Of a stretch of 64,000 nt of DNA, positions 1 through 64,000 are shown piece after piece. This DNA comes from an uncultured Bacteroidaceae bacterium (lineage in GTDB: Bacteria; Bacteroidota; Bacteroidia; Bacteroidales; Bacteroidaceae). Each line of letters starts with the position of its first letter. The first letter of the stretch is position 1. The stretch covers positions 4,951 through 68,950 of the forward strand of contig CAJOEI010000025.1 of the NCBI GenBank assembly GCA_905233465.1, given 5' to 3'. The notes under the pieces were generated by a model. That model did no database searches. It was not told the DNA's origin and saw only the letters and a program-made list of their open reading frames with translations. The translations under genes and the position numbers were made by a program.

Positions 1-1911
1 GCGATAGATGGTGCAGCCCTTGCAGCCGCTGCGCCAGGCCTCCATATAGAGGTCGTTGACCAGCTGTTCGTCGACGTTGTTGGGCAGGTTGACGGTCACG
101 CTGATGCTGTGGTCAACCCATTTCTGGATGGCACCCTGCATCCTCACCTTCATCAGCCAGTCGACGTCGTTGGCCGTAGCCTTGTAGTATGGCGACTGCT
201 CCACGAGCTCGTCGAGCTCTTCCTGGGTGTAGCGGCGCGATGTGTCAAGGCCGCACACCTTCATCCACGTAAGGAAGTGGTGGTGGTAGACGATGTATTC
301 CTCAAAGGCATCGCCTGTCTCGTCGACAAAGTCCACATGCACATCGGGGTCGCCGGGGTTGACCTTGCGGCGACGCTTGTATACGGGCATGAACACGGGT
401 TCGATGCCGCTGGTGGTCTGTGTCATCAGTGATGTGGTGCCCGTGGGGGCTATTGTCAGGCAAGCAATGTTGCGTCGGCCATAGCGCACCATGTCGGCAT
501 AGAGCTCGGGGTCGGCCTGGCGTATGCGCGCAATCATCGGGTTGTTCTTTTCGCGTTCGGCATCGTAGATCTCGAATGCTCCGCGCTCGGCTGCCATCTC
601 CACGCTGCTGCGATATGCTGTCAGGCACAGGGTCTTCTGCACTTCAACGGCAAAGTCGGTTGCCTCCTGAGTGCCATAGCGCAGACCCAATGCGGCGAGC
701 ATATCGCCCTCGCCGGTGATGCCCACGCCGGTGCGGCGGCCCATGCTGCTCTTGCGCAGTATCTTCTGCCACAGATGGCGCTCGCTCTGCTTGACCTCCT
801 CGTTCTGGGGGTCGCCGTCAATCTTCTCTAAGATGAGATGTATCTTCTCCAACTCCAGGTCGATGATGTCGTCCATGATGCGTTGTGCCTTGCGGACGTG
901 GTCGCGGAAGAGGTCGAAGTCGAAGCTCGCGTTGCGCGTGAAGGGGTCGCGCACATAGCTATATAGGTTGATGGCCAGCAGGCGGCATGAGTCATAGGGG
1001 CACAGAGGTATCTCGCCACAGGGATTGGTGGACACCGTGCGGAAGCCCAGGTCGGCATAGCAGTCGGGCACGCTCTCGCGCAGGATGGTGTCCCAGAAGA
1101 GCACTCCGGGCTCTGCGCTGCGCCAGGCGTTGTGCACAATCTTGCGCCATAGCGCTGAGGCATCGATGTCCTTAGACACGATGGGCTCCTCGGCATCGAT
1201 GGGGAACTGCTGTGTGTAGGGCTTGCCCTCGGCAGCAGCCTCCATGAAGGCATCGTCAATCTTCACACTGACGTTGGCACCGGTGACCTTGCCCTCGGTC
1301 ATCTTGGCATCAATGAATGCCTCTGCATCAGGATGCTTGATGCTCACCGAGAGCATGAGTGCACCGCGACGGCCGTCTTGAGCCACCTCGCGGGTGCTGT
1401 TGCTGTAGCGCTCCATGAAGGGCACCAAGCCTGTGGAGGTGAGTGCTGAGTTCTTCACGGGCGAACCGGCGGGGCGCAGGTGTGACAGGTCGTGGCCCAC
1501 TCCGCCGCGACGCTTCATCAGCTGCACTTGTTCCTCATCAATGCGGATGATGGCGCCATAAGAGTCGGCATCGCCGTCGAGACCCACCACGAAACAGTTG
1601 CTCAGCGAGGCCACCTGGAAGTGGTTTCCGATGCCCGTCATAGGCGAACCTGCAGGAATGATATAGCGGAAGTGATCCAGCAGATTGAAGACATCCTGGG
1701 CCGACATCGGATTCTTGTACTGACGCTCTATGCGGGCAACCTCCATAGCGATACGCCAGTGCATATCTGTCGGGCTCTGTTCGTAGAGCAGGCCATAGGA
1801 GTCTTTCATGGCATATTTGTTCACAAAGACACGAGCTGCCAGCTCGTCGCCATCAAAATAATTTAGCGAGGCAGCCAGTGCCTCGTCGAAGGAATAAGTT
1901 GTCTTCTTCAC
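1..1911 (-). CDS. nrdJ: adenosylcobalamin-dependent (class II) ribonucleotide reductase, 3' end cut by window edge
   Basis: Absent from the ORF track because the frame has no stop inside the window. My minus-strand translation starts at GTG 1911: VKKTTYSFDEALAASLNYFDGDELAARVFVNKYAMKD...LMKRRGGVGHDLSHLRPAGSPV. Also GRRNIACLTIAPTGTTSLMT (480-421) and VNDLYMEAWRSGCKGCTIYR (60-1). All three are in one frame. The RNR-type TIAPTG and GGVG..S.LRP motifs are present. Confidence 0.85.
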   Translation of the reverse strand, partial: MKKTTYSFDEALAASLNYFDGDELAARVFVNKYAMKDSYGLLYEQSPTDMHWRIAMEVARIERQYKNPMSAQDVFNLLDHFRYIIPAGSPMTGIGNHFQVASLSNCFVVGLDGDADSYGAIIRIDEEQVQLMKRRGGVGHDLSHLRPAGSPVKNSALTSTGLVPFMERYSNSTREVAQDGRRGALMLSVSIKHPDAEAFIDAKMTEGKVTGANVSVKIDDAFMEAAAEGKPYTQQFPIDAEEPIVSKDIDASALWRKIVHNAWRSAEPGVLFWDTILRESVPDCYADLGFRTVSTNPCGEIPLCPYDSCRLLAINLYSYVRDPFTRNASFDFDLFRDHVRKAQRIMDDIIDLELEKIHLILEKIDGDPQNEEVKQSERHLWQKILRKSSMGRRTGVGITGEGDMLAALGLRYGTQEATDFAVEVQKTLCLTAYRSSVEMAAERGAFEIYDAEREKNNPMIARIRQADPELYADMVRYGRRNIACLTIAPTGTTSLMTQTTSGIEPVFMPVYKRRRKVNPGDPDVHVDFVDETGDAFEEYIVYHHHFLTWMKVCGLDTSRRYTQEELDELVEQSPYYKATANDVDWLMKVRMQGAIQKWVDHSISVTVNLPNNVDEQLVNDLYMEAWRSGCKGCTIYR

Positions 1912-2000
1912 GGGAAAGTGCGTGTGTGTATGTGTTTAGTAATAAATCGTTAGCGATGCCGCGGCAAGCTCGCGGCAAAAGGGAAATGGTTTTACGGCTG

Positions 2001-2008
2001 CAAATTTA
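2001..2008 (-). promoter_or_regulatory. candidate Bacteroidota -7 box (TAAATTTG) for nrdJ
   Basis: The reverse complement of caaattta matches the TAnnTTTG consensus. It lies about 90 nt upstream of the GTG start. Confidence 0.4.
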
Positions 2009-2059
2009 GTAAACTTATTGTAGACGGCAAAGGGCGACGGCGAAAAAGTATTTAAAAAA

Positions 2060-2091
2060 TTTGCACTGCACGAAAAGATGACGTACCTTTG
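2060..2091 (+). promoter_or_regulatory. candidate promoter for the tRNA: -33 TTTG (2060-2063) and -7 TACCTTTG (2084-2091)
   Basis: Both elements match the Bacteroidota consensus and are separated by 20 nt. The tRNA starts about 39 nt downstream. Confidence 0.5.
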
Positions 2092-2129
2092 TGCCGCAAA
2101 AAAACGAGGCGGACTCCGCAATGAACCTT

Positions 2130-2201
2130 GCGCCCATAGTTTAATGGATAGAATGAAGGATTCCGGTTCCTTTGATAAGGGTTCGATTCCCTTTGGGCGT
2201 A
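2130..2201 (+). tRNA. tRNA-Arg (anticodon CCG)
   Basis: Cloverleaf folded by hand. Acceptor stem is GCGCCCA/TGGGCGT (G1-U72). Anticodon stem is AAGGA/TCCTT with loop TTCCGGT (anticodon CCG). T arm is AAGGG-TTCGATT-CCCTT. Discriminator is A. Total 72 nt. Confidence 0.9.
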
Positions 2202-2216
2202 CTTCATGGCGGAGGT

Positions 2217-2239
2217 GTGTGCTCACTTGTCAAGCACAC
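2217..2239 (+). terminator. hairpin downstream of the tRNA (GTGTGCT-N9-AGCACAC)
   Basis: Perfect 7-bp inverted repeat between the tRNA and the convergent membrane-protein gene. There is no clear T-tract. Confidence 0.35.
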
Positions 2240-2252
2240 GTTCGCAACAATA

Positions 2253-3098
2253 TCACCTGTTTAGAATTGTGCGTCGCAGCAGTTGCTGTATTAGCAACAT
2301 GGCCCACAGCATGGCAAAGAAACATACGCTGGTGACGGTGTTTTCGATGCCCAGCGGTGCAAAGGGCACCGTGCAGAGGGCAAAGAATAGGCTGTAGGCT
2401 ATGAGGCGCTGCCGCTTGAGCAGGTGCAGCAGCGAGCGGCGCCCCCAAGAGGCTGTGGTGAACCACAGCGTGAGAGCGCCTGCGAGGACAAAGACCTTTG
2501 TGTCCCAGAGCAAGGCCAAAGCATGTGATGTCTGTGACGACAGCAGTTGCAGGTCGGGGTAGAGGTTCGGGATGTGGTTGCGTGTGACAAACTGCATCAC
2601 TGTGCCGATGACCCAACCGCACACCATCGGCCAGATGGCCAGGCGGAAGAACTCGCTGCGACGTTGCCAGGCAAGCATCAGGAACGCCAAGCATAGCGGA
2701 ATGGTGATGGCGTCGTGTGTGAAGCTGCAGAAAATGCCCATGAACAGCATCAGGGCATAGCCTCGGCTGAAACTCTTGTGACCTATGCGGCCGTATTGCG
2801 ATAAGAAGAATGGCACGATGCACTGTGACGACAGCTCCACCAGTGCCTCTTCGTCGCGTGAGAAGAAGAGTGCGGCGCTGGGGTTGAAAAGGATGATGAA
2901 TGCGGCTGTGAAGATTATCTCAACAGCTGTGCGGTTGGTGCCGATGAAGCGTGCCACGAGCCACACCAGCAGCGTGAACATGCCGGCCGAGAGGGGCACG
3001 ATGATGCGCGGGTCCCATACTTGTACACCAGCGCTGGGCACTATCTTCAGCAGCAGGCATAGCACGAGGAATATGATTAGATATGAGATTGTTCGCAC
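2253..3098 (-). CDS. polytopic integral membrane protein, unknown function
   Basis: 281-aa ORF with a GTG start in the track, so the true start is uncertain. It has many hydrophobic segments (ISYLIIFLVLCLLL, FTLLVWLVARFIG, IIFTAAFIILF). I recognise no family motif. Confidence 0.5.
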   Translation of the reverse strand: MRTISYLIIFLVLCLLLKIVPSAGVQVWDPRIIVPLSAGMFTLLVWLVARFIGTNRTAVEIIFTAAFIILFNPSAALFFSRDEEALVELSSQCIVPFFLSQYGRIGHKSFSRGYALMLFMGIFCSFTHDAITIPLCLAFLMLAWQRRSEFFRLAIWPMVCGWVIGTVMQFVTRNHIPNLYPDLQLLSSQTSHALALLWDTKVFVLAGALTLWFTTASWGRRSLLHLLKRQRLIAYSLFFALCTVPFAPLGIENTVTSVCFFAMLWAMLLIQQLLRRTILNR

Positions 3099-3125
3099 GG
3101 CTTTGAGACACGAGCAAAGCTCGTA

Positions 3126-3217
3126 GTTTAAAGTTTAAGGTTTAAAGGGAAGTCCATTGAACATTGAACATTGTGAATTATGCATTGTAAATTGTAAATT
3201 GTCAAATTGTAAATTAA
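3126..3217. repeat. mosaic tract with 7-bp periodicity, 13 units
   Basis: The tract reads gtttaaa gtttaag gtttaaa, then a 7-nt gap, then ccattga acattga acattgt gaattat gcattgt aaattgt aaattgt caaattgt aaattaa. It fills the spacer between the tex stop and the start of the membrane-protein gene. Confidence 0.9.
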
Positions 3218-3231
3218 ATGGGATTGTGCAT

Positions 3232-5418
3232 TCATTTAACGTTTTTCATGGAGAGTGATATGCGGTTGCGGCGCTGATCCACCTCCGTGACACGCACCAT
3301 AACATGCTGGTGCAGGCGCACTACGTCTGTGGGATGTGCCACATAGCGGTCGGCCAGCTGTGAGATGTGCACCAGACCGTCCTGATGCACGCCGATGTCC
3401 ACAAAGGCTCCGAAATTGGTGATGTTGGTGATAATGCCCGGCAACGTCATGCCTGGGCGTAGGTCGTCGATTGTGCTCACGTCGGCAGCAAACTCAAATG
3501 TCTCGGCATCTCCGCGCGGGTCGCGGCCGGGTTTTTCCAACTCCGACATGATGTCGGTCAACGTGGGCAGGCCCACATCAGCGCCAACATAATTATTAAT
3601 GTTTACGCGCGCGCGCAACCCTTTGTCGTTTATCAGGTCGGCGACGTGGCAACCTTGGTCGGCGGCCATCTGCTCGACAAGGGCATAGCGCTCGGGGTGG
3701 ACGGCGCTGCCGTCGAGGGGATTTTTGGCGTCCGTGATGCGCAGAAAGCCGGCACACTGTTCAAAGGCCGACGGCCCCAGACGCGGCACCTTCTTCAGCT
3801 CGGCGCGCGAGGTGAAAGGCCCGTGCTCGCGGCGATAGTCCACGATGTTGCGTGCCAGTGTGGGCCCCAGGCCGCTGATGTATGTCAGCAGATGGCTGGA
3901 TGCTGTGTTGACATCCACACCGACCATATTGACACAGCTCTCCACGGTCTGGTCCAGGGCGCGCCGCAGCTTGGTCTGGTCCACATCGTGCTGATACTGG
4001 CCCACGCCGATGCTCTTGGGGTCAATCTTCACCAGCTCGGCCAGAGGATCCATCAGGCGGCGTGCTATGCTCACGGCTCCGCGCACTGTGACATCTTCGT
4101 CGGGGAACTCCTCGCGTGCCACCTTGGAAGCGGAATAGACCGACGCGCCGTCCTCGGAGACGACATACAGCTTTATGTCTTTGGCTACTTGCTCGCCGCC
4201 CAGCTGATGCAGTGTGAACTCGACAAAGTCCTTGGTCTCGCGGCTGGCGGTGCCGTTTCCTATGGCTATAGCTTCGATGGCATAGCGGTGTGCCATATCC
4301 AACAGGCGCTCCATCGCGTCGGCACGCCGTGCTGCCGGTGGGTGGGGGAAGATGGCTTCGTGGTGCAGCAGGTTGCCCTGTGCATCGAGGCATACTACCT
4401 TGCAGCCTGTGCGGAAGCCGGGGTCAATGCCCATCACGCGCTTCTGGCCCAGAGGAGCGCCGAGCAACAGTTGTCGCAGGTTCTCGGCAAAGACGCGTAT
4501 GGCTTCGTCGTCGGCACGCTCCTTGGACGATGCAGCAAACTCGGTTTCTATTGATGGTGCCAGCAGGCGTTTGTAGCCATCGGCCACAGCCTCGGCCACC
4601 AAGCGTCCGCATTCGCCGCGTGAATGCACCCACTGGTGCTGCAGGCGTTCCACGGCTTCGGCTGCGTCGATGTCGATGCTCACACGCAGGATGCCCTCGA
4701 CCTCGCCGCGCCGCATGGCCAATAGGCGGTGGCTGCTGGCGCGGCGCAGGGGTTCGCTCCAGTCGAAGTAGTCGCTGTATTTGGCGGCACGGGCCTCGAA
4801 GTCGGCGGCTGCCTGTTCGTCCTTGGTCTTGCTGCGCACCAGTTTGGAACTCACCACGGCTGTGCGGCGGAACATGCCGCGTATGCTCTGGCGCGAGCGC
4901 TCGTCCTCGCTGACCATCTCGGCGATGATGTCCTGTGCGCCGCTGAGAGCCTCGGCCACGGTGGGCACGGCCTCGCTGCCGGCATACGCCTTGGCTGCTG
5001 CGGCCGGGTCGGGGTAGCGCTGCTCGAGCAGCAACAATGCCAGCGGCTCCAGCCCCTGTTCACGGGCTATCTGTGCGCGGGTGCGTCTACGCGGCTTATA
5101 TGGCAAGTAGATGTCTTCCAGCTCGGTGGCATCCCAGCAGGCTTCGATGCGCGTCTGCAGCTCCGGCATCAGTCGCCCTTGCTCGTCGATGGTCTTCAGG
5201 ATGGTCTCCTTGCGATGCGCCGTCTCGGTCAGTTTCTCGCTCAGCTCAGCTATGGAGCCTATCTGCACCTCGTCCAGCCCGCCGGTGCGCTCCTTGCGGT
5301 AGCGGGCGATGAAGGGTATGGTGGCTCCGTCGGCCAGCAGTTCGAGCGTCGCACGTACCTGCTTGGCAGCCAGCTGTGTACGGCTGCTGATGATATCTGT
5401 GAAGATGGTGTTATCCAT
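3232..5418 (-). CDS. tex: Tex-like transcription accessory protein (S1 RNA-binding domain protein)
   Basis: Contains IPFIARYRKERTGGLDEVQI and a C-terminal S1 domain (GIITNITNFGAFVDIGVHQDGLVHISQL). The track start at 5445 is TTG and overlaps a -7 box. I prefer ATG 5418 (MDNTIF); ATG 5430 is also possible. Confidence 0.9.
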   Translation of the reverse strand: MDNTIFTDIISSRTQLAAKQVRATLELLADGATIPFIARYRKERTGGLDEVQIGSIAELSEKLTETAHRKETILKTIDEQGRLMPELQTRIEACWDATELEDIYLPYKPRRRTRAQIAREQGLEPLALLLLEQRYPDPAAAAKAYAGSEAVPTVAEALSGAQDIIAEMVSEDERSRQSIRGMFRRTAVVSSKLVRSKTKDEQAAADFEARAAKYSDYFDWSEPLRRASSHRLLAMRRGEVEGILRVSIDIDAAEAVERLQHQWVHSRGECGRLVAEAVADGYKRLLAPSIETEFAASSKERADDEAIRVFAENLRQLLLGAPLGQKRVMGIDPGFRTGCKVVCLDAQGNLLHHEAIFPHPPAARRADAMERLLDMAHRYAIEAIAIGNGTASRETKDFVEFTLHQLGGEQVAKDIKLYVVSEDGASVYSASKVAREEFPDEDVTVRGAVSIARRLMDPLAELVKIDPKSIGVGQYQHDVDQTKLRRALDQTVESCVNMVGVDVNTASSHLLTYISGLGPTLARNIVDYRREHGPFTSRAELKKVPRLGPSAFEQCAGFLRITDAKNPLDGSAVHPERYALVEQMAADQGCHVADLINDKGLRARVNINNYVGADVGLPTLTDIMSELEKPGRDPRGDAETFEFAADVSTIDDLRPGMTLPGIITNITNFGAFVDIGVHQDGLVHISQLADRYVAHPTDVVRLHQHVMVRVTEVDQRRNRISLSMKNVK

Positions 5419-5442
5419 AGATGTTGTCATGCAATTTGGCGA

Positions 5443-5450
5443 CAAAGGTA
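5443..5450 (-). promoter_or_regulatory. candidate -7 box TACCTTTG for tex
   Basis: The reverse complement of caaaggta matches TAnnTTTG, about 25 nt upstream of ATG 5418. Confidence 0.45.
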
Positions 5451-5526
5451 GCTAAAAAAGTGTAAAATGAAGAAGGATGGCAAAAGAATTACAGCTGAAA
5501 AGTGGAAATCTTTTACGTTTTCTTTG

Positions 5527-5534
5527 TACCTTTG
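5527..5534 (+). promoter_or_regulatory. candidate -7 box TACCTTTG (extended TACCTTTGCGCCC) for the Smr-domain gene
   Basis: Matches TAnnTTTG 28 nt upstream of ATG 5562. The same 13-mer recurs at 9413. Confidence 0.55.
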
Positions 5535-5561
5535 CGCCCAAATTTCAAAAAACGTACATTC

Positions 5562-6878
5562 ATGGAAATCGGACAGAAAGTGCGCTTCCTCAACGAAGTG
5601 GGAGGCGGAGTGATATCTGGCTTTCAAGGCAAGGATATCGTGCTTGTTGAGGATGAAGACGGTTTCGACATCCCCATGTTGCGTTCGCAAGTCGTTGTCA
5701 TAGAGACAAATGCCAACAACTTTGAACGCCCTAATCCCGGGCAACGCCAACAGCAGCGCGAGGCTCAGAAACCCAAGGCTGCTCCTGAATATGGCAGCAA
5801 GCCTGCAACACAACAGCCGACGGCCGACAGCACAGCGCCCCGCCGACGCTATCTCAACGACGACGAGGACTATGACCCAGCAGACAGACCTGTGACCTTC
5901 CGTCCCAAGCCTGTGGAGCGCAAGGGGGGCGACCTGCTCAATGTGATGCTGGCATTCATACCCGAGAACGTCCGTGAGCTCACGTCGACACGCTTCGAAA
6001 GCTATCTCATCAACGACTCCAACTATTATCTCTCTGTGATGATGGCGACTGCCGAGGGCGCTGCCTGGCACCTGAGGTGGCAGACCACGATGGAGCCCAA
6101 CACCAAGACCCTCATTGAGAGCTTCGACCGCTCGGAGCTCAACAGCCTGGAGCGGATAGCGGTGCAGGTCGTGGCCTGGAAGCAGGACAAGCCTTTCATG
6201 CTCAAACAGCCAATAGGCGTTGAGTTGCGACTGGATATGGTGAAGTTCTACAAGCTGCATGTTTTCCAGACCACGCCGTTCTTCCACGAACCCGCCCTGC
6301 TATACGACCTCGTGCGTGACGACCATCCCGTGCGTAAGGTCTTTGCTGAGGCCACAGACCTTGTGGAGGAGGTAGACACACAGCAGCAGGAGGCACAAAT
6401 TGAGGAGGCACCGCAGCTCGAGGAGCCCGCAGCCGCACCGCAGCTCACACGCGAGCAGGAGCGGCAGGCCCTGAAGGATGCCAAGCGTGCGCTGAAAGCC
6501 CAGCAGCAGGCCGAAGCCGCCCGGCAGCTGGCTGCCAAGATGGCTGAAGCTCCACGCGAACACCAGTTATCGAAACCCAACCATCATTCCGGTGAGGATG
6601 TCGTGGAGGTGGATCTGCATATCACGGCGCTGCTCGACAACACCGCTGGGCTGTCGAATAGTGTGCTGCTCAACACGCAGCTGACAGAGTTCCGCATTGT
6701 CATGGAGCGATATAAGGCCAAGAAAGGGCAGCGGATCGTCTTCATACATGGTAAAGGCGATGGTGTGCTGCGCGATGCCATACTCAAGGAGCTGCATCAG
6801 CGCTACCGCCACTGCACGGCACAGGATGCTTCCTTCCGCGAATACGGCTACGGTGCCACAATGGTGACAATACACTGA
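5562..6878 (+). CDS. Smr domain-containing protein (DUF2027-like N-terminal region plus C-terminal Smr)
   Basis: The C-terminus reads VVEVDLHITALL...RIVFIHGKGDGVLRDAILKELHQRY, which is Smr-like. The track start at 5502 is GTG upstream of the -7 box, so ATG 5562 (MEIGQKVRF) is preferred. Confidence 0.75.
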   Translation: MEIGQKVRFLNEVGGGVISGFQGKDIVLVEDEDGFDIPMLRSQVVVIETNANNFERPNPGQRQQQREAQKPKAAPEYGSKPATQQPTADSTAPRRRYLNDDEDYDPADRPVTFRPKPVERKGGDLLNVMLAFIPENVRELTSTRFESYLINDSNYYLSVMMATAEGAAWHLRWQTTMEPNTKTLIESFDRSELNSLERIAVQVVAWKQDKPFMLKQPIGVELRLDMVKFYKLHVFQTTPFFHEPALLYDLVRDDHPVRKVFAEATDLVEEVDTQQQEAQIEEAPQLEEPAAAPQLTREQERQALKDAKRALKAQQQAEAARQLAAKMAEAPREHQLSKPNHHSGEDVVEVDLHITALLDNTAGLSNSVLLNTQLTEFRIVMERYKAKKGQRIVFIHGKGDGVLRDAILKELHQRYRHCTAQDASFREYGYGATMVTIH

Positions 6879-6883
6879 TACAG

Positions 6884-8134
6884 ATGACTGACCCCAAAGA
6901 CATACAAATCAAGGACTATACCTACCCGCTGACCGACGACCGCATCCCCAAGTACCCGCTGGCACAGCGCGATGCATCGAAGCTGCTGGTCTATGACAAG
7001 GGTGACATCAGCCAGCGCGTGTTCAGACAGCTGCCGGAGCTACTGCCCGAAGGTTCGCTGATGGTGATGAACAACACCCGCGTCATACAGGCGCGGCTAC
7101 ACTTCCGCAAGGCTGCTGCAGAAGGACAGACGGGCGCGCTCATCGAGATATTCTGCCTTGAGCCCCACGAGCCCCGCGACTATGTCCTTATGTTCCAGCA
7201 GACGAAGTCGTGTCAGTGGATGTGTCTGGTGGGCAATGCCAAGAAGTGGAAGCAAGGGCCGCTGGAGCGCATCATCAGCGTCGGCGACCGCCAACTCACC
7301 CTGCGTGCCACACGTATCTCGACAGCTGGCGGCGAGGCCGTAGTGGAGTTTGACTGGAATGATGCCGACGTGACATGGGCACAGGTGCTGGAGGCCACGG
7401 GTGAGCTGCCAATTCCTCCATATCTCAATCGTGCCACAGAACAGAGCGACATGCAGACCTACCAGACCGTCTACTCGAAGGTCAAAGGCAGTGTGGCAGC
7501 ACCCACGGCAGGACTGCACTTCACGCCGGAGGTGCTGGCCGGCATCGATGCTCGCGGCATAGAACGTGCCGAGCTTACGCTGCATGTGGGAGCCGGAACG
7601 TTCCGACCCGTGAAGAGTGAACAGCTCGGTGGCCATCAGATGCATGCCGAGTGGATTTATGTGCCGCGTGCTGTGGTGCAGGCGCTACTGCGTCACGGTG
7701 GCGAATGCACAGCCATCGGCACCACGAGCGTCCGCACTCTGGAATCATTGTATTATATTGGCTGCCACATCATAGCCAACCCTGAGGCAACAGAGGATGA
7801 CCTGCGTGTGGAGCAGTGGGAACCGTATAGTTTAAAAGCGGATGAGGCTGGTTTCACGCCCACTGTTATTGAGGCGCTTGAGGCCATTGACGAATGGATG
7901 CTGCGCAAAGGTGTCGATGCGCTGCACACCGCGACACGCATAATCATCGTGCCGGGCTACAAGTACCACATCGTGCGGCGTATGGTGACCAACTTCCATC
8001 AGCCTGAGAGTACACTGCTGTTGCTCGTTGCTGCCTTTGTCGGCGAGCGGCAGTGGCGCGACATATACCACTATGCCCTTGACAACGGTTTCCGGTTCCT
8101 TAGCTATGGCGACAGCTCGTTGCTGATGCCATAG
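6884..8134 (+). CDS. queA: S-adenosylmethionine:tRNA ribosyltransferase-isomerase
   Basis: Motifs: NNTRVIQARL, PPYLNR, YQTVYS, GSVAAPTAGLHFT, HVGAGTFRPVK, GTTSVRTLES, FHQPESTLLLLVAAF, YRFLSYGDSSLL. Confidence 0.9.
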   Translation: MTDPKDIQIKDYTYPLTDDRIPKYPLAQRDASKLLVYDKGDISQRVFRQLPELLPEGSLMVMNNTRVIQARLHFRKAAAEGQTGALIEIFCLEPHEPRDYVLMFQQTKSCQWMCLVGNAKKWKQGPLERIISVGDRQLTLRATRISTAGGEAVVEFDWNDADVTWAQVLEATGELPIPPYLNRATEQSDMQTYQTVYSKVKGSVAAPTAGLHFTPEVLAGIDARGIERAELTLHVGAGTFRPVKSEQLGGHQMHAEWIYVPRAVVQALLRHGGECTAIGTTSVRTLESLYYIGCHIIANPEATEDDLRVEQWEPYSLKADEAGFTPTVIEALEAIDEWMLRKGVDALHTATRIIIVPGYKYHIVRRMVTNFHQPESTLLLLVAAFVGERQWRDIYHYALDNGFRFLSYGDSSLLMP

Positions 8135-8152
8135 CCGTATCTCACTTGACTT

Positions 8153-9316
8153 TTATCTCCACCAGCGGTAGATGACGGGCGTGCTCTCGTCCCATGGGCT
8201 GATGCGTGCGCTGATGAAGCGGCTCTGTGCCAGACTGCGCGGATTCCATACATCACCGACAAACCACACATCGCGGCCGTCGTCGACCGAGAAGGCTCCT
8301 TGTGCTCCAAAGGTGCGCTCGGCGTCCTCGCCGCGCATCGGTGAGGGGTGTTGTGTCCACGTGCCGCTGATGCTGTCGGCAGAGAACATGCGAGCCTCAT
8401 TGGGTTCCCAACCTGTGCAACCGCTGCATATCATCCACACGCGCTGATGCATATCAAACAGCACCGGAGCCTCGTTCTGTCCGCCCGGGGCGATGCGGTA
8501 GTAGCGGCCTGTGTAGCCCAGACAATCGTCTGTGAGCTCTGCCGCCTGCAAAGTCATATTCTCTTCGGATGAATAGATATGCCACCAGCGGCTGTGCCGG
8601 TCCATATATACTGTCATATCGCGGCTCATCTGGCCTGTGCCAAAGTCACGTGCGCAGAACATCCCCGCTTCCACAGCCTTGCGCCATTCGGGTGTCCACG
8701 ATTCCTTGAAGTCCCGTGGGTGCAGCGACTGGGCTCGCGCTATGTCGGCATCAGTCCAGTCGGCAGGCCATCGCCCGGGGTTGGGGCGCTGCGAGTGGTG
8801 GAAGCGGAACGGCCCTTCGGGTGTGTCGCTTACGGCGAAGCCGACTTCTGCGGCATCATAGCCGCGTCCTTTGTGCTCGAGATGGAAGAGCATCACGTAT
8901 TGCTGTGTGCGGCGGTTGTATATCACCTTGGGTCGCTCTATGATACATCCGCGCTCTATGGGCGAACCGGCCGAGTCGACCACCGACAGCACCAGGCCGC
9001 GATTGACCCAATGCTTGTCTTGCAGGAACGTCATTATCTGCACCATTCCTGGACCGTCGAGCATACGTGCATCGCCGTGATTAACGACTGGCGGAGCGGG
9101 TATCTCGGCCGTGTAGAGGCTCACCCCGAGCGATGTGAATCCGCGGCGGGGACGAGCTTCGCCATACCAATACCAGGTGTTGTCGTGGCGCAGTATGCAC
9201 CCTCCGTGAGCGTTCACAGATTGGCTATCAGTGTCGAGGACAATTTCTTGTGCCACAGCGGGCGGAACGGAGCAGGCTGCCATAAGCAAAAAGGTCGTGA
9301 TTAGGTGTTTGTACAT
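8153..9316 (-). CDS. secreted glycoside hydrolase, GH43-like beta-propeller (family assignment tentative)
   Basis: Signal peptide MYKHLITTFLLMAACSVPPAVAQ. Contains NAHGGCILRHDNTWYWYGE and repeated W/Y-rich blade-like segments. The track start at 9343 is TTG; ATG 9316 follows a -7 box. Confidence 0.55.
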   Translation of the reverse strand: MYKHLITTFLLMAACSVPPAVAQEIVLDTDSQSVNAHGGCILRHDNTWYWYGEARPRRGFTSLGVSLYTAEIPAPPVVNHGDARMLDGPGMVQIMTFLQDKHWVNRGLVLSVVDSAGSPIERGCIIERPKVIYNRRTQQYVMLFHLEHKGRGYDAAEVGFAVSDTPEGPFRFHHSQRPNPGRWPADWTDADIARAQSLHPRDFKESWTPEWRKAVEAGMFCARDFGTGQMSRDMTVYMDRHSRWWHIYSSEENMTLQAAELTDDCLGYTGRYYRIAPGGQNEAPVLFDMHQRVWMICSGCTGWEPNEARMFSADSISGTWTQHPSPMRGEDAERTFGAQGAFSVDDGRDVWFVGDVWNPRSLAQSRFISARISPWDESTPVIYRWWR

Positions 9317-9340
9317 AGGAAAAGAAGTATAAATACGGTG

Positions 9341-9348
9341 CAAAAGTA
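9341..9348 (-). promoter_or_regulatory. candidate -7 box TACTTTTG for the GH43-like gene
   Basis: The reverse complement of caaaagta matches TAnnTTTG, 25 nt upstream of ATG 9316. Confidence 0.45.
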
Positions 9349-9412
9349 ATAAAAAGCGTTAATACACATAGGATTTCTCACATATTTTTCCTGTTTATCG
9401 GGTTATTTTTCA

Positions 9413-9420
9413 TACCTTTG
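9413..9420 (+). promoter_or_regulatory. candidate -7 box TACCTTTG (TACCTTTGCGCCC) for ndk
   Basis: Matches TAnnTTTG 48 nt upstream of ATG 9468. Confidence 0.55.
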
Positions 9421-9467
9421 CGCCCGAAAACTGGACTTTATCCGTCCAAATCACCCAAAAACAACGT

Positions 9468-9929
9468 ATGGAAACAACCTTAGTATTGTTAAAACCCAGT
9501 TGTGTGCAACGTCAGTTGATAGGCGAAATCGTCAATCGTTTTGAACGTCGTGGACTGCGCATTGCAGGCATGAAGATGATGCAGCTTGACGACAAGATAC
9601 TCAGCGAACATTATTCTCATCTTGTGGGACGTCCTTTCTTCCCCTCCCTCGCAGCCTCGATGAAGGCCTCTCCCGTGGTGGCTATGGCATTGAGCGGCGT
9701 AGAAGCTGTGGCAGTGGTGCGCGGCATGACAGGCTTCACCAACGGTCGTAAGGCCGACCCAGGCACAATCCGTGGTGACTACGCCATGAGCAACCAGCAG
9801 AACATTGTGCATGCCTCTGACTCACCGGAGAATGCTAAGATTGAGCTCGCGCGATTCTTCCGTCCAGAGGAAATCTTCGATTACAAACACGCCCTTCAGG
9901 CCTATCTCTATGCTCCCGACGAGTGCTAA
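9468..9929 (+). CDS. ndk: nucleoside diphosphate kinase
   Basis: Contains TLVLLKPSCVQRQLIGEIVNRFERRGLRIAGMKMM and NIVHASDSPENAKIELARFF, which includes the active-site His context. Confidence 0.92.
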   Translation: METTLVLLKPSCVQRQLIGEIVNRFERRGLRIAGMKMMQLDDKILSEHYSHLVGRPFFPSLAASMKASPVVAMALSGVEAVAVVRGMTGFTNGRKADPGTIRGDYAMSNQQNIVHASDSPENAKIELARFFRPEEIFDYKHALQAYLYAPDEC

Positions 9930-9977
9930 GTGAGCAATCCAGAGGAGCTTTTATTTCACACAACAAATCAATAGCCA

Positions 9978-10973
9978 ATGATATATTCGTTAATTAGAAA
10001 GACAGCAGCACTTTGTGCTCTTGCATCAGTGTTTGTGCCCGCGATGGGTCAGGATCTGATAGCACGCCAAGCACCCGTAGACAAGAAGATGCGTGCAGTG
10101 GACAGCGTTGCCATCCAGCGACTGCTGCAGCAAGAAAGCATCACAGACGAGAGCTCTATTGAAGAGAGGTTCCAGAACGACCTCTATCCTAACTGGGAAG
10201 AAGGGAACATCAACTATTATGGAAATGTGGAGTTGCCGAAAGACTACAAGATTGACTTGCGGCATTTCTGCATGCCCACGACCAACCGCATCGTGACATC
10301 CAACTATGGTTATCGTGCCCGCTTCCGTCGTCAGCACAAGGGTCTGGACATCAATGCCTATAAGGGCGACACCATCCGCTCGGCCTTCGATGGCAAGGTG
10401 CGCATCGTGGACAACCAGCCCGGTGGATACGGCAAGGTGGTCGTCATACGCCACACTAACGGCCTCGAGACCGTCTATGGTCATCTGTCCAAGCATCTCA
10501 CAACGACGGGTTCGATCGTCAAGGCTGGCACACCCATTGGTCTTGCTGGCAGCACAGGTCGCAGCACCGGCACGCATCTGCACTTCGAGACGCGTCTGCT
10601 GGGTGAATACATCGATCCCGACAAGCTCTTTGACTTCCCCAACCAGGATGTGAAGGGCGACTTTTATGTCTTCCGTGGACGTGGTCGCGGCACTTTGCTG
10701 GGTCGTCACGACGGCTCGCAGCACACAAGCTCGGATCTGGCCGCAGCATCAAGCAGCAGCGAGGAGGTCAGCTACGACAGCAGCGTGAGTGCAAATGCTA
10801 ATTCTGGCTCAAGCAAGAGTCAGGCTCGCACACGCTTCCACAAGGTGCGCAAGGGCGAAACTCTCAGCAGCATCGCTCGCAAGCATAAAACCACTGTGGC
10901 CAACCTCTGCCGCATCAACGGTCTTTCCAAGAGGAGTAAGCTCCGCACCGGACAAGTCATCAAGTACTCATGA
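9978..10973 (+). CDS. M23 family metallopeptidase with C-terminal LysM domain
   Basis: Contains HKGLDINAYKGDTIRSAFDGKV and GSTGRSTGTHLHFE. The LysM-like region is HKVRKGETLSSIARKHKTTVANLCRINGL. An N-terminal signal peptide is present. Confidence 0.85.
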   Translation: MIYSLIRKTAALCALASVFVPAMGQDLIARQAPVDKKMRAVDSVAIQRLLQQESITDESSIEERFQNDLYPNWEEGNINYYGNVELPKDYKIDLRHFCMPTTNRIVTSNYGYRARFRRQHKGLDINAYKGDTIRSAFDGKVRIVDNQPGGYGKVVVIRHTNGLETVYGHLSKHLTTTGSIVKAGTPIGLAGSTGRSTGTHLHFETRLLGEYIDPDKLFDFPNQDVKGDFYVFRGRGRGTLLGRHDGSQHTSSDLAAASSSSEEVSYDSSVSANANSGSSKSQARTRFHKVRKGETLSSIARKHKTTVANLCRINGLSKRSKLRTGQVIKYS

Positions 10974-11542
10974 CGACAGAAGAGCAGTTCCGGGCGGTGA
11001 TGAGCGAATGCCGCTCCGTATTTCAGGCCAAGTTGCACGATTACGGAGCGGCATGGCGTATTCTGCGAGTGACATCACTCACCGATCAGCTATACATCAA
11101 GGCCAACCGCATCCGCTCGTTAGAGTTGAAGGGCGAGGCGCTTGTAGCTGAGGGCATCCGGCCCGAGTTCGTGGCTATAGTGAACTATGCCATTATCGGT
11201 CTGATACAATTGGCTCATGGTTTTGCCGAGCAACCCGATGATATGACGCCCGAACAGGCTCTGGCAGAGTACGACACGCTCGCCGAAGAGTCGTTGCAGC
11301 TGATGTTGCGCAAGAATCACGACTATGACGAGGCTTGGCGAGGAATGCGTGTGAGTAGCTACACCGACCTGATATTGCAGAAGATATTCCGCACCAAACA
11401 GATAGAGGAACTGGGCGGGGTGACGCTGCAGAGCGAGGGCATCGATGCCAATTACATGGATATGATGAACTATGCTGTCTTCGGCCTCATCAAACTCACC
11501 TATGGGGATGCGGCCTCGCCTCAGTTGAAAGTTGAAAGTTGA
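10970..11542 (+). CDS. DUF1599 domain-containing protein (two repeats)
   Basis: KLHDYGAAWRILRVTSLTDQLYIKANRIRSLE recurs as KNHDYDEAWRGMRVSSYTDLILQKIFRTKQIE. The last codons (PQLKVES) and the stop lie inside the GTTGAAA tract. Confidence 0.7.
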   Translation: MTTEEQFRAVMSECRSVFQAKLHDYGAAWRILRVTSLTDQLYIKANRIRSLELKGEALVAEGIRPEFVAIVNYAIIGLIQLAHGFAEQPDDMTPEQALAEYDTLAEESLQLMLRKNHDYDEAWRGMRVSSYTDLILQKIFRTKQIEELGGVTLQSEGIDANYMDMMNYAVFGLIKLTYGDAASPQLKVES

Positions 11543-11579
11543 GAGTTGAAAGTTGAAAGCGGAAAGATGAAAGTTTCAA
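11524..11579. repeat. 7-bp tandem tract (GTTGAAA)n
   Basis: The tract reads gttgaaa gttgaaa gttgaga gttgaaa gttgaaa gcggaaa gatgaaa gtttcaa. It contains both the stop of the DUF1599 gene (11540-11542) and the ATG of the next gene (11567). Confidence 0.9.
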
Positions 11580-12733
11580 CAAGATGGATAGTGGTGAACA
11601 CGTGCCGCCTGCTCGTGTCCGCCATTTTTATTTTATCGGGATTGGTGAAGCTCATCGACCCCCACGGCACAGAATATAAGATTGAGGACTATCTTGTCGC
11701 AATGGGTCTGGACGGCGTGTTGGTGCAACCCTTGCCGCTGTTCTTTGCCGTAGGTATGGCGTTGCTGGAGTTTTGTTTAGGCATTTACCTGTTGTTCGGC
11801 ATACGTCGTCGTCTGACCACCCGCACCATACTGGCCTTTATGCTTGTCTACACGCCGCTGACGCTGTGGCTTGCGCTGACGGATGCTGTGGCGGATTGCG
11901 GCTGTTTCGGTGACGCTCTTGTGCTCACCAACTGGCAGACGTTTGGCAAGAATGTCTGTTTGCTGGCTGCTGCTGTGTTGCTATGTCGCACACGTGCTTG
12001 GCAGACGCGCCTCATCTCGGAGAGCGCGCAGTGGCTGATATCGATATACTCCGTTGTATATGGATTGGCTCTGGCGCTGCTGTGTCTGTGGGGCGAGCCC
12101 GTGATAGACTTCAGACCATTTCATGTCGGACAGGACATTGCTGCAGCGATGGAGTGGCCTGATGATGGGGAGGGGCAGCCTGAAATCCTTGATTTCAGCT
12201 TCGAACCCATAGCGGGACTTGACAATGCGTGCGATGTGAGGGCGGATGATGTGCTTGCCGACAAGGGATATACCTTCCTGCTCATTGCTCCGTATCTTGA
12301 GAGCGCTGACGACGGCAACATGGATCGCATCAATGCCATCGCTGATTACGCTGACGAATATGGTTATCGTTTCCTTTGCCTGACAGCCTCCGACAGCGTA
12401 GCCATACGTCGCTGGCAGGACCTTACAGGCGCCGACTATGCCTTTGCTTTTGCCGACGAGCTGATGCTGAAGACTATTGTTCGCAGCAATCCCGGTCTGA
12501 TGCTTCTGCGCGGAGGCGTTGTGATGGGCAAGTGGAGCCACAACACGCTGCCTGCGCCTGCCGAGCTCACAGCACCGCTGCACTCTCTCGCGTTGGCACA
12601 TCCCCAGCCCGGCAGCTATCGTAGGATGTTGCTCGCGCTACTGCTGTGGTATGTCGTGCCGCTGGTGCTGCTCACGCTGCTGGACCGCCTCGTGGCAGTT
12701 GTACGATGGCAACGGAGAAAGGCAAATTCATAA
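11567..12733 (+). CDS. DoxX/MauE-like membrane protein with C-terminal soluble domain (BT_3928-like)
   Basis: The N-terminus RLLVSAIFILSGLVKLIDPHGTEYKIEDY is followed by 4-5 TM helices. Its position after a DUF1599 gene is typical of Bacteroidota. The track start at 11546 is TTG inside the repeat, so ATG 11567 is preferred. Confidence 0.6.
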   Translation: MKVSTRWIVVNTCRLLVSAIFILSGLVKLIDPHGTEYKIEDYLVAMGLDGVLVQPLPLFFAVGMALLEFCLGIYLLFGIRRRLTTRTILAFMLVYTPLTLWLALTDAVADCGCFGDALVLTNWQTFGKNVCLLAAAVLLCRTRAWQTRLISESAQWLISIYSVVYGLALALLCLWGEPVIDFRPFHVGQDIAAAMEWPDDGEGQPEILDFSFEPIAGLDNACDVRADDVLADKGYTFLLIAPYLESADDGNMDRINAIADYADEYGYRFLCLTASDSVAIRRWQDLTGADYAFAFADELMLKTIVRSNPGLMLLRGGVVMGKWSHNTLPAPAELTAPLHSLALAHPQPGSYRRMLLALLLWYVVPLVLLTLLDRLVAVVRWQRRKANS

Positions 12734-12763
12734 TTCGCTCACAATTCATAATTCACAATTCGA
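12725..12763. repeat. 7-bp tandem tract (AATTCAY)
   Basis: The tract reads aattcat aattcgc (tcac) aattcat aattcac aattcga. The TAA stop of the upstream gene (12731-12733) lies in the tract. Confidence 0.85.
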
Positions 12764-12766
12764 ACC

Positions 12767-12796
12767 ACTTTCAACTTTCAACTGCGGCATAGCCGC
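12767..12796 (+). promoter_or_regulatory. leader element copy 1: (ACTTTCA)2-ACT-GCGGC-ATA-GCCGC
   Basis: The heptamer pair and a 5-bp GC hairpin end 9 nt before the ansA ATG (12806). The same architecture is seen at 17182-17224 (-), 22295-22324 and 22902-22944. Confidence 0.7.
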
Positions 12797-12805
12797 GTTA
12801 GAATT

Positions 12806-13855
12806 ATGAAACGAACAGGACGTGTTTTGCTCATATATACTGGTGGCACAATAGGTATGGCCGCCGACCGTGAGACTGGTGCGCTGACGCCTTTGGATTT
12901 CAATCATCTCATAGCATGCATGCCAGAGTTCAAGGCTGTGCCGACGGGCATCGACGTCCATCAGTTTCCGCAGCCCATCGACAGCAGCGACATGAACCCG
13001 CAGCTGTGGCGGCGCATAGTTGAAATCATTGCTGGCCTCTATGACAACTACGACGGCTTTGTCATCCTTCATGGCACAGACACTATGGCCTTCACCGCAG
13101 CAGCTCTGAGCTTCATGCTCGAGAACCTCACAAAACCCGTTGTGCTCACTGGCTCACAGCTGCCCATTGGACGTCTGCGTACCGACGGGCGCGAGAACCT
13201 GCTCACGAGCATCGAGATAGCTGCTGCTCATCACCCCGACGGCCGGCCGCGTGTGCCGGAGGTGTGCATATATTTCAGCGGCAAGCTGCTGCGCGGCAAC
13301 CGTTCCACGAAGATAAACAGCGAGGGCTTCAACGCCTTCGACACATTTAACTATCCTCATCTGGCAGATGCGGGAGTGGACATCCGCTACCACGATGAGT
13401 ATATCCTGCAGCCGCGCTTCGATGAGCCCATGACACCGCATTTCGCTATGGATGCGAGCGTGATGGTCTTTACCCTCTTCCCTGGCATTCAAGAGAATAT
13501 GGTGCGTCATCTGCTGCACACACCAGGTCTGCGTGGCATCGTGATGCGCACTTATGGTAGCGGCAACGCCCCGCAGCAGCCTTGGCTGATGGAGGCGTTG
13601 AAGGAAGCCACGCAGCGCGGAGTGGTGATCATCAATATCACCCAGTGTGCTGCCGGCCCTGTGGAGATGGCGCGCTACTCAGGTGGCTTCTTGTTGCAGA
13701 ACGTCGGCGTGCTGTCGGGTTACGATGCCACCGTGGAATGTGCCGTAGCCAAGCTGATGCACCTCTTTGGCAGTCAGACTGATGTAGACAACATCCGCCA
13801 GCAGATGACACATGCCATCTGCGGTGAGATAACGGTTGTTACTGAGCCATGTTAG
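12806..13855 (+). CDS. ansA: L-asparaginase, type I
   Basis: Contains VLLIYTGGTIGM (catalytic Thr motif) and ILHGTDTMAFTAAALSF. Length is 349 aa. Confidence 0.88.
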   Translation: MKRTGRVLLIYTGGTIGMAADRETGALTPLDFNHLIACMPEFKAVPTGIDVHQFPQPIDSSDMNPQLWRRIVEIIAGLYDNYDGFVILHGTDTMAFTAAALSFMLENLTKPVVLTGSQLPIGRLRTDGRENLLTSIEIAAAHHPDGRPRVPEVCIYFSGKLLRGNRSTKINSEGFNAFDTFNYPHLADAGVDIRYHDEYILQPRFDEPMTPHFAMDASVMVFTLFPGIQENMVRHLLHTPGLRGIVMRTYGSGNAPQQPWLMEALKEATQRGVVIINITQCAAGPVEMARYSGGFLLQNVGVLSGYDATVECAVAKLMHLFGSQTDVDNIRQQMTHAICGEITVVTEPC

Positions 13856-13957
13856 AGAGGTATAAGGGAAAAGTTGTAATTACAGTTGTGGAACATCATC
13901 AAAGCAAAATGCTTGTGAGAGCAGATGACAGAACAGACCCCGTTTTTAGTAAAATAA

Positions 13958-13985
13958 TCTGGAGATTGTTGCTGTTATCTCCGGA
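13958..13985 (+). terminator. possible ansA terminator hairpin
   Basis: TCTGGAGAT-N10-ATCTCCGGA forms 9 bp including one G-U pair. It is followed by a T-rich stretch (gcatattttt). ATCTCCGGAGAT is itself a perfect palindrome. Confidence 0.35.
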
Positions 13986-14018
13986 GATTTGCATATTTTT
14001 GCCCAGTCGTTTGGCTTT

Positions 14019-14128
14019 GTCCACGAACGCGGACGATATTGTCCACGACCACGGACGAAATAGTCCACGAACGTGTACGAAATAGTCCACGACCGCGGAC
14101 GATATTGTCCACGAACGTGGACAAATAG
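14019..14128. repeat. five tandem 22-bp repeats, each with a GTCCACG-AM-CGYGGAC palindromic core
   Basis: The units are gtccacgaacgcggacgatatt / gtccacgaccacggacgaaata / gtccacgaacgtgtacgaaata / gtccacgaccgcggacgatatt / gtccacgaacgtggacaaatag. They are head to tail with no spacers. ACGA recurs every 11 bp. Confidence 0.9.
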
Positions 14129-14210
14129 AATCATCCGGTCGATACACAAGAAACCACTGGTGGAATCAGTAGGAACCAACGGATGAATGGTTCGACAGCT
14201 CACCATAAAT

Positions 14211-14246
14211 CAACTTTCAACTTTCAATTTTCAATTTTCAACTTTC
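14211..14246. repeat. 7-bp tandem tract (CAACTTT/CAATTTT) abutting a start codon
   Basis: The tract reads caacttt caacttt caatttt caatttt caacttt c, followed directly by ATG 14247. Confidence 0.9.
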
Positions 14247-16358
14247 ATGAGCTTAATCCGTAATCTCATGGTCCTCTGTGGCTTAAGTCTGCTCGGGCTG
14301 GTGCCTGTTCAGTCTGAAAACGACTTTGGCAATCTGCGCCGCTATGCTTCTGACAACGCCCGCGTACGTGAACTGCCGCAGGAGCAGCGGCGCGCTGTGT
14401 TCATCGGCAACAGCATCACCGAGGGATGGCGTAACCAACGTCCCGACTTCTTTCAGAAGAACGGCTACATAGGCCGCGGCATCAGCGGACAGACATCCTA
14501 TCAGTTTGTGGTGCGTTTCCGCGCTGATGTCATAGAGCTGAAGCCGCAGGTGGTGGTCATCAACGTCGCAACAAACGATGTCGCAGAAAACACCTGCCCC
14601 TACAACGAAGACCGCACCTTCGCAAACATCGAGTCGATGGTGGAACAGGCATTAGCCAGCGACATCAAGGTCATCCTCACCACCACTTTGCCCGCCGCAC
14701 GTTTCGGTTGGAACCCCGACATCAAGGACGCCCCCGCCAAGATTGAGAGCCTCAACGCCCGCATCCGCGACTATGCTGCCCGCAAGCGACTGACCTTCGT
14801 GGACTACTATAGCCACATGGTTACTGGCGAGGAGAAGGCTCTGAACCCGGCTTATACAAAAGATGGCGTTCACCCCACTGCCGATGGTTACACGGTGATG
14901 GAGTTGCTCATTAAACCGGCTATCGATAGAGTTTTGGGGCTCGACAAGAAAGATGCCCATCAACTCAGCTTTGCCGAGCGCATAGCCACACCGGCCGACA
15001 ACACACGCGTCACGCGCCGCCCTGTCGAGGGCGAGCGGCTGTTCCGTTCTGACGTCATCGAGCGTAAGATACAAGAGGTCAAGCAGCTGCTTACGGGAGC
15101 GCCTTATCTGGCATGGATGTTCGAGAACTGCTTCCCCAACACGCTCGACACCACTGTCCACTACCAGACCACGGAGGACGGCGACGACGATACCTTTGTC
15201 TATACCGGTGACATCCATGCCATGTGGTTGCGCGACAGTGGTGCGCAGGTGTGGCCCTATGTGCAGTTTGCACGTGAGGACGAAGGGGTGCGCAAGATGG
15301 TGCGTGGCACCATACTACGTCAGCTCAAGTGCATCTGCCTCGACCCCTATGCCAACGCTTTCAATATGGGACCGACGGGCAGCGATTGGGCCAGCGACCT
15401 GACGGATATGACACCCTGGCTGCACGAGCGTAAGTATGAGATTGACTCGCTCTGCTATCCCTTGCGCCTGGCCTACCACTACTGGATAGTGACGGGCGAC
15501 GACAGCATCTTCAGAACGGAACTGTGGAGTAACGCCCTCCGCGCCATACTGAAAACCTTCCGCGAACAGCAGCGCAAGACCAACCACGGCCCCTACCACT
15601 TCCAGCGCCGCACGGCAGCGCAGTATGACACCATGAGTCACAATGGCTACGGCAACCCCATCCGTCCCTGCGGACTCATCGCTTCCGCCTTCCGTCCGAG
15701 CGATGACTGTACGGTGCTGCTCTACCTCGTTCCCTCCAACTTCATGGCCGTATCCAACCTGCGTCGCGCTGCCGACATCCTCACTCGTGTGACAGGTGAC
15801 GCTGCAATGGCAAAGGAGTGTACGGATTTGGCCGATGAGGTGGCAGAAGCGCTGAAGAAATACGCAGTATACAGGCACCCGAAGTATGGCAAAATCTATG
15901 CCTATGAGGTCGATGGTTTCGGCAATCATCTGCTCATGGATGATGCCAATGTGCCATCGCTGCTCGCAATGGCCTATCTTGGCGACGTCTCGCCCAAAGA
16001 CCCGATTTATAAGAACACGCGCCGCTTCGTGCTCAGCGAGGACAATCCTTACTTCTTCCGCGGCAAGGCAGGCGAGGGCATAGGTGGTCCGCACGTGGGC
16101 TATGACATGGTGTGGCCGATGTCTATCATGATGCGCGCCTTCACCTCCACCGATGATGCCGAGATACGTCGCTGTCTGCAAATGCTTGTTGACACCGACG
16201 CTGGCACTGGCTTCATCCACGAGTCGTTCCACAAGGATGACGCATCACGCTATACCCGTTCGTGGTTCGCCTGGCAGAACACGCTCTTCGGAGAACTCAT
16301 CATCAAACTGATTGACGACGGCAAGCTCGACTTGCTCAACTCCATACAGAAAAGTTGA
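14247..16358 (+). CDS. fusion protein: N-terminal SGNH/GDSL hydrolase plus C-terminal GH125 (DUF1237) exo-alpha-1,6-mannosidase-like domain
   Basis: Signal peptide MSLIRNLMVLCGLSLLGLVPVQS. SGNH blocks are FIGNSITEGW, GISGQTS, ATNDV and DGVHPT. The GH125-like motif is FVYTGDIHAMWLRDSGAQVWPY. The track start at 14187 would translate the repeat tract, so ATG 14247 is preferred. Confidence 0.75.
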   Translation: MSLIRNLMVLCGLSLLGLVPVQSENDFGNLRRYASDNARVRELPQEQRRAVFIGNSITEGWRNQRPDFFQKNGYIGRGISGQTSYQFVVRFRADVIELKPQVVVINVATNDVAENTCPYNEDRTFANIESMVEQALASDIKVILTTTLPAARFGWNPDIKDAPAKIESLNARIRDYAARKRLTFVDYYSHMVTGEEKALNPAYTKDGVHPTADGYTVMELLIKPAIDRVLGLDKKDAHQLSFAERIATPADNTRVTRRPVEGERLFRSDVIERKIQEVKQLLTGAPYLAWMFENCFPNTLDTTVHYQTTEDGDDDTFVYTGDIHAMWLRDSGAQVWPYVQFAREDEGVRKMVRGTILRQLKCICLDPYANAFNMGPTGSDWASDLTDMTPWLHERKYEIDSLCYPLRLAYHYWIVTGDDSIFRTELWSNALRAILKTFREQQRKTNHGPYHFQRRTAAQYDTMSHNGYGNPIRPCGLIASAFRPSDDCTVLLYLVPSNFMAVSNLRRAADILTRVTGDAAMAKECTDLADEVAEALKKYAVYRHPKYGKIYAYEVDGFGNHLLMDDANVPSLLAMAYLGDVSPKDPIYKNTRRFVLSEDNPYFFRGKAGEGIGGPHVGYDMVWPMSIMMRAFTSTDDAEIRRCLQMLVDTDAGTGFIHESFHKDDASRYTRSWFAWQNTLFGELIIKLIDDGKLDLLNSIQKS

Positions 16359-16427
16359 AAGTTGAAAGTTCTTTCTGAGGAAAGCGACCAAAGGTCGAGC
16401 GGAAAGATCAAAGTTCAATGTTCAATG
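16354..16427. repeat. 7-bp periodic tract (GTTGAAA ... AAAGTTC AATGTTC)
   Basis: gttgaaa gttgaaa contains the stop codon at 16356-16358. This is followed by agcggaaagatcaaagttcaatgttcaatgggg. The string agcggaaagatNaaagtt also occurs at 11558-11575. Confidence 0.8.
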
Positions 16428-16434
16428 GGGTCGC

Positions 16435-17169
16435 TCACAGGAATCCTTGTGCTGTGAGAGCGTCGTGCAGCAAGGAACTCATTGTCTCGTTGTCGCTCTG
16501 TTTGTATCGGATGTCCGTGAAGATCTGGGCGAGGGTTGCCGTTTTGTTCTGTCTTACAAATTCCTGGTTCTCGGGCAAAGCCTCCTTGGGGCCATAGTAG
16601 CGGTCGATGTCGGCAGGCGTGGGGAGATGGTATGTCTCGGAGTGCACGAAGCTCTCTGTAGGCAGGCGGTCGGTGAGCGGCGGCTGCTCGTCGGGCCATC
16701 CCATGGTGATGGTGGCCACGGGGAAGACGAGTTTGGGCAGCTGGAGAGCTTCGATGATGGGTTGTGGCTGATAGAGCGTGGTGCCGAGATAGCAGAGTCC
16801 GAGGCCTGCATCCTCGGCTAAGCAGCACAGCGTCTGGGTGTAGAGCAGGGCATCTGTGGCAGCATTGAGGAAGCTCAGGAAATTGTCATAGCCGGGATGT
16901 GCCTGACGCTGCAGCGCCCACTCTGTAGTGCGCCGGAAGTCGGCACAGATAGTGAGCACCACTGGTGCCTGTGTTACCATGGGCTGGTGGAAATGTGCAG
17001 GCGCGAGTCGCTCCTTGCCTTGCTGGCTGCGTGTGACGATGACACTATAGAGCTGGAGGTTGCCCATCGTCTGGGTGCGTGCTGCCTGTGTCAGCAGTTC
17101 ATTAAGAAGTTCGTCGCTGACCTCCCGGGTGCTGTAGCGACGTATGGTGCGGCGGGTGAGAATGGACAT
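16435..17169 (-). CDS. nitroreductase family protein
   Basis: The N-terminus reads MSILTRRTIRRYSTREVSDELLNELLTQAARTQTMGNLQ, which is typical of the family. Length is 244 aa. Confidence 0.8.
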   Translation of the reverse strand: MSILTRRTIRRYSTREVSDELLNELLTQAARTQTMGNLQLYSVIVTRSQQGKERLAPAHFHQPMVTQAPVVLTICADFRRTTEWALQRQAHPGYDNFLSFLNAATDALLYTQTLCCLAEDAGLGLCYLGTTLYQPQPIIEALQLPKLVFPVATITMGWPDEQPPLTDRLPTESFVHSETYHLPTPADIDRYYGPKEALPENQEFVRQNKTATLAQIFTDIRYKQSDNETMSSLLHDALTAQGFL

Positions 17170-17181
17170 GGGAAGTGAGAC

Positions 17182-17224
17182 GCGGCTAAGCCGCAGTTGA
17201 AGGTTTAGAGTTTAAAGTTGAAAG
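17182..17224 (-). promoter_or_regulatory. leader element copy 2 (minus-strand orientation)
   Basis: The minus strand reads actttca actttaa actctaa accttca act GCGGC tta GCCGC gtctcacttccc ATG. The hairpin ends 12 nt before the nitroreductase start (17169). The tract begins at the stop of the SDR gene (17229). Confidence 0.7.
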
Positions 17225-17228
17225 TTAA

Positions 17229-18041
17229 TCACATCGCGAAGGCATTGAAGCCGCCATCAACCACAGCCACTGTGCCAGTCACGAAGCGTGAGGCATCGGA
17301 GATGAGGTAATGGATAGTGCCGCAGAGCTCTTCAGGGTCACCCATGCGTCCGAACGGGGTCTGACGAATCACATCCTGACCGCGCTGGGTGTAACTTCCG
17401 TCGGGGTTCGTCAGCAGCGAGCGGTTCTGCTCTGTGATGAAGAATCCGGGAGCTATGGCGTTCACGCGGATGCCCTCGCCGAACTTCTTGGCGCACTCGG
17501 TGGCCATATAAGCGGTGAAGTTGCTGATTCCGGCCTTCGCAGCGGCGTAACCGCAGACGCGGGTCATCGGACGGAAGGCAGCCATCGACGAGAAATTCAC
17601 GATAGCGCCCTTTCCCTGCTTCACCATCGGCTTCAGGAACACCTGTGTAGGGATAACGGTGCCCGTCAGGTTCAGGTTCAGCACAGTCTGGAACTGAGCG
17701 GGGTCGAGGTCGAAGAAGGTCTTGTCGGGGGCGATGGTCGCTCCGGGCATATTACCGCCGGCAGCGTTCAGCAGCGCATCCACACGGCCGTACTTGGCCA
17801 GGATGGCATCGCAGTTCTCCTGCAACTTTTCCTGACTCATCACATCCGTTTCCATGAAACAGGCTTCTCCGCCAGCTGCCACGATGTCGGCCACAATAGC
17901 CTCACCCACAGCAGCCTTACGACCGAGAATTACCACTTTTGCGCCTTCAGCAGCAAGATATTTGGCGATGGCGCGACCCAGCACGCCTGTGCCGCCAGTT
18001 ATGACCACGACGTGGTCTTTGATATCAAATAAATTACTCAT
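17229..18041 (-). CDS. uxuB: SDR family oxidoreductase, likely D-mannonate oxidoreductase
   Basis: Contains VVVITGGTGVLGRAIAKYLA and a YAAAK catalytic motif. The call rests partly on its position next to uxuA, the MFS gene and uxaC. Confidence 0.65.
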   Translation of the reverse strand: MSNLFDIKDHVVVITGGTGVLGRAIAKYLAAEGAKVVILGRKAAVGEAIVADIVAAGGEACFMETDVMSQEKLQENCDAILAKYGRVDALLNAAGGNMPGATIAPDKTFFDLDPAQFQTVLNLNLTGTVIPTQVFLKPMVKQGKGAIVNFSSMAAFRPMTRVCGYAAAKAGISNFTAYMATECAKKFGEGIRVNAIAPGFFITEQNRSLLTNPDGSYTQRGQDVIRQTPFGRMGDPEELCGTIHYLISDASRFVTGTVAVVDGGFNAFAM

Positions 18042-18062
18042 AGGATTGATGAGAGTTATAGA

Positions 18063-19256
18063 TTAATGGGATTCGTGAGCGAGTGCAGCCAACACTCCTT
18101 GCATCTGTGCCATTGCGTACATTCGTCCGAGGAAACTGTAGCCGGCGTTATAGCCGCGTGTCTCGTCGCCCAACATTGTGCGACCATGATCCACGCGGAA
18201 AGGTAGGGTGGGTCTGAATATCTTGCACAGTTCCACGAGGTCTGCACGCCCTCCGAGATGGCTGGCTTCGGTGAAGTCGCCGTTGGGGAAGATATGGCAT
18301 GAGCGCAGATGCACAAAGTGTGTGCGTGGGGCGAACTCGCGTGCCATAGCCACCACGTCGTTGTATGCTCCTGCCGAGAGGCTTCCGGCACAGAAAGTGA
18401 GGCCATTGTGAGGATTGGGCACAGCATCGAGCAGCCAGCGTATGTCATCTGCTGTGCGCACGATGCGCGGCAGGCCAAGGATCTCGATGGGCGGGTCGTC
18501 GGGATGCACGCACATATTGATGTCGCATTCGTCGCACACCGGCATGATGGCCTGTAGGAAGTACTTCATGTTCTCGCGCAAGCTGGCTTTGTCTATGCCC
18601 TGATATAGGCTAAGGAACTGCCGGAACTTCTCTATTGGTGCCTCGTCGTCCTCGCGGAAGTTGCCACTGACGAAACCCTGTGTCTTGATGACAATGTTCT
18701 CCACGAGTTTGTGTTCGCGTTGCGGAGTCATCTCGCGGGCCAAAGCGTCGACCTCAGCAAGCACGTCGCGCCCTTGGCCAACGCCAGCAGGGAAGCGAAA
18801 ACGTGCCCAATCCTGGCGCGCACCATCGCGCTTGAGGATATAGATGTCGAAATAGGCAAACTCTGCGTAGGAGAAATAGAGATTGCTGGAGCCGTCGTCG
18901 TTGGGGTGCAACAGGTCGGTGCGAGCCCAATCGAGCACAGGCATGAAATTGTAGCACACAGTGCGGATGCCCTCGGCTGCGAGGTTGCGCAGGCTTTGCT
19001 TGTAGATCTCTATCTGCTGGTCGCGGTCGGGACCACCATATTTTATTGTCTCGGTGACAGGCAGACTCTCGACGACACTCCATCTTAGGCCATAGCTCTC
19101 AATGAACTCTCTGAGGTCGCGAATGGCCTCGCGCGGCCACACCTCGCCCAGTGGCACGTCGTGCAGGGCTGTGACTATGCCCTCCACACCTATCTGCCGC
19201 AACATCGGCAAAGTGATCTTATCGGTTCGTCCGAACCAACGCCAAGTCTTTTCCAT
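18063..19256 (-). CDS. uxuA: mannonate dehydratase
   Basis: The N-terminus is MEKTWRWFGRTDKITL. Length (397 aa) and context support the call. Confidence 0.88.
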   Translation of the reverse strand: MEKTWRWFGRTDKITLPMLRQIGVEGIVTALHDVPLGEVWPREAIRDLREFIESYGLRWSVVESLPVTETIKYGGPDRDQQIEIYKQSLRNLAAEGIRTVCYNFMPVLDWARTDLLHPNDDGSSNLYFSYAEFAYFDIYILKRDGARQDWARFRFPAGVGQGRDVLAEVDALAREMTPQREHKLVENIVIKTQGFVSGNFREDDEAPIEKFRQFLSLYQGIDKASLRENMKYFLQAIMPVCDECDINMCVHPDDPPIEILGLPRIVRTADDIRWLLDAVPNPHNGLTFCAGSLSAGAYNDVVAMAREFAPRTHFVHLRSCHIFPNGDFTEASHLGGRADLVELCKIFRPTLPFRVDHGRTMLGDETRGYNAGYSFLGRMYAMAQMQGVLAALAHESH

Positions 19257-19261
19257 AACGA

Positions 19262-20704
19262 TTATATTTTTTTATAACGTGGCACAAGGGTCTTGATGCA
19301 CGCCCATGCTATGAGATAGGCTACTGCACAGTAGCAGAAGATGATCATGTAGCCGGCAGGTTTGCCCGTGGCACCAAAGAAGCGGAAAGCCTCGCCCTGA
19401 GCATCGGCATAGGTGAAGAGCATTCCGGAACATTTATTGATGGCAAAGCAGCAGAGGCCGCCGAACATTGTACCAATACCCGTGATGGTGGCTATCGCAG
19501 ATTTTGGAAACATATCTCCAATAGTAGAATAGAGGTTGGCAGACCACGCCTGATGACCAGCGCCAGCCAGCCCGATGATTATACAAGGCCACCAGGGAGA
19601 GATGCCAGCCAAGGGCTGGGCAAACATCGCAAAGATGGGAAGGAAAGCAAAGATCAACATCGCTCGCATACGTCCGGCATAAGGATTCATGCCCCAGTGC
19701 TCCACGAAGAGTTTCGGCAGATAGCCGCCGAGGATGCTGAGCAATGTGACGATGAGATAGAGCACAAAGATCAAAGCCTGTCCCATGCCCGAAGAAGATG
19801 GGTAACCGAGTTCGGAGAAATAGGCGGGCGCCCAGAAAAGGAAGAACCACCATACGCCATCGGTCATCAGCTTACCCACGACGAAAGCCCACGTCTGACG
19901 ATAGCGGAAACACTGAACAAACGACAGGGTGGGTTCTGTCTCTTCGTCTGAAGTCTTGAGCTGTGATGCCTCGTCTGGCTGATTGATATAGGCCAACTCT
20001 GCAGCATTGACGAAGCGACTTTTGGAAGGCGACGTATAGAATGCCTGCCACAAACCGGCCCAGATGAATCCGATACCGCCGATGATAATGAAAGCCCATT
20101 CCCAACCGAAATACTCTGCCAGAAGAGGAATCGTAAGGGGCGCGACAAGGGCTCCGACCGAAGCGCCGGCATTAAAGATGGAAGTGGCGTAAGCACGGTC
20201 TTTCTTGGGGAAGTACTCAGCCGTCACCTTGATTGCAGCGGGGAAGTTGCCCGACTCACCCGTAGCCAAAATAATTCGGCAAGCCAAGAAAAGCCAGACG
20301 CTAGTGGTGGAAACCATGAGAGCCATTTCGGAACCTTTCTCCACAGCGTAGAGGGCATCGGTATCTGCGAGGCCTGTAAGCTTTAGCGTAGCCCAACCGC
20401 ACGCTGCATGAAGGCAGGCGCCAACGGACCAAATGACGATAGCCCAGATATAGCCCCTCTTTGTTCCCAGCCAATCAATGAACCGGCCGGCAAACAATGA
20501 GATAAAGGCATAGAAGATGGAGAAAACGGCCGTGATGTTGCCATAGTCGTTGTCATTCCAGTGAAACTCAGGCGCGATAAAGTCTTTCCACGTCAGCGAC
20601 AGCACTTGTCGGTCGAGATAATTCACTGTTGTGGCGACGAAAAGCAATGAACATATCCACCAACGCCAATTTGATTTACTATTTGACGATTTACTATTTA
20701 CCAT
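19262..20704 (-). CDS. MFS transporter, hexuronate (ExuT-like)
   Basis: About 12 TM segments. WRWWICSLLFVATTVNYLDRQVLSL resembles the ExuT N-terminus. The first 12 codons (MVNSKSSNSKSN) are encoded by a 7/8-bp tandem tract. Confidence 0.8.
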   Translation of the reverse strand: MVNSKSSNSKSNWRWWICSLLFVATTVNYLDRQVLSLTWKDFIAPEFHWNDNDYGNITAVFSIFYAFISLFAGRFIDWLGTKRGYIWAIVIWSVGACLHAACGWATLKLTGLADTDALYAVEKGSEMALMVSTTSVWLFLACRIILATGESGNFPAAIKVTAEYFPKKDRAYATSIFNAGASVGALVAPLTIPLLAEYFGWEWAFIIIGGIGFIWAGLWQAFYTSPSKSRFVNAAELAYINQPDEASQLKTSDEETEPTLSFVQCFRYRQTWAFVVGKLMTDGVWWFFLFWAPAYFSELGYPSSSGMGQALIFVLYLIVTLLSILGGYLPKLFVEHWGMNPYAGRMRAMLIFAFLPIFAMFAQPLAGISPWWPCIIIGLAGAGHQAWSANLYSTIGDMFPKSAIATITGIGTMFGGLCCFAINKCSGMLFTYADAQGEAFRFFGATGKPAGYMIIFCYCAVAYLIAWACIKTLVPRYKKI

Positions 20705-20710
20705 TTGTTA
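20668..20710. repeat. 7/8-bp tandem tract covering the start codon and N-terminus of the MFS gene
   Basis: The minus strand reads ATG gtaaata gtaaatc gtcaaata gtaaatc aaattgg. Confidence 0.8.
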
Positions 20711-20735
20711 TTAATGTCTGACCGGTGTGCGAATT

Positions 20736-22184
20736 CTACATTTTACAATCTACATTAAAATAATGCTTTGCATTATTGTATGATATATCTTCCACCATTT
20801 GTCGAACACGCTGTTTCTCATAGCCGATGAAAGGTATGAGACCTTGCTCGACATCATTGCCGATGAGGTTGCACAGCACACGGCGGAAATACTCATGGCG
20901 CGGGTAGGACAAGAATGAACGGCTGTCGGTGAGCATACCCACAAAGCGGCTCAGGAGCCCCAGCACAGAGAGAGCATTCAACTGACGTTCCATGCCGTCT
21001 TTCTGGTCCAGGAACCACCAGCCTGAACCCCACTGTATCTTGCCTGCCACACTGCCATCCTGAAAGTTGCCAAGCATAGTAGCCACCATCTCGTTGTCAG
21101 CAGGATTGAGGTTATATAGAATGGTCTTTGCCAGATGGCCCTCGCTGTCCAGCAAGTCGAGGAAACGCGACATCGAATTTGCTGTTTGCCACTGGCCTAT
21201 GCTATCATAACCCGTGTCCGGTCCAATGGACGAGAACATACGGCTGTTGTTGTTGCGCATCGCACCATAGTGGTACTGCTGTACCCAACCGGACGCGTAG
21301 TCCTGCACAGCGAAGATATACAGCATGGCACTCTTGAACTTGCGGACTTCTTCCGCATCAGCCGAACCGCCATTAATTAGCTGTCCGAAGATGCGTTCTA
21401 TCTCTGTGTCGGAATATGGCTCTGAATAGAACTCCTCAAGGCCGTGGTCGCTGAGACGGCAGCCACGAGCGTGGAAGAAGTCGTGACGACGCTGCAGGGC
21501 ATCAATGAAGTCAGAGAACGTGCGAATATCAATATCTGCAACGTTGCCCAACTTTGTCACGTAGGCCCTCCAAGCATCAGCATTCTCCACAGCCATGGCC
21601 TTGTCGGGACGCCACGCAGGCAACATTTTCGTCATTTGACAATTTGACGTTTTACGATTTACGATTTCTTCTGCATAAGCAGAATGATACCTCAAATCAT
21701 CTACAGGGTCGTCTGTGGTGCATACCACTTCCACATTATAGTGTCGCATGAGGCCACGGGCAGAGAAGCGGAGGTCGTGCTGCAGGCGGTCGTTGCATGT
21801 GTCGTAAATCTCACGTGCGGTGTCTGGGTTGAGGCGTTTGTCTATGCCGAAGGCTGTTTTCAGCTCCAGATGTGTCCAGTGATACAATGGATTGCGAAAA
21901 CAGTAAGGCACTGTGGCAGCCCACGCCTGGAACTTCTCCCAGTCGGAGGCGTCGCCGGTGATGAAGCGCTCGTCTACGCCGTTGGTACGCATGGCACGCC
22001 ATTTATAGTGGTCACCGCCCAACCACAACTCGGTAATGCTGCTAAATCGGTGATCTTCTGCCACGAGCTTGGGGTCGAGGTGACAGTGATAGTCTATGAT
22101 TGGCTGCGTAGCAGCATGATGATGATATAGGTCCTGGGCTGTGGTGCTCTGCAACAGGAAGTTCTGGTCAAGGAATGGAGTCAT
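20736..22184 (-). CDS. uxaC: glucuronate isomerase
   Basis: Contains IIDYHCHLDPK, GDHYKWRAMRTNGV, NPLYHWTHLELK, WVQQYHYGAMRNNN and GMLTDSRSFLSYPRHEYFRR. Confidence 0.92.
   Translation of the reverse strand: MTPFLDQNFLLQSTTAQDLYHHHAATQPIIDYHCHLDPKLVAEDHRFSSITELWLGGDHYKWRAMRTNGVDERFITGDASDWEKFQAWAATVPYCFRNPLYHWTHLELKTAFGIDKRLNPDTAREIYDTCNDRLQHDLRFSARGLMRHYNVEVVCTTDDPVDDLRYHSAYAEEIVNRKTSNCQMTKMLPAWRPDKAMAVENADAWRAYVTKLGNVADIDIRTFSDFIDALQRRHDFFHARGCRLSDHGLEEFYSEPYSDTEIERIFGQLINGGSADAEEVRKFKSAMLYIFAVQDYASGWVQQYHYGAMRNNNSRMFSSIGPDTGYDSIGQWQTANSMSRFLDLLDSEGHLAKTILYNLNPADNEMVATMLGNFQDGSVAGKIQWGSGWWFLDQKDGMERQLNALSVLGLLSRFVGMLTDSRSFLSYPRHEYFRRVLCNLIGNDVEQGLIPFIGYEKQRVRQMVEDISYNNAKHYFNVDCKM
21633..21668. 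repeat. 7/8-bp tandem tract inside uxaC
   Basis: The tract reads catttgac aatttgac gttttac gatttac gatttc. It is translated on the minus strand as EIVNRKTSNCQM. Confidence 0.8.
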
Positions 22185-22192
22185 TATTATAT

Positions 22193-22260
22193 GATTTTAC
22201 GATTTCACGATTTCACGAATTTTACAATTTTTTTGAGGTTGAGAGTTGCGGATTGATTAC
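22193..22260. repeat. 8-bp tract (GATTTYAC)n followed by a weaker 7-bp tract
   Basis: The tract reads gattttac gatttcac gatttcac gaattttac, then ttgaggt tgagagt tgcggat tgattac. It begins 9 nt upstream of the uxaC start. Confidence 0.8.
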
Positions 22261-22267
22261 TTTTTCA

Positions 22268-22275
22268 TATTTTTG
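22268..22275 (+). promoter_or_regulatory. candidate -7 box TATTTTTG for ORF 22335
   Basis: Matches TAnnTTTG. This places the downstream heptamer/hairpin element in the 5' UTR. Confidence 0.45.
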
Positions 22276-22294
22276 CGGCAGCATTGTGAATAAT

Positions 22295-22324
22295 ACTTTC
22301 AACTTTCAACTGCGGCTTCGCCGC
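22295..22324 (+). promoter_or_regulatory. leader element copy 3: (ACTTTCA)2-ACT-GCGGC-TTC-GCCGC
   Basis: The hairpin ends 10 nt before ATG 22335. Confidence 0.7.
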
Positions 22325-22334
22325 GTCCTAAGAT

Positions 22335-22853
22335 ATGAAACATCGTTTTAATCCGTTCTTTTTTATGTTTTGGCTATGTCTCAACGCGAGTGCTGCGGAA
22401 GGGCCATTAGGTTGGATGTCAGCATATTGTCCTGCTGATAGCCTGACGGAACATATTACCGTTGAGGGCGTTGAGCTCCGTGGGGACATATATGAGTTCT
22501 CGGATGTGTTGCGCAGTCACGGATTCAAGCTGGAGAAGCGTTTGCGTGATGTCGACTCATTCCTTTTCAAGGGCACCATTGCTGGCAATTCTTGTTATTT
22601 TCAGGTCAGCTACACACCATTGTCACGTACCGTTTATCGCATTATGGCTCAGCCGCGTCATGTTCAGGAGAACGATTATGTTGATTCGCTGTGTGTGCGT
22701 TATGGAGACGTCTTCGACAGCAAGCCCGGTTCATATCAGTGGATGTTGCCCAACGGTGCTGTGATGCTTATTACGCCTGACAACGGCGAGCCGACGCTGG
22801 TCATCATCGATGGGGCTGGCTATGCTGTGTACAAGGATGAGACAGGAAGATGA
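22335..22853 (+). CDS. hypothetical secreted protein
   Basis: 172-aa ORF with a signal-like N-terminus (FFFMFWLCLNASAAEG). I recognise no motif. Confidence 0.5.
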   Translation: MKHRFNPFFFMFWLCLNASAAEGPLGWMSAYCPADSLTEHITVEGVELRGDIYEFSDVLRSHGFKLEKRLRDVDSFLFKGTIAGNSCYFQVSYTPLSRTVYRIMAQPRHVQENDYVDSLCVRYGDVFDSKPGSYQWMLPNGAVMLITPDNGEPTLVIIDGAGYAVYKDETGR

Positions 22854-22857
22854 GAAT

Positions 22858-22896
22858 ATTTTACGATTTCACGATTTTACGATTTTACGGTTTTCG
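22858..22896. repeat. 8-bp tandem tract (ATTTTACG)n
   Basis: The tract reads attttacg atttcacg attttacg attttacg gttttcg. It belongs to the same unit family as 22193-22225 and 21633-21668. Confidence 0.85.
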
Positions 22897-22901
22897 ATTG
22901 G

Positions 22902-22944
22902 CTTTAAACTTTAAACCTTAAACTTTCAACTGCGGCTTCGCCGC
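22902..22944 (+). repeat. leader-element copy 4: (CTTTAAA)3-CTTTCAA-CT-GCGGC-TTC-GCCGC
   Basis: Same architecture as copies 1-3. Here it overlaps the 3' end of folB on the opposite strand and supplies its last 8 codons and stop. Confidence 0.7.
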
Positions 22945-23316
22945 GTCTATGGCGCAGCCACGTTGGATTTCGACGCTGAAGCCTGCGCCATCGCAGTCGA
23001 TGCCCATGGGGGGATTGAGTTTGGTGATTTCCAGATGTATGGTCTGGGCCAACGGCAGTTGGTCGAAGAGTGCCTGGCAGATGCGGCCTGCAACGTGCTC
23101 GAGTAGTGCCGAGGGCTGTGCCATCTGTGTGCGTATGATGTCGGCTACATCGGCATAGGATATGGTGTCTGCGAGGGCGTCGCTGTGCATGGCGGCCTGC
23201 AGCTGTCCATCGATGCGCACGTTGACAACGAAGTCCGCTCCCACGGTGTGTTCCTGCGGCATCACGCCGTGATGGGCGCGGATGCGCATGTTGCGTATGA
23301 AGATTGATGTTACCAT
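22918..23316 (-). CDS. folB: dihydroneopterin aldolase
   Basis: Contains IRNMRIRAHHGVMPQEHTVGADFVVNV, TISYADVADII and IHLEITKLNPPMG. The C-terminal tail (...AAKPQLKV) is repeat-encoded. Confidence 0.82.
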   Translation of the reverse strand: MVTSIFIRNMRIRAHHGVMPQEHTVGADFVVNVRIDGQLQAAMHSDALADTISYADVADIIRTQMAQPSALLEHVAGRICQALFDQLPLAQTIHLEITKLNPPMGIDCDGAGFSVEIQRGCAIDAAKPQLKV

Positions 23317-25181
23317 TGTTCGTCAATATATTGTGCCAGACGGCGGTAGAAAGGCATGCGGCACAAGGTGGTGCGATGGCCGATGAGGATGAGTTTCATG
23401 CGTGCACGTGTGATGGCGACGTTCATGCGGCGCAGGTCGCGCAAGAAGCCTATTTCGCCCTCGTCGTTGGAGCGGACGAGTGAAATCACGATGACATCGC
23501 GTTCCTGGCCTTGGAAGCCGTCGACGGTGTTCACGGTGATGAGGTTGCGGAAGGGCTTCCAGTATCGGTCTGCCTTGAGCATACGCCGCAACAGCTGCAC
23601 CTGAGCCTTGTAGGGCGAGATGATGCCCACGTCTATGTGTTCCTCGAGGATGCGGTCGCGACCTATCTTCTCGAAGTAGCGTTGCAGGGTGGCGAGTGTG
23701 AGGGCGGCTTCAGAGGTGTTGACACGCGAGAGGCCGGCAGCCTCTTCTTGGCCGTCGGTGTCAATCCATTCCACAGCGGTGTCCCAGTCCAATATGCCGC
23801 GATACTTCACCTGTGGGGCACTTGTCAGCTGTCCGTCGTAGAACTCGTGATTGGGAAACTGCATGATGGTGTCGCACATGCGGTATTGCACGTTGAGGAG
23901 TGACACACACTTCGGCTTCTGCTCCACGATGGCCTGCATGAGCGTACGGTCCAAGCCGCCACGTGCCGCTTCAGGATTCTTGATGGTTGGTGGCAACTGG
24001 CGGTGGTCACCGGCAAGGATGACACGGTGCGCCTTGCGAATGGCTATCCAGCAGGCGGCTTCGAGGGCCTGAGCTGCTTCATCGATGAACAGCGTGCCGA
24101 AGCGTCGTCCCTCAAGCACACGGTTGGCGCTGCCTGCGAGTGTGCAGGCAATGACCTTGGCGTCGGCAAAGAGGGCTTCGTTGATGGTGTATTCCATCTC
24201 TGTGATGCGGTCGCGCAGGCGTGCAATCTTCTGGTGGCGGCTCTCTGTGCTGCCGCTGCGGCTGGCATAGATATCACGTATGGCCCGGCGCGCGGCCCAC
24301 AGGTCCTGATAGAGTGGATGTGCCTCAAAGCGTCGTTCGTAGGTGTGTGCCAGCATGCTGTCGGTGACACGCGTGGGGTTGCCGATGCGCATTACGCTCA
24401 GTCCACGGTCCACGAGCTTCTCGGCTATCCAATCCACAGCCATATTGGACTGTGCGCAGACCAGCACCTGCGTCTCGCGACGCAGTGTCTCATAGATGGC
24501 TTCGACGAGTGTCGTGGTCTTGCCTGTGCCCGGAGGACCGTGCACCACAGCGACGTCCTTGGCCCACAGGACTTCGTTCACTGCAGCCTGCTGGCTGGTG
24601 TTGAGCCACGGGAAGCGTACGGCGTCGAAGGTGAACTTGCCGATGGGCAGCGTGGAATGGAACATTTCGCGTAGCTCGGCCAGACGTCCGCCCTTGGCGG
24701 ATATCACTGCATCAAGTGCCTCGAACATCAGGCGATAAGTCTGCTCGTCGAGGTATAGCTGCACACCCAACCGATAGGCAGCACGTAGCTGTTCCAAAGC
24801 ATCGGCGCTGGGCAAGGCGACAACCATAAGGTTGTCCTCAACGTAGCTCACCTGGGCCACGAAGCGAAAGTAGTGCAGCATGCCGCCAGTGCCATAGCGC
24901 TCGCCGGAAGCATCCTGCGAGAAAAAACACACTGGCTTGCCTGGCTCAAACTGATGTTCTTCGTCAGTGTTTTCTGTGCGCGTGAGCTCCACCACCAACT
25001 GGTCGAGGCTGTTGTGGTAGGAGCGCCCCAAGGCCAAAGGGTACCAAGCCATACCCCGCGACACCTTGCGCTCTACGCCTGTAGCTTCGGTGAGTCGCTG
25101 AAACTCCTCCTTCTCGTAGGCATATTCTGCCTGCAAGAGTGCGCGTTGTCGTGTGAGTATGGATATGGGGCTTTCGGGCAC
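23310..25181 (-). CDS. superfamily 1 helicase, Upf1/DNA2/IGHMBP2-like AAA domain protein
   Basis: Walker A is HGPPGTGKTTT. Other motifs are DEAAQALE, LAGDHRQLPPT, QYRMCDTIMQFPNHEFYDG, VDGFQGQERDVIVISLVRSN and RRMNVAITRAR. Confidence 0.8.
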   Translation of the reverse strand: MPESPISILTRQRALLQAEYAYEKEEFQRLTEATGVERKVSRGMAWYPLALGRSYHNSLDQLVVELTRTENTDEEHQFEPGKPVCFFSQDASGERYGTGGMLHYFRFVAQVSYVEDNLMVVALPSADALEQLRAAYRLGVQLYLDEQTYRLMFEALDAVISAKGGRLAELREMFHSTLPIGKFTFDAVRFPWLNTSQQAAVNEVLWAKDVAVVHGPPGTGKTTTLVEAIYETLRRETQVLVCAQSNMAVDWIAEKLVDRGLSVMRIGNPTRVTDSMLAHTYERRFEAHPLYQDLWAARRAIRDIYASRSGSTESRHQKIARLRDRITEMEYTINEALFADAKVIACTLAGSANRVLEGRRFGTLFIDEAAQALEAACWIAIRKAHRVILAGDHRQLPPTIKNPEAARGGLDRTLMQAIVEQKPKCVSLLNVQYRMCDTIMQFPNHEFYDGQLTSAPQVKYRGILDWDTAVEWIDTDGQEEAAGLSRVNTSEAALTLATLQRYFEKIGRDRILEEHIDVGIISPYKAQVQLLRRMLKADRYWKPFRNLITVNTVDGFQGQERDVIVISLVRSNDEGEIGFLRDLRRMNVAITRARMKLILIGHRTTLCRMPFYRRLAQYIDEQW

Positions 25182-25184
25182 CTC

Positions 25185-25628
25185 TTATTCTTCGGCTTTC
25201 CTGTCGTCTATGTTATCGCCCTCGGTGGGACGCAGCTTGCTGAAGTCATCAAGGCCTGCGTTGATGAGGATATTGTACCACTGGATCAGCTTCTTGATAT
25301 CTGATGGGAAGACTCGGTCGCGGTCGAAGGCTGGCAGAATGCCGGCAAAGAAGTCAAAGAGCTCGTCCTTGGATGCCTTCTTGTAATCCAGTGCCACAGG
25401 CTTGCCATTCTCTTTGGTCTTGATAGTGTCGAGGACATCGGCCAACGGCACTTCTGCCTCGTCGGTATACATTGCGATGTCAGCGAGTGAAATGACTTTG
25501 TCTGTGGCAAATGCGGGCATGCGATGCGGCTTGTCCTCAATGCTTTCCACGATGAGGCTTCTGTTGCCGTGTGATATAAGTTTGTAGAGTCCGGGTTTGC
25601 CGGAGATGGCTAAAATAGTTTCGAGCAT
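25185..25628 (-). CDS. conserved hypothetical protein (DUF5606-like)
   Basis: 147-aa ORF beginning MLETILAISGKPGLYKLISHG. Tightly packed between coaE and the helicase. Confidence 0.55.
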   Translation of the reverse strand: MLETILAISGKPGLYKLISHGNRSLIVESIEDKPHRMPAFATDKVISLADIAMYTDEAEVPLADVLDTIKTKENGKPVALDYKKASKDELFDFFAGILPAFDRDRVFPSDIKKLIQWYNILINAGLDDFSKLRPTEGDNIDDRKAEE

Positions 25629-25641
25629 GATGTCTTGATGT

Positions 25642-26244
25642 TTATTGGTTATTTGTATTAATAATCAGATGATGTATGGTGTCTATTTGTTCTTCCAATG
25701 GCTGTCCATCGTTGGTGATAACATATTGAGCCATTTGTCGCAGGCTGTCCTGAGGGCTCTGCTGGGCGACGCGTGCACGCACCTGCTGACGTGTGGAGCC
25801 GTCGCGCTGCATAGCTCTGTTTATGCGCAACTCCTCGGGTGCTTCGACGAGGACAATGGCATCCACCGTGTCCGACATTCCCGCCTCAATGAGTATGGCG
25901 CTCTCCATGAGCACTGCAGGAGCCTGTGTCTCAGCGGCAAAGCGCAGCCAGTCGTGTCTCACGGCCGGATGGACTATGGCATTGATGCAGCGGGCATTGT
26001 CGCTGTTGGCAAACAGGAACTCTGCTACACGGCTGCGGCACAGTTGCCCGTCAGGAGTATAGGCATCCTCGCCTATCAGAGCCTGCAAAGCGCTGCGTAG
26101 CTGCGCATCCGAGGTCATCAGCGCACGCGCACGCGTATCACAGTCGTAGAGGGGTAGGTGATGGCGCTGTTGCCACAAGCGGGCCACATAGCTCTTGCCG
26201 CTGCCTATTCCGCCCGTGATGCCTATACGAATCGGATACATCAT
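25642..26244 (-). CDS. coaE: dephospho-CoA kinase
   Basis: P-loop IGITGGIGSGKSYV. Length is 200 aa. Confidence 0.88.
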   Translation of the reverse strand: MMYPIRIGITGGIGSGKSYVARLWQQRHHLPLYDCDTRARALMTSDAQLRSALQALIGEDAYTPDGQLCRSRVAEFLFANSDNARCINAIVHPAVRHDWLRFAAETQAPAVLMESAILIEAGMSDTVDAIVLVEAPEELRINRAMQRDGSTRQQVRARVAQQSPQDSLRQMAQYVITNDGQPLEEQIDTIHHLIINTNNQ

Positions 26245-27248
26245 TCGTCGCCAGTTATCTCGATGAGGAAATCCACCGTTTCAGGACTGATGCGCACTTG
26301 CGAGACACCATCAGGCAGCGAACGCAGTCGCAGATGTAGCTTGTCGTTGTCTGCAAGAGATATCAAATCTTCGTATGTGGCAGTGATGACAAAGTTTTCG
26401 GCTGTGATGAGCTTATATTGTTTTGCGCCTACACGGAATGTCACTTTTGCTGTTGCAGGGAAGGTGCGCAAAGTGTGGCCTGCGGGGAAGTTCGTACCGA
26501 TGATAGGCACTTCTACGGTCTTCTCGGTGAACATATCCACTTCGGCCGTCATTTGTATGCTGGCAGGGTCGAGCTTCACGCCTCGCGGAGCCTGCAAGTT
26601 GACATCAATAGTGCGGGTCTCTGTCAGGTCATTGAGCGTGAGGAAGGACGTTGTCACTGTGCTAAGGGTGTCGAGCACGTTTTTTGGTCCCCACGCTGTC
26701 ACAGTGTCGGGCGAGCAATGCACGTTAGCCAGATAGAAGAGTGAATTTGTGTAGATGCTTGCATTGGGCACGACCGCCACGCGCCGGCTGGTGCCGCGGC
26801 TGTATGAATACTCAAGAGTGTCGGGGTCAATGGACACAATGCTTGTCGAAGAAGACAAGATGGTTGCTATCTCCCCCGCTATTTCGGCTTGTGGTATCAT
26901 CACCATGCCATATTCGCTGCCGTCATCGCTCTTGGCGAAGTCCACCACCAAGGGACGTATGCGTGTGCCATTGATGTAGCGGATGAGTGATGTACCCTTG
27001 TCGCGGACGGTAACCACGAGCTGTTCTGGTGGTTCGGTTGTCAGGACGACATTCTCAGGCACACCGATGAGTTCGACAGGCACACGCACGGGCATATCGA
27101 AGACACCGTTCAGGGTCTGAATGACCCAGAACAGTGCCGAGATAAGCACAAAGAAAGCAAACACCAGAGCCTCGCGGCTACGCTTGGAGAGAAGTGCTGC
27201 CTTCAGAGCCTCCCAGAAACGACGTAAGCCTACACGGTCTATGCTCAA
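26241..27248 (-). CDS. YbbR-like domain-containing protein
   Basis: An N-terminal TM helix is followed by repeated beta-rich YbbR-like modules. A 4-bp overlap with coaE is typical of this arrangement. Confidence 0.6.
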   Translation of the reverse strand: MSIDRVGLRRFWEALKAALLSKRSREALVFAFFVLISALFWVIQTLNGVFDMPVRVPVELIGVPENVVLTTEPPEQLVVTVRDKGTSLIRYINGTRIRPLVVDFAKSDDGSEYGMVMIPQAEIAGEIATILSSSTSIVSIDPDTLEYSYSRGTSRRVAVVPNASIYTNSLFYLANVHCSPDTVTAWGPKNVLDTLSTVTTSFLTLNDLTETRTIDVNLQAPRGVKLDPASIQMTAEVDMFTEKTVEVPIIGTNFPAGHTLRTFPATAKVTFRVGAKQYKLITAENFVITATYEDLISLADNDKLHLRLRSLPDGVSQVRISPETVDFLIEITGDE

Positions 27249-27280
27249 CTTTCCAGATATTACGTTTTAATAGACCTCTT

Positions 27281-27604
27281 TTAGCTCTTCTGCTGTCCGG
27301 CGACATCCTGAGCAGAAGCGAAGACGGAGTTGCGGTCGATGCGGATGCGCACACCGCTGGCAATCTCTACAATGAGGGCATTGCTCGCATCGTCGATGTC
27401 GCGTACCACGCCATAGATGCCTCCGGCTGTGATGACTTCAGTGCCTTTTTCTATCGATTGACGGAACTCGCGCAGCTTCTGCTGTTGTTTGCGCTGAGGC
27501 ATGATGATGAACAGCCACATGATGCCGAACATGATTACGAGCATCAGCAGAGTGCTTGTCAGGCCGCTGGCCTGACCTGCGGCAAGGAGGGAGATGAGTA
27601 ACAT
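27281..27604 (-). CDS. yajC: preprotein translocase subunit YajC
   Basis: 107 aa with one TM helix. Contains MPQRKQQQKLREFRQSIEKGTEVITAGGIYG. Confidence 0.85.
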   Translation of the reverse strand: MLLISLLAAGQASGLTSTLLMLVIMFGIMWLFIIMPQRKQQQKLREFRQSIEKGTEVITAGGIYGVVRDIDDASNALIVEIASGVRIRIDRNSVFASAQDVAGQQKS

Positions 27605-27667
27605 GATTGTTATTGTTTTTATGAGTGATTATTCTAATTGATTGTGATTAAGCCTATTGACGACTTA

Positions 27668-28615
27668 TCAATGCTTCCTCTCCGGCATTTCCTTCTTGAT
27701 GCGTCCGTCAGCGATGAGCGCACGTACTATGGTGTCAAGCATGCCGTTGATATATGCTCCGCTGCGAGGAGTGGAATATGCTTTTGCCACTTCGACAAAC
27801 TCATTGATAGTAACTATTGGAGGTATCTGCGAGAAAGTAAAGATTTCAGCCAATGCCACTTCCATGATTATCAGGTCCATAGTGGCCACACGGCTCACGT
27901 CCCAATTGTCAAGGAACTGAGAGATGAGGTTCTTGTAGCTCTCGGCACTGAGCATAGCTGCACGGAACAGGCGGCGCGCAAATTCGCGATCTTCCTCCTC
28001 GCGGAACTCTGGCAGTAATTCCTGGTTGGCACCCGCCTTCGGGTCGAAGCGTTTGATTGTCTTCAGTATGAAAGTGTCGATGATGAAACGGTCGTCGTTC
28101 CAGTATATGCTCTTGTCTTCCAGCAACTGGTTCAGGTCCTCGTCTTCCACAATAATGTGACGGTAGATGTTACGCCACAACTCGCGGTCGTCCTCGTATG
28201 TGGGCTCGTCCGCAGAAGCCATATAATCCTTGTAGATGTCGCTCTCCACGATGCGTTTGTAGAGTCGGCGCACATAATCCTCGTCGTCGGCCCAGGTCTT
28301 CTTCTGTGTCTCGATGAATTCCCGCAACTGCTTGTTGCTGCTCAGCTGAACGATGAAGGTGTTGTCTATGAACCTCGTGCTGGGTCGGGCACCCTCGCCC
28401 AAGCGCAATGTCCTGTTTGTTGCGGTCTCCACGGCACGCTCAGCGATACGGCTGACTTCCACCATGAGTTGCAACATATACATATACAGGTCGTACGCCT
28501 TGGAGATGCTGAAGAAGAGTTCTTTCTCGGCGAGGTCCAGCTTCGTGTCACCGTTGATGTGGTGAGCATAGACCAATTGGACGATCTTCAATCGTATTAA
28601 TTCTCTATTTATCAT
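27668..28615 (-). CDS. nusB: transcription antitermination factor NusB (long Bacteroidota form)
   Basis: The N-terminus is MINRELIRLKIVQLVYA. The C-terminal NusB fold region reads DLIIMEVALAEI...EFVEVAKAYSTPRSGAYINGMLD. Confidence 0.8.
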   Translation of the reverse strand: MINRELIRLKIVQLVYAHHINGDTKLDLAEKELFFSISKAYDLYMYMLQLMVEVSRIAERAVETATNRTLRLGEGARPSTRFIDNTFIVQLSSNKQLREFIETQKKTWADDEDYVRRLYKRIVESDIYKDYMASADEPTYEDDRELWRNIYRHIIVEDEDLNQLLEDKSIYWNDDRFIIDTFILKTIKRFDPKAGANQELLPEFREEEDREFARRLFRAAMLSAESYKNLISQFLDNWDVSRVATMDLIIMEVALAEIFTFSQIPPIVTINEFVEVAKAYSTPRSGAYINGMLDTIVRALIADGRIKKEMPERKH

Positions 28616-28635
28616 ATTTCTGACCGTTTGGCGTG

Positions 28636-28643
28636 CAAAATTA
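28636..28643 (-). promoter_or_regulatory. candidate -7 box TAATTTTG for nusB
   Basis: The reverse complement of caaaatta lies 21 nt upstream of the nusB ATG (28615). Confidence 0.45.
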
Positions 28644-28761
28644 CGTATTTCTAATCAAAAAGTAGGCTATGACAGCAAGTTTTTCTGATTTTTTTTGGCT
28701 GTTTCCCGAATTATGGCCAATTTTGGCAGCCAAAAAGTTATTTTTCCCCTAAAATCATTAC

Positions 28762-29100
28762 ATGAAAGATCCACAAAACAACTTCCGTGCTGAGAGGGAT
28801 ATCCTTTTCTCTCGCTCTATTCGTGCTGGCAAACGCATCTATTATGTCGATGTCAAACAGACATCAAAGGGCGAGATGTACTTGGCCCTCACTGAGAGCA
28901 AAAAGATTGTGAGCGGCGATGTCGACATGCCTCAGGTGAACTTCGAGAAGCACAAGATTTTTGTCTATCCCGAGGACTTTGAGAAATTCACCAGCGGTTT
29001 GGCTGATGCAATGAAGTTTATCTACGAGGAACAAGGCAAGGCCGAACAACGCTCTGATGATTCATCCAGCGAGATACAGCTGGACGATATGGAATTCTAA
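28762..29100 (+). CDS. PUR-alpha-like DNA/RNA-binding protein (DUF3276)
   Basis: Contains ILFSRSIRAGKRIYYVDVKQTSKGEMYLALTESKK. Length is 112 aa. Confidence 0.65.
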   Translation: MKDPQNNFRAERDILFSRSIRAGKRIYYVDVKQTSKGEMYLALTESKKIVSGDVDMPQVNFEKHKIFVYPEDFEKFTSGLADAMKFIYEEQGKAEQRSDDSSSEIQLDDMEF

Positions 29101-29109
29101 TCCTCTGCC

Positions 29110-31158
29110 GTGTTTCGCCCCGTCTCTGTCGCCGTCTGTGCGTTTGCAGCAGGTGTAGCAGCAGGCGGAGCTCTATTCACACCCTTTTCTGCAGACGTCG
29201 CCGACGCGGCGCTGCTGTCCGTCTGTGCTCTGCTGTTAACTGTCTCGCTGTTTGTCTTGTGGCAATGGCACAAGGGCGGCTGGCGGCGTGAATGGATTTT
29301 CGCCACTGTTGTTGCACTTACATTCTTTCTGGCAGGAACAGGACGCTATGTTTGGCATTGTGTGCATCATGCTCCGCGATGGGAGGAGGGCATGACTGGC
29401 GTAGATGCCGTTGTCGTAACGTCGCCACGACTGGTTGACAACCACTTGAAATGCAGCGTTTTCTGTCCATACAGCCGCTGGAACAATGGCACACAAGTGG
29501 CAGGCCAGACATTTGTTCTCAATGTGTGGCCCGACCGCGGCAGTAATGTTCCTGCCGAGCTCAACATTGGTGATGTGTTGCACATCGACGCTCCTGTGCG
29601 CAGACCTCGCAATATGGGTAATCCCGACGAGTTTGATTATGCCTCGTGGCTGTGGTGCCAAGGAGTGACTGGCATCATTCATGCCAGCGCGATACAGCTG
29701 ACGGTTGCACAGGACAGTGCAGCTGCTGCCACACGCCACGGCCTTCCCATTATGATGCGTCTGAGGCTGAAAGCCCTACAATGGCGCGAGCATCTGATAG
29801 ACATTTATCGCTCTGCTGACATCGGTGACGAGGCTTTTGCGCTCATTGCAGCACTGACTCTGGCCGACCGTTCGCAACTGCAGGCTTCCACCCGCGAGGC
29901 CTTTGCCGAAGCAGGAGCCAGCCATCTGCTGGCGCTGTCGGGGTTGCATCTGGGCATCTTGCTTGTTGTGCTGATGGCGCTCCTGAACGGGCCATTGCTG
30001 TTGTCCGCATGGCGCAGACCCCTCTGCCTGATGGCCATCGTGCTGACTTGGAGCTTTGCATTCCTTGTTGGCCTGCCAACGTCGTTGGTTAGGGCATGTG
30101 TGATGACCACTGTGTTTCTGTTTGCCGGTTTGCTTCATGCAGAGGTGTCGTCGCGACACTCGCTGCTGCTCACCGTTGGCGTGATGCTCGCCTTGCAGCC
30201 AACATACCTCTTCGATGTCGGCGCACAGCTCTCGGTGGCTGCCGTAGCCGGCATCACCACTCTCTACTCGCCAATGTATATGTTCCTGTTCCGACGCTGG
30301 CGATATGTAGTATTCTGGATGGAGAGGTATTGGCTCTTCTGGCCAGTAAAGATGATTTTAGTATCTATTGCAGCTCAGGTGTTTACGCTGCCGTTAGTGG
30401 CGTATTATTTCCATCGAATACCCCTTTACGGCGTTCTGATCAACATCGCAGTGATTCCCATTACTGTCGTTCTGCTGCATTGCGGATTGTTGCTGCTGTT
30501 GTCAGCCGCGCTGTGGCCTTTGCTGGCGGCGTGTGTGGCATGGCTGATAAAGATGTTGGTAGCAGTGTTGCTGGCTGTGGTGCAGTTCACTGCAGGCCTG
30601 CCTGGTGCCAACATTAACGACTTCTGGAGCCGGCGTGCGCAGCCGCAACTCGTGGTATACAACAATCGCCGTTGCCCAGCCTTGCACGTCATCACATCAC
30701 CTGACCACAGCGTCCTAATGATGCCCCGGCCCGAGCTGGCGGATTCCGGACTGGCGTACATACGTTCCAACTTCTGGCAGAGACGTCTTACGGCCGAACC
30801 TGTTCCGCTACAAAAACATAACGCACTGCTGCTCAATGGACTGCGTGTCGCCATGCTGGCCGACAACGACAATGCACTGCCACATGAGGCTGATGTGTTG
30901 TGGATATGTGGCAACTACAGCGGCAGGCTTGACACTATCACTCTGGCACGCCAGCCACGACTGGTGATTCTCGATGCATCGCTGCCAGCTTATCGTCGCC
31001 AAGAGTATCAATTAGTAGCAAACAAAAACGCGTGGCCGATATGGGATATCGCCACGCGTGGGGCTTTGGTGTTGCCATTACCTTTGAATCTGCAGGACAA
31101 CATCCGCACGTCTGCACCAAAACATCCACAAGTTGGCATGAAAACATCCGGAGGTTAG
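29110..31158 (+). CDS. comEC: ComEC/Rec2 family competence channel protein
   Basis: Polytopic membrane protein containing AFAEAGASHLLALSGLHLGIL. Starts at GTG; the exact start is uncertain. Confidence 0.78.
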   Translation: MFRPVSVAVCAFAAGVAAGGALFTPFSADVADAALLSVCALLLTVSLFVLWQWHKGGWRREWIFATVVALTFFLAGTGRYVWHCVHHAPRWEEGMTGVDAVVVTSPRLVDNHLKCSVFCPYSRWNNGTQVAGQTFVLNVWPDRGSNVPAELNIGDVLHIDAPVRRPRNMGNPDEFDYASWLWCQGVTGIIHASAIQLTVAQDSAAAATRHGLPIMMRLRLKALQWREHLIDIYRSADIGDEAFALIAALTLADRSQLQASTREAFAEAGASHLLALSGLHLGILLVVLMALLNGPLLLSAWRRPLCLMAIVLTWSFAFLVGLPTSLVRACVMTTVFLFAGLLHAEVSSRHSLLLTVGVMLALQPTYLFDVGAQLSVAAVAGITTLYSPMYMFLFRRWRYVVFWMERYWLFWPVKMILVSIAAQVFTLPLVAYYFHRIPLYGVLINIAVIPITVVLLHCGLLLLLSAALWPLLAACVAWLIKMLVAVLLAVVQFTAGLPGANINDFWSRRAQPQLVVYNNRRCPALHVITSPDHSVLMMPRPELADSGLAYIRSNFWQRRLTAEPVPLQKHNALLLNGLRVAMLADNDNALPHEADVLWICGNYSGRLDTITLARQPRLVILDASLPAYRRQEYQLVANKNAWPIWDIATRGALVLPLPLNLQDNIRTSAPKHPQVGMKTSGG

Positions 31159-31300
31159 CGGAAAATGATCCTGGAAGATTTACGTGAAAGCCCCGGATGT
31201 TTTAGTGCAAACCTCCTTAACCCCCGGGCCTTTTACCGCTAAAATGTTAAAATATCTAACTGATTAATTTACAATGCGTTTGAGTGGCGCAGGCGCATTG

Positions 31301-31335
31301 TCATCCATTATCCATTTCCAATTATCAATTAACTA
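31301..31335. repeat. 7-bp tandem tract (TTATCCA/TTTCCAA/TTATCAA)
   Basis: The tract reads tcatcca ttatcca tttccaa ttatcaa ttaacta. It shares an identical 17-mer (atttccaattatcaatt, 31314-31330) with 50683-50699. Confidence 0.85.
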
Positions 31336-31337
31336 AT

Positions 31338-31413
31338 GCCTACATACTAACCTACATGGTCCTATATTGCACATTAACAATGTGTTAGATACCGACCATG
31401 TAGGCATGTAGGT
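31338..31413. repeat. long imperfect palindrome built from CCTACAT(G) motifs
   Basis: CCTACAT occurs at 31339 and 31351. Its complement CATGTAGG occurs at 31397 and 31405, and CATGTAG at 31431. An 11-bp stem pairs cctacatggtc with gaccatgtagg. The inner palindrome is cacatt-aac-aatgtg (31370-31384). Confidence 0.8.
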
Positions 31414-31466
31414 TGATTTTGGTAAAATTGCATGTAGTGCGCGCGCGCGCGAGGCTGCAATTTGGG

Positions 31467-32573
31467 CTAAAGCTGAACCGGTTCGTATGGCAGGCCAAAG
31501 ACATCGGCCACAGCCTTGAAGGTCACGTGGCCCTCAACAATATTCAGGCCGCGACGCAAGCTCTTGTCGTCACGGCAAGCCTGCTGCCAACCCTTGTCTG
31601 CCAAGGCCAGAGCATAGCGCAGCGTAGCATTGGTCAGGGCGATGGTTGAGGTGTTGGGCACCGCACCGGGGATGTTGGCTACACAATAATGCACGATGCC
31701 GTCAATCTCATAGACCGGCTCGCTGTGTGTCGTCGGATGCGAAGTCTCAAAGCATCCTCCCTGGTCAATCGCCACGTCAACCATCACCGTGCCGCGTTCC
31801 ATCAGCGGAAGCATGTCGCGTGTGATGAGGTTTGGGGTCTTGTCGCCCGGCACAAGCACAGCTCCCACGACAATGTCAGTTGTCGGCAGTTCGCGACGGA
31901 TGTTGTGAGGTGTGGAATATAGCGTATGCACGTTCTGAGGCAATTCCATCTCCAACTGGCGCAGACGCGGCAGCGAGATATCGGCAATCGTCACCTCGGC
32001 ACCCAGACCGGCAGCCATGCGTGCGGCAGCTTCGCCCACAACACCGCCGCCAAGCACCAGCACGCGGGCTGGGCGCACACCGGGCACACCACTGATGAGC
32101 TTGCCCTTGCCGCCTTTCGTCTTCTGCAGATAATATGCTCCGTTGAGTGTCGCCATGCGGCCGGCCACCTCGCTCATTGGCAGCAACAGCGGCAGAGCGC
32201 CGTTGGACTGCTGCACTGTCTCATAGGCCAGACAGACAGCTCCGCTGCTGAGCATAGCATCTGTCAGCGGGCGGTCGCAGGCAAAATGGAAGTACGTGAA
32301 CAGCAACTGGCCACGACGCACCAACGGATATTCCGCTTCGATGGGCTCCTTGACTTTGACAATCATATCGGCTGTGGAATATACATCCTCGATAGCGGGG
32401 AGTATCTGTGCCCCAGCTTCAACATACATCTCATCGCTGAAGCCGCTACCCTCACCGGCAGTGTGCTGAACATACACCGTGTGTCCGTGACGAACAAACT
32501 CCGCCACGCCGGCTGGCGTCATACCTACGCGGTTCTCATTGTTCTTGATCTCTTTAGGTATTCCGATTTTCAT
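31467..32573 (-). CDS. ald: alanine dehydrogenase
   Basis: Contains [23 protein letters not shown] and [22 protein letters not shown]. Length is 368 aa. Confidence 0.9.
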
Positions 32574-32673
32574 AGTTAGTTATGTTTTTATAAGGTTTGA
32601 AAAAAGTTGAAAGTCAAGCAGGTGACGACATCCATCGTTTACAAGCTCAACTTTCAACCATATATTGTCAATA

Positions 32674-33711
32674 TCAGATTAGTGCAATCTTGGCCTCACG
32701 GCATTCGCGACGCATAGCCTCGGGCCAGATGCTGGCCTGTGTCTCACCGATATGTGCTTTCTGCAGCAGCGTCATGCACAAACGGCTCTGGCCTATGCCG
32801 CCACCGATGCTCAGAGGCAGTTCTCCTCGCAGCAACCGCTGGTGGAAAAACAGCTCGCGGCGCGATTCCTTACCTTGCAGGACAAGCTGGCGTTCCAGCG
32901 CCTCGGCATCTACGCGGATGCCCATACTGCTGAGTTCAATGCTACGATTCAGCACCGGATACCATATCAGCAGGTCGCCGTTCAAGCCCTCGAAGCCATC
33001 ATCATTGGGCGTGGACCAGTCGTCGTAGTCCGGCGCACGCAGGTCGTGCTCGCGCCCGTCACCCAACTTGCCGCCGATGCCGATGATAAACACTGCTCCA
33101 TAAGCCTCACAGATGGCGTCCTCACGCTGCTTGGAGGTCATGCCGGGATACATGCGGCGCAGTTCCTCGGAGTGAATGAAATGAACTTCTTCGGGCAGGT
33201 AGGGCCGCAGCTGCGGGTACATCTCGCTCATATAGTATTCTGTGCGCAGAATGGCGCTGTAGATGCGTTCCACAATACGCTTGAGGAACGACAGGTTGCG
33301 GTCGCTGCGCTGTATGGTGCGCTCCCAGTCCCATTGGTCTACGTATATACTGTGGATATTGTCCAACTCCTCGTCAGCACGCACAGCATTCATGTCGGTT
33401 ATGATGCCATAACCCGGCTGCACCTTATACTCTGCAAGCGTATTGCGCTTCCATTTGGCCAGGGAATGCACAATCTCAGCCTGCGCATCGCCCAAGTCCT
33501 TGATGGGAAATGTCACAGGACGCTCCACACCATTGAGGTCGTCATTCAGACCCAGTCCCTTCAACACGAAGAGCGGAGCCGTTACACGTCTCAGACGCAA
33601 TTCACTGGATAGGTTGCTAAGAAAGAAGTCCTTAATCTTCTTGATTGCCAGCTCCGTCTGCTGTAAATCCAACAGCGGAGCATAGCCTTCTGGTTTCAAT
33701 AATTTACTCAT
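32674..33711 (-). CDS. asnA: aspartate--ammonia ligase (asparagine synthetase A)
   Basis: Contains HSLAKWKR, YVDQWDWER, DYDDWSTP, ELSSMGIRVD and GGGIGQSRLCM. A -7 box at 33741-33748 excludes the track start at 33741; ATG 33711 (MSKLL) is preferred. Confidence 0.9.
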   Translation of the reverse strand: MSKLLKPEGYAPLLDLQQTELAIKKIKDFFLSNLSSELRLRRVTAPLFVLKGLGLNDDLNGVERPVTFPIKDLGDAQAEIVHSLAKWKRNTLAEYKVQPGYGIITDMNAVRADEELDNIHSIYVDQWDWERTIQRSDRNLSFLKRIVERIYSAILRTEYYMSEMYPQLRPYLPEEVHFIHSEELRRMYPGMTSKQREDAICEAYGAVFIIGIGGKLGDGREHDLRAPDYDDWSTPNDDGFEGLNGDLLIWYPVLNRSIELSSMGIRVDAEALERQLVLQGKESRRELFFHQRLLRGELPLSIGGGIGQSRLCMTLLQKAHIGETQASIWPEAMRRECREAKIALI

Positions 33712-33740
33712 GGTACATGATTGTTTGTCTATATGCGGCA

Positions 33741-33748
33741 CAAAGGTA
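33741..33748 (-). promoter_or_regulatory. candidate -7 box TACCTTTG for asnA
   Basis: The reverse complement of caaaggta lies 30 nt upstream of ATG 33711. Confidence 0.5.
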
Positions 33749-33977
33749 GGTGATTTCTTTCAATCTGCAAATAAAAACCAAGGTTATTTGTTATTATGTA
33801 TGATTTATCCAGTTTTTACGTTGACCATTATTAAGTCTTTGGACGGTGTGGTTGCAAAAAGTAGCCAAAAGAGGCAAAAAAACAGATTTTTGTATCTCAA
33901 ATGGCTATTTGCACAATAAAAATGCATTCCAATCAACATTTCTTCACATTTTTCATTGCTGTTTGATAAATTTATAT

Positions 33978-33985
33978 TAATTTTG
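33978..33985 (+). promoter_or_regulatory. candidate -7 box TAATTTTG (followed by CGCCC) for the SusC-like gene
   Basis: Matches TAnnTTTG about 115-125 nt upstream of the SusC-like start. Confidence 0.45.
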
Positions 33986-34109
33986 CGCCCAAATTGAGTC
34001 AAAAGTATGCCCTCTTGCCTCAAACGAGGCGGATAAGGCTACCTATTTACATATACGCACGCGCGAACATTAAATAAATTATATATCTGTTTAATTAATG
34101 AGAGTATTT

Positions 34110-37100
34110 ATGGAAAAAAGACTAACAATGCTCATGAGCTCGCTCTTCCTCTGCGTGGGAATGGCGATGGCTCAAGTCACGGTCAAGGGTACCGTCATCT
34201 CGGCAGATGATGGCGAACCTCTGCCCGGCGCTGCTGTGAAGGTCCTCGGCCAGAAGGCTGGCACGACAACCGACAGCAACGGTCAGTTCACCATTCAGGT
34301 GCCCGAAGAAGGCACCCGTCTGGAGTTCAGTCACATCGGCATGCTGCCGCGCGTCATCAAGGGTCGCAACGGCATGCAGATTGCACTCGACACCGACAAC
34401 CGCCTCCTCGACGAGGTGATGGTTGTGGCTTACGGTACGAGTAAGCGCTCCACATTCACCGGCTCTGCTACTGAGCTCAAGAGTGAGGAAATCACAAACC
34501 ACGTCAGCTCGACAGCTACCAACTCCCTGATTGGTAAGGTGGCTGGTGTGCAGGCAACAGGCGTCAGCGCCGGCCCCGGTAGCTCACCCACAATCCGCAT
34601 CCGTGGTATCGGTTCTATGGAAGCCAGCACCACACCTCTGTACATCATCGATGGTGTGCCTATGGCTGCTGCTGTCGTTACCATCAACCCCAACGACATC
34701 GAGAGCATGTCAGTGCTGAAGGATGCCAGCGCAACCGCACTTTATGGTGCTCGCGCTGCCAACGGTGCTATCATCATCACCACCAAGAAGGCCAAGGGCA
34801 AGCAGGATGCTGAGGTCACCTTCGATGCCAAGTGGGGTAGCAACTCACGCCTGGTGCCGCAGTACGACGTCATCACCGATCCCGGTCAGTACTACGAGAC
34901 ACAGTATGCCAGCCTCTACAACTGGCGCAAGAACCTCGGCTACAGCGACCAGGATGCATACCGTTGGGCTAACGACAACCTCTTCAACGGCAACAACGGT
35001 GGTCTGGGTTATCAGGTCTACACCATCCCCGAAGGCCAGTACCTCATCGGTACAAATGGTAAGCTCAACCCCAAAGCTACTCTCGGCTACAGCGACGGTG
35101 AGTACTACTACACTCCCGATAACTGGTATGACGAGACCTACCACAACAGCTTCCGTCAGGAGTACAACGTCAGCGTCAGCGGCGGCACAGACCGTCTGAG
35201 CTACTATGCAGGCGTGGGCTTCCTCGAGGACGGTGGTACAGTGGAGAACTCCACTTACAAGCGCTACACCGCTCGCACCAATGTCGAGTATCGCGCTAAG
35301 AAGTGGCTGAAGTTGAACACCAACATGGGCTTCACACACCGCGACAGCCAGAACCCCACATACGGAACAACATGGGGCTCCAGCGGTAACCTCTTCTATA
35401 TCACAAACAACATGGGCCCGATCTATCCTCTCTACGTCCGCAACGCCGACGGTAGCCTGAAGGTGGAGAACGGCATCCAGATCTATGATAGCAACCAGAC
35501 TGGTCAGGTACGTCCGAGCATGGTGGGCAACGCTGTGCGCGACAATATGTACGACCGTCGTCGCGGCTATGGTGATGTCTTCACCGGCCAGTGGCAGGCT
35601 ACCATCACCCCCATCGAGGGTCTCGACATCTGGGCTCAGCTCGCTGCTCAGAGCATCAACAGCCGCACCAACTATCTCTACAGCCGCTTCGGCAGTGGTG
35701 CCAGCGTTGACGGTATTGCCTACACCAACCACGACCGCACATTCAACATCAACCAGCAGTACATGGCCAACTACCAGAAGGCTTTTGGCCAGCACAACAT
35801 CAACATCCTCGTCGGTTACGAGAACAACCGTCAGACAGAGCAGAACCTCAACGGTGACAAGGATCACCTCTTCAACCCCTACGTAGGTGAGCTCAACAAC
35901 GCACTCTCACACACCAACGAGCACGTTTACTCCAACACCGACCACATCTTCCGTCAGGGTGTGCTTGGCAAGGTGGCCTACGACTTCGGCGAGCGCTACT
36001 TTGTTGACGCCAACATCCGTCGCGACGGCAGCTCCATCTTCGCTCCCGGTCACCGCTGGGGTACCTTCGGCGGCGTAGGTCTGGGCTGGCAGATCAACAA
36101 GGAGGCCTTCATGGCCAATGTTGAGTGGGTCGACCTCTTGAAGCTCAAGGCCAGCTTCGGTGCCAACGGTAACGACGGCGGCATGGGCTACCACGCTTAC
36201 AGCGACTTCTACACCACCAGCTACAACGATGAGACAGGTGAGTACTCCATCGCTCAGACAACCAAGGGCAATGAGAACCTCACATGGGAGAAGAAGAAGA
36301 TGTTCAACGTCGGTGTTGACTTCTCTCTGTTCAAGTATCGTTTGAACGGTACTGTCGAGTTCTACACAGGCCGCACCACAGACCTGCTCTACACCAAGGA
36401 TCTGCCTCTTTCCAGCGGTATCAGCGCACGCACATATCCCACAAACATCGGTACTCTGCTCAACCGCGGTATTGAGGTTTCTCTCGACGGTGACATTATC
36501 CGCACCAAGGACTTCAAGTGGAACATCAACGCAACTCTGGCACACAACCACAATGAGTTCCTGCATCTGGATCCCGCTGACGAGGCCGCTGGTGGCATCA
36601 AGTCTGGCAACCGCATCATCCGTGTAGGCGGTTCCATGTTTCAGGCTTACATGCTGCGCTATGCTGGCACATACCAGGGCAGCTATGATGGCGACATCAC
36701 TCCTGTGGCTTCTGCTGCCAGCAATCCTCTGCAGCCAGGTCAGGCTCTGTGGTATGCCCGCGAGCTCGACGCTAACGGCAATGAGACTGGCAAGGACATC
36801 GTGGTCAACTCCATTGACGCAGCCGACCAGTACGACTTAGGCAGCGTGCTGCCCAAGGTCATCGGCGGTTTCGGCACCTCATTCGAAGCTTACGGTGTTG
36901 ACCTCAGCGCTCAGTTCAGCTATCAGCTCGGCGGTAAGACCGTTGACGGCGCTTACCAGGCTCTGATGGTCAACGGCCGCTCACAGGGTCAGGCTATCCA
37001 CAAGGATCAGCTCAACGCTTGGAGCACCGAGAACCCCACATCTGACATCCCCCGTCTGGTCTATGGCGATGCCGACATGAGCTCGCAGACAGCCAGCGAC

Positions 37101-37364
37101 CGTTGGCTCACCAGCAGCAACTATCTCTCGCTGAACAACCTCACCGTGGGTTACACCTTCCCCAAGAAGTGGATGCAGAAGCTCCAGGTTCGCTCACTGC
37201 GTATCTATTTCGCAGGCGAGAACCTCTTCCTGCTCACTGCCCGCAAGGGTCTTGATCCCCGCTACACCGTTGGTGTCGGCAGCTTCACCACTGGTGCAGG
37301 TATGGCTACAAGCTCTTACGCCACAATGCGTAGCGTCACAGCCGGTCTGACAGTGAAGTTCTAA
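34110..37364 (+). CDS. SusC/RagA family TonB-linked outer membrane protein
   Basis: Signal peptide; CarboxypepD_reg-like VTVKGTVISADDGEPLPGAAVKV; TonB-box/plug DEVMVVAYGTSKRSTFTGS; C-terminal F. No STN domain is present. ATG 34098 is an alternative start. Confidence 0.9.
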   Translation: MEKRLTMLMSSLFLCVGMAMAQVTVKGTVISADDGEPLPGAAVKVLGQKAGTTTDSNGQFTIQVPEEGTRLEFSHIGMLPRVIKGRNGMQIALDTDNRLLDEVMVVAYGTSKRSTFTGSATELKSEEITNHVSSTATNSLIGKVAGVQATGVSAGPGSSPTIRIRGIGSMEASTTPLYIIDGVPMAAAVVTINPNDIESMSVLKDASATALYGARAANGAIIITTKKAKGKQDAEVTFDAKWGSNSRLVPQYDVITDPGQYYETQYASLYNWRKNLGYSDQDAYRWANDNLFNGNNGGLGYQVYTIPEGQYLIGTNGKLNPKATLGYSDGEYYYTPDNWYDETYHNSFRQEYNVSVSGGTDRLSYYAGVGFLEDGGTVENSTYKRYTARTNVEYRAKKWLKLNTNMGFTHRDSQNPTYGTTWGSSGNLFYITNNMGPIYPLYVRNADGSLKVENGIQIYDSNQTGQVRPSMVGNAVRDNMYDRRRGYGDVFTGQWQATITPIEGLDIWAQLAAQSINSRTNYLYSRFGSGASVDGIAYTNHDRTFNINQQYMANYQKAFGQHNINILVGYENNRQTEQNLNGDKDHLFNPYVGELNNALSHTNEHVYSNTDHIFRQGVLGKVAYDFGERYFVDANIRRDGSSIFAPGHRWGTFGGVGLGWQINKEAFMANVEWVDLLKLKASFGANGNDGGMGYHAYSDFYTTSYNDETGEYSIAQTTKGNENLTWEKKKMFNVGVDFSLFKYRLNGTVEFYTGRTTDLLYTKDLPLSSGISARTYPTNIGTLLNRGIEVSLDGDIIRTKDFKWNINATLAHNHNEFLHLDPADEAAGGIKSGNRIIRVGGSMFQAYMLRYAGTYQGSYDGDITPVASAASNPLQPGQALWYARELDANGNETGKDIVVNSIDAADQYDLGSVLPKVIGGFGTSFEAYGVDLSAQFSYQLGGKTVDGAYQALMVNGRSQGQAIHKDQLNAWSTENPTSDIPRLVYGDADMSSQTASDRWLTSSNYLSLNNLTVGYTFPKKWMQKLQVRSLRIYFAGENLFLLTARKGLDPRYTVGVGSFTTGAGMATSSYATMRSVTAGLTVKF

Positions 37365-37402
37365 TTTATTCATCATTCATAATATTCATAACACAGAATT
37401 CT

Positions 37403-39112
37403 ATGAAACTATATAAGATTTCTCTTCTCGCGTTTGGTCTCGCCATGCTCACCACGGCGTGCAGCGACATGGACGAGCAGATCTATGAGGGCGGTTCACT
37501 CACGCCCGAGCAGCTCGCCGAGACCAACCTTGCTGTGCCCACACGTGTGGACGCTTCATTCGCGGGCATGTACAAGATGATGGCCGACGGCGGCAGCGGA
37601 CGTGTGTTCACCAACAGCAGCCGTGCTGACGACTTCGCCTTTGTCATGAGCATGATTTCACTCTCCCTCGAGGGTGCTGATGCTTTCGGTCAGGACAACA
37701 ACTACAACTGGTTCAGCGTTGCCAGCGAGTACTCCGACCGCGACCCCAACTATGCTAATCCCTACATCCGCTACACCACGCCTTACCGTAGCGCAGGTGT
37801 GGCCAACGGCCTCATCGCTAACCTCAGCGATGTGCTGGCTATCACGCCCGATGACGCTGCAACACGTGCCAAGCTCGGTCAGGCATACGCTATGCGTGCA
37901 TTCGACTATCTGGCTCTTGCACCCTACTTCCAGGGCAACTACGCCACCAGCGCCGACCAACCGTGTATTCCTCTGCTTGGCACTGACGCAGACTTCGACT
38001 ACACCAACAATCCCCGCGCCACAGTGCGTGAGGTGTATGCACAGATCATCTCCGACCTTGACAATGCCATTGAGTATCTCAAGGGTTGGGACCGCGGTGT
38101 TGACCCCGAAAACTACGAGGCTACAGCCAACATGAAGATGTACATCGACCGCAACGTGGCATTCGGTCTCCGCGCACGTGCTAATCTCTACATGGAGAAC
38201 TGGGCACAGGCAGCTGCTGACGCTGACTCCGCTATGGTCGGCTACACTCCCGCCAGCATCTCTGATGTCAGCCGTCCCGCTTTCTGCAGCCTGCAGGAGA
38301 AGAACTGGATCTGGGGTATCCTCCTCACCGAGGCTCAGGCCAGTGACTATGGCTATCGTTGCTGCGCAAGCTGGGTATCTGCCTTCACCGGCAGCGGCTA
38401 TGGCCCTGCTACCACCAACACACCGTGCATCAACCAGCTGCTCTACGACAAGATTCCTGACACCGACGTCCGCAAGGGCTGGTGGCTCGACGCTACCAAG
38501 CACTCCGACAACTGGGCAGACCAGGTGTGGACAGACCCCAAAAACGGCAACACAGCTAAGGGTGACGATATCGCAGACTTCACCGATGCCAATGGTGACA
38601 AGGTTGAGTTCTTGCCCTACACCAACATCAAGTTTGGTATGAAGAGCGGATGCTCCTCCACCAAGAACGATAATGACTGGCCCCTGATGCGTGTTGAGGA
38701 GATGATTCTCATCAAGGCCGAGGGTCTGGCAAAGAGTGGCAAGGAGGCCGAAGGCCGTGCAGTGCTCGAGAGCTTCGTGAAGAACTATCGTGATCCCTCC
38801 TACAGCAGCACCGCCGGTGGTCGCTCACTGGCCGACGAGATCTGGTACCAGCGCCGCGTAGAGCTCTGGATGGAAGGCTTCGATGTTGCTGATGCTCGTC
38901 GTCTGGGCAAGCCCATCGTGCGCTTCATCCCCGGCCGCGAGAGCAACGTGCCCGAGGCATTCAAGTTCAATATCGCAGCTGACGATCCTTGGATGAACAT
39001 GCGCTTCCCGCAGACTGAGGTTGATGCCAACCACGGCATCGTGGACAACACCGGTGGCGCTCAGCCCACCAGCGGACAGAATCCTGACCTGCGCGACGGC
39101 GTGACCGACTAA
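37403..39112 (+). CDS. SusD/RagB family nutrient-binding outer membrane lipoprotein
   Basis: Lipoprotein signal LLAFGLAMLTTAC. SusD-type motif EIWYQRRVELWMEGFDVADARRLG. Confidence 0.88.
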   Translation: MKLYKISLLAFGLAMLTTACSDMDEQIYEGGSLTPEQLAETNLAVPTRVDASFAGMYKMMADGGSGRVFTNSSRADDFAFVMSMISLSLEGADAFGQDNNYNWFSVASEYSDRDPNYANPYIRYTTPYRSAGVANGLIANLSDVLAITPDDAATRAKLGQAYAMRAFDYLALAPYFQGNYATSADQPCIPLLGTDADFDYTNNPRATVREVYAQIISDLDNAIEYLKGWDRGVDPENYEATANMKMYIDRNVAFGLRARANLYMENWAQAAADADSAMVGYTPASISDVSRPAFCSLQEKNWIWGILLTEAQASDYGYRCCASWVSAFTGSGYGPATTNTPCINQLLYDKIPDTDVRKGWWLDATKHSDNWADQVWTDPKNGNTAKGDDIADFTDANGDKVEFLPYTNIKFGMKSGCSSTKNDNDWPLMRVEEMILIKAEGLAKSGKEAEGRAVLESFVKNYRDPSYSSTAGGRSLADEIWYQRRVELWMEGFDVADARRLGKPIVRFIPGRESNVPEAFKFNIAADDPWMNMRFPQTEVDANHGIVDNTGGAQPTSGQNPDLRDGVTD

Positions 39113-39176
39113 TGTTAAAGCATTACGCTTTTGCTATTCAAGAATTGAACAAAAACAAATAATTCAAGCAAGATTT

Positions 39177-41414
39177 ATGAAAAAGCATATAATTTTTGCA
39201 TTGTCGGCCGTGCTCGCCCTCGGTTTCAACTCCTGTAAGGATGATGAGACCATCGAGGTAGGTAAGTGGGACTCCAGTGCCGACTATGCCGTTGTGTCGT
39301 TCGTTGAGACAAACAAGTCTACAGAACTCGACCCAGCCGCAGAAACCACTGTCACTCTGCACATGAGCCGCCGCAACCCCGAACTGAGTGAGGTGCTCGA
39401 TGCAGAGGAGGAACGAGTGAACCAATTGCTCGAAGAAGAAGAGAAGAACAAGAACGCTCAGCTCGAAGACACCACTCTGACTGATGCGCAGCGTGCAGAA
39501 ATCGACAGTCTGTATAAGCAGACCGTTAAAGACATCATGGCTGCCTACGATGAATTTGTGGATTCCAAGTGCAAGGCTAATCTTGACTCCATCGTAGTCC
39601 CCATCGTCATCACTAATGGCATGGACAGCATCTTCACCATCTCTCCCGCCACCTTCAAGCAGGGTGAATGGGTTGGTGAATACACCATCAGCTTCCCCGA
39701 AGCCAAGATTGGTACTACATACGAAGTACAGTATGCTGTGACCGACAGAAGTTATGTGTCATCCTACAGCGAAGATGCCACTGCATCATTCACTGTCACT
39801 CGTGTTAAGTGGGTGTCCATCGGTACTGCAGATTTCCATGATTATTATTACTTCTCAGACGCTGAGCTTTACGTAGGTAACAGCAGTAAAGTTGATGTTT
39901 TGATGAAAGATGGTGATCCCACCAAGTTCCGCATTATGCATCCCTATGATGGCATTCTTGCAGGTTTACAGAGTGCTACTCCTTCCGAGTACACCGAACT
40001 CACTCTTCTCAAGGTTGGCGACAAGCTTGAAGGTGTGAATATTACAACTGAGGATCTTGTCTATTTCACTCGTATTTCCACAGGCTATGTTCATCGAACT
40101 TATGGCGTGAACATCATTTGCTGGCATCCTGCCGACCTGTATGCCTCACCTACAGAGAGCCTCTACCTCGCCAGCCGCGTGCTCGGCTACCAGAAGAAGA
40201 CCATCGAGGGTAAGGAATACACCATTCCCGGTGCCATCAACCTCGCTCCTTACTTCTATATGAGTGGCGTTGGTGGTTGGAATGCCACTGGCGAAGAGAA
40301 GTGCATCCAGATTATCATGGATGGCTACAAGCTCAAGTATGAGGCCAGCCTGTTCAACCAGGGTGACTTCCAGTGGGAGAAGGTTATGGATGGTCTGTTC
40401 ACTTCCAATCAGCTCAAGTCCAAATCAGAAGCTTCTCTCTACAAGGGCACATGCGTGGCTACTCAGGACAATGCAGACTCAACGTTCCATGCCAACTATG
40501 GTACTCCCTACATCCTCTCTGAGCCTTACGCTGAGGATTATGACATCGTGTTCTTTGTCAAGGACGGCCGTATCCAGATGCCTAAGGACTATGATGATTA
40601 CTTCGGCATGCAGGAGCTGGGCTTTGAGGCTGCAGGTATGCCTGTCTATGGCACTATCAACGGTTCATCGTCTTCCTTCTCTGACAGCGAGGTGAAGCTC
40701 AACATCACCTTCCAGGCTGAGCGTGAGTATGTCAACGCCAATAACCGTAAGGCTTACGAGTATATTACTCTGGACACCAACGACGAAATCCTGGCTAACA
40801 TGAGTTGGAATCCTGTCGGCACAGCAACATACTATTATATGGAAGTTGATGAGGAAGACAATGTCTCTTATGAAGAAGACCCAGGCTATATCGTCAAGCA
40901 GCGCAGCGACAACCCCGAGGCGTTTATGATTGAAGACTGGTACGCCGGCGGCACACTTGAGTTCACATGGAACCAGACGACCAATGCCGTCAGCGTGCCT
41001 ATGTGTGAAACAGGTTATGAACATCCCAGCTATGGAATGATTTATGTCTGTGACGTCGCCACCTATCCTAATAGCGCCGATTATGGCTGGTCCAGCGAGG
41101 ATTCTCCCTCAGTATATGACCCCGAGACCAACACCTTCATCTTCCGTCTCGTGTACTTCGTAAATGCTGGCACATTCGGCCTCTACGAGGATAAGATGGT
41201 TGTTGAATGGAGTACTTCCGAGGCCAAGGCTCCTCTGAAGAAGGCTGCCCGCACAATGCCTAAATACTTCAACCTCCAGAAGGGAGCGAAAGTGTTTGGC
41301 AAGTATGGCAACTATTCCCGCAAGGCTAAGAGCGGCAAGAAGGCCAAGAAGACTGGCATGTTCGAGAAGAAGGCACCCGTCTTCTCCGCTGATCGCGCTG
41401 GCATTAAGTTCTAA
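39177..41414 (+). CDS. surface lipoprotein of unknown function in the SusE/F position
   Basis: Lipobox ALGFNSC. An acidic coiled-coil-like segment (DAEEERVNQLLEEEEKNKNAQLED) is followed by about 600 aa of beta-rich sequence. The tail is Lys-rich. Confidence 0.6.
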   Translation: MKKHIIFALSAVLALGFNSCKDDETIEVGKWDSSADYAVVSFVETNKSTELDPAAETTVTLHMSRRNPELSEVLDAEEERVNQLLEEEEKNKNAQLEDTTLTDAQRAEIDSLYKQTVKDIMAAYDEFVDSKCKANLDSIVVPIVITNGMDSIFTISPATFKQGEWVGEYTISFPEAKIGTTYEVQYAVTDRSYVSSYSEDATASFTVTRVKWVSIGTADFHDYYYFSDAELYVGNSSKVDVLMKDGDPTKFRIMHPYDGILAGLQSATPSEYTELTLLKVGDKLEGVNITTEDLVYFTRISTGYVHRTYGVNIICWHPADLYASPTESLYLASRVLGYQKKTIEGKEYTIPGAINLAPYFYMSGVGGWNATGEEKCIQIIMDGYKLKYEASLFNQGDFQWEKVMDGLFTSNQLKSKSEASLYKGTCVATQDNADSTFHANYGTPYILSEPYAEDYDIVFFVKDGRIQMPKDYDDYFGMQELGFEAAGMPVYGTINGSSSSFSDSEVKLNITFQAEREYVNANNRKAYEYITLDTNDEILANMSWNPVGTATYYYMEVDEEDNVSYEEDPGYIVKQRSDNPEAFMIEDWYAGGTLEFTWNQTTNAVSVPMCETGYEHPSYGMIYVCDVATYPNSADYGWSSEDSPSVYDPETNTFIFRLVYFVNAGTFGLYEDKMVVEWSTSEAKAPLKKAARTMPKYFNLQKGAKVFGKYGNYSRKAKSGKKAKKTGMFEKKAPVFSADRAGIKF

Positions 41415-41436
41415 TACTTATTACCACAATATCTTT

Positions 41437-41476
41437 ATGGCTTGCGACCCACTCAGGGCCGCAAGCCATTGTTTTT
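41437..41476 (+). terminator. rho-independent terminator after the lipoprotein gene
   Basis: ATGGCTTGCG-N13-CGCAAGCCAT is a perfect 10-bp stem, followed by TGTTTTT. Confidence 0.8.
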
Positions 41477-41543
41477 ATTACATTTGTTTTTCAGCACCAA
41501 AAGGAAAAAGAGCAAAATGTTTGGCATTTTGTGGGTTAATGTC

Positions 41544-41551
41544 TAATTTTG
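41544..41551 (+). promoter_or_regulatory. candidate -7 box TAATTTTG for the C10 peptidase gene
   Basis: Matches TAnnTTTG 32 nt upstream of ATG 41583. Confidence 0.5.
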
Positions 41552-41582
41552 CACCCGCTTTATTGTAAGAACCCAACAACTT

Positions 41583-43346
41583 ATGAAAAAGATAGTTTTA
41601 TTTCTCGGATTAACAGTCCTTACATGGTCAGCTGCTGCTGCATCACGCAGCATCGAGGAGATGCGCACCATCGCGGCCAAGCAACTGCATCGCAGCATGT
41701 CAGCCACAACCGCACGCCGCATGTCGGCTGCGGCACAGTCGCCACGACTCCTGCGCATCACCGATGCCTATGCAGTCTTTGCACCAGCCGACAACGAGAG
41801 TTTTGTCATCATCAGCCGCGACGAGAGTCGCAGGCCTGTGCTGGGATATGCTGCAACGCCGTTCCCAACAACTGACATGCCCGACGGACTGCAATGGTAT
41901 CTCCAGCAGGTAGAACTGACGGCAAACAGTCAGCAGTCATCACGCCGCAACGCTGCCACCTACACTGCAACAGAGAATTTCGTCACTACGACATGGGATC
42001 AGGGTCATCCCTTCAACTTGCTCACACCCAACAAGTACCCATCAGGCTGTGTGGCAACGTCCATAGCACAGTGTATGAACTACTGCCAATGGCCAGAATC
42101 AGCTGAGTTCGAAGGCACATGCAGGGTTACTAAGATTGTGAATCACAGGGAAAAGTCAGAACGCCAGACGTTAGACATCAGTTCAACCTACACTTGGCCT
42201 TATAAGGACAACTACAGTAACAGAGGCCGCACTCAGGACAACATCGCCGAGTTGCTTCGCGACTGCGGCTATGCCACCTACATGAATTATTCAGACGATG
42301 GCAGCGGCACTGCCAGCTATCTTGCCGGAATAGCTCTGACACATATCTTCAACTATCCAGATGCATGCATACGCTATCGTCCACGTGACTATTGCACCTC
42401 GCAGGACGAATGGGCACAGATTATCTACGACGAGTTGATGGCCAAGCGACCTGTCTACTATGGTGCCAGCGACGAATCATTTGGTGGTCACGCTTTCCTG
42501 CTCAGCGGCATTGACGAGGATGGACTGGTATATGTCAACTGGGGCTGGCGCGGTACAGCCGACGGCTTCTTCGACCTCGCCGACCTCAACCCCAAGCAAG
42601 GCTCACGCGAGATGCATTTCAACAACGGTGCTGATATCGTCTTTGGCTTCAAGCCTATAGCCGAAGCCGACGACAAGCCCGAGGTACTGATATATGCCTA
42701 TAGTGGCAAGCCCTACACCTTCCGATGGGGCACCGCTACCGATGATGATGAAGTGGAACACCATACACTCTACTGCGAACTGCCATACGGTTTCCTCAAT
42801 GTTCAACCAGCAGACTTCAATGGCGTGTTCGGCCTCTTTGCTGACGACCTCACAGACGGTTCCTCATGGGTCATTGCACCAGAACTGCGCGACCCGGAAG
42901 AGATACCTTCAGGCTACGGGTATTGCGGCGATGAAGAGCAGTGGGCCGACTTCGCATTCTACTACTACATCGACGGCGAGGCTGGCCTGACACCAGGTCA
43001 CACCTATCGCATGAGCTTCGGCTCCTACGACCCGCGCGAGGGTCGCTGGCACAGCATTATGAGCGATTATGGCGAAGTGGCATACGAGATAACCTACACT
43101 GGCGACCCTGCCACAAGTACTGTCAGCGAGGACTACACCACACCACCCGTACTCACTGGCATCTACAGCGTGAAGGCTGACGGCAACAACCATATCGATG
43201 CCTTCTCTGCCGTCACACGCGTCTATGACCAGACTGGACGCCTCGTCCACACTGCTCCCACAGCACACTTCAACCTCTGGAACGTGACCACACGCGGCAT
43301 CCTCATCGTGGATGACGGACGCACACGCCGCAAGGTGGTGAGATAA
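41583..43346 (+). CDS. C10 family cysteine peptidase (streptopain-like) with propeptide and T9SS C-terminal sorting domain
   Basis: Signal peptide and Spi/propeptide-like region (FVIISRDESRRPVLGYA). Catalytic Cys context TTWDQGHPFNLLTPNKYPSGCVATSIAQCMNYCQWP. His context GGHAFLLSGIDEDGLVYVNWGWRG. CTD-like tail VYDQTGRLV...GILIVDDGRTRRKVVR. Confidence 0.82.
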   Translation: MKKIVLFLGLTVLTWSAAAASRSIEEMRTIAAKQLHRSMSATTARRMSAAAQSPRLLRITDAYAVFAPADNESFVIISRDESRRPVLGYAATPFPTTDMPDGLQWYLQQVELTANSQQSSRRNAATYTATENFVTTTWDQGHPFNLLTPNKYPSGCVATSIAQCMNYCQWPESAEFEGTCRVTKIVNHREKSERQTLDISSTYTWPYKDNYSNRGRTQDNIAELLRDCGYATYMNYSDDGSGTASYLAGIALTHIFNYPDACIRYRPRDYCTSQDEWAQIIYDELMAKRPVYYGASDESFGGHAFLLSGIDEDGLVYVNWGWRGTADGFFDLADLNPKQGSREMHFNNGADIVFGFKPIAEADDKPEVLIYAYSGKPYTFRWGTATDDDEVEHHTLYCELPYGFLNVQPADFNGVFGLFADDLTDGSSWVIAPELRDPEEIPSGYGYCGDEEQWADFAFYYYIDGEAGLTPGHTYRMSFGSYDPREGRWHSIMSDYGEVAYEITYTGDPATSTVSEDYTTPPVLTGIYSVKADGNNHIDAFSAVTRVYDQTGRLVHTAPTAHFNLWNVTTRGILIVDDGRTRRKVVR

Positions 43347-43377
43347 TCTTTTCAATAACAACTAACAACATACTCGC

Positions 43378-45567
43378 ATGAAACGTATTCTCTTGCCTCT
43401 GCTGGCACTTACTGTCTCGCTGACAGCCGCTGCCAGAGACGTGTTTGTCAACACACCGCGCACCACACTCATGCTCTCAGCCAACGAGGGCCAGACACCC
43501 CGCATACACTACTACGGCTCGCGTCTGCGTGCCGAACAGGCACAGGAGGTGTACGATGCTATGAGCATCAACTACGATGCCTATCCCGCCTTCGGACGCT
43601 ATAGCTTCGATGAGACGGCTCTCAGCGTGACACACGCCGACGGCAATATGTCCACCGAACTCGCCATCACAGGCGTGCGCACCGACGGCGACATGACCAT
43701 CATTGCGATGAAGGACAAGAAATACGACTTCTATGTTGACCTCTACTACAAGGCCAACGCCGAGAGCGATGTCATCGAGACGTGGACTGTGCTGCGCAAT
43801 GGCGAGAAGAAGCCTGTCAAGTTGGAGCAGTATGCCAGCGGCGTCGTCACCATGCGTCAGGAGGCACTGCGCGTGGGCGATGGCACCTCAGCCAAGGGTG
43901 CATGGCTCACACATTTCCACGGCGCATGGGGTCAGGAGGCACAGATGACCGAGGAGCCTCTCACACAGGGCCTGAAGACCATCGTCAACCACGACGGTGT
44001 GCGCACGGCAATGAACGACCGAGCCGAGGTGATGATCTCGCTCGACGGCCGTCCTTGCGAGAACAGTGGCCGCGTCATCGGCGCTGCCCTCTGTTGGACA
44101 GGTAACTACAAGCTGCGCATCGAGACGCGAGGCCACTACCGCCACACGCTCATCGCTGGCATCGACGACCTGCACACAGCCTATATCCTCAAGCCTGGCG
44201 AGACGTTCCGCACACCAGAGTTGGCCATGACCTACAGCGAAGAGGGCAAGGGCGGCGTCAGCCGCGCCTTCCATCGTTGGGGCCGAGCCGGCAAGCTGCA
44301 CAACGGCCGTGCGCTGCGCGACATTCTGCTCAACTCGTGGGAGGGTGTCTACATGAATGTCAACCAGGAGGTGTGCGAGCAGATGATGGACGGCTTACGC
44401 GAGCTTGGCGGTGAACTCTTCGTTGTCGACGACGGATGGTTTGGCCGCAAATACCGCCGCACCGACGACACACAGGGCTTGGGCGACTGGGTGACCGACA
44501 CCGAGAAACTTCCCAATGGCGTGCCGGCACTGCTCAAGGCTGCCGAGGACCGCGGCCTGAAGTTCGGCATCTGGATAGAACCCGAGATGACCAACAGCAA
44601 GAGCGAGCTCTACGAGCAGCATCCAGACTGGGTAGTTGCACATCCCACACGCGAGCTGGCCAAGGGTCGCGGCGGCACACAGCTCGTGCTGGATATGTCC
44701 AATCCCAAGGTGCAGGACTTTGTGGTGGCCGTTGTTGACAACCTCGTCAAGGAGAACCCCACACTGCACTACATCAAGTGGGACTGCAACATGTCGATGC
44801 AGAACTTCGGTAGCTCATATCTCACCGCAGACCGCCAAAGCCATCTCTTCGTGGACTTCCATCTCGGACTGCGCAAGGCTTTGGAGCGCATTCGCGCCGC
44901 ACATCCCAACCTCGTCATCCAGCTGTGCAGCAGCGGCGGCGGACGCGTCAACTGGGGCTTCATGCCTTACTTTGACGAGTTCTGGTGCTCCGACAACACC
45001 GATGCCCAGCAGCGACTCTTCATCCAGTGGGGCACCAGCCATTTCTTCCCCACGATGGCTATGGCACAGCACGTCAGCGCCTCGCCCAACCACCAGACAG
45101 GCCGCGTCATCCCGCTCAAGTTCCGCTTTGATGTTGCCATGACTGGACGCCTCGGCATGGAGATGAAACCCAGCGACCTCAACGACCAGGAACGCGAATA
45201 TGCCAAGAGAGCCGTGGCCTTCTACAAGGAGATCCGCCCCACCATACAGCTCGGCGACCAGTATCGCCTTATCTCGCCATACGAGGGCAATGGTTTCTGC
45301 AGCGAGATGTTTGTCACAGAGGACAAGAGCGAGGCCGTGTTCTTCTGCTACAAGTTTGAGAACTACGTCGGTCTCGATGCTCCGCGTTGGCACATGGCCG
45401 GGCTCGACCCCAATGCCACCTATCGTCTTGAGGAGTTCGCCTTGCGCGAGCGTCAGCACTATTTCGAGGGCAAGACCTTCTCTGGCAAGTTCCTCATGGA
45501 GACGGGCTTTGATGCCAGCCTCAGCGGACAGTTTGCCAGCCGCGTCATTCGACTTCGCAAAGTATAA
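43378..45567 (+). CDS. alpha-galactosidase, GH36
   Basis: Contains LLNSWEGVYMNVNQE, FVVDDGWFGRKYRRTDDTQGLGDW, GLKFGIWIEPEM and YIKWDCN. A signal peptide is present. Confidence 0.85.
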   Translation: MKRILLPLLALTVSLTAAARDVFVNTPRTTLMLSANEGQTPRIHYYGSRLRAEQAQEVYDAMSINYDAYPAFGRYSFDETALSVTHADGNMSTELAITGVRTDGDMTIIAMKDKKYDFYVDLYYKANAESDVIETWTVLRNGEKKPVKLEQYASGVVTMRQEALRVGDGTSAKGAWLTHFHGAWGQEAQMTEEPLTQGLKTIVNHDGVRTAMNDRAEVMISLDGRPCENSGRVIGAALCWTGNYKLRIETRGHYRHTLIAGIDDLHTAYILKPGETFRTPELAMTYSEEGKGGVSRAFHRWGRAGKLHNGRALRDILLNSWEGVYMNVNQEVCEQMMDGLRELGGELFVVDDGWFGRKYRRTDDTQGLGDWVTDTEKLPNGVPALLKAAEDRGLKFGIWIEPEMTNSKSELYEQHPDWVVAHPTRELAKGRGGTQLVLDMSNPKVQDFVVAVVDNLVKENPTLHYIKWDCNMSMQNFGSSYLTADRQSHLFVDFHLGLRKALERIRAAHPNLVIQLCSSGGGRVNWGFMPYFDEFWCSDNTDAQQRLFIQWGTSHFFPTMAMAQHVSASPNHQTGRVIPLKFRFDVAMTGRLGMEMKPSDLNDQEREYAKRAVAFYKEIRPTIQLGDQYRLISPYEGNGFCSEMFVTEDKSEAVFFCYKFENYVGLDAPRWHMAGLDPNATYRLEEFALRERQHYFEGKTFSGKFLMETGFDASLSGQFASRVIRLRKV

Positions 45568-45593
45568 AGAGTTTAATACGATTCTATTACACC

Positions 45594-45630
45594 TAATTGT
45601 CCCCATAGACCGCGTCTATGGGGACAATTA
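45594..45630. terminator. bidirectional terminator hairpin between convergent genes
   Basis: TAATTGTCCCCATAGAC-CGC-GTCTATGGGGACAATTA is a perfect 17-bp stem with a 3-nt loop. Confidence 0.75.
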
Positions 45631-45639
45631 TACTTATAA

Positions 45640-48573
45640 TCATTCCATCACAACAGCTTCCTTGCGTGCCCCGTCAACCTTGATAACAAGGGGCGTATCG
45701 AGATGCACCACGCGGATGTGGTCGCTTTCGTAAGTGGCAGGCATCTGCGCCAGACGGTCCTGACGGTAGACACCGTCGCCCATGTAGTCGTTTATGGTCA
45801 GATAGGCTACACCCAGTGATGTGAGGTTCTGGAAGAAGTGCGTTCCCTGGCTTGGGTCAACACGGTAGTTGTCCATGCCTGCCTCCACAATCACCTTGGC
45901 GGCAGAGATGGCCGGCCACTTGACAGGTATGCCCAACCAAGGGTCGCTGGAGCCCCAGCGTCCGGGGCCGACGAGGACGTAATTACGGCCTTCGTCGAGG
46001 AACTTGCGGTTGATGTCACGCATCTCGTCAGCTATGGCAGGATTATGGGATGCGCTCCAGTTGTCGGTCTTCACGTAAACGATGTCCTGAATGTCCTGCA
46101 TCACGCCGTGACCTATGGCGTTGTGTGAGCGCAGCAGGCAGGCCTCGTCGCTGATTTTGGTCAGGTCTTCATCGAGATACATCTTGTTGTCGACCATCGG
46201 GCGTATCTGCAGCAGGTAGAACTCGCCTGTGCGGTCGGCATTAATGTTCGCGGCAAACTCTATTTCCACGGGACGACGCATCTCAGACTGGCCATACTGC
46301 ATGACCTTCTGCATCAGCTCCGGCAGCGGGAAGATGCCTTGCTGCAGCACTCCGCAGAAGGTAATCACTTTGCGGCCACCTTCATATATGCCGTCTCGCA
46401 GCACTTGGTCGTATGGGTCGTAGGTGGAGGCGATGTATTGCAATGTTCCGTCGGGTTCGGCGGCATTGACACGCAGTCGCAGGAGGTTGAAACCGTCGTC
46501 CTTGATGAACGTTGTCGGCGGGTTCTGGAGGTCAAGGGCGTAGAAGCGTGTTTGCGTCTCGCGCAAAGCTATCTCCAGCTCGCTGGTTTGCAACACCTGA
46601 TGCGGGTGTGCCGGGCACACTCGCAGACATTGTCCTCCGTCAACGATATACTTGCCCAAACCAAGCGCCAGATTCACCGTTCCCTCTTCTGCCCGCTCGT
46701 CGCCTATGGGATAATAGTTCACCGAGCGTGCCACGCCAGAGAGCGTAGGATAGAAACGTTCGCCGTGAGCATGGCCCACGACCTCCTGCAGTATCACCGC
46801 CATCTTCTCCTGGTCAATGACATTGCTGGTGGCTGTCATATAAGCCTTCGAGTCGCGGTAGAACACGCTGGCATACACAGCCTTGACAGCATCCGAGAGC
46901 ATGTGCAGGCGTTCGTACTTGTCGGCCACATGAGGTATCATATATGTCGAATAGATGCCTGCAAAGGGCTGGTAGTGGCTGTCTTCGAGCAGTGAGCTCG
47001 AACGTATGGCGATGGGAGTATCAACGACTTCAAGGAAAGCCATGAGGTCGCCTATGAGACGTGCCGGCAGGCGGGCATGCAGGAATGCAGTGAGGATCTC
47101 TTCGTCGGGCAAGTCGGAGAGCGCCAGCTGATAGAGTTCATTAGAATCCATGAACTCGTCGAAGATATCGGTACAGAGCACTACCGTCTTGGGTATCATC
47201 ACCGAAGCGTTGTCGAATTCTTCCAAGTCGGGATGGCGTTGTATGATGTGGTCTATGAATGCCAGTCCGCGACCCTTGCCACCCAGACTACCGTCGCCGA
47301 TGCGCTGGAAGTTGGAGTAGCGGTCGAAACGGTCACGCTGGAACACGGCCACAACACCCTGGTTTTTCATGCGACGGTACGACACGATTGCATCGAAGAT
47401 GATTTGTCTGTGCTGGTCAACGTCGCGAACGGAGTTCCAAGTGATGCGTTTGAGGAACTCTGCTATGGGGAACAGTGCCCTGGATCCCAGCCAGCGCGAG
47501 ACATTGTTGTGCTGCACGTGGTAGAGCAGAGCCTCGCGGGGCAGTGTGAAGATGTTGTCCTGCAGGTCCTTGAGGTTGCGCAGGCGTGCCACCTCCTGCA
47601 TGTTGCTCGGGTCGCGGAAGATGAAGTCTCCGAAACCGAAATAGTGGTTGATGAGCTTGCGCAGGTCCACGGCCAGCTTCTTGGAGTTCTTGTCCACGAA
47701 GCGCACCTTCTGGTCCTCTAACAGCTTGGCTTTCTCTGGCTCACTCGACTCCATGATAAGTGGTATGTAGGGATCGCGTTCGCGGATGTTGCGCAGCAAC
47801 GTCACGCCAGCCAACTCGTCTATACGTCCATCGTGGGGGAAACGGCAGTCGGAAATCACACCCAGAGTATTGTCGGCAAAGCGATCGTATAGCGACCATG
47901 CCTCCTCGTAGGAGCGGGCCAGCACAATCTTCGGACGGCCTCGCATGCGCAACGTCTCGAGTTGCGAGTTGAGAGCTTCCGTAGCAAACTCCAGCGACTG
48001 CTGCAACACGAAATTGTATAGGTTGGGTAGTATGCTGGAATAGAAACGCACGTTGTCCTCCACCAGCAGGATCATCTGCACACCAGCTCCGAGGTCGTGC
48101 TCCAGATTCATTTTGTCCTCGATGAGCTTGATGATGGACAGCAGCAGCTCGGTGTTGCCCAACCAGCAGAACACATATTCGAATGCCGAGAGGTCTTCAC
48201 CAGTCATGCGACGGCTGATGCCGTGGCTGAACGGCGTCAGCACCACGCATGGTATCTGCGGATGGCTCTCCTTGATGCCACGTGCAATCTGGAAGATGTC
48301 GTTGTTGTCTGTGCCAGGCATGACGATGACCAGATCAAAGCTCAGACGATCCATCTGTGTCAGCGCCTCGTCCTCGGAGGCCACCTGCACGAAGCGTGGA
48401 GGATAGCGCAGGCCGAGTTTGGCATATTCATCAAATATCTTCTCATCCACACGGCCGTCATCCTCAAGCATGAAGGCATCATACGGGTTGGCAATGAGTA
48501 GCACATTGAAGATTCGTCGAGCCATGAGGTCGACGAAACTGGTGTCTTTCAGTACGAGTTGTTCACGTTTCAT
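45640..48573 (-). CDS. uncharacterised protein: two receiver-like domains plus a PEP/pyruvate-binding (PPDK_N ATP-grasp) domain plus a conserved C-terminal domain
   Basis: REC-like regions are NVLLIANPYDAFMLEDD...DLVIVMPG and MILLVEDNVRFYSS...ISDCRFP. PPDK_N-like segments are IGDGSLGGKGRGLAFI and IAIRSSSLLEDS. I see no TSHAAI-type phosphohistidine motif. The tail reads VGPGRWGSSDPWLGIPVKW...PSQGTHFFQN. Confidence 0.7.
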   Translation of the reverse strand: MKREQLVLKDTSFVDLMARRIFNVLLIANPYDAFMLEDDGRVDEKIFDEYAKLGLRYPPRFVQVASEDEALTQMDRLSFDLVIVMPGTDNNDIFQIARGIKESHPQIPCVVLTPFSHGISRRMTGEDLSAFEYVFCWLGNTELLLSIIKLIEDKMNLEHDLGAGVQMILLVEDNVRFYSSILPNLYNFVLQQSLEFATEALNSQLETLRMRGRPKIVLARSYEEAWSLYDRFADNTLGVISDCRFPHDGRIDELAGVTLLRNIRERDPYIPLIMESSEPEKAKLLEDQKVRFVDKNSKKLAVDLRKLINHYFGFGDFIFRDPSNMQEVARLRNLKDLQDNIFTLPREALLYHVQHNNVSRWLGSRALFPIAEFLKRITWNSVRDVDQHRQIIFDAIVSYRRMKNQGVVAVFQRDRFDRYSNFQRIGDGSLGGKGRGLAFIDHIIQRHPDLEEFDNASVMIPKTVVLCTDIFDEFMDSNELYQLALSDLPDEEILTAFLHARLPARLIGDLMAFLEVVDTPIAIRSSSLLEDSHYQPFAGIYSTYMIPHVADKYERLHMLSDAVKAVYASVFYRDSKAYMTATSNVIDQEKMAVILQEVVGHAHGERFYPTLSGVARSVNYYPIGDERAEEGTVNLALGLGKYIVDGGQCLRVCPAHPHQVLQTSELEIALRETQTRFYALDLQNPPTTFIKDDGFNLLRLRVNAAEPDGTLQYIASTYDPYDQVLRDGIYEGGRKVITFCGVLQQGIFPLPELMQKVMQYGQSEMRRPVEIEFAANINADRTGEFYLLQIRPMVDNKMYLDEDLTKISDEACLLRSHNAIGHGVMQDIQDIVYVKTDNWSASHNPAIADEMRDINRKFLDEGRNYVLVGPGRWGSSDPWLGIPVKWPAISAAKVIVEAGMDNYRVDPSQGTHFFQNLTSLGVAYLTINDYMGDGVYRQDRLAQMPATYESDHIRVVHLDTPLVIKVDGARKEAVVME

Positions 48574-48582
48574 AGGTAATGA

Positions 48583-49773
48583 TTAGTCTTTCATTTCTCT
48601 TATCCGCTGCAACGCCTGCTGCATCTTGTCGTCCTTGGCACACAGTGAGATACGTATGTAGCGGTTGCCATTGGAACCGAAGATGAATCCCGGTGTTACA
48701 AACACACGCGCCTCGTGGAGGATGCGCTCTGTCAGCGTCTCAACGTTGTCGATGTCGTCGGGTATGCGTCCCCACAGGAACATGCCCGTCTGCGTGGGGT
48801 CGAAGGTGCAGCCCAGCTCGCGCATGATGTCCTCGGCGATGGCGCGACGCGTGGCGTATGTGGCAATATTGGCCTGCATGTGCCATTCGTCGGTGCTGCC
48901 CGTGAGGGCCTCTGCCGCCGCGAGCTGCATGGGCCGGAATGTGCCGCTGTCGATATTGGACTTCACCTTGAGAATCCATCGAATGAACTCGGCGTTGGTA
49001 CACAGCATGCCTACGCGCCAGCCAGGCATGTTGAAGCTCTTGGACATGGAGTTGAATTCGATGCAACAGTCCTTGGCTCCAGGCACCTGCAGGATGCTTA
49101 ACCGCTCGCCCTCGTTGAGAATGAACGAGTATGGGTTGTCGTTGACAACCACTATGCCATGACGACGCGCGAAGTCCACCAACCGCTCGTAGGTACGGCG
49201 CTGGGCGCGTGCACCGGTCGGCATGTGCGGGTAGTTGCACCACAGCAGCTTGGGGGCCGTGGCCGGATTGCTTACAAGTTCCTCTAATTGGTCGAAATCT
49301 GGCTGCCATCCGTTGGCCTCGGTGAGGTCATAGTTGACAACTTCTGCCCCAAGCAGTTGGGACAGGGATGTATATGTTGGGTAGCCTGGATTTGGCACCA
49401 GCACGCGCTCGCCTGGGTTCACCAACGCCAGCGTTACATGCAGGATGCCTTCCTTGGAACCTATCAGTGGCTGTATCTCGGTGGCCGGATCCAGCTCCAC
49501 GCCATACCAGCGGGCATAGAACGCAGCCATAGCCTGACGCAGCTCAGGCGTGCCCACAGTTGGCTGATAGCCATGAGCTTCGGGACGACGTGCCTCGCGG
49601 CAGAGCACATCGATGGTGTTGGCCGACGGCGGCATATCGGGGCTGCCGATGGCCAGAGAGATGATGTCGCAACCCTCGGCATTGAGGCGTGCCACCTCTT
49701 TGAGCTTGCGACTGAAGTAGTATTCCTGCACATGCTGAAGCCGCTGTGCAGGCTCAAATACATTCTTTTCCAT
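48583..49773 (-). CDS. class I/II pyridoxal-phosphate aminotransferase (aromatic amino acid pathway context)
   Basis: Contains NSMSKSFNMPGWRVG and NPGYPTY. The track start at 49788 is TTG; ATG 49773 (MEKNVFEP) is preferred. It overlaps the 3' end of pheA by 20 nt. Confidence 0.8.
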   Translation of the reverse strand: MEKNVFEPAQRLQHVQEYYFSRKLKEVARLNAEGCDIISLAIGSPDMPPSANTIDVLCREARRPEAHGYQPTVGTPELRQAMAAFYARWYGVELDPATEIQPLIGSKEGILHVTLALVNPGERVLVPNPGYPTYTSLSQLLGAEVVNYDLTEANGWQPDFDQLEELVSNPATAPKLLWCNYPHMPTGARAQRRTYERLVDFARRHGIVVVNDNPYSFILNEGERLSILQVPGAKDCCIEFNSMSKSFNMPGWRVGMLCTNAEFIRWILKVKSNIDSGTFRPMQLAAAEALTGSTDEWHMQANIATYATRRAIAEDIMRELGCTFDPTQTGMFLWGRIPDDIDNVETLTERILHEARVFVTPGFIFGSNGNRYIRISLCAKDDKMQQALQRIREMKD

Positions 49774-50596
49774 GCGTGTATTCTCCAAGTATTCTTAGGT
49801 CTGAGGTCAGTGGACGTATAGCGTCTATGCACTGTGAATAGCGTGTGTAGTCAGTAAAGAGCACATCGACGTAGAAGAGATATTCCCACTCGCGTCCGAT
49901 GATGGGCAACGACTGTATCTTTGTCAGGTTCAGTTTGTAGAATGACAGCACCGATAGCACCTGAGACAGCGACCCTTCTTCGTGTGGCAGCGCGAACACT
50001 ATGCTGGCCTTGTCCGTCGTCAGGATGTTGCGCAGCAGGTTGGCTCGTGAGGGATTGGCCACAACCAGGAAACGTGTGAAGTTGTGTTTGTTGGTCTCTA
50101 TGCCCTCCTGCAGCACCTGCAGACCGTACATCTCTGCCAGACGTGCCGAGCCTATTGCCGCGTGGCCGTGCATCTGCTCACGTGCGATGGTGCTGGCGGC
50201 ACCTGCGGTGTCGGTAGCTTCCACGATTTTCATGTCCGGATGCTGTCGCAGGAAGTCGCGACACTGCATCAGCGCCACGGGATGCGAATGCACCTCATGA
50301 ATGTCATCCCAGGTGTCAGAAGGCAATGCCAGGAAACTGTGCTTAATGCGCAGCTTGTGCTCGCCGACGATAGTCACCGGAGCCTCGCGCAGCAGCTCGT
50401 AGTTGTGTAGCAACGAACCCGCGATGGTGTTCTCAATGGCCACCACACCTATGGCTGTGGCATCAGCACGCAGCGTGTCAAAGACCAGTTCAAACGACGA
50501 ACAACAGATGAGTTCGATGTCCTCGCCCTCGTAATACTGATGAGCAGCGATGTCGTGGAAACTGCCTTCTATGCCCTGAATTGCTATACGTTTCAT
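49754..50596 (-). CDS. pheA: prephenate dehydratase
   Basis: Contains MKRIAIQGIEGSFHDIAA and NFTRFLVV. The ACT region reads LNLTKIQSLPIIGREWEYLFYVDV. Confidence 0.88.
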   Translation of the reverse strand: MKRIAIQGIEGSFHDIAAHQYYEGEDIELICCSSFELVFDTLRADATAIGVVAIENTIAGSLLHNYELLREAPVTIVGEHKLRIKHSFLALPSDTWDDIHEVHSHPVALMQCRDFLRQHPDMKIVEATDTAGAASTIAREQMHGHAAIGSARLAEMYGLQVLQEGIETNKHNFTRFLVVANPSRANLLRNILTTDKASIVFALPHEEGSLSQVLSVLSFYKLNLTKIQSLPIIGREWEYLFYVDVLFTDYTRYSQCIDAIRPLTSDLRILGEYTHGKECI

Positions 50597-50633
50597 TTAT
50601 TATATTATTATCTCAACTTGAAACTTAAACAAA

Positions 50634-50663
50634 GTTCCCGCCTCATTGCAGTGAAGCGGGAAC
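50634..50663 (-). terminator. attenuator terminator upstream of pheA
   Basis: The minus strand reads GTTCCCGC-N14-GCGGGAAC (8-bp stem) followed by TTTGTTTAAGTTT. The last U of the run lies about 18 nt upstream of the pheA ATG (hairpin base about 37 nt upstream). Confidence 0.7.
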
Positions 50664-50705
50664 CTGATATTATCAATTGTCAATTTCCAATTATCAATTG
50701 TACAC
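50664..50705. repeat. 7-bp tandem tract (TATCAAT/TGTCAAT/TTCCAAT) inside the pheA leader
   Basis: The tract reads ctgatat tatcaat tgtcaat ttccaat tatcaat tgtacac. It forms the loop between the antiterminator strands. Confidence 0.85.
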
Positions 50706-50716
50706 GGCCTACCGCT

Positions 50717-50776
50717 TCACTCTGGCAGAGCAAAGTAAAAATAGCGGTAATAGTATGCGTGACGATGTTGAATCAT
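50717..50776 (-). CDS. pheA operon leader peptide (19 aa): MIQHRHAYYYRYFYFALPE
   Basis: My translation is ATG ATT CAA CAT CGT CAC GCA TAC TAT TAC CGC TAT TTT TAC TTT GCT CTG CCA GAG TGA. Seven of eight consecutive codons are Tyr or Phe. The stop codon is embedded in the antiterminator strand AGTGAAGCGG. Confidence 0.7.
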   Translation of the reverse strand: MIQHRHAYYYRYFYFALPE

Positions 50777-50801
50777 TATATATTTTTGTGTTTATCGGCG
50801 G

Positions 50802-50809
50802 CAAAAGTA
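50802..50809 (-). promoter_or_regulatory. candidate -7 box TACTTTTG for the pheA leader transcript
   Basis: The reverse complement of caaaagta lies 26 nt upstream of the leader ATG (50776). Confidence 0.5.
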
Positions 50810-50876
50810 CACGTATTATCTCATATCGCCAACTTTTTCATCAACTTTTTGCAACTTCACTTGCATTTTGTTGATG

Positions 50877-52061
50877 TCAGCTCAGCATGGAACGGCCCAC
50901 AGCCTTGCGAATCTCGAACATATACACGAAGCACGAAAGCAGGAAATAGACACCGGCCAGGACCCACAGCATCAGCAGTTCATCGTGGACATCACCCAGA
51001 GATGCGCCCATGCCGCAGACACGCACATAGGCATTTGCGCCCCATGTGGACGGGAAGACGGTGCTCACAGCCTTCCAGAACGGGGGAATGGATGCTCCGG
51101 GCCAGCTCACGCCGGTGAGGAACAGCAGGGGTATGGACATGAACACGAAGAGCAGGATGCAGTCCTCGCGACGGTAGATGAAGCTGGACCAGAAGATGGC
51201 CATATATGTGCACGCCAGCAGATAAGGCACCAGCACGCCTATGAGCGTCCAGAAGTGTGCCAGCTGCGGCAGGCCGAACCAGCGCGTGACGCACACGGCC
51301 ATATACACACCCATGAGCAGGAAGAGCAGGAAATGCACCAGCCCCTTGCCCAGGACAATGGCCAGAGTGTTCTTGTAGTGGCGCGAAGGAGGGATGACAA
51401 GGCCGCGGAAGCGTTCGCGCGAACGGCCCATAGACATGCCCACACCCAGACACAGCGCCTGCTGCAGGATGAGCATCAACACAGGGGGTATGAGGAACGA
51501 GGCAAAGCCTCCGGCAGAGTTGTACATCTTCACCTCCTCAAAGCGTATGGGCCAGCGCGCCAGCTCCTCCTCGCGAGCTGTGGTGTTGCTCTGATGTTCA
51601 TGCACCTTGATGTTGCGGTTTATCTCCTGTGCCACATTGATGACACCCAGATAAGCCACCTTATAATATAGCATCGACGTGAGGTCGCTGTAGAGGCCCA
51701 CCACCGTCTGTTCGCCGCGTACGAGGCTGAGGTTGAACTCCGCCGGCACACGCAGTATGGCATACACGTCGCGTCGACGCATCAGCTCCTGAGCCTCGGC
51801 CATATCAGTGCAGTGGGCTGCGATGCTGACCTCCGGCGTGGCATCTACGCGGCGGATGAAGTCGCGGCTACGGGCTGTCATGCTCTCATCGACGACACAC
51901 ACGGGCAGCTCGCGCTGCGTCTCGGTGTTGTATATCATCGCGTACAGCAACGGATAGGCCAGCGGCAGCAGGATGACGAAGATCAGTATGCCCTCATCTT
52001 TGACGAGTTCCGAGAGCTCGTCCATCCACACATGTAATATAGGGAACTTTGGCTTGATCAT
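50877..52061 (-). CDS. ABC-2 type transporter permease
   Basis: 394 aa. An N-terminal TM helix and a large periplasmic loop are followed by a C-terminal 5-TM bundle. It overlaps the upstream paralog by 4 bp. Confidence 0.75.
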   Translation of the reverse strand: MIKPKFPILHVWMDELSELVKDEGILIFVILLPLAYPLLYAMIYNTETQRELPVCVVDESMTARSRDFIRRVDATPEVSIAAHCTDMAEAQELMRRRDVYAILRVPAEFNLSLVRGEQTVVGLYSDLTSMLYYKVAYLGVINVAQEINRNIKVHEHQSNTTAREEELARWPIRFEEVKMYNSAGGFASFLIPPVLMLILQQALCLGVGMSMGRSRERFRGLVIPPSRHYKNTLAIVLGKGLVHFLLFLLMGVYMAVCVTRWFGLPQLAHFWTLIGVLVPYLLACTYMAIFWSSFIYRREDCILLFVFMSIPLLFLTGVSWPGASIPPFWKAVSTVFPSTWGANAYVRVCGMGASLGDVHDELLMLWVLAGVYFLLSCFVYMFEIRKAVGRSMLS

Positions 52062-53233
52062 TCTTGGTATTCTTTGTTGAGGAAGGCATCATTCAGGCGA
52101 TAGCCGAAGAGCTGGGGTGCCAGATATATGGCCACGAGAGCCACCACACTGGACCACGCATAGCTGATGTCATAGCCGTTAAGCGCTTGATTGACATATA
52201 TGAGGAAGTAGTGGTGCAGCGGGAAGATATTGCTCAGCCACTGAAACGGCGCGTCCATTGCTGACACGGGAAACGAGAAGCCGGCCAGCGAGAACTGCAT
52301 CACGCCCAGCAGCGAGCATGCAGACATCGCCATGCGCATCTGGCCGGGGAAGGCCTCAAACATCAACAGCCCGAAGCCCTGTGAGGCCAGCACAGCCAGG
52401 AAACCCCACAGCATCATACGCGAGATGCCGCATTGACACGGGAACTGCAGATAGCTGTAGAAGATCAGGTCTATGACCCAGAAGATGATGGTGTACAACA
52501 TGGTCTGAGGCATGAACTTGCCCAGGATGACCACCCACACGCGCTGCCCGGCCATGTTGTAGAGCTTGCGTTGTGAGCCACGTTTCCACTCTATGCCCAG
52601 CGCATAGCTCGTGGTGAGCATGATGACGAGCATCAGCAGCCCCGGCACGATGAGGTTGGACAGCACCACGGAGTAGTTCAGATGCGGATTGCCTATAGGG
52701 TGCGACTCGATGACGATAGGTTGCAAGGTGCCCATAATCTGGTCGTCGCGAAAGCCACGCGCACGCATCGTGGCGCGTGTCATGGCCAGGCCAGCCATCT
52801 CGCCCATCTTGCGCATGTCCTTCATCAGCAGCGAGGCCGCGACATAGTATGTGTCGTTGGTATAGAACGAGATCACGGGTTGGCGCTGCGTCAGCGTCGC
52901 CTCGGTGGTGCCCTTGGGAATGCGGAAGATGGCATACACCTCGCCGCGCTGCATAGCCTGACGTGCCTCGGTGAAGCTCGTGGTCTGCATGACGAAGTTG
53001 GTCTCCTCCATCGTGCCGAGGATGCGTGTCAGCTGGCGCGTGACATGCGTGTTGTCCTCATCGACCAGTGCTGCTGGCAACTTGGTGGGCAGGCCAGCCT
53101 GCATCAGGCTCGTGAACATCCACAGGAACCCCAGTGGAGCCACAAACATGATGACCAGGAAGATAGGTCTCCGGCCGAAGGCTACGAGCTCACGACGCGT
53201 GATCTGCCAGATGTTCTTTAATGCCGTGAGCAT
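52058..53233 (-). CDS. ABC-2 type transporter permease
   Basis: 391 aa with the same architecture as its neighbour. Confidence 0.75.
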   Translation of the reverse strand: MLTALKNIWQITRRELVAFGRRPIFLVIMFVAPLGFLWMFTSLMQAGLPTKLPAALVDEDNTHVTRQLTRILGTMEETNFVMQTTSFTEARQAMQRGEVYAIFRIPKGTTEATLTQRQPVISFYTNDTYYVAASLLMKDMRKMGEMAGLAMTRATMRARGFRDDQIMGTLQPIVIESHPIGNPHLNYSVVLSNLIVPGLLMLVIMLTTSYALGIEWKRGSQRKLYNMAGQRVWVVILGKFMPQTMLYTIIFWVIDLIFYSYLQFPCQCGISRMMLWGFLAVLASQGFGLLMFEAFPGQMRMAMSACSLLGVMQFSLAGFSFPVSAMDAPFQWLSNIFPLHHYFLIYVNQALNGYDISYAWSSVVALVAIYLAPQLFGYRLNDAFLNKEYQE

Positions 53234-53236
53234 ATT

Positions 53237-54223
53237 TTACTTGATAATAACAGTCATGCCGGCCAGCACGTCCTTGACATCGTCATTGTTCACGGGGCGA
53301 GCAGTGACCTCAAATGTTTTCAGGTCATACTGGTCGAGGGCTTTGGTGGCCTTCCATGTGGCATAGCTGCCCATGACATTCATCGAGGTGATCTTCACCT
53401 TGAGCTCGCGGTCCACGGCGGGAGCATAGATGGTCAGCTCGCTGCCGATGGTCATGCTCGGCAGATAGTCCTCGCGGACATTGAAGACGAAGCGCACATC
53501 GTCCGTGCGGGCGATGTTCATGATTGGTGCACCCTGACCCACGAGCTCGCCAACAGAGGGGAATACCTCGGTCACGGTGCCGTCGGCAGTGGCGGTGAGC
53601 ACGGTCTCGCGCTGGTAGCCCTGCACCTCAGTCACGGCACCACGGGCACGTGCCACCTGTGCGGCAGCAGCAGCCTTGTCCTCACGGCGCGCACCTTCCT
53701 TGGCCATCTCATACTGGCTGCGGGCGGCAGCCTCGGTGGCGCGCATAGCCTTCAGCTGGGCCTCGGCCTCGTCACGCTTCTGCGTGGCGATGACGCCTTC
53801 GTCGGCCAGACGGGAGACTCGTGCGAAAGTCTTCTCACACACCTCCAGACCGGCAATGGCTTTCTGCCACAGCTCGTAGGCACCCTGTATCTCCTGACGG
53901 CGCGCGCCGTTCTGGGCCTTCTGCTCTATGGCCATCGCTGCGGCTTCGGCAGCCTGAGCCTGCATCATCTTGGCTTCCACCTCGGGCGAATCCATCACCA
54001 CCAGTGTGTCACCTGCCTTCACGCGGTCGCCGCTGTGCACACGCAGTTCCTTCACGCGGCTGGGCACCTTGCTGCTGATGCGGTAGTCCGATGTCTCGGC
54101 CTGACCCTGCAGCACTTCCTTGGGTTTAGGCAAGAAGATGCCCACGAGAATTACTAACACCATCACGCCCACAAGCACCAGGGCAATGATTAGCAGATTG
54201 TTGAGTTTTGTACGTTTTGCCAT
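53237..54223 (-). CDS. HlyD family membrane-fusion (periplasmic adaptor) protein
   Basis: N-terminal TM helix, lipoyl-like GDRVKAGDTLVVMD, and a coiled-coil-rich middle (AQAAEAAAMAIEQKAQ...). Confidence 0.8.
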   Translation of the reverse strand: MAKRTKLNNLLIIALVLVGVMVLVILVGIFLPKPKEVLQGQAETSDYRISSKVPSRVKELRVHSGDRVKAGDTLVVMDSPEVEAKMMQAQAAEAAAMAIEQKAQNGARRQEIQGAYELWQKAIAGLEVCEKTFARVSRLADEGVIATQKRDEAEAQLKAMRATEAAARSQYEMAKEGARREDKAAAAAQVARARGAVTEVQGYQRETVLTATADGTVTEVFPSVGELVGQGAPIMNIARTDDVRFVFNVREDYLPSMTIGSELTIYAPAVDRELKVKITSMNVMGSYATWKATKALDQYDLKTFEVTARPVNNDDVKDVLAGMTVIIK

Positions 54224-54327
54224 ATTCTGTGATTATATTATCTGATGTTATGCTATGGAGTTATGTTTAGGAGTTAAAGGGCCAATGCTATTATTAAGTC
54301 TCATTTGTGGATAATTATCATTTGGCT

Positions 54328-54374
54328 CATTATAACTCCCCATTATAACTCCCTTTTATAACTCCTTAACTCCC
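54328..54374. repeat. tandem 13-bp repeats (CATTATAACTCCC)
   Basis: The tract reads cattataactccc cattataactccc ttttataactcc ttaactccc. Inverted partial copies (ggagttat, ggagttaa) lie at 54257-54277. All lie within the 150-bp TolC-HlyD spacer. Confidence 0.85.
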
Positions 54375-56005
54375 TATCTTATCGTTCCCAACGAGCGTTG
54401 GAGATAAAGCTCGGCTAAGCGTGTGTCGATGTTGGCCTCCACCAGTGTGGAATGAGCCGACAGCCATGCTGTCTGTGCCTGCAGCACGTTGCTCACGGGA
54501 ATCACGCCCTCGGCCATACCCAGATTGGCCATGCGCAAGTTCTCGTCGGCCTGCTCCTGCGAGCGGCGGGCAGCGGCCATGCGCTCGCGGGCCTCCTGCA
54601 ACTTCTGCTGGTTTTGCTTCACCTGCAGGGTAATCTTCTCGCGGGTGTCGCTCAGACGCGTCTCGGCAACCTTGGCCTCGGCACGCGCCTGACGCACCTT
54701 GTAGAGGCGGTCGCCCCAGGTCACGACGGGTACCTTCAGCACCACGCCGGCGCTCCACATGCCGTTGAACTTCTTTTCGAAGCCGTTGAACACGTTGGGG
54801 TTGGAAACCAGATAACCAGCCGTGAGAGCCAGATTGGGCATATACTCCGAGCGAGCCACCTTAATCTGTTCGCGTTTCACCTGCGCTGCGATGTCCAAGG
54901 CCTGTAACTCAGGACGATTGCTCATCGCCGTCTCAACAGCTGTATTGGCAAGCATCTCATCCGCCTCAGCTACCGTTGCTGCACTCGCATCACTGACCTC
55001 AATGCTCTCATCTGCCAGCACAAAGGTCTCGTCCAAGGGCAGGCCGCAGAGCTGTGCCAGCGCCATGCGCGAGAGCACAAGGCCGTTCTCCACCTGGATC
55101 ATCGCCACCTCAGCCTCGTTGACCTTCACCTTCACGCTCAGGCCGTCGGCTTTCGTGGCCATACCTTCGTCGATGATGCGGTCCACGTCGGCGTCGAGCT
55201 TGCGTACTGTCTGCAGGAAACTCTCAGCCAGCTTGCGCTTGGCCTGCAGGTTGACGATGCGCCAGTAGGCCTCGTCCACGCTCACTAACAGCTCATGTTC
55301 CTCCAGAGTGTGTTTGGCTCCGGCAGCTTCCTCGGCCAACCGCGTGATGCGGTCGTAGGCGCGAATCTTGCCGCCCATGTACAGGGGCTGTGTGAGCATG
55401 ATGCTCGCGCCAGTCATGTTGCGGGTGTCGGTGCGGAAGGCATCCACGATGCTTGCACCGGCCTCGTCGAGCACAGAGGCCATGTTGGTCAACATGCCGT
55501 TGAACACCGTGGAGGCCTGTGCCAGATACGGTGCCGCAGCCTGCTGCAGCAGTTGTGGATTCTGAAGCATCTGCGCCAGCTGCGGGTTCTGTGCCAACAG
55601 TGTCTGCACTTCGGCGTTCTGCATCAGCGCCGCAAACTCAGGGCTCTGGGTGTAGGCCGTCAGCTGGCTTTGGTAGTTGGCCACGCCCTGCTGCATGCCC
55701 TGACGCACGCTCGTGGCCAGGTTGGTGCCCAGGTTGTTTAACTTATCTTTCTGCTCACTGTTGAGCAGCGACACCTCTTTGTTGGTTCGCTGGTATGTTC
55801 CCACGGCGTTCACGCGCGGGAAGTAGTTGGACTGCGCCGACTTGTGTTGCCAGTGAGCCGCCTCTTTGCTCAAGGCGCTCATACGCAGCTCCTTGTTACC
55901 CTGCAAGGCCAACGCACGGCAGCTGTCAAGCGTCAGCACTGTCTGAGCGCTCACCACGCCTGCCAACAAGAGGGCCATAAAGGATGTCAGGATTCGTGTG
56001 TTCAT
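54374..56005 (-). CDS. TolC family outer membrane efflux protein
   Basis: Signal peptide. Two long coiled-coil repeats with TolC-type [16 protein letters not shown] and [11 protein letters not shown] segments. Confidence 0.8.
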
Positions 56006-56186
56006 TTATATAGGTTTTATAAAATCGCCTGCAAAGGTCGCCACTTTTCGGGAGATGACCAAATCCACGCGGCACGCAAAGACTAATTTACAAAAGAAAA
56101 CCCCTTTTTGCATACTGTTAGGCCCACACAGATGCCCAACAACGCAAAAAAATGCCCAAACACTTGCCCATATCAGCCAAATCCAA

Positions 56187-56194
56187 TACTTTTG
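56187..56194 (+). promoter_or_regulatory. candidate -7 box TACTTTTG for leuA
   Basis: Matches TAnnTTTG 29 nt upstream of ATG 56223. Confidence 0.5.
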
Positions 56195-56222
56195 CCGACA
56201 ATTTCAACCACAATATATTTGC

Positions 56223-57725
56223 ATGTCCGACAGACTCTTTATCCTCGACACCACCCTGCGCGACGGCGAACAAGTGCCTGGCTGCCAGCTCAACACCATT
56301 GAGAAGATACAAGTGGCCAAGCAGCTCGAAGCACTTGGCGTGGACGTCATCGAGGCGGGCTTCCCCATCAGCTCACCGGGCGACTTCAACAGCGTCATAG
56401 AGATATCCAAGGCCGTCACGTGGCCCACCATCTGTGCACTCACACGAGCTGTGGAGCATGACATCGACGTGGCCGTGGATGCATTGCGCTATGCCAAGCG
56501 CAAGCGCATACACACTGGTATCGGCACATCCGACACACACATCAAATACAAGTTCAACGCCTCGCGAGAGGAAATCATTGAGCGCGCTGTGGCTGCCGTG
56601 AAATACGCGCGACGCTTCTGCGACGACGTGGAGTTCTACGCCGAGGATGCCGGACGCACAGACAACGAGTATCTGGCACGTGTCATCGAGGCCGTGGTCA
56701 AAGCGGGTGCAACGGTGTGCAACATCCCTGACACCACAGGCTACTGCCTGCCACAGGAGTTCGGCGACAAGATACGCTATCTCATGGAACACGTCGACGG
56801 ACTCAGCAGTGGCAAGGCGATTCTCAGTGTGCACTGCCACAACGACCTCGGCATGGCCACAGCAAACACCATAGCAGGCATCACCGCAGGCGCACGACAG
56901 GCCGAAGTCACCATCAACGGCATTGGCGAACGTGCTGGCAACACCAGCCTCGAAGAAGTGGCAATGATACTCAAGTGCCACAAGCACATCGGCATCGACA
57001 CCAACATCAATACACAGCAAATCTATCCCACATCGCGACTCGTAAGCTCGCTGATGAACATGCCCGTACAGCCCAACAAGGCCATCGTGGGACGCAACGC
57101 CTTCGCACACTCCAGCGGAATACATCAGGACGGAGTCATCAAGAACGCACAGACTTACGAAATCATTAACCCTAACGATGTAGGCATTGACGACAACAGC
57201 ATTCTGCTCACCGCACGTAGCGGACACGCCGCTCTCAAACACCGCCTGCAGGCGCTGGGAATAGAACTCACCGACGAAGCTCTCGACAAGACCTACGAGG
57301 CGTTCCTGCGACTGGCCGATCAGAAGAAAGAAGTCACCAACGACGACATCCTCATGCTCGCAGGAGCCGACCGCAACGCCACACATGCCATCAAACTCGA
57401 ATACCTGCAGGTCACAACAGGCATGGGCGTGCGCAGCGTGGCCGCAATAGGGCTCAACATCAGCGGCGAACGTTTTGAGGCCTCTGCTTCGGGCAACGGA
57501 CCCGTGGATGCCGCCATCAAAGCTCTCAAGGTCATCATACGCCGCAAGATGACACTAAAGGAGTTCACCATACAGGCCATCTCCAAGGGCTCCGACGATG
57601 TAGGCAAAGTGCACATGCAGGTAGAGTACGACGGACAACTCTACTACGGCTTCGGGGCAAATACTGACATCGTCACTGCCAGCGTGGAAGCATATATCGA
57701 CTGCATCAACAAATTCAGGAAATAA
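56223..57725 (+). CDS. leuA: 2-isopropylmalate synthase
   Basis: Contains [36 protein letters not shown] and HSSGIHQDG. The track ORF (55998) is over-extended upstream through the promoter. Confidence 0.9.
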
Positions 57726-57769
57726 GCGACAAGACGCTAACAGCACAACTTCTCGACATACAATCCTCA

Positions 57770-57849
57770 ACGAATTATACGAATTATACGAATATTGTAT
57801 ATGCGTATTTAGTCTGCGCTTATAGATTCGTATAATTCGTATAATTCGT
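57770..57849. repeat. perfect 24-bp inverted repeat built from tandem 9-mers (CGAATTATA), with a 32-nt spacer
   Basis: acgaattatacgaattatacgaat (57770-57793) is the exact reverse complement of attcgtataattcgtataattcgt (57826-57849). It lies 45 nt after the leuA stop. Confidence 0.9.
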
Positions 57850-58025
57850 AGCATAAAGATAATGTCTGCATTTTGACATAGCGCTAATTTGCTGTTGTTT
57901 TGCTCCACAAGCCTGCATGAACCGTTAACAATAGTTAAAACATCGTGCGCGTGCAACGTGCGTATTCTATTATTTGCTTACTTTGTAGCCATAACTAACT
58001 ATAAACCATAAAAAACCTCTATTAT

Positions 58026-61000
58026 ATGAAACGAATACTACTATTCCTGTTCGTTGTCGTCACCTCGGCAATGGCGATGGCAGAGGTCATAACACCAGAG
58101 CAGGCACTGGAGCAAGCTCAGAGCTTCATCTCCAAGAGAGAGGCTGACGGCACCAGGCCTCGCCGTGCCCCGGGCACAGCCGCTTCGCGCCTGACAATGA
58201 CCGGCCAAATTAGCGGACTGTATGTCTTCAACGTAGCTGCCGACGGCGGCTTTGTCATCGTCAGCAACGACGACAGCACACGGCCTATTCTCGGATATTC
58301 CGACAGCGGCAACATCGACATCAACAACATCCCGCAAAACATGCGTGCATGGCTGCAGGGCTATGCCGACGAGATAGCGTGGGCACAGAAGCATCCGACA
58401 CAGCAGACGTCACAGCAGCTGAAGAAGGCCCCGCGACGCATCGGTACACACAGCACCACAGCCATCGAGCCGCTGGTGAAGTCGACGTGGAATCAGGGCG
58501 AACCGTTTAACAACCTATGTCCAACTTACGACGGCAGCAACAAATCTGCCACGGGATGTGTTGCCACAGCAATGGCACAGGTGATGAACTACCACGAGTG
58601 GCCAACGGCAGCCACGCAGTCCATCCCAGGATACACAACAGACAGCCATCAGCTTAGCTTGTCATCGTTAGACCCCGTCACCTTCGACTGGAACAATATG
58701 CTTGATAGCTATCCAGATAATGGATACAACGACACGCAAGCCACAGCCGTAGCTACGCTGCTGCAATATTGCGGCTGGTCCGTCCAGATGGACTATGGGC
58801 CGGAATCGGGCGCAACGACATCTGCAGTGGCGGATGCACTAATAGCCTATTTCGACTACAACTCCAACACCACGCAGTGTGTCATTCGTAGCTTCTACAC
58901 CTATGCCAAGTGGACCGACCTCATCTACCATGAGCTGTCGCAGAACCGTCCTGTGGTATATGGTGGCTCGTCTTCAGGCGGCGGACACGAGTTTGTATGC
59001 GACGGATACAAGTATGAGAACGAGACTGACTTCTTCCACATCAACTGGGGATGGGGCGGCATGAGCGACGAATACTTTGTCCTGTCAGCCCTTGACCCCG
59101 ACCAGCAGGGCATCGGCGGCAGCACCTCCAACGACGGCTTCCACTACGGTCAGGATGCTGTCATAGGCATTCAGCCATCAACAGGCACAGGCACTGTGGC
59201 CAACATCACACCTAATACAATCAAGCTGGCTATGACCAGCATGACACTGAGCAGCAATACCACCTATGTGGGCTTCCCTGTGGATGTCACACTCAGCATC
59301 AAAAACAATAGCTCGGATGACTACGATGGAGACATCTATTTGGGATTGAAATTATCAAAAGGATATAGTCTTGCTGAAGGCAACAACTTCTCCATCCCGG
59401 CTGGAGAGACAAGAGACTGTACCTTCTCATTCAATCCATCAGAAGCAGGCTCCTATGACTTCGTGTTCTTCTTCCCCAATGTTTACGGCTCATATTCTAC
59501 TAATGGCGAAGTTGGAGCTACACTGACTGTAGAACAACCCAGCGGTCTCACCGTGTACGACGGAACAGATGAAAGCCAGGAAGTTCCGGCATACATTTTT
59601 TACTTTGATGAATACACAAGAAGTCAGTTTGTCATTCCAGCGAGCGACTTGACAGCCATGAACGGCAACATAATCAATGCTTTGGTGTTTTATACAACAG
59701 CTGACAACACCCCTTGTACCACGATGTGCCCGGTAGATGTCTATGTGAAGGAGGTGGACTACACCTCTATCAACGCTTTTGAGACAAAGGAGAGTTCAAC
59801 TATCGTCTACCAAGGTAAACTTACCATCCTTCGGTCGGGCTCTGGCGGTGTGCTCACCATACCGCTAACAACCCCTTACGCCTACGGCGGAGGCAATCTG
59901 ATGATAGGCATAGAGAACACCACAGACGATGGCTTTGATGACATCACCTTCTTGGGTCAGACGGTTAATGGGGCCTCTGTTGCCGGCAGTGCAAGCAGTC
60001 TGGCCGGTGTGTATCCAACACAGCAGAACTTCATACCAAAGACATTGTTCATGCATGAGCCTCCTGCCATTGAAATGCCATCCACGCTCACAGCTACCAA
60101 CGTGACCACAAGCGGGGCCACGCTGACCTGGTCGGGCGGCACGGGAAAGTATAATGTGGAATACAAGAAGGTCAGTGATGCAGATTGGACAGTACTCCTC
60201 AGCAACACGACACAGCTCACCTACACCTTTACGAATCTTGATATCTACACCGATTATCAGGCCCGCGTGCAGTCGGTGGATGCCAGCGATGCCACAAGCC
60301 ATTGGAGAACCATAGACTTCTCCACACCTCTGGCGGATGACATGTGTCAGATATCCTTGAAACTGACAGACGGCTATGGTGACGGTTGGAACGACGCAGC
60401 CATACAAGTGGTAGATGTCCTGACCAGCACACTTTTGGGGACATTCGCTAACACCAGTGCGGCAGGTAAGGGCGAAGCACAAACATACTACGCAGCAGTG
60501 CCCAATGACAGAGACATTCAGTTCCAGTGGGTAGCAGGAAGCTATGACAGCGAATGTTCATACGTGGTATATGATGTGAATGGAGATGAGATATTCTCTG
60601 GCAGCGGCGCCATGAATTCATCATTCACCCATCACGTAAACTGCAACGCCATATCCAAACCGAAGGACCTGCTCGTCAGCAACGTGAACGCCAACGCTGC
60701 TACCATCACGTGGACGGGCACCGCTGACAGCTATGAACTGCGCTACAGGGTCGCATCAGGTTTCCGCTATGGCTTCGAGACGGCAGAGCCGTGGGCTGTG
60801 GATGACTTCCCACCATGTAGCACTTACGACGGCGATGGTACGCAGACATACACTTTCAGCGGATGGTCCTTCACAAACCAAGGCTATACCGGTGCATGCA
60901 TTGCTTTCAATAATGATAATAATAGTAGCGGAAGCATGGTATCTCACAGCGGCAACGCCTTCGGCATGATGATGAATCCAAATAGCGGCGCTGCCAACGA

Positions 61001-62180
61001 CTGGTTTATCCTGCCAGAAATAACAATACAAGATGGATATATCCTCTCGTTCTGGGCAAGAGAAATCACATCCAATTATGGTAATGAGATTATCAATGTC
61101 GGTGTCTATGGCGACACAGATGGCACTTTCTCCACGACACTGGCTGATAATGTCGGTATTGCAGGAACGGTGTGGCAAGAATATAAATATGACCTGTCGG
61201 CATACGTAGGCCAAACCGTTCGGCTGGCTATCAACTGTGTTTCGAATGATGTCTTCGGTTTCATGTTCGACGACATCTACGTTGGCAATCCCAACGATGA
61301 CAGCGGTTGGACAACAGTAGCCGATGCCACTTCACCATACTCACTGACTGGATTGGCAGAAGAGACCCTGTACGAGGTTCAGGTGCGTGGCAAATATGTC
61401 TCGGCAGGCTACAGCGCATGGACTCAATCTGCCACCTTCACCACCAACGCAGAAGTCACGCTTGCTAATGTCGGTGACAACACCAATGTCATTAGTACGA
61501 ACAACGGTAAGACGTGCAGCGTCACACTTGCAAACCGCACGCTGTACAAGGACGGCAAGTGGAACACTATCTGCCTGCCCTTCGACGTGACGCTGGCCGA
61601 CAGCCCGCTGGCAGGAGCCACGGCACGCACCGTCACGGCTGCCAGCATCAGCGGCACCACACTCAACATGACGTTCGGCGACGCTGTTGATGTGCTGCAG
61701 GCCGGCACACCGTACATCATCAAGTGGGCAACTGGCAGCGATATTGTAAATCCTGTCTTCGAGGGTGTGCAGATGTCTACGGCATACAACAGCTATGACA
61801 ACGGTCAGACGGGCGATGCATACGTTGGCTTCATCGGCACTTACCAGTCTATGCAGCTCACGGGCGCCTTACTTACCGAATATGCCAACAGAGTACTGTT
61901 GCTCACAGGCAACAATCAACTGCGTTACGCTGTTGAGGGCGTCGGCCTGGGTGCTCAGCGAGCATTCTTCCTGCTCGGCGAAAACGCTTCGTCAGTGAAG
62001 CAGGTGACATCCTTCAGCATCGACTTTGGCGACGACGTGACAACAGGCATCATCTCTGTTGACGACGACACACAGTCGGGCAATGGCCTGTGGTACTCCG
62101 TCGACGGACGTGCCTACACCCAGAAGCCGACAACGAAGGGTATCTATATCAATAACGGTAAAAAGCTAATCATAAAATAA
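58026..62180 (+). CDS. large multidomain C10 cysteine peptidase with Fn3, GDGW-type, choice-of-anchor-J/MAM-like modules and a T9SS C-terminal domain
   Basis: Propeptide region FVIVSNDDSTRPILGYS. Cys context STWNQGEPFNNLCPTY...ATGCVATAMAQVMNYHEWP. His context GGGHEFVCDGYKYENETDFFHINWGWGG. Fn3-like segments LTATNVTTSGATLTWSG and LLVSNVNANAATITWTG. Also DGYGDGWND. The MAM/anchor-J-like region reads NDWFILPEITI...VRLAINCVSNDVFGFMFDDIYV. The tail is GLWYSVDGRAYTQKPTTKGIYINNGKKLIIK. Confidence 0.8.
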   Translation: MKRILLFLFVVVTSAMAMAEVITPEQALEQAQSFISKREADGTRPRRAPGTAASRLTMTGQISGLYVFNVAADGGFVIVSNDDSTRPILGYSDSGNIDINNIPQNMRAWLQGYADEIAWAQKHPTQQTSQQLKKAPRRIGTHSTTAIEPLVKSTWNQGEPFNNLCPTYDGSNKSATGCVATAMAQVMNYHEWPTAATQSIPGYTTDSHQLSLSSLDPVTFDWNNMLDSYPDNGYNDTQATAVATLLQYCGWSVQMDYGPESGATTSAVADALIAYFDYNSNTTQCVIRSFYTYAKWTDLIYHELSQNRPVVYGGSSSGGGHEFVCDGYKYENETDFFHINWGWGGMSDEYFVLSALDPDQQGIGGSTSNDGFHYGQDAVIGIQPSTGTGTVANITPNTIKLAMTSMTLSSNTTYVGFPVDVTLSIKNNSSDDYDGDIYLGLKLSKGYSLAEGNNFSIPAGETRDCTFSFNPSEAGSYDFVFFFPNVYGSYSTNGEVGATLTVEQPSGLTVYDGTDESQEVPAYIFYFDEYTRSQFVIPASDLTAMNGNIINALVFYTTADNTPCTTMCPVDVYVKEVDYTSINAFETKESSTIVYQGKLTILRSGSGGVLTIPLTTPYAYGGGNLMIGIENTTDDGFDDITFLGQTVNGASVAGSASSLAGVYPTQQNFIPKTLFMHEPPAIEMPSTLTATNVTTSGATLTWSGGTGKYNVEYKKVSDADWTVLLSNTTQLTYTFTNLDIYTDYQARVQSVDASDATSHWRTIDFSTPLADDMCQISLKLTDGYGDGWNDAAIQVVDVLTSTLLGTFANTSAAGKGEAQTYYAAVPNDRDIQFQWVAGSYDSECSYVVYDVNGDEIFSGSGAMNSSFTHHVNCNAISKPKDLLVSNVNANAATITWTGTADSYELRYRVASGFRYGFETAEPWAVDDFPPCSTYDGDGTQTYTFSGWSFTNQGYTGACIAFNNDNNSSGSMVSHSGNAFGMMMNPNSGAANDWFILPEITIQDGYILSFWAREITSNYGNEIINVGVYGDTDGTFSTTLADNVGIAGTVWQEYKYDLSAYVGQTVRLAINCVSNDVFGFMFDDIYVGNPNDDSGWTTVADATSPYSLTGLAEETLYEVQVRGKYVSAGYSAWTQSATFTTNAEVTLANVGDNTNVISTNNGKTCSVTLANRTLYKDGKWNTICLPFDVTLADSPLAGATARTVTAASISGTTLNMTFGDAVDVLQAGTPYIIKWATGSDIVNPVFEGVQMSTAYNSYDNGQTGDAYVGFIGTYQSMQLTGALLTEYANRVLLLTGNNQLRYAVEGVGLGAQRAFFLLGENASSVKQVTSFSIDFGDDVTTGIISVDDDTQSGNGLWYSVDGRAYTQKPTTKGIYINNGKKLIIK

Positions 62181-62202
62181 AAAGTAACAGGAGGACAGCG
62201 CT

Positions 62203-62367
62203 ATGAAAAAAGAATATATCATGCCACTGGCACAGGAGTTCCTGTTGCTACAGGAGAGCAGCCTGATGGTTGTCAGCCAAACAAGTACTAATCTCGACCC
62301 GAACGACGAGATAGAGGTTGTAAATGACAACACCCCATTCCCCGAGGACTTCCCATGGGGAAGATAA
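62203..62367 (+). CDS. small acidic ORF (54 aa), hypothetical
   Basis: Below the ORF-track cutoff. My translation is MKKEYIMPLAQEFLLLQESSLMVVSQTSTNLDPNDEIEVVNDNTPFPEDFPWGR. It starts 23 nt after the peptidase stop and is followed by a strong hairpin. Confidence 0.35.
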   Translation: MKKEYIMPLAQEFLLLQESSLMVVSQTSTNLDPNDEIEVVNDNTPFPEDFPWGR

Positions 62368-62380
62368 AAAATAGTTTTGA

Positions 62381-62426
62381 GGAAGTTAAAGAAGTTAAAG
62401 GACGACACCTTAACTTCTTTAACTCC
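62381..62426 (+). terminator. long hairpin built from tandem 9-mers (GAAGTTAAA)
   Basis: ggaagttaaagaagttaaagg-acgaca-ccttaacttctttaactcc forms about 19 bp with two single-nt bulges. No T-tract follows. Confidence 0.5.
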
Positions 62427-62449
62427 CGATACTATAATAGATCACTCTT

Positions 62450-62926
62450 ATGGTAGGAGAACAGGACAAAGATTTCATGCGTCAGGCTATACGTCTGGCC
62501 GATGACAATGTGGACCACGGCGGCGGTCCCTTCGGTGCCGTCATAGTAAAAGACGGCGAGGTGATTGCAGGAGGATGCAACAGAGTGGTGCCCAATAACG
62601 ACCCCACGGCACACGCCGAAGTCAGCGCCATACGCGAGGCATGCAACAAACTCGGCACATTCGACCTCTCGGGTTGCACCATCTACACCTCATGTGAGCC
62701 TTGCCCCATGTGCCTCGGCGCCATATACTGGGCACGCATAGGACGTATCTATTATGGAAACACGCGATATGATGCACGCGACATCAACTTCGCCGATGAC
62801 TTCATATACGAGGAGATGGATCGCCCGATAGAGCAACGTCAACTGCCCATCATACCCCTCCTGCGCGAAGAAGCCATCCACACCTTCCGCAAGTGGGCAG
62901 AGAAAGAAGACAAAACTGAATATTAA
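62450..62926 (+). CDS. CMP/dCMP-type zinc deaminase (guanine deaminase / nucleoside deaminase-like)
   Basis: Contains PTAHAEVSAIREAC and SCEPCPMCLGAIYWARI. Length is 158 aa. Confidence 0.8.
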   Translation: MVGEQDKDFMRQAIRLADDNVDHGGGPFGAVIVKDGEVIAGGCNRVVPNNDPTAHAEVSAIREACNKLGTFDLSGCTIYTSCEPCPMCLGAIYWARIGRIYYGNTRYDARDINFADDFIYEEMDRPIEQRQLPIIPLLREEAIHTFRKWAEKEDKTEY

Positions 62927-64000
62927 AGGGGCCACTCCACCGGTGCGAAGCCCCTCTTGATGGACAACTCTGACAACGGCGTGACGGCACACCATACCGC
63001 CATATCACGCACGCCAAAGTCGAGAGGTTTACCTGCAGCGAGCGCTCCTATAAGGCGCTCGTTCATTGTTTGTGTGAGGGCCGAATGCGATTGGCTGCCG
63101 TCGTCGCGCACGGTGATGGTGCCACGTGTTCCCACGATGTGGAACAGACGGTCGTAAGGTTGCGGCGTCAGCACATCGTGACGTAGTATGATGGTGCGTC
63201 CCAGCGCCGTGCGTAGCAATGTTGTCGTGTGGTCGCCGTTGCAGAAGTCAGGTGCCGCCGTGCCCATACGCTGCTCGTAGGCCGACGGGCCCGTGAACGC
63301 CGCCGTATCCATACTCACCAACGTAGTGATGCGATCCTGAGGCCATTGACCATTGACCATTGACCATTGAACATTGTCCATTGAGCATTGCCCATTGTCC
63401 ATTGTCCATTGTCCATTGTCCATTGTCCATTGTCCATTTGTAATTCCCAGCGCCATACATATCGGTGCCAATTCATGGGTCGGATACAGGTCGCCGCGCT
63501 GATGCCGGTTCATCTCCAAACGCCAGGGCGTCCAGCGACCATCAAGAGCATGATAGTATGTACCCTCTGCATGTATCGGCATGCCTATCTCGCCCTCACG
63601 TATCCGCCGTATGGCATCAAGGATGGCAGGGTCGTAGCAGCAGTTCTCAAGCATGAAACAATGACAACCCGTCGTCTCCGAAGTCTCAACCAACGCATTG
63701 ATGTCCTCCAACGTCAGCGCAGCAGGCACCTCCACAGCTACATGCCGCCCCGCACGCATAGCCTCTATAGCCAGACGCGCATGGCTCTGCCAGTCAGTAC
63801 ATATATATGTCAGCTTGACAACGTCGACCATTGACCATTGACCATTGACCATTGATTTATGGTGAGCCTGTCGAACCAATTGTCCATTGTCCATTGTTCT
63901 TTGTGCCGCACGCACCCTCTCCACATCCGTGTCACGCAACGCCGATATACGCACCGGCAGCTTCTCGCCGATGCGCAACAGGCTACGCAACGCCGTCATA
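62923..64000 (-). CDS. Gfo/Idh/MocA family oxidoreductase (GH109-like), 5' end probably outside the window, carrying translated heptamer arrays
   Basis: Contains HARLAIEAMRAGRHVAVEVPAALTLEDINALVETSETTGCHCFMLENCCYDP. The ATG at 63999 is only the most upstream in-window Met. Insert peptides are NGQWTMDNGQWTMDNGQCSMDNVQWSMVNGQW and SMVNGQWSMV. Confidence 0.7.
   Translation of the reverse strand, partial: MTALRSLLRIGEKLPVRISALRDTDVERVRAAQRTMDNGQLVRQAHHKSMVNGQWSMVDVVKLTYICTDWQSHARLAIEAMRAGRHVAVEVPAALTLEDINALVETSETTGCHCFMLENCCYDPAILDAIRRIREGEIGMPIHAEGTYYHALDGRWTPWRLEMNRHQRGDLYPTHELAPICMALGITNGQWTMDNGQWTMDNGQCSMDNVQWSMVNGQWPQDRITTLVSMDTAAFTGPSAYEQRMGTAAPDFCNGDHTTTLLRTALGRTIILRHDVLTPQPYDRLFHIVGTRGTITVRDDGSQSHSALTQTMNERLIGALAAGKPLDFGVRDMAVWCAVTPLSELSIKRGFAPVEWPL
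63343..63440. repeat. 14-unit heptamer array inside the Gfo/Idh/MocA CDS
   Basis: (ccattga)x4 acattgt ccattga gcattgc (ccattgt)x6 ccatttg. Perfect runs are at 63343-63370 and 63392-63433. Confidence 0.92.
63828..63904. repeat. second heptamer array inside the same CDS
   Basis: (ccattga)x4, then a 20-nt gap, then ccaattgt ccattgt ccattgt tctttgt. Confidence 0.9.

Follow-up and report, generated by a model that had tools for sequence, protein, structure and literature searches.

The window (the whole 64,000-nt stretch of DNA that was analysed) came from an uncultured Bacteroidales lineage of the gut or rumen and carried AT-rich tandem tracts. These tracts were a new and dense instance of bacterial repeats whose class is already known, rather than an element of a novel type. 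We consider it likely that these tracts are heptanucleotide-dominated simple sequence repeats that were born and resized by slippage and were kept where they were harmless.

The 7-9 bp periodicity described in an earlier note on this DNA proved to be real. TRF identified 52 arrays in the window, of which 20 had a period of 7 and 31 a period in the range 7-9, while 30 dinucleotide-preserving shuffles gave on average 9.9 rows, 1.4 at period 7 and 4.0 at period 7-9, so that the density in the window was far above the shuffled level. A strict lag test (at least 13/14 matches at lag p) favoured the same periods: there were 11 tracts at lag 7, two at lag 8, two at lag 9, one at lag 13, and zero at lags 4, 5, 6, 10, 11 and 12 in the window, and about zero in Markov shuffles. 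Among the 19 loci listed in the earlier note, 16 were clearly periodic, their best-lag periodicity being matched by 0-1 of 500 shuffles. Periodicity was weaker at 17182-17231 (reached by 4/500 shuffles) and 20668-20710 (17/500) and marginal at 22295-22324 (64/500), which consisted of just 2.4 units and a hairpin. The locus 32605-32658 was rejected as a tandem tract since 309/500 shuffles reached its periodicity and it was an inverted repeat with tract-piece arms.

The A+T content of the tracts was 57-79% vs ~45% for the whole window. Their units were heterogeneous (12 heptamer necklaces), and the GTTGAAA/TTTCAAC family formed exact doublets at five separate loci. The use of lags 7-9 and not others, together with the recurrence of one unit family at five loci, supported the view that the tracts were a single phenomenon, produced under a shared bias. 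The lag preference was the same at 80 unrelated uxaC loci from Bacteroidota, where lag 7 was found 32 times, lag 8 20 times, and lags 4-6 0-2 times. Tract density was 0.234 per kb in the window vs 0.047 per kb in this background, a roughly fivefold higher value for the source lineage than for Bacteroidota in general.

Paralogous tract segments

A composite of (CTTTMAA)n and CTGCGGC-NNN-GCCGCGTC was present in 5-6 copies with 87-94% identity over 33-53 nt. Copy A (12739..12799, plus strand) consisted of (TCACAAT)x3.3, (ACTTTCA)x2.4 and the hairpin GCGGC-ATA-GCCGC and ended 6 nt 5' of the asparaginase ATG; copy D (17178..17230, minus strand) consisted of (CTTTMAA)n and the hairpin GCGGC-TTA-GCCGC and ended 12 nt 5' of the nitroreductase ATG. 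A small hypothetical gene (22335-22853) was flanked by direct repeats of an 8-mer tract, a 7-mer tract and the hairpin GCGGC-TTC-GCCGC, both on the plus strand. The left module (22186..22327), located in the divergent spacer between uxaC and this gene, contained (GATTTCAC)x4.6, a spacer with a TAnnTTTG-type box and (ACTTTCA)x2.4, and ended 7 nt 5' of the ATG. The right module (22850..22948) contained (ATTTTACG)x5.4 and (CTTTAAA)x4.3, and its opposite strand provided the final nine codons of FolB together with its stop codon (...DAAKPQLKV*).

Moreover, a tract-core-tract module was found in two copies that had ~26/28 non-periodic bases in common. One of them (14188-14247, plus strand) comprised the unique core TGGTTCGACAGCTCACCATAAATC followed by (AACTTTC)x5.4 and reached the GH125 ATG, and the other (63826-63900, minus strand) comprised (GACCATT)x4.3, the core GATTTATGGTGAGCCTGTCGAACCA and (ATTGTCC)x2.7 inside a Gfo/Idh/MocA (GH109-like) gene. 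Further matching pairs were 22186/22850, from the direct repeats above, and 31303/50672. The latter linked a tract of ATCCATT/TCCAATT/ATCAATT units located 3' of a hairpin between convergent genes (31303..31343) to its paralogue at 50672-50712, part of a locus (50614..50712) composed of CAACTTGAAACTTAAAC, an 8-bp GC hairpin (GTTCCCGC...GCGGGAAC) and ATCAATT/GTCAATT/TCCAATT units.

The shared strings of the earlier note were found where it had placed them, ATTTCCAATTATCAATT at both 31314 and 50683 and AGCGGAAAGATNAAAGTT at both 11558 and 16398; the order of variant units was also the same at the last two positions. The first of these belonged to a degenerate hairpin GCGGCCTCGCCTC followed by (AGTTGAA)x7.6 (11506..11580) that spanned the DUF1599 stop and the BT_3928-family start, with the stop TGA inside a unit and a DUF1599 C-terminus encoded as ...DAASPQLKVES. 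The second belonged to a locus between convergent genes (16349..16428) with (AAAGTTG)x2.9 containing the GH125 stop codon, a small hairpin and AGCGGAAAGATCAAAGTTCAATGTTCAATGG. Since the similarity of paralogous segments ran past the periodic part into the non-periodic flanks, tract segments were copied between loci in addition to local slippage. Independent slippage alone would not explain this flank similarity, the recurrence of GTTGAAA or the shared unit order at 11558 and 16398.

It could also be proposed that the tracts belong to small modules that move non-autonomously or recombine, like MITEs, REPs or Rickettsia palindromic elements, where a heptamer block with a fixed GC hairpin or a ~25-nt core is copied, including in frame, and slippage resizes it later. 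The composite copies, the tract-core-tract module, the matching pairs and the direct repeats around the hypothetical gene were consistent with this explanation, as was the presence of other repeat-derived insertions at the equivalent protein loops of related MAGs. However, neither terminal inverted repeats nor target-site duplications nor fixed ends were found, the copies numbered just 2-6 and differed in length, and most tracts had no recognisable fixed partner. The composite was absent from 21 kb of a tract-rich relative (species L082), and a JGI metagenome scan produced matches at chance level only, in coding sequence. Additionally, in agreement with the earlier note, no transposase, recombinase, RAYT or reverse-transcriptase domain was present in the ORFs of the window that were scanned or had Pfam annotation in related loci, a set that did not include 53237-54223 and 54374-56005. 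Mobile modules were thus an unlikely origin for the tracts.

Placement relative to genes

Non-coding DNA was ~15-fold denser in tracts than coding DNA. The earlier claim of tracts at almost every gene junction was too broad, since a tract was present at ~17/47 junctions and in ~60% of the spacers that were 30 bp or longer. Co-directional and convergent spacers had a tract in 13-14 of 21 cases and divergent, promoter-bearing spacers in one of five, the other four being without one; this contrast was statistically non-significant at such numbers. In the window and L082 together, at least nine tracts ended ~0-30 nt from a start codon, next to the genes for GH125, asparaginase, nitroreductase, BT_3928, MFS and GH109-like proteins and the genes at 22335 and 2253-3098 in the window, and next to uxaC, uxuA and MFS in L082. 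For example, three adjoining heptamer tracts at 3124..3215 (AGTTTAA x3.3, CATTGAA x2.7 and ATTGTAA x4.4), adjoined by the GC hairpin ACGAGC-TTT-GCTCGT (3110-3124), separated the Tex stop codon from the start of the following gene on the minus strand. At its extreme 5' end, the ORF of the MFS transporter contained a weak AGTAAAT-like heptamer tract (20668..20710, minus strand), which encoded MVNSKSSNSKSN. The orientation with respect to the downstream gene was mixed (~7 G-poor and 4 G-rich), and tracts also occurred at gene 3' ends and within genes.

The tracts inside genes were in-frame loop insertions that aligned to gaps in distant orthologues. An imperfect (CGTAAAT)x3.6 tract in uxaC (21633..21668, minus strand) encoded the loop EEIVNRKTSNCQMTKM, where distant orthologues have the short loop DS-GFEIKM instead. 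In the GH109-like gene, (CCATTGW)x13.7 (63343..63438, 96 bp, minus strand) encoded in frame a 32-residue NGQWTMD-type loop that was missing from orthologues, and the tract-core-tract module at 63826..63900 was in frame in a variable region of the same protein. In the GTTGAAA orientation, all frames meet a TGA within 21 nt and therefore ORFs end in such a tract, while the TTTCAAC orientation is stop-free in all frames and ORFs run through it.

Several loci contained inverted tract copies. Two 9-mer arrays at 57770..57849, ACGAATTAT x2.7 and its complement x3.2, formed a perfect 24-nt inverted repeat with a 32-nt loop and an RNA fold of -39.1 kcal/mol (z = -8.3 vs shuffles). The inverted repeat at 32603..32660, whose 14-15 nt arms were GTTGAAAGT-type tract pieces, gave a hairpin fold with z = -4.9. 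Pairing was weaker between the two tract parts at 16349..16428 (z = -3.2) and between two inverted 13-mer arrays at 54247..54365, GTTATGCTAAGGA x2.3 and CATTATAACTCCC x2.9, which paired as GGAGTTAT/ATAACTCC (z = -2.7). Upstream of the cytidine deaminase gene, (GAAGTTAAA)x2.1 was followed by the inverted copy CTTAACTTCTTTAACTC (62377..62426).

Bacteroidota are not known to use Shine-Dalgarno sequences in translation initiation. The tracts might be selected cis-acting transcript elements, serving as unstructured A/U-rich pads for Shine-Dalgarno-independent initiation or as arrays to which an RNA-binding protein (S1, Csp or CsrA-like) binds, with the inverted arrays acting as stabilising or terminating hairpins. 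This would fit their proximity to start codons, the spacer types that they occupied, the two inverted arrays that folded most strongly beyond shuffles, and a leader position that held different tracts in two species: the uxaC leader had (CTTTCAA)6 in L082 and the 8-mer tract in the window. A precedent exists in the TAACTGA repeats, for which an RNA-binding protein was proposed (PMC4679880). However, the uxaC leader of L085 had no tract, and orthologous 5' leaders in related species generally had different units and periods or lacked a tract, so the unit sequence was not conserved; the close lineages L085, L098 and L100 did almost entirely without tracts. The inconsistent orientation, the non-significant contrast between junction types and the tracts in genes and at 3' ends also argued against selection. 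Moreover, tract leaders were no less structured than shuffles (z = -0.45 to -2.2), and an Rfam search of the tracts gave zero matches. We regard a selected role in the transcript as doubtful.

Strain variation and proposed origin

Four assemblies of the same species, obtained from different samples and with different assemblers, contained identical tracts. In ~74 kb of strain comparisons there were three indels, two of which were whole-heptamer-unit changes inside tracts; tracts made up ~1% of the sequence. Strain L081 had +14 bp at 17224 (two extra units in the nitroreductase leader tract) and strain L089 had -28 bp at 63392 (four units fewer), both events being multiples of 14 bp seen in short-read metagenome assemblies, not in reads. 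Three of the six substitutions in L081 were also inside repeats. The frameshift of the L089 allele split the 358-aa GH109-like gene into 129 + 218 aa, and intact and frameshifted alleles thus coexisted among 99.5%-identical strains. The earlier note had favoured copying or a common mechanism over slippage; the paralogues and the common bias agreed with its positive part, but the opposition to slippage was unsupported because whole units were gained and lost between strains.

Such changes could suggest that the tracts are contingency loci, where a change in unit number causes reversible on/off or graded switching of the adjacent gene or of the gene containing the tract (phase variation). A 7-nt unit shifts the frame, a leader tract varied by two units, and one contig ended inside the 63343 tract; in Haemophilus influenzae, hmw expression is under heptanucleotide promoter repeats, as outlined in PMC8262952. 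However, the affected genes were mostly housekeeping or carbohydrate-catabolic rather than surface-variable, most tracts were short and imperfect (2.4-5 units), ~42/44 tract-by-strain comparisons were invariant, and the off allele of the GH109-like gene may be a plain loss-of-function mutation. Phase variation was therefore an improbable general explanation. Finally, an artefact of short-read metagenome assembly, some contigs of which broke near tracts, or chance in AT-rich spacers was refuted by the near absence of tracts in shuffles and by the four independent assemblies, the tracts also being shorter than a read.

According to our preferred explanation of slippage and tolerance, strand slippage in replication or repair at AT-rich seeds would give birth to tracts and resize them, and the 7-8 nt register would stem from bacterial replication machinery in general rather than from this locus. 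According to the summary in PMC4679880, heptanucleotides were the commonest long simple sequence repeat class in most genomes, for which one proposed explanation was slippage involving a ~7-nt contact of the polymerase. Tracts would survive where they are harmless, namely in transcribed co-directional or convergent spacers, 5' leaders, last codons, and protein surface loops if the total length preserves the frame. Tolerance rather than a selected function would probably account for this, any function of the tracts being putative. Tract-bearing segments would sometimes be copied elsewhere, the probable route being recombination or gene conversion among tracts of similar sequence, and inverted copies would yield long hairpins. 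The consequences would be strain-to-strain variation in spacer length and occasional gene switch-off by frameshift. In L082, the GTTGAAA family recurred and tracts were present at junctions that were only 5 bp long in the window. Since L085, L098 and L100 were close relatives and almost tract-free, something specific to the lineage appeared to raise the birth rate or the tolerance of tracts.

Comparison with known repeats

Rickettsia palindromic elements are 100-150 nt long and have many near-identical copies; they were reportedly described by Ogata and colleagues in 2000 as in-frame selfish DNA in genes. Similar to these elements, the window had repeat-derived DNA that was long tolerated in frame in surface loops of conserved enzymes, but its inserts were built of tandem heptamers, and no fixed core was present in more than two copies. 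The cyanobacterial STRR are also dispersed intergenic tandem heptanucleotides, in which one unit recurs at numerous loci and for which neither a mechanism nor a function is known. They belong to another phylum and have the units CCCCAGT, TTGGTCA and CAACAGT, while the units of the window were AT-rich and heterogeneous and included no doublets of these three.

The BrickBuilt minisatellite-MITE of Porphyromonas gingivalis is confined to intergenic DNA and combines a 23-nt unit with leader and tail subunits that have inverted ends (PMC4596501). It resembled our tracts in its Bacteroidales host, its spacer-less tandem units with fixed flanking parts and its multiple copies per genome, but the heptamer tracts had no leader or tail inverted ends, and its unit size was resembled only by a separate 22-bp x5 array at 14017-14128. 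Phase-variable simple sequence repeats, such as the H. influenzae hmw promoters as outlined in PMC8262952 and PMC12721329, were similar in that a unit change alters expression or frame and both frame alleles exist in a population. Unlike them, the tracts had no focus on surface or host-interaction genes, and most were too short and imperfect for frequent switching.

Direct repeats of TAACTGA have been described in marine Beggiatoaceae, in cyanobacteria and in five Bacteroidetes (MacGregor 2015, PMC4679880), and the same report noted that spacers of Gramella and Aequorivita contain further heptamer repeats. As in the window, the TAACTGA arrays have from 2 to tens of heptamer copies and are mainly located between genes, often a few nucleotides from a start and occasionally in ORFs. 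They use one specific heptamer in a consistent forward orientation, in contrast to the diverse units and mixed orientation of our tracts, and TAACTGA was absent as a repeat from the window. The LSSR of Mrázek, Guo and Shah (2007), as summarized in PMC4679880, have 5-11 nt units with dominant heptanucleotides and shared with the window head-to-tail AT-rich, mostly 7-nt units, a strong excess over chance, a mainly intergenic location, a sporadic phylogenetic distribution and a proposed cause in ~7-nt register slippage. Bacteroidales were not highlighted in that survey as summarized there, and the window differed in its many coexisting units, paralogous tract segments and in-frame tracts in enzymes. 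The earlier note had recognised no named repeat class, but the tracts matched the heptanucleotide LSSR, STRR and TAACTGA arrays, with which they would form a single class.

Heptamer periodicity and its position relative to genes

The window was ordinary Bacteroidales chromosome with a G+C content of about 55%. Its Bacteroidales gene content was shown by a SusC/SusD pair and also included two C10 peptidases, Tex, a GH125-GDSL enzyme, ComEC, ribonucleotide reductase and similar housekeeping genes, as well as the hexuronate genes uxaC, uxuA, uxuB and that of an MFS transporter. Among the matches listed, the closest UxaC in species-representative genomes had 69-70% identity; the nearest relatives in a large protein collection were MAG proteins at 75-83% identity. 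The species itself was present in several ENA and Logan metagenome assemblies. In agreement with the earlier note, no transposase, recombinase or reverse transcriptase was found among the ORFs that were scanned or had precomputed annotation.

The pervasive tandem periodicity of 7-9 bp, first noticed by reading the sequence, was real. Of the 52 arrays detected by TRF, 20 had period 7 and 31 had period 7-9; dinucleotide shuffles gave 9.9, 1.4 and 4.0, respectively. The period 7-9 arrays contained 2.4-13.7 copies with 76-100% matches, joined head-to-tail with no spacers. When autocorrelation was scored strictly, with at least 13 of 14 positions matching at a given lag, lag 7 had 11 tracts, lags 8 and 9 had two each and lag 13 had one; lags 4-6 and 10-12 had zero, and Markov shuffles gave essentially none. 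Sixteen of the 19 loci listed previously had a periodicity that was matched by 0-1 of 500 shuffles, and two were weaker. The 22295-22324 locus had only 2.4 units, and 32605-32658 turned out to be an inverted repeat instead of a tandem tract. Two strings reported as shared between distant tracts were both exactly in place.

About 17 of the 47 gene junctions had a tract, so that their presence at "almost every" junction was overstated. A tract was present in 10-11 of 17 co-directional spacers, in 3 of the 4 convergent spacers that were 30 bp or longer, and in only 1 of 5 divergent ones; tract bases made up 8.7% of the non-coding DNA of the window vs. 0.58% of its coding DNA. Divergent spacers carried TAnnTTTG boxes of the Bacteroidetes type. 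A TAnnTTTGCGCCC(A/G)AA motif was kept in three divergent spacers (5520-5542, 9406-9428 and 33971-33993); it probably represents the -7 promoter box of Bacteroidetes together with the start region, and these three promoter spacers had no tracts. The convergent spacer between the GH36 and PPDK-like genes contained a perfect 14-bp palindrome (TTGTCCCCATAGAC-CGC-GTCTATGGGGACAA, 45585-45625), a plain bidirectional terminator-like hairpin without a tract.

The reported position of tracts at stop codons was confirmed for DUF1599, GH125 and FolB, whose stops were all located within tract units. Since 7 and 3 have no common factor, (GTTGAAA)n gives TGA in every frame within 21 nt, and therefore any ORF entering such a tract stops there. 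The tracts (TTTCAAC)n and (ACAATGG)n are stop-free in all frames, so ORFs run through them, and this read-through produced over-long N-termini in the naive ORF list in comparison to the gene calls. The placement of tracts at stops and starts is a direct consequence of the sequence and requires no function.

Many tracts adjoined start codons in mixed orientation, about 7:4 with the tract-rich related species (L082) included, and on this ratio we rejected the idea that leader tracts always offer a G-free strand to the ribosome. The hairpin with its tract was also rejected as an intrinsic terminator, since there was no T-run and about four copies were oriented with the gene and about four against it. 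A leader, spacer or switch function is possible, with support from neither orientation nor conservation. In the 390-bp spacer that precedes the GH125 gene, a 22-bp unit (TTGTCCACGAACGCGGACGAAA) was additionally repeated five times in tandem (14017-14128), each unit holding a palindrome of about 16 bp (GTCCACGnnCGTGGAC). A TAnnTTTG-type box preceded this array by about 20 nt, and another strain of the same species (L081) was set apart by two adjacent substitutions at 14095-14096. The array has the look of operators or iterons, or of five leader hairpins in a row.

Length change between strains and tracts inside genes

The strain comparison included five loci of the same species from four other metagenome samples, which matched the window at 6.4-32 kb and at 56-64 kb; summed over the loci, about 74 kb was compared. 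The concern about an assembly artefact was answered by these independent assemblies, as all five loci, 99.5-100% identical to the window, carried the tracts. Three indels were found in the compared sequence, about 1% of which was tract. Namely, L081 had an additional 14 bp, or two heptamer units, at 17224 in the 17182-17231 tract; L089 lacked 28 bp, or four CCATTGT units, at 63392 in the 63343-63438 tract; and L086 had a 14-bp non-repeat insertion (GGATCATCAACCGC) after 31217 in the convergent ComEC-AlaDH spacer. The whole-unit changes, seen at the assembly level, are direct evidence for length change of the slippage type. Three of the six substitutions in L081 were within repeats. The earlier argument for copying instead of local slippage was partly supported: copying between loci was seen, but slippage-type changes of whole units were seen too.

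Two independent contigs ended in the ComEC-AlaDH spacer (31205-31260), that of L087 at 31205 and L081 scaffold_1689 at about 31258, which together with the insertion of L086 suggests local heterogeneity. A separate cluster was observed in a C10 peptidase gene (58026-62180), where L089 had 12 substitutions in 55 bp (58517-58571) adjoining the catalytic-Cys motif and zero substitutions in the remaining 7.5 kb. The changes were Y>F, S>N, N>Y and K>I, the others being silent, and the window had A at 9 of the 12 positions. Mutagenesis of the DGR type was rejected since there was no template repeat in the window or its flanks; the cluster is probably a recombination patch.

The Gfo/Idh/MocA (GH109_C) gene on the minus strand at the window end contained a 96-bp CCATTGW array of 13.7 units (63343-63438), which was in frame and encoded TNGQWTMDNGQWTMDNGQCSMDNVQWSMVNGQWPQ. 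When orthologues of 51-68% identity were aligned, TNGQWTMDNGQWTMDNGQCSMDNVQWSMVNGQWPQ had no counterpart in them and simply followed the conserved MALGIG motif; in two nearer orthologues this position held different repeat-like insertions. Closer to the N-terminus, the second insert was a module of two tracts around a short non-periodic core (63826-63900), and a third tract was located just upstream of the probable GTG start, past the window end. This GH109-like gene was intact (358 aa) in the window and in L088, another locus of the species. In the L089 allele lacking 28 bp the frame was broken, and the gene caller gave products of 129 and 218 aa. Two features of contingency loci were present: a simple sequence repeat in an ORF, CCATTGW, whose 7-nt unit is not a multiple of 3, and on and off alleles in natural populations. 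In its unit and alleles the tract behaves like a contingency locus; reversible switching at high frequency within a clone would be a further feature of such a locus. Phase variation in gut Bacteroidales is usually ascribed to DNA inversions.

In uxaC, an imperfect (CGTAAAT)n tract encoded EEIVNRKTSNCQMTKM at a loop that is DS-GFEIKM in Muribaculum. The tract-derived loop was common, with changes, to orthologues at about 80% identity, and its DNA was still visibly periodic in L082 and in the tract-poor relative L085; therefore, it is old and tolerated. In our reading of the sequence, the third unit was off-consensus where an in-frame TAA would otherwise arise. Other repeat-derived inserts occupied the same surface loops in the UxaC (P0030, P0068, P0048) and GH109-like proteins (P0125, P0123) of related MAGs, for example PLPLPCREGSNY...GRAGGGS, a translated GC-rich palindromic element, in UxaC and, among the GH109-like proteins, 13 residues (SAGSPAPVPGxFS) repeated in tandem. 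In-frame invasion of enzyme loops by repeats of the intergenic type seems to be common in this clade. The UxuA proteins (18063-19256 in the window; P0241-P0255) formed one 90%-identity cluster with lengths from 394 to 417 aa, and six copies of the 9-mer CATAAGCCC opened the uxuB ORF of L082. In these MAGs it seems widespread that tracts alter the length of protein ends, which will have an effect on gene calling.

Paralogous segments and inverted arrays

Exact doublets were formed by 12 different heptamer necklaces. GTTGAAA/TTTCAAC had such doublets at five separate loci and was seen again at non-orthologous junctions of L082. Several tract-bearing segments were paralogous beyond their periodic part. 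A composite of a heptamer tract and a GC hairpin, (CTTTMAA)n-CTGCGGC-NNN-GCCGCGTC, was located at 12767, 22295, 22896 and, on the minus strand, 17178. Two more copies, both also on the minus strand, were a degenerate one at 11506 and one at 3099 whose stem was different (ACGAGC-TTT-GCTCGT). In four of the six copies, the end was 6-12 nt upstream of a start codon. The remaining two ran antisense to the final codons of DUF1599 and FolB, and therefore both proteins end with ...DAA(S/K)PQLKV. The core TGGTTCGACAGCTCACCATAAATC with its tract was present in the GH125 leader (14188-14247) and inside the GH109-like gene (63826-63900), the right-hand units of the two copies being different. Further paralogous pairs were 31303/50672, 11556/16396 and the 8-mer tracts 22186/22850. 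Together with the composite, these 8-mer tracts formed direct repeats on either side of the gene at 22335-22853. The repeats were about 100-140 bp long (8-mer tract, 7-mer tract and GC hairpin), and the gene encoded a small protein (162-172 aa) that looks secreted and matched no family. This gene may have entered the uxaC/folB junction as a cassette, by insertion or by duplication.

The paralogous segments were explained most economically by recombination or gene conversion among tracts that resemble each other. They could possibly be copies of a MITE-like or REP-like module, but no inverted ends, target duplication or fixed boundaries were found in the paralogous segments of the window. A scan of metagenome contigs with TTTCAACTGCGGCNNNGCCGCGT gave seven matches, all by chance in coding sequence of unrelated organisms, and no extra composite copies. 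It is quite unlikely that this uncultured Bacteroidales lineage carries an undescribed non-autonomous module, made of a heptamer block with a small GC hairpin or short fixed core, which would be copied among transcribed spacers and, in frame, enzyme surface loops, would provide downstream cistrons with a structure-free leader or spacer so that they are translated without a Shine-Dalgarno sequence, and would become by slippage a length-variable, occasionally gene-switching site.

Tract pieces were also inverted to form long hairpins at 57770-57849, 62377-62426, 54247-54365, 32603-32660 and, partly, 16349-16428. The predicted fold of 57770-57849 had -39.1 kcal/mol (z = -8.3), and that of 32603-32660 had z = -4.9. 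The unrelated loci L016 and L082 contained inverted heptamer arrays of a similar kind. The inverted arrays could be terminators, stabilisers or products of template switching. At the gathering threshold of Rfam 15 only a tRNA-Arg passed in the window, with nothing on the tracts or hairpins, and the E-value threshold gave no credible sub-threshold match on them.

Distribution in Bacteroidota and known repeat classes

The wider survey applied the strict lag test to 80 uxaC loci across Bacteroidota (1.28 Mb) and gave 32 tracts at lag 7, 20 at lag 8 and 0-2 at lags 4-6; therefore, the 7-8 nt register is general. The mean density at lags 7-9 was 0.047 per kb. It was 0.234 per kb in the window, 0.48 in L088, 0.47 in L082, 0.2-0.28 in a few other MAGs, and about 0-0.09 in the tract-poor L085, L098 and L100, which were close relatives by UxaC (L085, about 80% identity) or UxuA (L098 and L100, same 90%-identity cluster). 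Tract density did not rise with genomic G+C in Bacteroidota (Spearman 0.10, p = 0.43). The orthologous uxaC leader was free of tracts in L085 but contained (CTTTCAA)6 in L082 and an 8-mer tract in the window, and the MFS-uxuA junction was 5 bp in the window vs. a 53-bp (AGTTGAA)n tract in L082. Therefore, tracts were gained, lost and replaced over species divergence.

The window shows that some uncultured Bacteroidales lineages hold heptamer arrays at about 0.2-0.5 per kb. Strains that are nearly identical differ in these arrays by whole units, and an array can become a tolerated loop of an enzyme and later shift its frame. Gene callers over-extend or truncate ORFs at the tracts, metagenome contigs break at them, and strains can readily be told apart by them. 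The sharp contrast between sister lineages rich and poor in tracts also offers a handle on the cause and rate of the 7-nt slippage register, a question dating from the 2007 survey. In the proposed mechanism, slippage would create the tracts and change their length, some would be copied from one locus to another, and spacers and protein loops would tolerate them, although a frame would at times be shifted.

As summarised in PMC4679880, Mrázek et al. (2007) described long simple sequence repeats (LSSR) with 5-11 nt units as phylogenetically sporadic; heptanucleotides were the most frequent class in the majority of genomes, and a polymerase contact of about 7 nt favouring slippage was proposed. 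The same paper (MacGregor 2015) reported TAACTGA heptamer arrays near start codons in Beggiatoaceae, cyanobacteria and five Bacteroidetes, and other heptamer repeats in spacers of Gramella and Aequorivita. TAACTGA arrays are in forward orientation a few nt upstream of starts; many of the window tracts adjoin starts, in orientations of about 7:4. Membership in this family was rejected on the units, since the 64 kb contained a single TAACTGA and 0 doublets. Dense heptamer arrays were not described for Bacteroidales in the literature searched. STRR heptamers (CCCCAGT, TTGGTCA and CAACAGT in heterocystous cyanobacteria) are the classical case of the general heptamer class. The window tracts were not members, since these units formed no doublets in the window and its gene content was that of Bacteroidales.

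REP/BIME elements are imperfect palindromes of 20-40 nt, whereas the 13-nt GCGGC-NNN-GCCGC, found five times, was shorter and always joined to a tract; their cognate RAYT (Y1 transposase) was not found among the annotated ORFs of the window. MITEs were rejected, including BrickBuilt (PMC4596501), whose unit size was resembled by the 22-bp units of 14017-14128: the composite copies had no TIRs and their ends were variable, and the inverted repeat at 57770-57849 was single-copy with no flanking duplication. The iteron reading of the tracts failed on anatomy, as did CRISPR (contiguous 7-13 nt units vs. 25-40 nt repeats with unique spacers).

The earlier note had recognised no named repeat class in the tracts; this was correct for the anatomy of MITE and CRISPR but not for LSSR. 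Every testable defining feature of the heptanucleotide LSSR class was found in the window tracts, namely head-to-tail units of 5-11 nt, excess over composition, heptamer dominance and, at the assembly level, unit-number polymorphism. The window tracts are a lineage-specific bloom of heptanucleotide simple sequence repeats, which is real, striking and explicable.

Follow-up and report, generated by a model that had tools for sequence, protein, structure and literature searches.

A 21-nt palindromic repeat in the tandem arrays of Bacteroidaceae intergenic spacers, a possible miniature insertion unit

The intergenic spacers of a 64-kb stretch of DNA from an uncultured rumen or gut Bacteroidaceae, called the window below, carry a family of 21-nt palindromic repeats set in arrays of short tandem units. 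A sequence-only reading of this DNA had described four hairpins, three of them close to start codons, and suggested that they might form a dedicated 5'-leader module. We favor, with moderate confidence, the explanation that the hairpin is a miniature palindromic insertion unit, similar to REP elements and to the small dispersed repeats (SDR) of cyanobacteria, that is lodged in short tandem arrays of the intergenic spacers. Two layers would be superimposed. Slippage-prone microsatellite arrays with units of 7-9 nt would fill the spacers throughout the clade and sometimes invade gene ends, and the 21-nt palindrome would be a separate dispersed repeat, inserted or copied into these arrays several times locally.

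The palindromic unit

The four hairpin copies described earlier are all present and belong to a real repeat family: the pattern GCGGCNNNGCCGC occurs four times in the window, compared with 0.13 expected occurrences, and none of 100 dinucleotide-preserving shuffles contained four or more. The stem GCGGC/GCCGC and the flanking ACT...GT are invariant and the loop is free, as had been noted; the identical stretch is, however, longer than was recognized, with TCAACTGCGGCNNNGCCGCGT common to all four copies except for the loop. The unit can be written TCAACT-GCGGC-NNN-GCCGC-GT, which is 21 nt with 18 fixed bases, and the loops of copies 1, 2, 3, and 4 are ATA, TTC, TTA, and TTC, respectively. The flanking AC...GT pairs as well, which gives a 7-bp stem with a single bulged T (AC-T-GCGGC / GCCGC-GT). 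By allowing mismatches, and by searching with a covariance model (R1) built on the unit, we recovered two further members, one a decayed fifth copy and the other a variant in which the stem differs. All members and a looser relative are as follows.

12778..12798, + strand: copy 1 core, loop ATA; GCCGC ends 9 nt 5' of the ansA ATG at 12806
22306..22326, + strand: copy 2 core, loop TTC; GCCGC ends 10 nt 5' of the ATG at 22335
17180..17200, - strand: copy 3 core, loop TTA; 12 nt 5' of the nitroreductase ATG at 17169
22926..22946, + strand: copy 4 core, loop TTC; antisense, within the last 9 codons of folB
11508..11528, - strand: decayed fifth copy, TCAACTGAGGCGAGGCCGCAT; antisense to both neighbors and read as the DUF1599 C-terminus
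3105..3134, - strand: stem variant, ACGAGC/GCTCGT with loop TTT; frame AAACT...GTCTC and bulged T retained (20.2 bits, E 0.033)
16351..16427, - strand: looser relative, CGACC-TTT-GGTCG at 16385-16397, flanked left and right by heptamer arrays; between the convergent GH125 and nitroreductase genes

The spacings of 9, 10, and 12 nt between GCCGC and the ATG agree with the earlier description, as does the antisense placement of copy 4 in the 3' end of folB. All five copies are confined to positions 11.5-23 kb, out of 78 kb surveyed for this species (the 64-kb window plus an extra 14 kb lying on either side of it). Each is a singleton, and the nearest pair is 620 nt apart in direct orientation.

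In folding predictions the hairpin, at -8.6 to -9.1 kcal/mol, is the sole stable structure of each leader, the rest of which is unstructured, and the z-scores of whole leaders are unremarkable. The stem variant contributes one compensatory pair and one inserted pair, a level of covariation that was matched or exceeded in 51 of 500 shuffles; the backing that covariation gives to an RNA structure is negligible. RNA-specific signatures, G-U pairs among them, are absent from the element, and its triloop is an unfavored RNA loop. An intrinsic terminator was rejected, because a terminator scan flagged none of the hairpins and no T run follows the stem. In a search of the window against Rfam, only a tRNA reached the gathering score, and nothing was reported over the element even at E values up to 5. 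BLAST searches against plasmids, phages, and all complete Escherichia coli genomes returned partial chance matches or none; thus, they indicated neither a plasmid or phage carrier nor an origin from a universally conserved RNA. A search of viral contigs for the core produced three matches, all attributable to chance. A 12-nt identity between the flank of copy 4 and a palindrome at 45594 was likewise judged to be at chance level.

Gene context of the copies

Copies 1 and 3 are intercistronic, each in a gap between co-directional genes that leaves no space for a promoter and contains no promoter-like box, and must therefore be transcribed. Copy 2 is located in a divergent spacer, downstream of a TAnnTTTG match at 22268-22275. 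The two antisense copies overlap coding sequence: the reverse complement of copy 4 is translated as the FolB tail ...AAKPQLKV*, and that of the decayed fifth copy as the tail ...AASPQLKVES* of the DUF1599 protein. FolB, which has 132 residues, is homologous to its family (Pfam, PDB 1dhn) only as far as residue 115. The genes downstream of the copies are functionally unrelated to one another.

Several single genes are bracketed by members of the family. A 172-aa ORF without a Pfam match lies between copies 2 and 4, the MauE/DoxX gene between the inverted copies 5 and 1, and the nitroreductase gene between copy 3 and the hairpin at 16385. No transposase, integrase, or Y1/HUH gene was found in the 78 kb surveyed.

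The claim that orientation is conserved survives in part. Copies 1-3, and a copy from a metagenome contig described below (L200), are sense-oriented and lie 9-15 nt before a start codon, but the fifth copy and two copies from other genomes (L229 and L028) are antisense. Overall, 8 of 12 family members are in sense orientation relative to local transcription, which is not significant, and the ATG distances of three window copies fall within a 4-nt range. In six of the eight sense-oriented members, the array begins 0-17 nt past the stop codon of the co-oriented upstream gene.

Tandem arrays around the unit

The intergenic spacers of the window are crowded with many kinds of tandem arrays of 7-9-nt units, mostly 7 nt, which cover 12% of intergenic bases compared with 0.7% of ORF bases. 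Their unit types include ACTTTCA, CTTTAAA, ATTGTAA, CATTGAA, AATTCAY, ATTTACG, CCATTGT (13.7 units), and others. The arrays that adjoin family members, and one without a hairpin, are listed here.

12725..12783, + strand: arrays 5' of copy 1; (AATTCAY)n overlapping the MauE/DoxX stop codon, then (ACTTTCA)2.4
22193..22311, + strand: left composite, 5' of copy 2; octamers (GATTTCAC)4.6, a 64-nt spacer, then (ACTTTCA)2.4
22858..22931, + strand: right composite, 5' of copy 4; (ATTTTACG)5.4, then (CTTTAAA)4.3
17195..17226, - strand: heptamer array of copy 3; starts 3 nt past the stop codon of a short-chain dehydrogenase gene (17229-18041, - strand)
11523..11575, - strand: array of the decayed fifth copy; (TTCAACT)7.6 = (AGTTGAA)7.6, reaching the MauE/DoxX start region
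3125-3215, - strand: arrays before the stem variant at 3105-3134; CTTTAAA, TTCAATG, and TTACAAT units
14210..14247, + strand: (TCAACTT)5.4, an ACTTTCA-type unit without a hairpin; abuts the likely GH125 ATG at 14246

The left and right composites are homologous. The right composite together with copy 4 is a direct repeat of the left one, and the pair brackets the 172-aa ORF; copies 2 and 4, with their octamer arrays, share 25 and 27 identical flank bases. Arrays of the ACTTTCA type occur in opposite orientation at 11523-11575 and 16351-16370, and arrays are also found without hairpins, in either orientation and in some cases inside ORFs. Six of the approximately eight intergenic hairpins with a 3-nt loop in the window contact an array; of the 57 comparable hairpins inside ORFs, copy 4 is the only one to do so. 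Where array and unit are joined, the array is always on the ACT side of the hairpin, and the GT side is turned toward the closest gene boundary.

Comparison of strains shows how variable these arrays are. Four contigs from ENA metagenome assemblies, ~99.9% identical to the window and covering 56 kb in total, differ from it by a few dozen substitutions and only two indels, each of which corresponds to whole heptamer units. One is a gain of 14 nt (two units) in the array of copy 3, which has six units in strain L106 compared with four in the window; the other is a loss of 28 nt (four units) in (CCATTGT)13.7. Because both inter-strain indels are whole array units, the arrays are hypermutable, and the heptamer count of 2-4 given for the hairpin copies is a snapshot: the number does vary, as had been noted, but it depends on the strain. 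The ACTTTCA-type heptamers that flank the unit belong to a genome-wide population of such hypermutable arrays.

The 28-nt change splits a GH109-like ORF, in which the array is in frame and reads (TMDNGQW)n.

A replication-direction model of one-sided array growth was considered and rejected: dnaA lies ~3-4 kb to the left of the window, yet arrays occur on either side of the hairpins relative to the fork.

Relatives and other phyla

The best protein matches of the window genes are to named Bacteroidaceae or Prevotella MAGs, and the nearest relatives show ~80-92% protein identity and little synteny. With synteny this limited, none of the window copies could be matched cleanly with an empty orthologous site. 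Relatives with AnsA identities of 92, 89, and 81% have ordinary leaders 5' of ansA, and the element is absent from these orthologous leaders. The exact core was not found in other Bacteroidota genomes of the GTDB set. A covariance search, which the sequence-only reading had called for, was run with model R1 over ~190 kb of related and Fibrobacter loci and brought no further members.

We also scanned GTDB species genomes and metagenomes for the exact pattern. Among the GTDB species genomes the core gave 105 matches, nearly all of them chance occurrences inside the coding sequence of GC-rich genomes. A handful of the matches listed are intergenic and adjoin tandem arrays whose units are unrelated to ACTTTCA.

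L055 and at least seven metagenome contigs, Fibrobacter: next to CTAACCA units; shares loop ATA and tail GTTA with copy 1
L200, metagenome contig with 43% GC: AATTCCT units; 15 nt 5' of an ATG that has its own AGGAG Shine-Dalgarno
L229, contig: TCTCTCA units; exact core, antisense
L028, Binatia MAG: 9-mer units; exact core, antisense
L215, Verrucomicrobiota/Opitutales MAG: 21-mer interrupting an octamer array

In L215 the 21-mer interrupts its array cleanly. Deleting the 21 nt gives exactly GTGCAAAG-GTGCAAAA-GTGCAAAG, a perfect (GTGCAAAR)3 array, and 7 of 8 junction-spanning positions match; with all 18 fixed bases of the unit present as well, a chance match is not credible. Deleting the unit from copy 3 of the window similarly leaves the heptamers in phase, still beginning with AC, up to the ATG. 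These matches place the 21-mer in at least two, and probably three, further phyla, with Binatia being the probable one.

No start codon follows the copies in Fibrobacter, L215, L229, and L028. In Fibrobacter the element borders a 1370-nt segment, in place of which sister strains have 32 nt; the difference is a 1370-nt indel and thus not presence or absence of the bare unit. Eight Fibrobacter contigs with strongly diverging flanks share, at 100% identity, the 81-nt spacer in which the element lies. Locus L108, from a relative of the window species, has an analogous module with another stem, (TTCTTCA)n-CT-GCTGC-CCG-GCAGC, which falls within the 3' end of a gene that runs antisense to it.

Comparison with known repeats

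SDR encode no protein to our knowledge, and we know of no means by which they move. They were reportedly described from Nostocaceae cyanobacteria by Elhai et al. in 2008 (Genome Res 18:1484). Compared by description, the 21-mer resembles them in its size class (21-27 nt), its hairpin, and its conserved flanks around a variable center. Both nest precisely in other repeats, including tandem heptamers, as is seen here in L215 and copy 3, and neither encodes a protein. The SDR are also treated in PMC4390886, PMC5861425, and PMC3116915, and PMC5861425 confines reports of them to Nostocaceae; in contrast, the 21-mer occurs in Bacteroidota, Fibrobacterota, Verrucomicrobiota, and probably Binatia, and its copy number appears low and local. 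By analogy, the SDR would be the closest precedent for the 21-nt unit.

REP sequences, comprising GTAG- and CGTC-tagged repeats and the RAYT-mobilized REPINs, are small extragenic palindromes found mostly after coding regions (PMC3733652, PMC3116915). Like them, the 21-mer lies between co-directional or convergent genes, sometimes in gene ends, and is probably transcribed. The 21-nt unit, with its 7-bp stem, bulged T, and 3-nt loop, falls within the 20-40-bp range of REP palindromes, and the REP literature acknowledges a family with a 5-bp stem and bulged members (PMC3733652, PMC3116915). Its stem and loop differ, however, from the 8-9 bp and 4-5 nt of REP, and it forms neither inverted dimers (REPINs) nor mosaic clusters; no RAYT gene was found in the 78 kb surveyed, and the 21-mer is joined with fixed polarity to heptamer arrays. 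Assignment to the CGTC- or GTAG-tagged REP, as defined in PMC3733652, was rejected: the 5' flank is TCAACT, and CGTC appears only at the 3' end of copies 2-4, with its CG in the stem.

The flanking arrays have precedents of their own. They are tandem, intergenic arrays of 7-nt units that change by whole units, as in the definition shared by the heptamer LSSR, STRR, and TAACTGA repeats. Cyanobacterial STRR are intergenic heptamer arrays. The TAACTGA heptamer repeats occur in Beggiatoaceae, cyanobacteria, and five Bacteroidetes (PMC4679880), and long simple sequence repeats were treated by Mrazek et al. 2007, as summarized in PMC4679880. In these systems, as here, tandem 7-nt units are concentrated just 5' of start codons, several types can occupy one spacer, the orthologous spacers of close relatives lack arrays, and slippage has been proposed as the origin. 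The reported arrays stand alone, whereas here a GC hairpin caps the array; in addition, dozens of unit types are present here, and changes in unit number are seen directly in near-identical strains.

Origin and possible roles

We infer that the unit spreads through insertion or templated copying. Its transcribed stem-loop of -9 kcal/mol would then have a secondary, REP-like effect at most, for example as an exonuclease block or a processing boundary; any side effect of the element at the RNA level is probably of this secondary kind. The spacing of 9-12 nt from the ATG would be a by-product, because spacers are short, arrays reach up to the start codons, and only the 5' side is free to expand. 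A hairpin nearer than ~9 nt to the ATG would disturb the initiation region, and the 3' side would keep fewer than two units, so that slipping and expansion would be possible only in the 5' array.

If this reading is correct, very small mobile repeats have a range that goes beyond the Nostocaceae and takes in Bacteroidota of the gut and rumen together with other phyla, and a mechanistic tie exists between such repeats and microsatellite arrays. Spacers and some gene ends in the clade would be remodeled on the time-scale of strain divergence, with new C-terminal tails, the GH109-like ORF split by a four-unit change, and length-variable leaders as examples. It would also be a warning that recurring hairpins just 5' of Bacteroidota start codons are not necessarily regulatory. 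A bolder version, which strikes us as somewhat unlikely, makes the 21-mer a non-coding "nano-transposon," the smallest mobile DNA, which targets tandem arrays and is common base for base to several phyla. In that case Bacteroidota, Fibrobacterota, Verrucomicrobiota, and probably Binatia from rumen and other environments would be involved. A widespread trans-acting activity would be implied, either a hairpin-recognizing single-strand nuclease/ligase or template-switch repair, that nobody has so far tied to such elements, and the unit's own TTCAACT flank would seed new heptamer arrays.

Counted against an insertion unit is that the invariant stem and flanks with differing loops could equally mean structural selection, that three window copies share a 4-nt range of ATG distances and 8 of 12 members are sense, and that identity of the 81-nt Fibrobacter spacer is easier to reconcile with function or a very recent spread than with neutral junk. 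The same side of the balance holds the failure to find a clean occupied-empty pair for any window copy, a transposase, integrase, or HUH gene in the 78 kb surveyed, or the exact core in another Bacteroidota genome of the GTDB set. The invariant stem and flanks, the sense tally, and the conserved Fibrobacter spacer keep alive two rivals that place the element under selection as RNA. RNase E-type enzymes prefer to cleave at RN|WUU, and each ACUUUCA unit contains AC|UUU. In the first rival, which is unlikely, the heptamer tract would be cut and the GC hairpin would cap and stabilize one neighboring cistron, either at the 5' end of the downstream RNA or by blocking 3' exonucleases on the upstream RNA, giving the two differing stabilities. 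Arrays that start 0-17 nt after a co-oriented stop codon in six of eight sense members, intercistronic copies 1 and 3 without a promoter-like box, and a hairpin that is the sole stable structure of its leader (-8.6 to -9.1 kcal/mol) all argue for it, and REPs are distributed likewise and thought to work as RNA (PMC3733652). However, the decayed copy, L229, L028, and the L108 module sit antisense in the same kind of spacer, orthologous junctions do not conserve the element, and the hairpin has an unfavored triloop and no G-U pairs or other RNA-specific signatures. The module that the sequence-only reading had in mind, a leader for translation control, ribosome standby, or an RNA-binding protein in a phylum without Shine-Dalgarno pairing, draws on the ATG distances (9, 10, and 12 nt for copies 1-3; 15 nt for L200), on a variant at 3105-3134 that is 11 nt before a possible GTG and holds one compensatory and one inserted pair, and on stem and flanks that are invariant while loops are free. 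We consider it decidedly unlikely, since the relatives' ansA leaders lack the element, the downstream genes are unrelated in function, two of five window copies are antisense in coding 3' ends, no start codon is there to be served in Fibrobacter, L215, L229, or L028, L200 has a Shine-Dalgarno of its own, and the covariation is not significant. The proposal that the leader is dedicated to translation control, protein binding, or processing therefore fared poorly. In particular, a translation switch seems unlikely for the 21-mer, given its look of a palindromic insertion in arrays and the presence of the same 21 bases in other phyla.

The remaining alternatives act on DNA. Copying might be local only, with replication stalling in (ACTTTCA)n and switching template, and with the matches in other phyla unrelated. 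The clustering of all five copies within 11.5 kb, the ACTTTCA or CTTTAAA arrays on their 5' side, and the 27 and 25 nt of flank common to copies 2 and 4 would follow, but the insert in L215, with all 18 fixed bases unchanged, is a clean interruption of an octamer array, and the Fibrobacter and L200 copies match copy 1 even in the loop or the GTTA tail, which leaves this account very unlikely. Integron attC sites are imperfect palindromes of 57-141 nt with RYYYAAC...GTTRRRY cores, found beside an intI integrase. The 21-mer could resemble them in mode of working only, in being recognized by its fold, in its extrahelical base, and in its place at the 3' end of single-gene units. As a single-strand recombination site at gene-cassette boundaries, folded into a hairpin with a bulged T, it would explain the 172-aa ORF between direct copies 2 and 4, MauE/DoxX between inverted copies 5 and 1, the nitroreductase gene between copy 3 and the 16385 hairpin, and the Fibrobacter element at the edge of a 1370-nt segment absent in sister strains. 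Such a site is highly improbable here: there is no integrase in the 78 kb surveyed, the unit has 21 nt as against 57-141 nt, GTTA follows the stem only in copies 1, L055, and L200 and there is no consistent GTTRRRY core, and L215 is a bare insertion without a cassette. Membership in attC proper was rejected on the same grounds of length, cores, the lack of a nearby recombinase, and the bare insertion. Least in keeping with the data is a double-stranded operator for a dimeric DNA-binding protein, with GCGGC/GCCGC as half-sites around a free 3-bp spacer; the invariant arms and varying central 3 bp suit it, but the 3105-3134 variant retains the structure and not the arm sequence, the sites are found between cistrons and in gene 3' ends instead of at promoters, and the neighboring genes are unrelated, so that we regard it as extremely improbable.

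Relatives of the window species also carry arrays of these kinds, and modules of a comparable build with other stems. At locus L259 of such a relative, the UxaC leader consists of a (CAACTTT)6 array, uxuA is preceded by an (AGTTGAA)9 array, and an analogous module of heptamers joined to GGGC-GAA-GCCC is repeated 3.4 times.

Heptamer arrays within coding sequence

Tandem arrays like those of the spacers also reach into coding sequence in the window:

20674-20706, minus strand: (AGTAAAT)n array encoding the N-terminus (MVNSKSSNSKSNW...) of an MFS transporter
21642-21667: heptamer-periodic stretch inside uxaC (related-species locus L259, 10506-10539; comparison locus L262, about 965-1000)
62923-63999, minus strand: GFO/IDH/MocA-GH109-like ORF with heptamer arrays in frame (63343-63438, 63826-63855 and 63879-63897)

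The GH109-like ORF contains array-encoded inserts such as (TMDNGQW)n, which spans 32 residues. It is broken into two in the nearly identical strain contig L239, where the array is 28 nt (4 units) shorter than that of the window. In these features the ORF is like a phase-variable contingency gene. The uxaC stretch, which encodes ...EEIVNRKTSNCQMTKM..., occupies the same position in three species; thus, some of the arrays are of old date, and genes can tolerate them within their coding sequence. Because the N-terminus of the MFS transporter is itself encoded by the array, its start codon appears to fall within the (AGTAAAT)n repeat.

Outside the GH109-like ORF, the same strain comparison revealed 12 substitutions in 55 nt at 58517-58571, within the C10 peptidase gene, against identity over the remaining 11.5 kb. 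This cluster looks like a small recombination event or a variable patch.

Repeats, palindromes and terminators in the spacers

The spacers of the window hold several further repeat structures:

14017-14128: 22/44-bp tandem repeat, TTGTCCACGAACGCGGACGAAA x5, upstream of the GDSL-GH125 gene
32605-32660: inverted pair of one heptamer unit, AAAGTTGAAAGT ... ACTTTCAAC, in the AlaDH/AsnA spacer
45594-45630: perfect palindrome with a 17-bp stem, TAATTGTCCCCATAGAC-CGC-GTCTATGGGGACAATTA, between convergent genes
50640-50699, minus strand: array that follows a stop codon and precedes a canonical terminator with a long stem and a T run (also in comparison locus L241, about 4540-4680)
57770-57850: two inverted 9-mer arrays, (ACGAATTAT)2.7 and (TATAATTCG)3.2

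The 22/44-bp repeat contains short palindromes, and a second copy, 91-96% similar, is found in comparison contig L238 (17535-17815) upstream of an HU-HIG gene, which lies about 6 kb to the right of the window end. The repeat may be a regulatory array shared by the two genes. The inverted 9-mer arrays, separated by 27 nt, lie in the 300-nt spacer that precedes the large C10 peptidase gene, and the inverted heptamer pair encloses 34 nt.

The order of stop codon, array and canonical terminator shows that 3' spacers in this clade generally have an array followed by a hairpin, a layout that extends beyond the 21-mer hairpin element. The palindrome at 45594-45630 probably acts as a terminator in both directions. 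A 12-nt stretch of it (CCGCGTCTATGG) recurs in the 3' flank of copy 4 of the element; we judged this identity to be due to chance. At L259, a higher-order tandem repeat (3782-3892; 3.4 copies of 32-34 nt) is built from units of three heptamers plus a GGGC-GAA-GCCC mini-hairpin. GAA triloops of the GCGAAGC type are exceptionally stable as DNA, and GCGAAGC is present on the opposite strand of copies 2 and 4.

The element in Fibrobacter

In the Fibrobacter locus L055, an 81-nt convergent spacer (5187-5270) contains the element and a degenerate CTAACCA array. This spacer is 100% identical in eight contigs (L055 and seven related ones), among which the genes on either side differ by 10-40%. The spacer is preceded by a conserved 37-residue signal-peptide ORF ending in ...MVHGA*.

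Genomic position of the window

The left end of the window carries two features:

1-1911, minus strand: 3' portion of the gene for a ribonucleotide reductase (first 1.9 kb)
2130-2202: tRNA-Arg(CCG)

Contig L263 (5 kb to the left of the window start) places dnaA about 3-4 kb to the left of the window, so that the window is close to the probable replication origin.

Follow-up and report, generated by a model that had tools for sequence, protein, structure and literature searches.

To our knowledge, leader-peptide attenuation has been dissected by experiment almost only in Proteobacteria. The enterobacterial leaders thrL (Thr and Ile) and ilvL (Ile, Leu and Val) mix codons for amino acids that share one operon, and Vitreschak et al. 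reportedly described, in 2004, attenuators in proteobacteria and some Bacteroidetes/Chlorobi. The initial annotation of the locus studied here had presented such regulation as much less well documented by experiment in Bacteroidota than in Proteobacteria. It is better documented than this implied, though by prediction and transcriptomics only, and our literature searches for experimental leader-peptide attenuation in Bacteroides or Prevotella found none. In Flavobacterium psychrophilum, the pheA-aspC3 mRNA carries an annotated leader-peptide attenuation element (Guerin et al. 2021, PMC9723704, Table S7, SI D9), with the leader peptide MNTNNTFYSNNSFYFYWNIGRDCYMVI; its 5′ end has been mapped, and read-through depends on the growth condition (PMC9723704 supplement). 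In Bacteroides thetaiotaomicron, the operon pheA > hisHb > aroA-aroQ > tyrA is given with a putative attenuator from the Merino attenuator database in Table 7 of Song et al. 2005 (PMC1173090). Bacteroid-trp (RF01692; Weinberg et al. 2010, PMC2864571) is a Bacteroidetes cis-regulatory leader of a Trp biosynthesis operon and is regarded as a peptide-leader attenuator.

Here we analysed the leader of a pheA-aminotransferase operon in a 64,000-nt stretch of DNA from an uncultured Bacteroidaceae bacterium (the window). Judged from its sequence, this leader is very probably (about 0.85) a ribosome-mediated transcription attenuator that senses the supply of charged tRNA-Tyr and tRNA-Phe.

Layout of the pheA leader

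Clustered cognate codons, a terminator, an antiterminator at the end of the mini-ORF and a 1:2 hairpin, four of the features by which an attenuator is recognized, were found in the leader (Table 1). The initial annotation had already read the locus as an attenuator, and this reading turned out to be well supported, with all four in silico checks favourable (conformer energies, mini-ORFs, compensatory changes and −7 box).

Table 1. Features of the leader and of the operon that it precedes; promoter elements, RNA segments and hairpins are predictions.
Feature	Position	Strand	Remarks
−33-like promoter element GTTG	50830-50833	−	20 nt 5′ of −7 box; consensus-based prediction
Bacteroidetes-type −7 box TACTTTTG	50802-50809	−	fits consensus TAnnTTTG
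Leader mini-ORF MIQHRHAYYYRYFYFALPE, 19 codons + TGA	50717-50776	−	ATG at 50776, TGA at 50719-50717
Regulatory codon block Tyr8-Phe15, YYYRYFYF	50732-50755	−	5 Tyr + 2 Phe in 8 codons
Segment 1, 5′ strand of 1:2 (anti-antiterminator or pause) hairpin	50731-50750	−	minimum free energy fold; inside Tyr/Phe codons
Segment 2	50709-50724	−	core AGUGAAGCGG (50721-50712) includes UGA; pairs with segment 1 or 3
Heptamer tract, AAUUGAN repeats	50669-50699	−	Tandem Repeats Finder: period 7, 4.4 copies
Segment 3 CCGCUUCACU	50650-50659	−	partner of segment 2 in antiterminator; also terminator 5′ arm
Intrinsic terminator hairpin (3:4)	50632-50665	−	13-14 bp, 6-nt loop, −21.4 to −22.1 kcal/mol
U-rich tract TTTGTTTAAGTTT / RNA UUUGUUUAAGUUU	50621-50633	−	follows terminator; contains UUUGUUU
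pheA, prephenate dehydratase	49754-50596	−	Pfam PDT 1.3e-57; NCBIfam prephenate dehydratase; first regulated gene
Class I/II aminotransferase, operon gene 2	48583-49788	−	also follows pheA in 75 related loci

All sequence elements first annotated were recovered on the minus strand at their given positions. The Tyr/Phe-rich ORF of 19 codons is present with its five Tyr and two Phe codons in eight, and the heptamer tract, which sits in the loop of the antiterminator, is real; folds of the window show a small internal hairpin there. At the DNA level, the strand holding the stop codon (AGTGAAGCGG, 50721-50712) is fully complementary to CCGCTTCACT (50659-50650), so that the claimed 10-bp pairing, the antiterminator (2:3) helix AGUGAAGCGG:CCGCUUCACU, is perfect. 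Two details had to be corrected. The hairpin annotated as GTTCCCGC-N14-GCGGGAAC at 50663-50634 was rightly located, but its stem had been given too short: it comprises 13-14 bp with a 6-nt loop and runs from 50665 to 50632. The U-rich run, reported to end about 18 nt before the pheA ATG (at 50596), ends 24 nt before it. In addition, a 1:2 hairpin that was absent from the initial annotation is predicted between the Tyr/Phe codons (50750-50731) and the stop-codon region (50724-50709), and it completes the classical four-segment layout.

Folding of the window leader gave −16.7 kcal/mol for the 1:2 hairpin, −24.9 for the complete 2:3 structure and −22.1 for the terminator. The leader fold had a z-score of −3.7 relative to dinucleotide shuffles, and the 2:3 duplex reached −17.2 kcal/mol compared with −9.5 ± 2.0 in shuffled upstream sequence, none of 100 shuffles being as good. 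When a ribosome footprint was masked at the Tyr/Phe codons, the nascent RNA folded into the 2:3 antiterminator (about −27 kcal/mol); when it was masked at the stop codon, segment 3 was unpaired and the terminator (−22.1 kcal/mol) was able to form. This flip between antiterminator and free segment 3 fits the attenuation model. At equilibrium, the full-length RNA favours the terminator even with segment 1 masked, and the switch must therefore be kinetic, like that of classical attenuators.

According to the model, transcription would start a few bases beyond the −7 box, about 20 nt 5′ of the mini-ORF. With no ribosome on the leader, segment 1, which contains the Tyr/Phe codons, would pair with segment 2 and leave segment 3 free to form the 3:4 terminator, and transcription would stop at the U-tract. 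With Tyr and Phe plentiful, the ribosome would reach the UGA in segment 2 and cover this segment, again giving the terminator. With Tyr or Phe scarce, it would stall in YYYRYFYF, covering segment 1 and not segment 2; the latter begins 11 nt after the last Phe codon and hence would be free during the stall. The 2:3 helix could then form before the synthesis of segment 4, no terminator would arise and polymerase would read through into pheA. Since the leader mixes Tyr and Phe codons, a two-amino-acid sensor is implied. We infer both the ribosome-polymerase coupling and the response to amino-acid supply; we know of no demonstration of transcription-translation coupling in Bacteroidota.

Conservation of the leader mini-ORF

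The comparison set consisted of 78 usable pheA loci from Prevotella, Paraprevotella, Phocaeicola and relatives (gut and rumen Bacteroidales). Equivalents of the aromatic mini-ORF proved to be widespread: a Tyr/Phe-rich ORF starting with ATG was found 150-190 nt 5′ of pheA in 73 of the 78 loci, and in two more distal cases (L040 and L059) it lies further 5′, a gene being inserted between leader and pheA, which brings the total to 75. The leader element is beyond chance and recurs in about 75 other genomes, among them the cultivable relatives Paraprevotella xylaniphila/clara and Phocaeicola coprophilus (L022, L024, L058).

Across this family the codon block ends in TTTTACTTT, which is almost invariant. 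Its final codons, UAC UUU UAC UUU, hardly vary in nucleotides, third positions included, and must therefore be under RNA-level constraint. Such constancy would also suit a translation-independent RNA switch or a constitutive partial terminator, in which a protein, a small molecule or uncharged tRNA binds the leader, for instance at the heptamer tract, and the aromatic codons are a by-product of a U-rich strand pairing with the purine-rich segment 2. Several properties of the mini-ORF argue against this. In 73 of 78 loci the block is spanned by an open frame with an in-frame ATG, whereas the other two reading frames have an ATG-ORF across the block in just 15 and 1 loci. Insertions and deletions 5′ of the block come in multiples of three. 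Outside the last four codons the block varies in its nucleotides (TAC/TAT 220/125, TTT/TTC 247/82) and yet its residues stay aromatic. Finally, the stop codon lies inside segment 2 or 8-51 nt after the start of this segment in nearly all loci, so that a terminating ribosome would always be on segment 2 or just past it. As for the distance that matters to a stalled ribosome in the attenuation model, 52 of 72 loci have a gap of 9-11 nt between the last aromatic codon and segment 2.

The aromatic core of the mini-ORF is kept as a peptide across genera. This could be taken to mean that the mini-ORF encodes a functional aromatic-rich micro-protein acting in trans, the hairpins being ordinary mRNA structure, and a trans-acting leader peptide is reported elsewhere, namely peTrpL in Sinorhizobium. 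However, conservation is limited to the aromatic block: both termini of the peptide, its length (18-37 aa) and the place of the stop codon vary freely. A micro-protein would also leave unexplained the covarying alternative helices and the strict linkage to pheA, and it would be compatible with attenuation as an additional role. We consider it highly improbable as the explanation of the locus. When five leader peptides were sought by exact match in a large public protein collection, one was found, and its entry carries no name; these mini-ORFs are essentially missing from that collection.

Conservation and covariation of the helices

A GC hairpin, a U-rich tail and the CCCGCTTCAC core were present in 72 of the 73 loci with a mini-ORF directly 5′ of pheA. 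In the alignment, 85.9% of the terminator cells were paired, compared with at most 58% in a slid control, and the core pairs of the antiterminator were more than 90% paired over the 72 loci (slid control, at most 46%). The initial annotation had proposed compensatory changes as a check, and they were seen in both helices: the terminator had 71 double-change cells versus 24.6 in shuffled alignments (0/500) and the antiterminator 12 such cells at 6 pairs versus 5.1 (0/500), although the shuffle control overstates significance for related sequences such as those aligned here. Examples in the antiterminator are GUGGAGCGGG with CCCGCUCCA (L017/L018) and GUGAAACGGG with CCCCGUUUC (L023). Its covariation amounts to few events because both strands are almost invariant, as is the segment 2 core GTGAAGCGG throughout the 72 loci.

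When each locus was folded by itself, the segment 2 core paired with the aromatic codons in 69 of 72 loci and, once segment 1 was masked, with the terminator 5′ arm in 68 of 72. The inner helix of the 1:2 hairpin was 84% paired (39-54% when slid), and RNAalifold retained only a 5-bp CUUUR:YGAAG core. The predicted 1:2 hairpin is thus backed mostly by conservation and not by covariation, which is weak because both of its strands are nearly invariant. A first 1:2 model, derived from the window fold, was abandoned: on the all-lineage alignment it was only 73% paired with weak covariation, because the register of the outer helix differs between lineages.

Two properties of the spacer between segments 2 and 3 bear on the translation-independent switch introduced above. 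The length of this spacer is conserved (34-59 nt, median 50), and (A)AUUGA(A) repeats are enriched in it in certain lineages (54 observed versus 17.7 expected), as would suit a binding site. Against this, most loci are without the repeats, and no riboswitch, T-box or other Rfam family matches the leader. A cmscan of 49500-52000 (E ≤ 10) gave no match to leader families including Phe_leader, Bacteroid-trp, T-box and the amino-acid riboswitches, and the only match in the whole window at Rfam gathering thresholds is a tRNA at 2130-2201. The only hits in the scanned region, RsaJ and the hilD 3′UTR, lie on the terminator hairpin and were dismissed as generic terminator matches: RsaJ scored 32 bits where its gathering score is 100, and the hilD 3′UTR 19 bits where it is 74. 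Taking both sides together, we regard a switch that operates without translation as unlikely.

TTGA repeats occur in a minority of the 72 loci, about 18 having two or more, and the heptamer tract is lineage-specific, so it was discarded as a general feature of the family. A more speculative proposal, which we think unlikely, takes the Bacteroidales pheA leaders as an uncurated, widely conserved family of bivalent (Tyr and Phe, sometimes Trp) attenuators that implies tight transcription-translation coupling, and has the (A)AUUGA(A) heptamers bind a trans-acting factor as a second input in the clade of the window and in some Prevotella. A heptamer platform of that sort would bear a loose resemblance to the repeated triplets to which TRAP binds in Bacillus.

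Predicted promoter and start of the leader transcript

Bacteroidetes promoters follow the consensus TAnnTTTG. By this consensus, the minus strand of the window matches as GTTG-N20-TACTTTTG, which places the −7 box at 50809-50802 as first annotated. TAnnTTTG was found 20-38 nt 5′ of the mini-ORF ATG in 66 of 73 loci, compared with 2.9% of random 80-nt windows, and related loci carry (G/A)TTGG upstream of the −7 box at a spacing equal to that of the GTTG in the window. These positions point to a transcript that probably begins shortly before the mini-ORF, as the model supposes. A sigma-70 scan also offered TTGCCG-N18-TATAAT (50804-50775); this candidate was set aside because Bacteroidetes promoters follow TAnnTTTG and that box is the conserved one. 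Inspection of the sequence before the window mini-ORF found no Shine-Dalgarno sequence, and Bacteroidota seldom use such sequences. The mini-ORF is presumably translated; the conserved frame and the expression data of the F. psychrophilum counterpart speak indirectly for this and for more read-through when cognate charged tRNA runs short.

Putatively regulated operon and genomic context

The PheA protein of the window is monofunctional, with Pfam detecting the PDT domain only. Behind it, the aminotransferase has an uncertain start codon, as its listed ORF overlaps pheA at the 3′ end of the latter. In the relatives the operon runs pheA, aminotransferase, DAHP synthase/chorismate mutase and prephenate dehydrogenase; in the window the last two, DAHP synthase/chorismate mutase and tyrA, are gone from the operon (in this genome aroA-aroQ and tyrA are relocated), and the element may control just pheA and the aminotransferase here. 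The presence of these two genes in the relatives' operon accounts for the mixed Tyr and Phe codons. The Tyr bias of the leader, singled out in the initial annotation, is hence not odd: the operon of the relatives makes tyrosine too, and family-wide the two kinds of codon are balanced (345 Tyr vs 329 Phe). Downstream lies a gene of 977 aa with a PPDK_N domain and a weak receiver domain. No homologue of it was present in any related locus, and we rejected it as a member of the aromatic pathway; it is an unrelated neighbour or a replacement.

Upstream, an ABC-2 permease gene on the same strand as pheA ends at 50877, and the hairpin is the sole terminator-like site in 48000-53000. The hairpin might on these grounds be thought to terminate the ABC-transporter operon, with a separate pheA promoter downstream of it and a mini-ORF of no meaning. 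Yet the permease lies upstream of pheA in none of 80 related loci, although hairpin, mini-ORF and pheA stand together in 72; the element travels with pheA rather than with the upstream gene. The conserved −7 box, moreover, separates the permease gene from the mini-ORF. The 36 nt from the hairpin to pheA showed no promoter box of the Bacteroidetes type, and the 5′ arm of the hairpin is complementary to segment 2, with compensatory changes. As this neighbour is common to no related locus, a terminator belonging to the ABC-transporter operon was rejected as very unlikely.

Discussion

If the attenuation reading is right, the element and its approximately 75 relatives make a clean test case, strongly conserved, within the Bacteroidales, a dominant group of gut and rumen bacteria. 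With a predicted promoter, a mini-ORF and three competing helices, ribosome-RNA polymerase coupling becomes directly testable, and such a test matters in a phylum whose promoters are unusual and whose translation mostly initiates without Shine-Dalgarno sequences. With one sensor, these organisms could match the pathway that Phe and Tyr share to the supply of both. Should the bivalent-family proposal hold, its conservation would imply tight transcription-translation coupling in this largely Shine-Dalgarno-less phylum. The family is absent from Rfam, and a covariance model built from the present alignment would improve annotation.

Among described systems, the F. psychrophilum element belongs to the same phylum and likewise places its leader ahead of pheA and then an aminotransferase. 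Its mini-ORF also mixes Phe and Tyr (and Trp) codons (...FYSNNSFYFYW...), and a GC hairpin with a U-tract stands about 30 nt before pheA. In our own reading of the sequence published in the PMC9723704 supplement, a purine-rich stretch, AUAGGAAGGGAUUGU, pairs with the aromatic codons and has a second complementary partner in the 5′ arm of the terminator, ACAAUCCC. The two differ in class (Flavobacteriia versus Bacteroidia), in the sequences of the helices (GGGAUUGU/ACAAUCCC in F. psychrophilum versus GUGAAGCGG/CCGCUUCAC in the window) and in the length of the peptide (27 versus 19 aa); the 5′ end and the expression of the former have been determined, and the latter is a prediction from sequence. 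The B. thetaiotaomicron case, which we compared by its description in Table 7 of PMC1173090, is likewise a pheA-headed operon of Bacteroidales, with the four genes found in the relatives of the window. Its attenuator is listed in that table as a terminator/antiterminator prediction and the entry mentions no leader peptide; the window operon is without the last two genes given there.

Bacteroid-trp precedes another operon and has another codon specificity, the window mini-ORF having no Trp codon and preceding pheA. The logic of mixing codons is alike in thrL and ilvL, but amino acids, phylum and sequences differ, and the likeness is one of analogy only. With pheL-pheA of Escherichia coli and other gamma-proteobacteria (Rfam Phe_leader; PMC3082878), the window leader shares its class of mechanism: both have a mini-ORF with cognate codons, 1:2, 2:3 and 3:4 helices, and an intrinsic terminator before the prephenate dehydratase gene. 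pheL contains Phe codons only, in contrast to the five Tyr and two Phe codons of the window leader, which also differs in its Bacteroidetes-type promoter, in having no Shine-Dalgarno sequence before the mini-ORF and in its monofunctional PheA. The leader described here is an example of a kind already known and involves no new mechanism.

Anatomy of the pheA leader

Reading of the minus strand between 51100 and 50400 recovered every leader element of the initial annotation at its coordinates upstream of pheA (see table). The terminator hairpin does lie at 50663-50634, but its stem is longer than claimed, extending inward to 13-14 bp, and 24 nt, instead of the about 18 nt previously proposed, separate the end of the U-rich run from the pheA ATG. 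Folding the leader to minimum free energy (−53.4 kcal/mol; z = −3.7 relative to dinucleotide shuffles) revealed an additional hairpin, missing from the initial annotation, in which the Tyr/Phe codons (segment 1) pair with the stop-codon region (segment 2). This 1:2 hairpin completes the four-segment layout of a classical attenuator, together with the antiterminator (2:3) and the terminator (3:4), segments 3 and 4 being the two terminator arms. Anatomy, conservation, covariation and folding all support the proposed ribosome-mediated attenuation, and from the sequence we consider it highly probable (roughly 85%) that the element is an attenuator of this kind that senses tyrosine and phenylalanine and controls pheA.

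Features of the pheA leader and operon in the window
Feature	Coordinates	Strand	Evidence
GTTG, 20 nt 5′ of the −7 box	50833-50830	minus	fits Bacteroidetes −33/−7 promoter
−7 box TACTTTTG	50809-50802	minus	sequence reading of 51100-50400
Mini-ORF encoding MIQHRHAYYYRYFYFALPE	ATG 50776 to TGA 50719-50717	minus	sequence reading
1:2 hairpin, Tyr/Phe codons with stop-codon region	50750-50731 with 50724-50709	minus	minimum-free-energy fold
Segment 2 core AGTGAAGCGG, includes stop codon	50721-50712	minus	sequence reading
Tandem (A)ATTGA(A) units, period 7, 4.4 copies, antiterminator loop	50669-50699	minus	
Terminator stem, 13-14 bp, 6-nt loop	50665-50632	minus	terminator/hairpin prediction
Hairpin arms GTTCCCGC and GCGGGAAC	50663-50634	minus	sequence reading
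Segment 3 CCGCTTCACT, exact complement of AGTGAAGCGG	50659-50650	minus	sequence reading
U-rich run TTTGTTTAAGTTT	50633-50621	minus	sequence reading
pheA ATG	50596	minus	sequence reading
pheA, prephenate dehydratase	49754-50596	minus	Pfam PDT 1.3e-57
Class I/II aminotransferase	48583-49788	minus	domain annotation
977-aa protein gene	45640-48573	minus	PPDK_N (PEP/pyruvate-binding), weak receiver-domain match

Conservation of the leader upstream of pheA orthologs

The PheA proteins nearest to that of the window (76-85% identity) belong to uncultured Bacteroidaceae/Prevotellaceae of the rumen and gut. When a PheA alignment was searched against a set holding one genome per species, 80 loci were retrieved (PheA identity 66-82%), from Prevotella, Paraprevotella, Phocaeicola and unnamed Bacteroidaceae; two of the loci were truncated upstream. 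Equivalent aromatic mini-ORFs, which the initial annotation had suggested looking for, were found in 73 of the 78 usable loci (ATG start, 5 or more aromatic residues among 8 codons), usually 150-190 nt 5′ of pheA. Examples of the peptides are MQHRNSYYWFYFYFTQTR in the window's clade, MLNAYFYGYYFYFASNCEAGSCV in Prevotella and, in Paraprevotella and Phocaeicola, a sequence beginning MKELFNTYFYFFFYFYFSHKVKREFVCV; such peptides are virtually absent from one public protein collection (five looked up exactly, one found). Among the five exceptions, L040 and L059 carry a mini-ORF of the same type farther upstream, an inserted gene separating the Tyr/Phe leader from pheA, L005 and L007 have pheA directly after another gene without a leader, and L010, also leaderless, has its promoter right at pheA. 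A GC hairpin with a U-rich tail (5′ arm core CCCGCTTCAC) follows the mini-ORF in 72 of the 73 loci; L013 keeps mini-ORF and hairpin without the U-tract.

Upstream of the leader, on the same strand, the window carries two ABC-2 permease genes and an HlyD-type adaptor gene. Since the permease neighbour is absent from all 80 related loci, the element goes with pheA rather than with the upstream operon.

Separately, locus L004 has ~220 nt (L004:1493-1705) inserted between the attenuator terminator and pheA, comprising three copies of a GC-rich hairpin-forming GCCCCCCGGCCCCCTAAAGGGGGTGTGAG-like unit that resembles a small repeat of the REP or MITE type.

Predicted promoter and translation of the mini-ORF

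Among 73 loci, 66 carry the motif TAnnTTTG 20-38 nt 5′ of the mini-ORF ATG; its frequency in random 80-nt windows drawn from these loci is 2.9%. The leader 5′ UTR predicted from the −7 box, ~20 nt, would agree with the modal 23 nt of B. thetaiotaomicron (PMC7366714).

Predicted translation of the mini-ORF is supported by four sequence observations. An ATG-initiated ORF spans the aromatic codon block in the aromatic frame in 73/73 loci, against 15 and 1 in the other two frames, and indels 5′ of the block are multiples of three. Within the block, TAC/TAT and TTT/TTC are exchanged while the residues remain aromatic. Its last four codons, UAC UUU UAC UUU, are almost invariant in nucleotides, as expected if they are also obliged to pair with segment 2.

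Covariation of the alternative helices

Helices were tested on an alignment (A2) of 72 sequences running from the mini-ORF ATG through the terminator. The terminator is 85.9% paired (at most 58% when the 3′ strand was slid), and each of the nine antiterminator core pairs is over 90% paired (at most 46% when slid). The compensatory changes sought upstream of pheA orthologs were present in both: changes on both sides occurred in 71 terminator cells against 24.6 in shuffles and in 12 antiterminator cells against 5.1 (0/500 each, figures that, as in every shuffle control, are not probabilities because the sequences are related). The antiterminator strands are highly conserved and so yield few independent covariation events, among them GUGGAGCGGG with CCCGCUCCA in L017/L018, GUGAAACGGG with CCCCGUUUC in L023 and GUAAGAGCGGG with CCCCGCUCU in L054.

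Support for the 1:2 hairpin comes mainly from conservation. RNAalifold kept its CUUUR:YGAAG core, whose pairs form in 69-72 of the 72 sequences. Pairing reaches 84% in the inner helix versus 39-54% when slid, and the outer helix adopts registers specific to lineage. Per-locus folding agreed with the alignment tests, the segment 2 core pairing with the aromatic codons in 69/72 loci when no ribosome was modelled, and with the terminator 5′ arm in 68/72 when segment 1 was masked and segment 4 untranscribed.

In Prevotella-type leaders (e.g. L031, L055), the outer helix pairs A2 columns 24-36 with 76-86. There, the conserved Gly codon (GGC/GGT) of YFYGYYFYF and the UAC before it pair with a conserved GCCGUA/GUCGUA just 3′ of segment 2, so part of the peptide seems dictated by the 1:2 outer helix rather than by a peptide role.

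Folding energies and ribosome geometry

The comparison of conformer energies suggested in the initial annotation gave −16.7 kcal/mol for 1:2, −24.9 for the complete 2:3 structure, including a small hairpin made by the heptamer tract, and −22.1 for the terminator. Masking a ribosome footprint at Tyr9 or Phe15 made the nascent RNA fold into 2:3 (about −27 kcal/mol); in contrast, masking at the UGA left segment 3 unpaired. Because full-length RNA at equilibrium preferred the terminator in every masking case, the decision must be kinetic, as in classical systems.

In 52 of 72 loci, 9-11 nt separate the final aromatic codon of the block from the segment 2 core (11 nt in the window), and a ribosome stalled at the final regulatory codons would only just avoid covering segment 2. 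In the window's clade, segment 2 itself contains the stop codon, which in other lineages falls 8-51 nt past the start of that segment; thus, a ribosome finishing the peptide always covers segment 2 or has just crossed it.

Operon context and amino-acid specificity

In the relatives, the operon comprises pheA, an aminotransferase, a bifunctional DAHP synthase/chorismate mutase and prephenate dehydrogenase. It therefore controls pathway entry and both the Phe and Tyr branches, which makes a leader of mixed Tyr and Phe codons a logical sensor. The heavy Tyr bias remarked on earlier holds for the window, which stands at the Tyr-rich end, but not for the family, which is balanced (345 Tyr, 329 Phe and 8 Trp codons).

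The DAHP synthase/chorismate mutase and prephenate dehydrogenase genes are absent from the entire 64-kb window. The 977-aa gene, which starts 10 nt after the aminotransferase gene and for whose product the 80 related loci offer no homologue, is an unrelated gene sitting where relatives have the last two operon genes. On gene content, the operon is truncated or rearranged in this genome, and the leader thus looks inherited from the four-gene operon.

The heptamer tract

The heptamer tract noted in the antiterminator loop was confirmed, and its palindromic CAATTG copies form a small hairpin within that loop. Across the spacers of the 72 loci, TTGA was observed 54 times against 17.7 expected from composition, the excess being concentrated in a minority of loci. 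Repeats occur in L001-L011, L031, L034, L043, L053, L055, L057, L069 and L076, and none were found in the Paraprevotella and Phocaeicola spacers among these 72 loci. The tract may be a spacer made by slippage or a candidate binding site; this lineage-specific tract is the sole loose end with some potential for novelty.

Comparison with known systems

A specialist would find the attenuator unsurprising. Attenuators were reportedly predicted in some Bacteroidetes by Vitreschak et al. in 2004. An Rfam search of the leader region gave no family match, Phe_leader and Bacteroid-trp included, and at gathering threshold the window as a whole yielded only a tRNA gene (2130-2201, plus strand). The initial annotation had described such attenuation as having far less experimental documentation in Bacteroidota than in Proteobacteria; its kind is already listed or annotated in the phylum, although our literature search found no experimental dissection of a Tyr/Phe leader-peptide attenuator in Bacteroides or Prevotella. 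Table 7 of Song et al. 2005 (PMC1173090), drawn from Merino's database, lists a putative attenuator before B. thetaiotaomicron pheA > hisHb > aroA-aroQ > tyrA. In Flavobacterium psychrophilum, the mapped 5′ region of the pheA-aspC3 leader spans 170 nt and shows condition-dependent read-through, with expression highest in minimal medium; the element is conserved in Flavobacteriaceae without an Rfam match (Guerin et al. 2021, PMC9723704). The leader family is a good, so far unused model to test transcription-translation coupling in Bacteroidota. The window element would work in the same way as the enterobacterial pheL attenuator but lies outside that Rfam family; the Bacteroid-trp motif is its tryptophan counterpart, and it is itself the Bacteroidales counterpart of the element upstream of Flavobacterium pheA.
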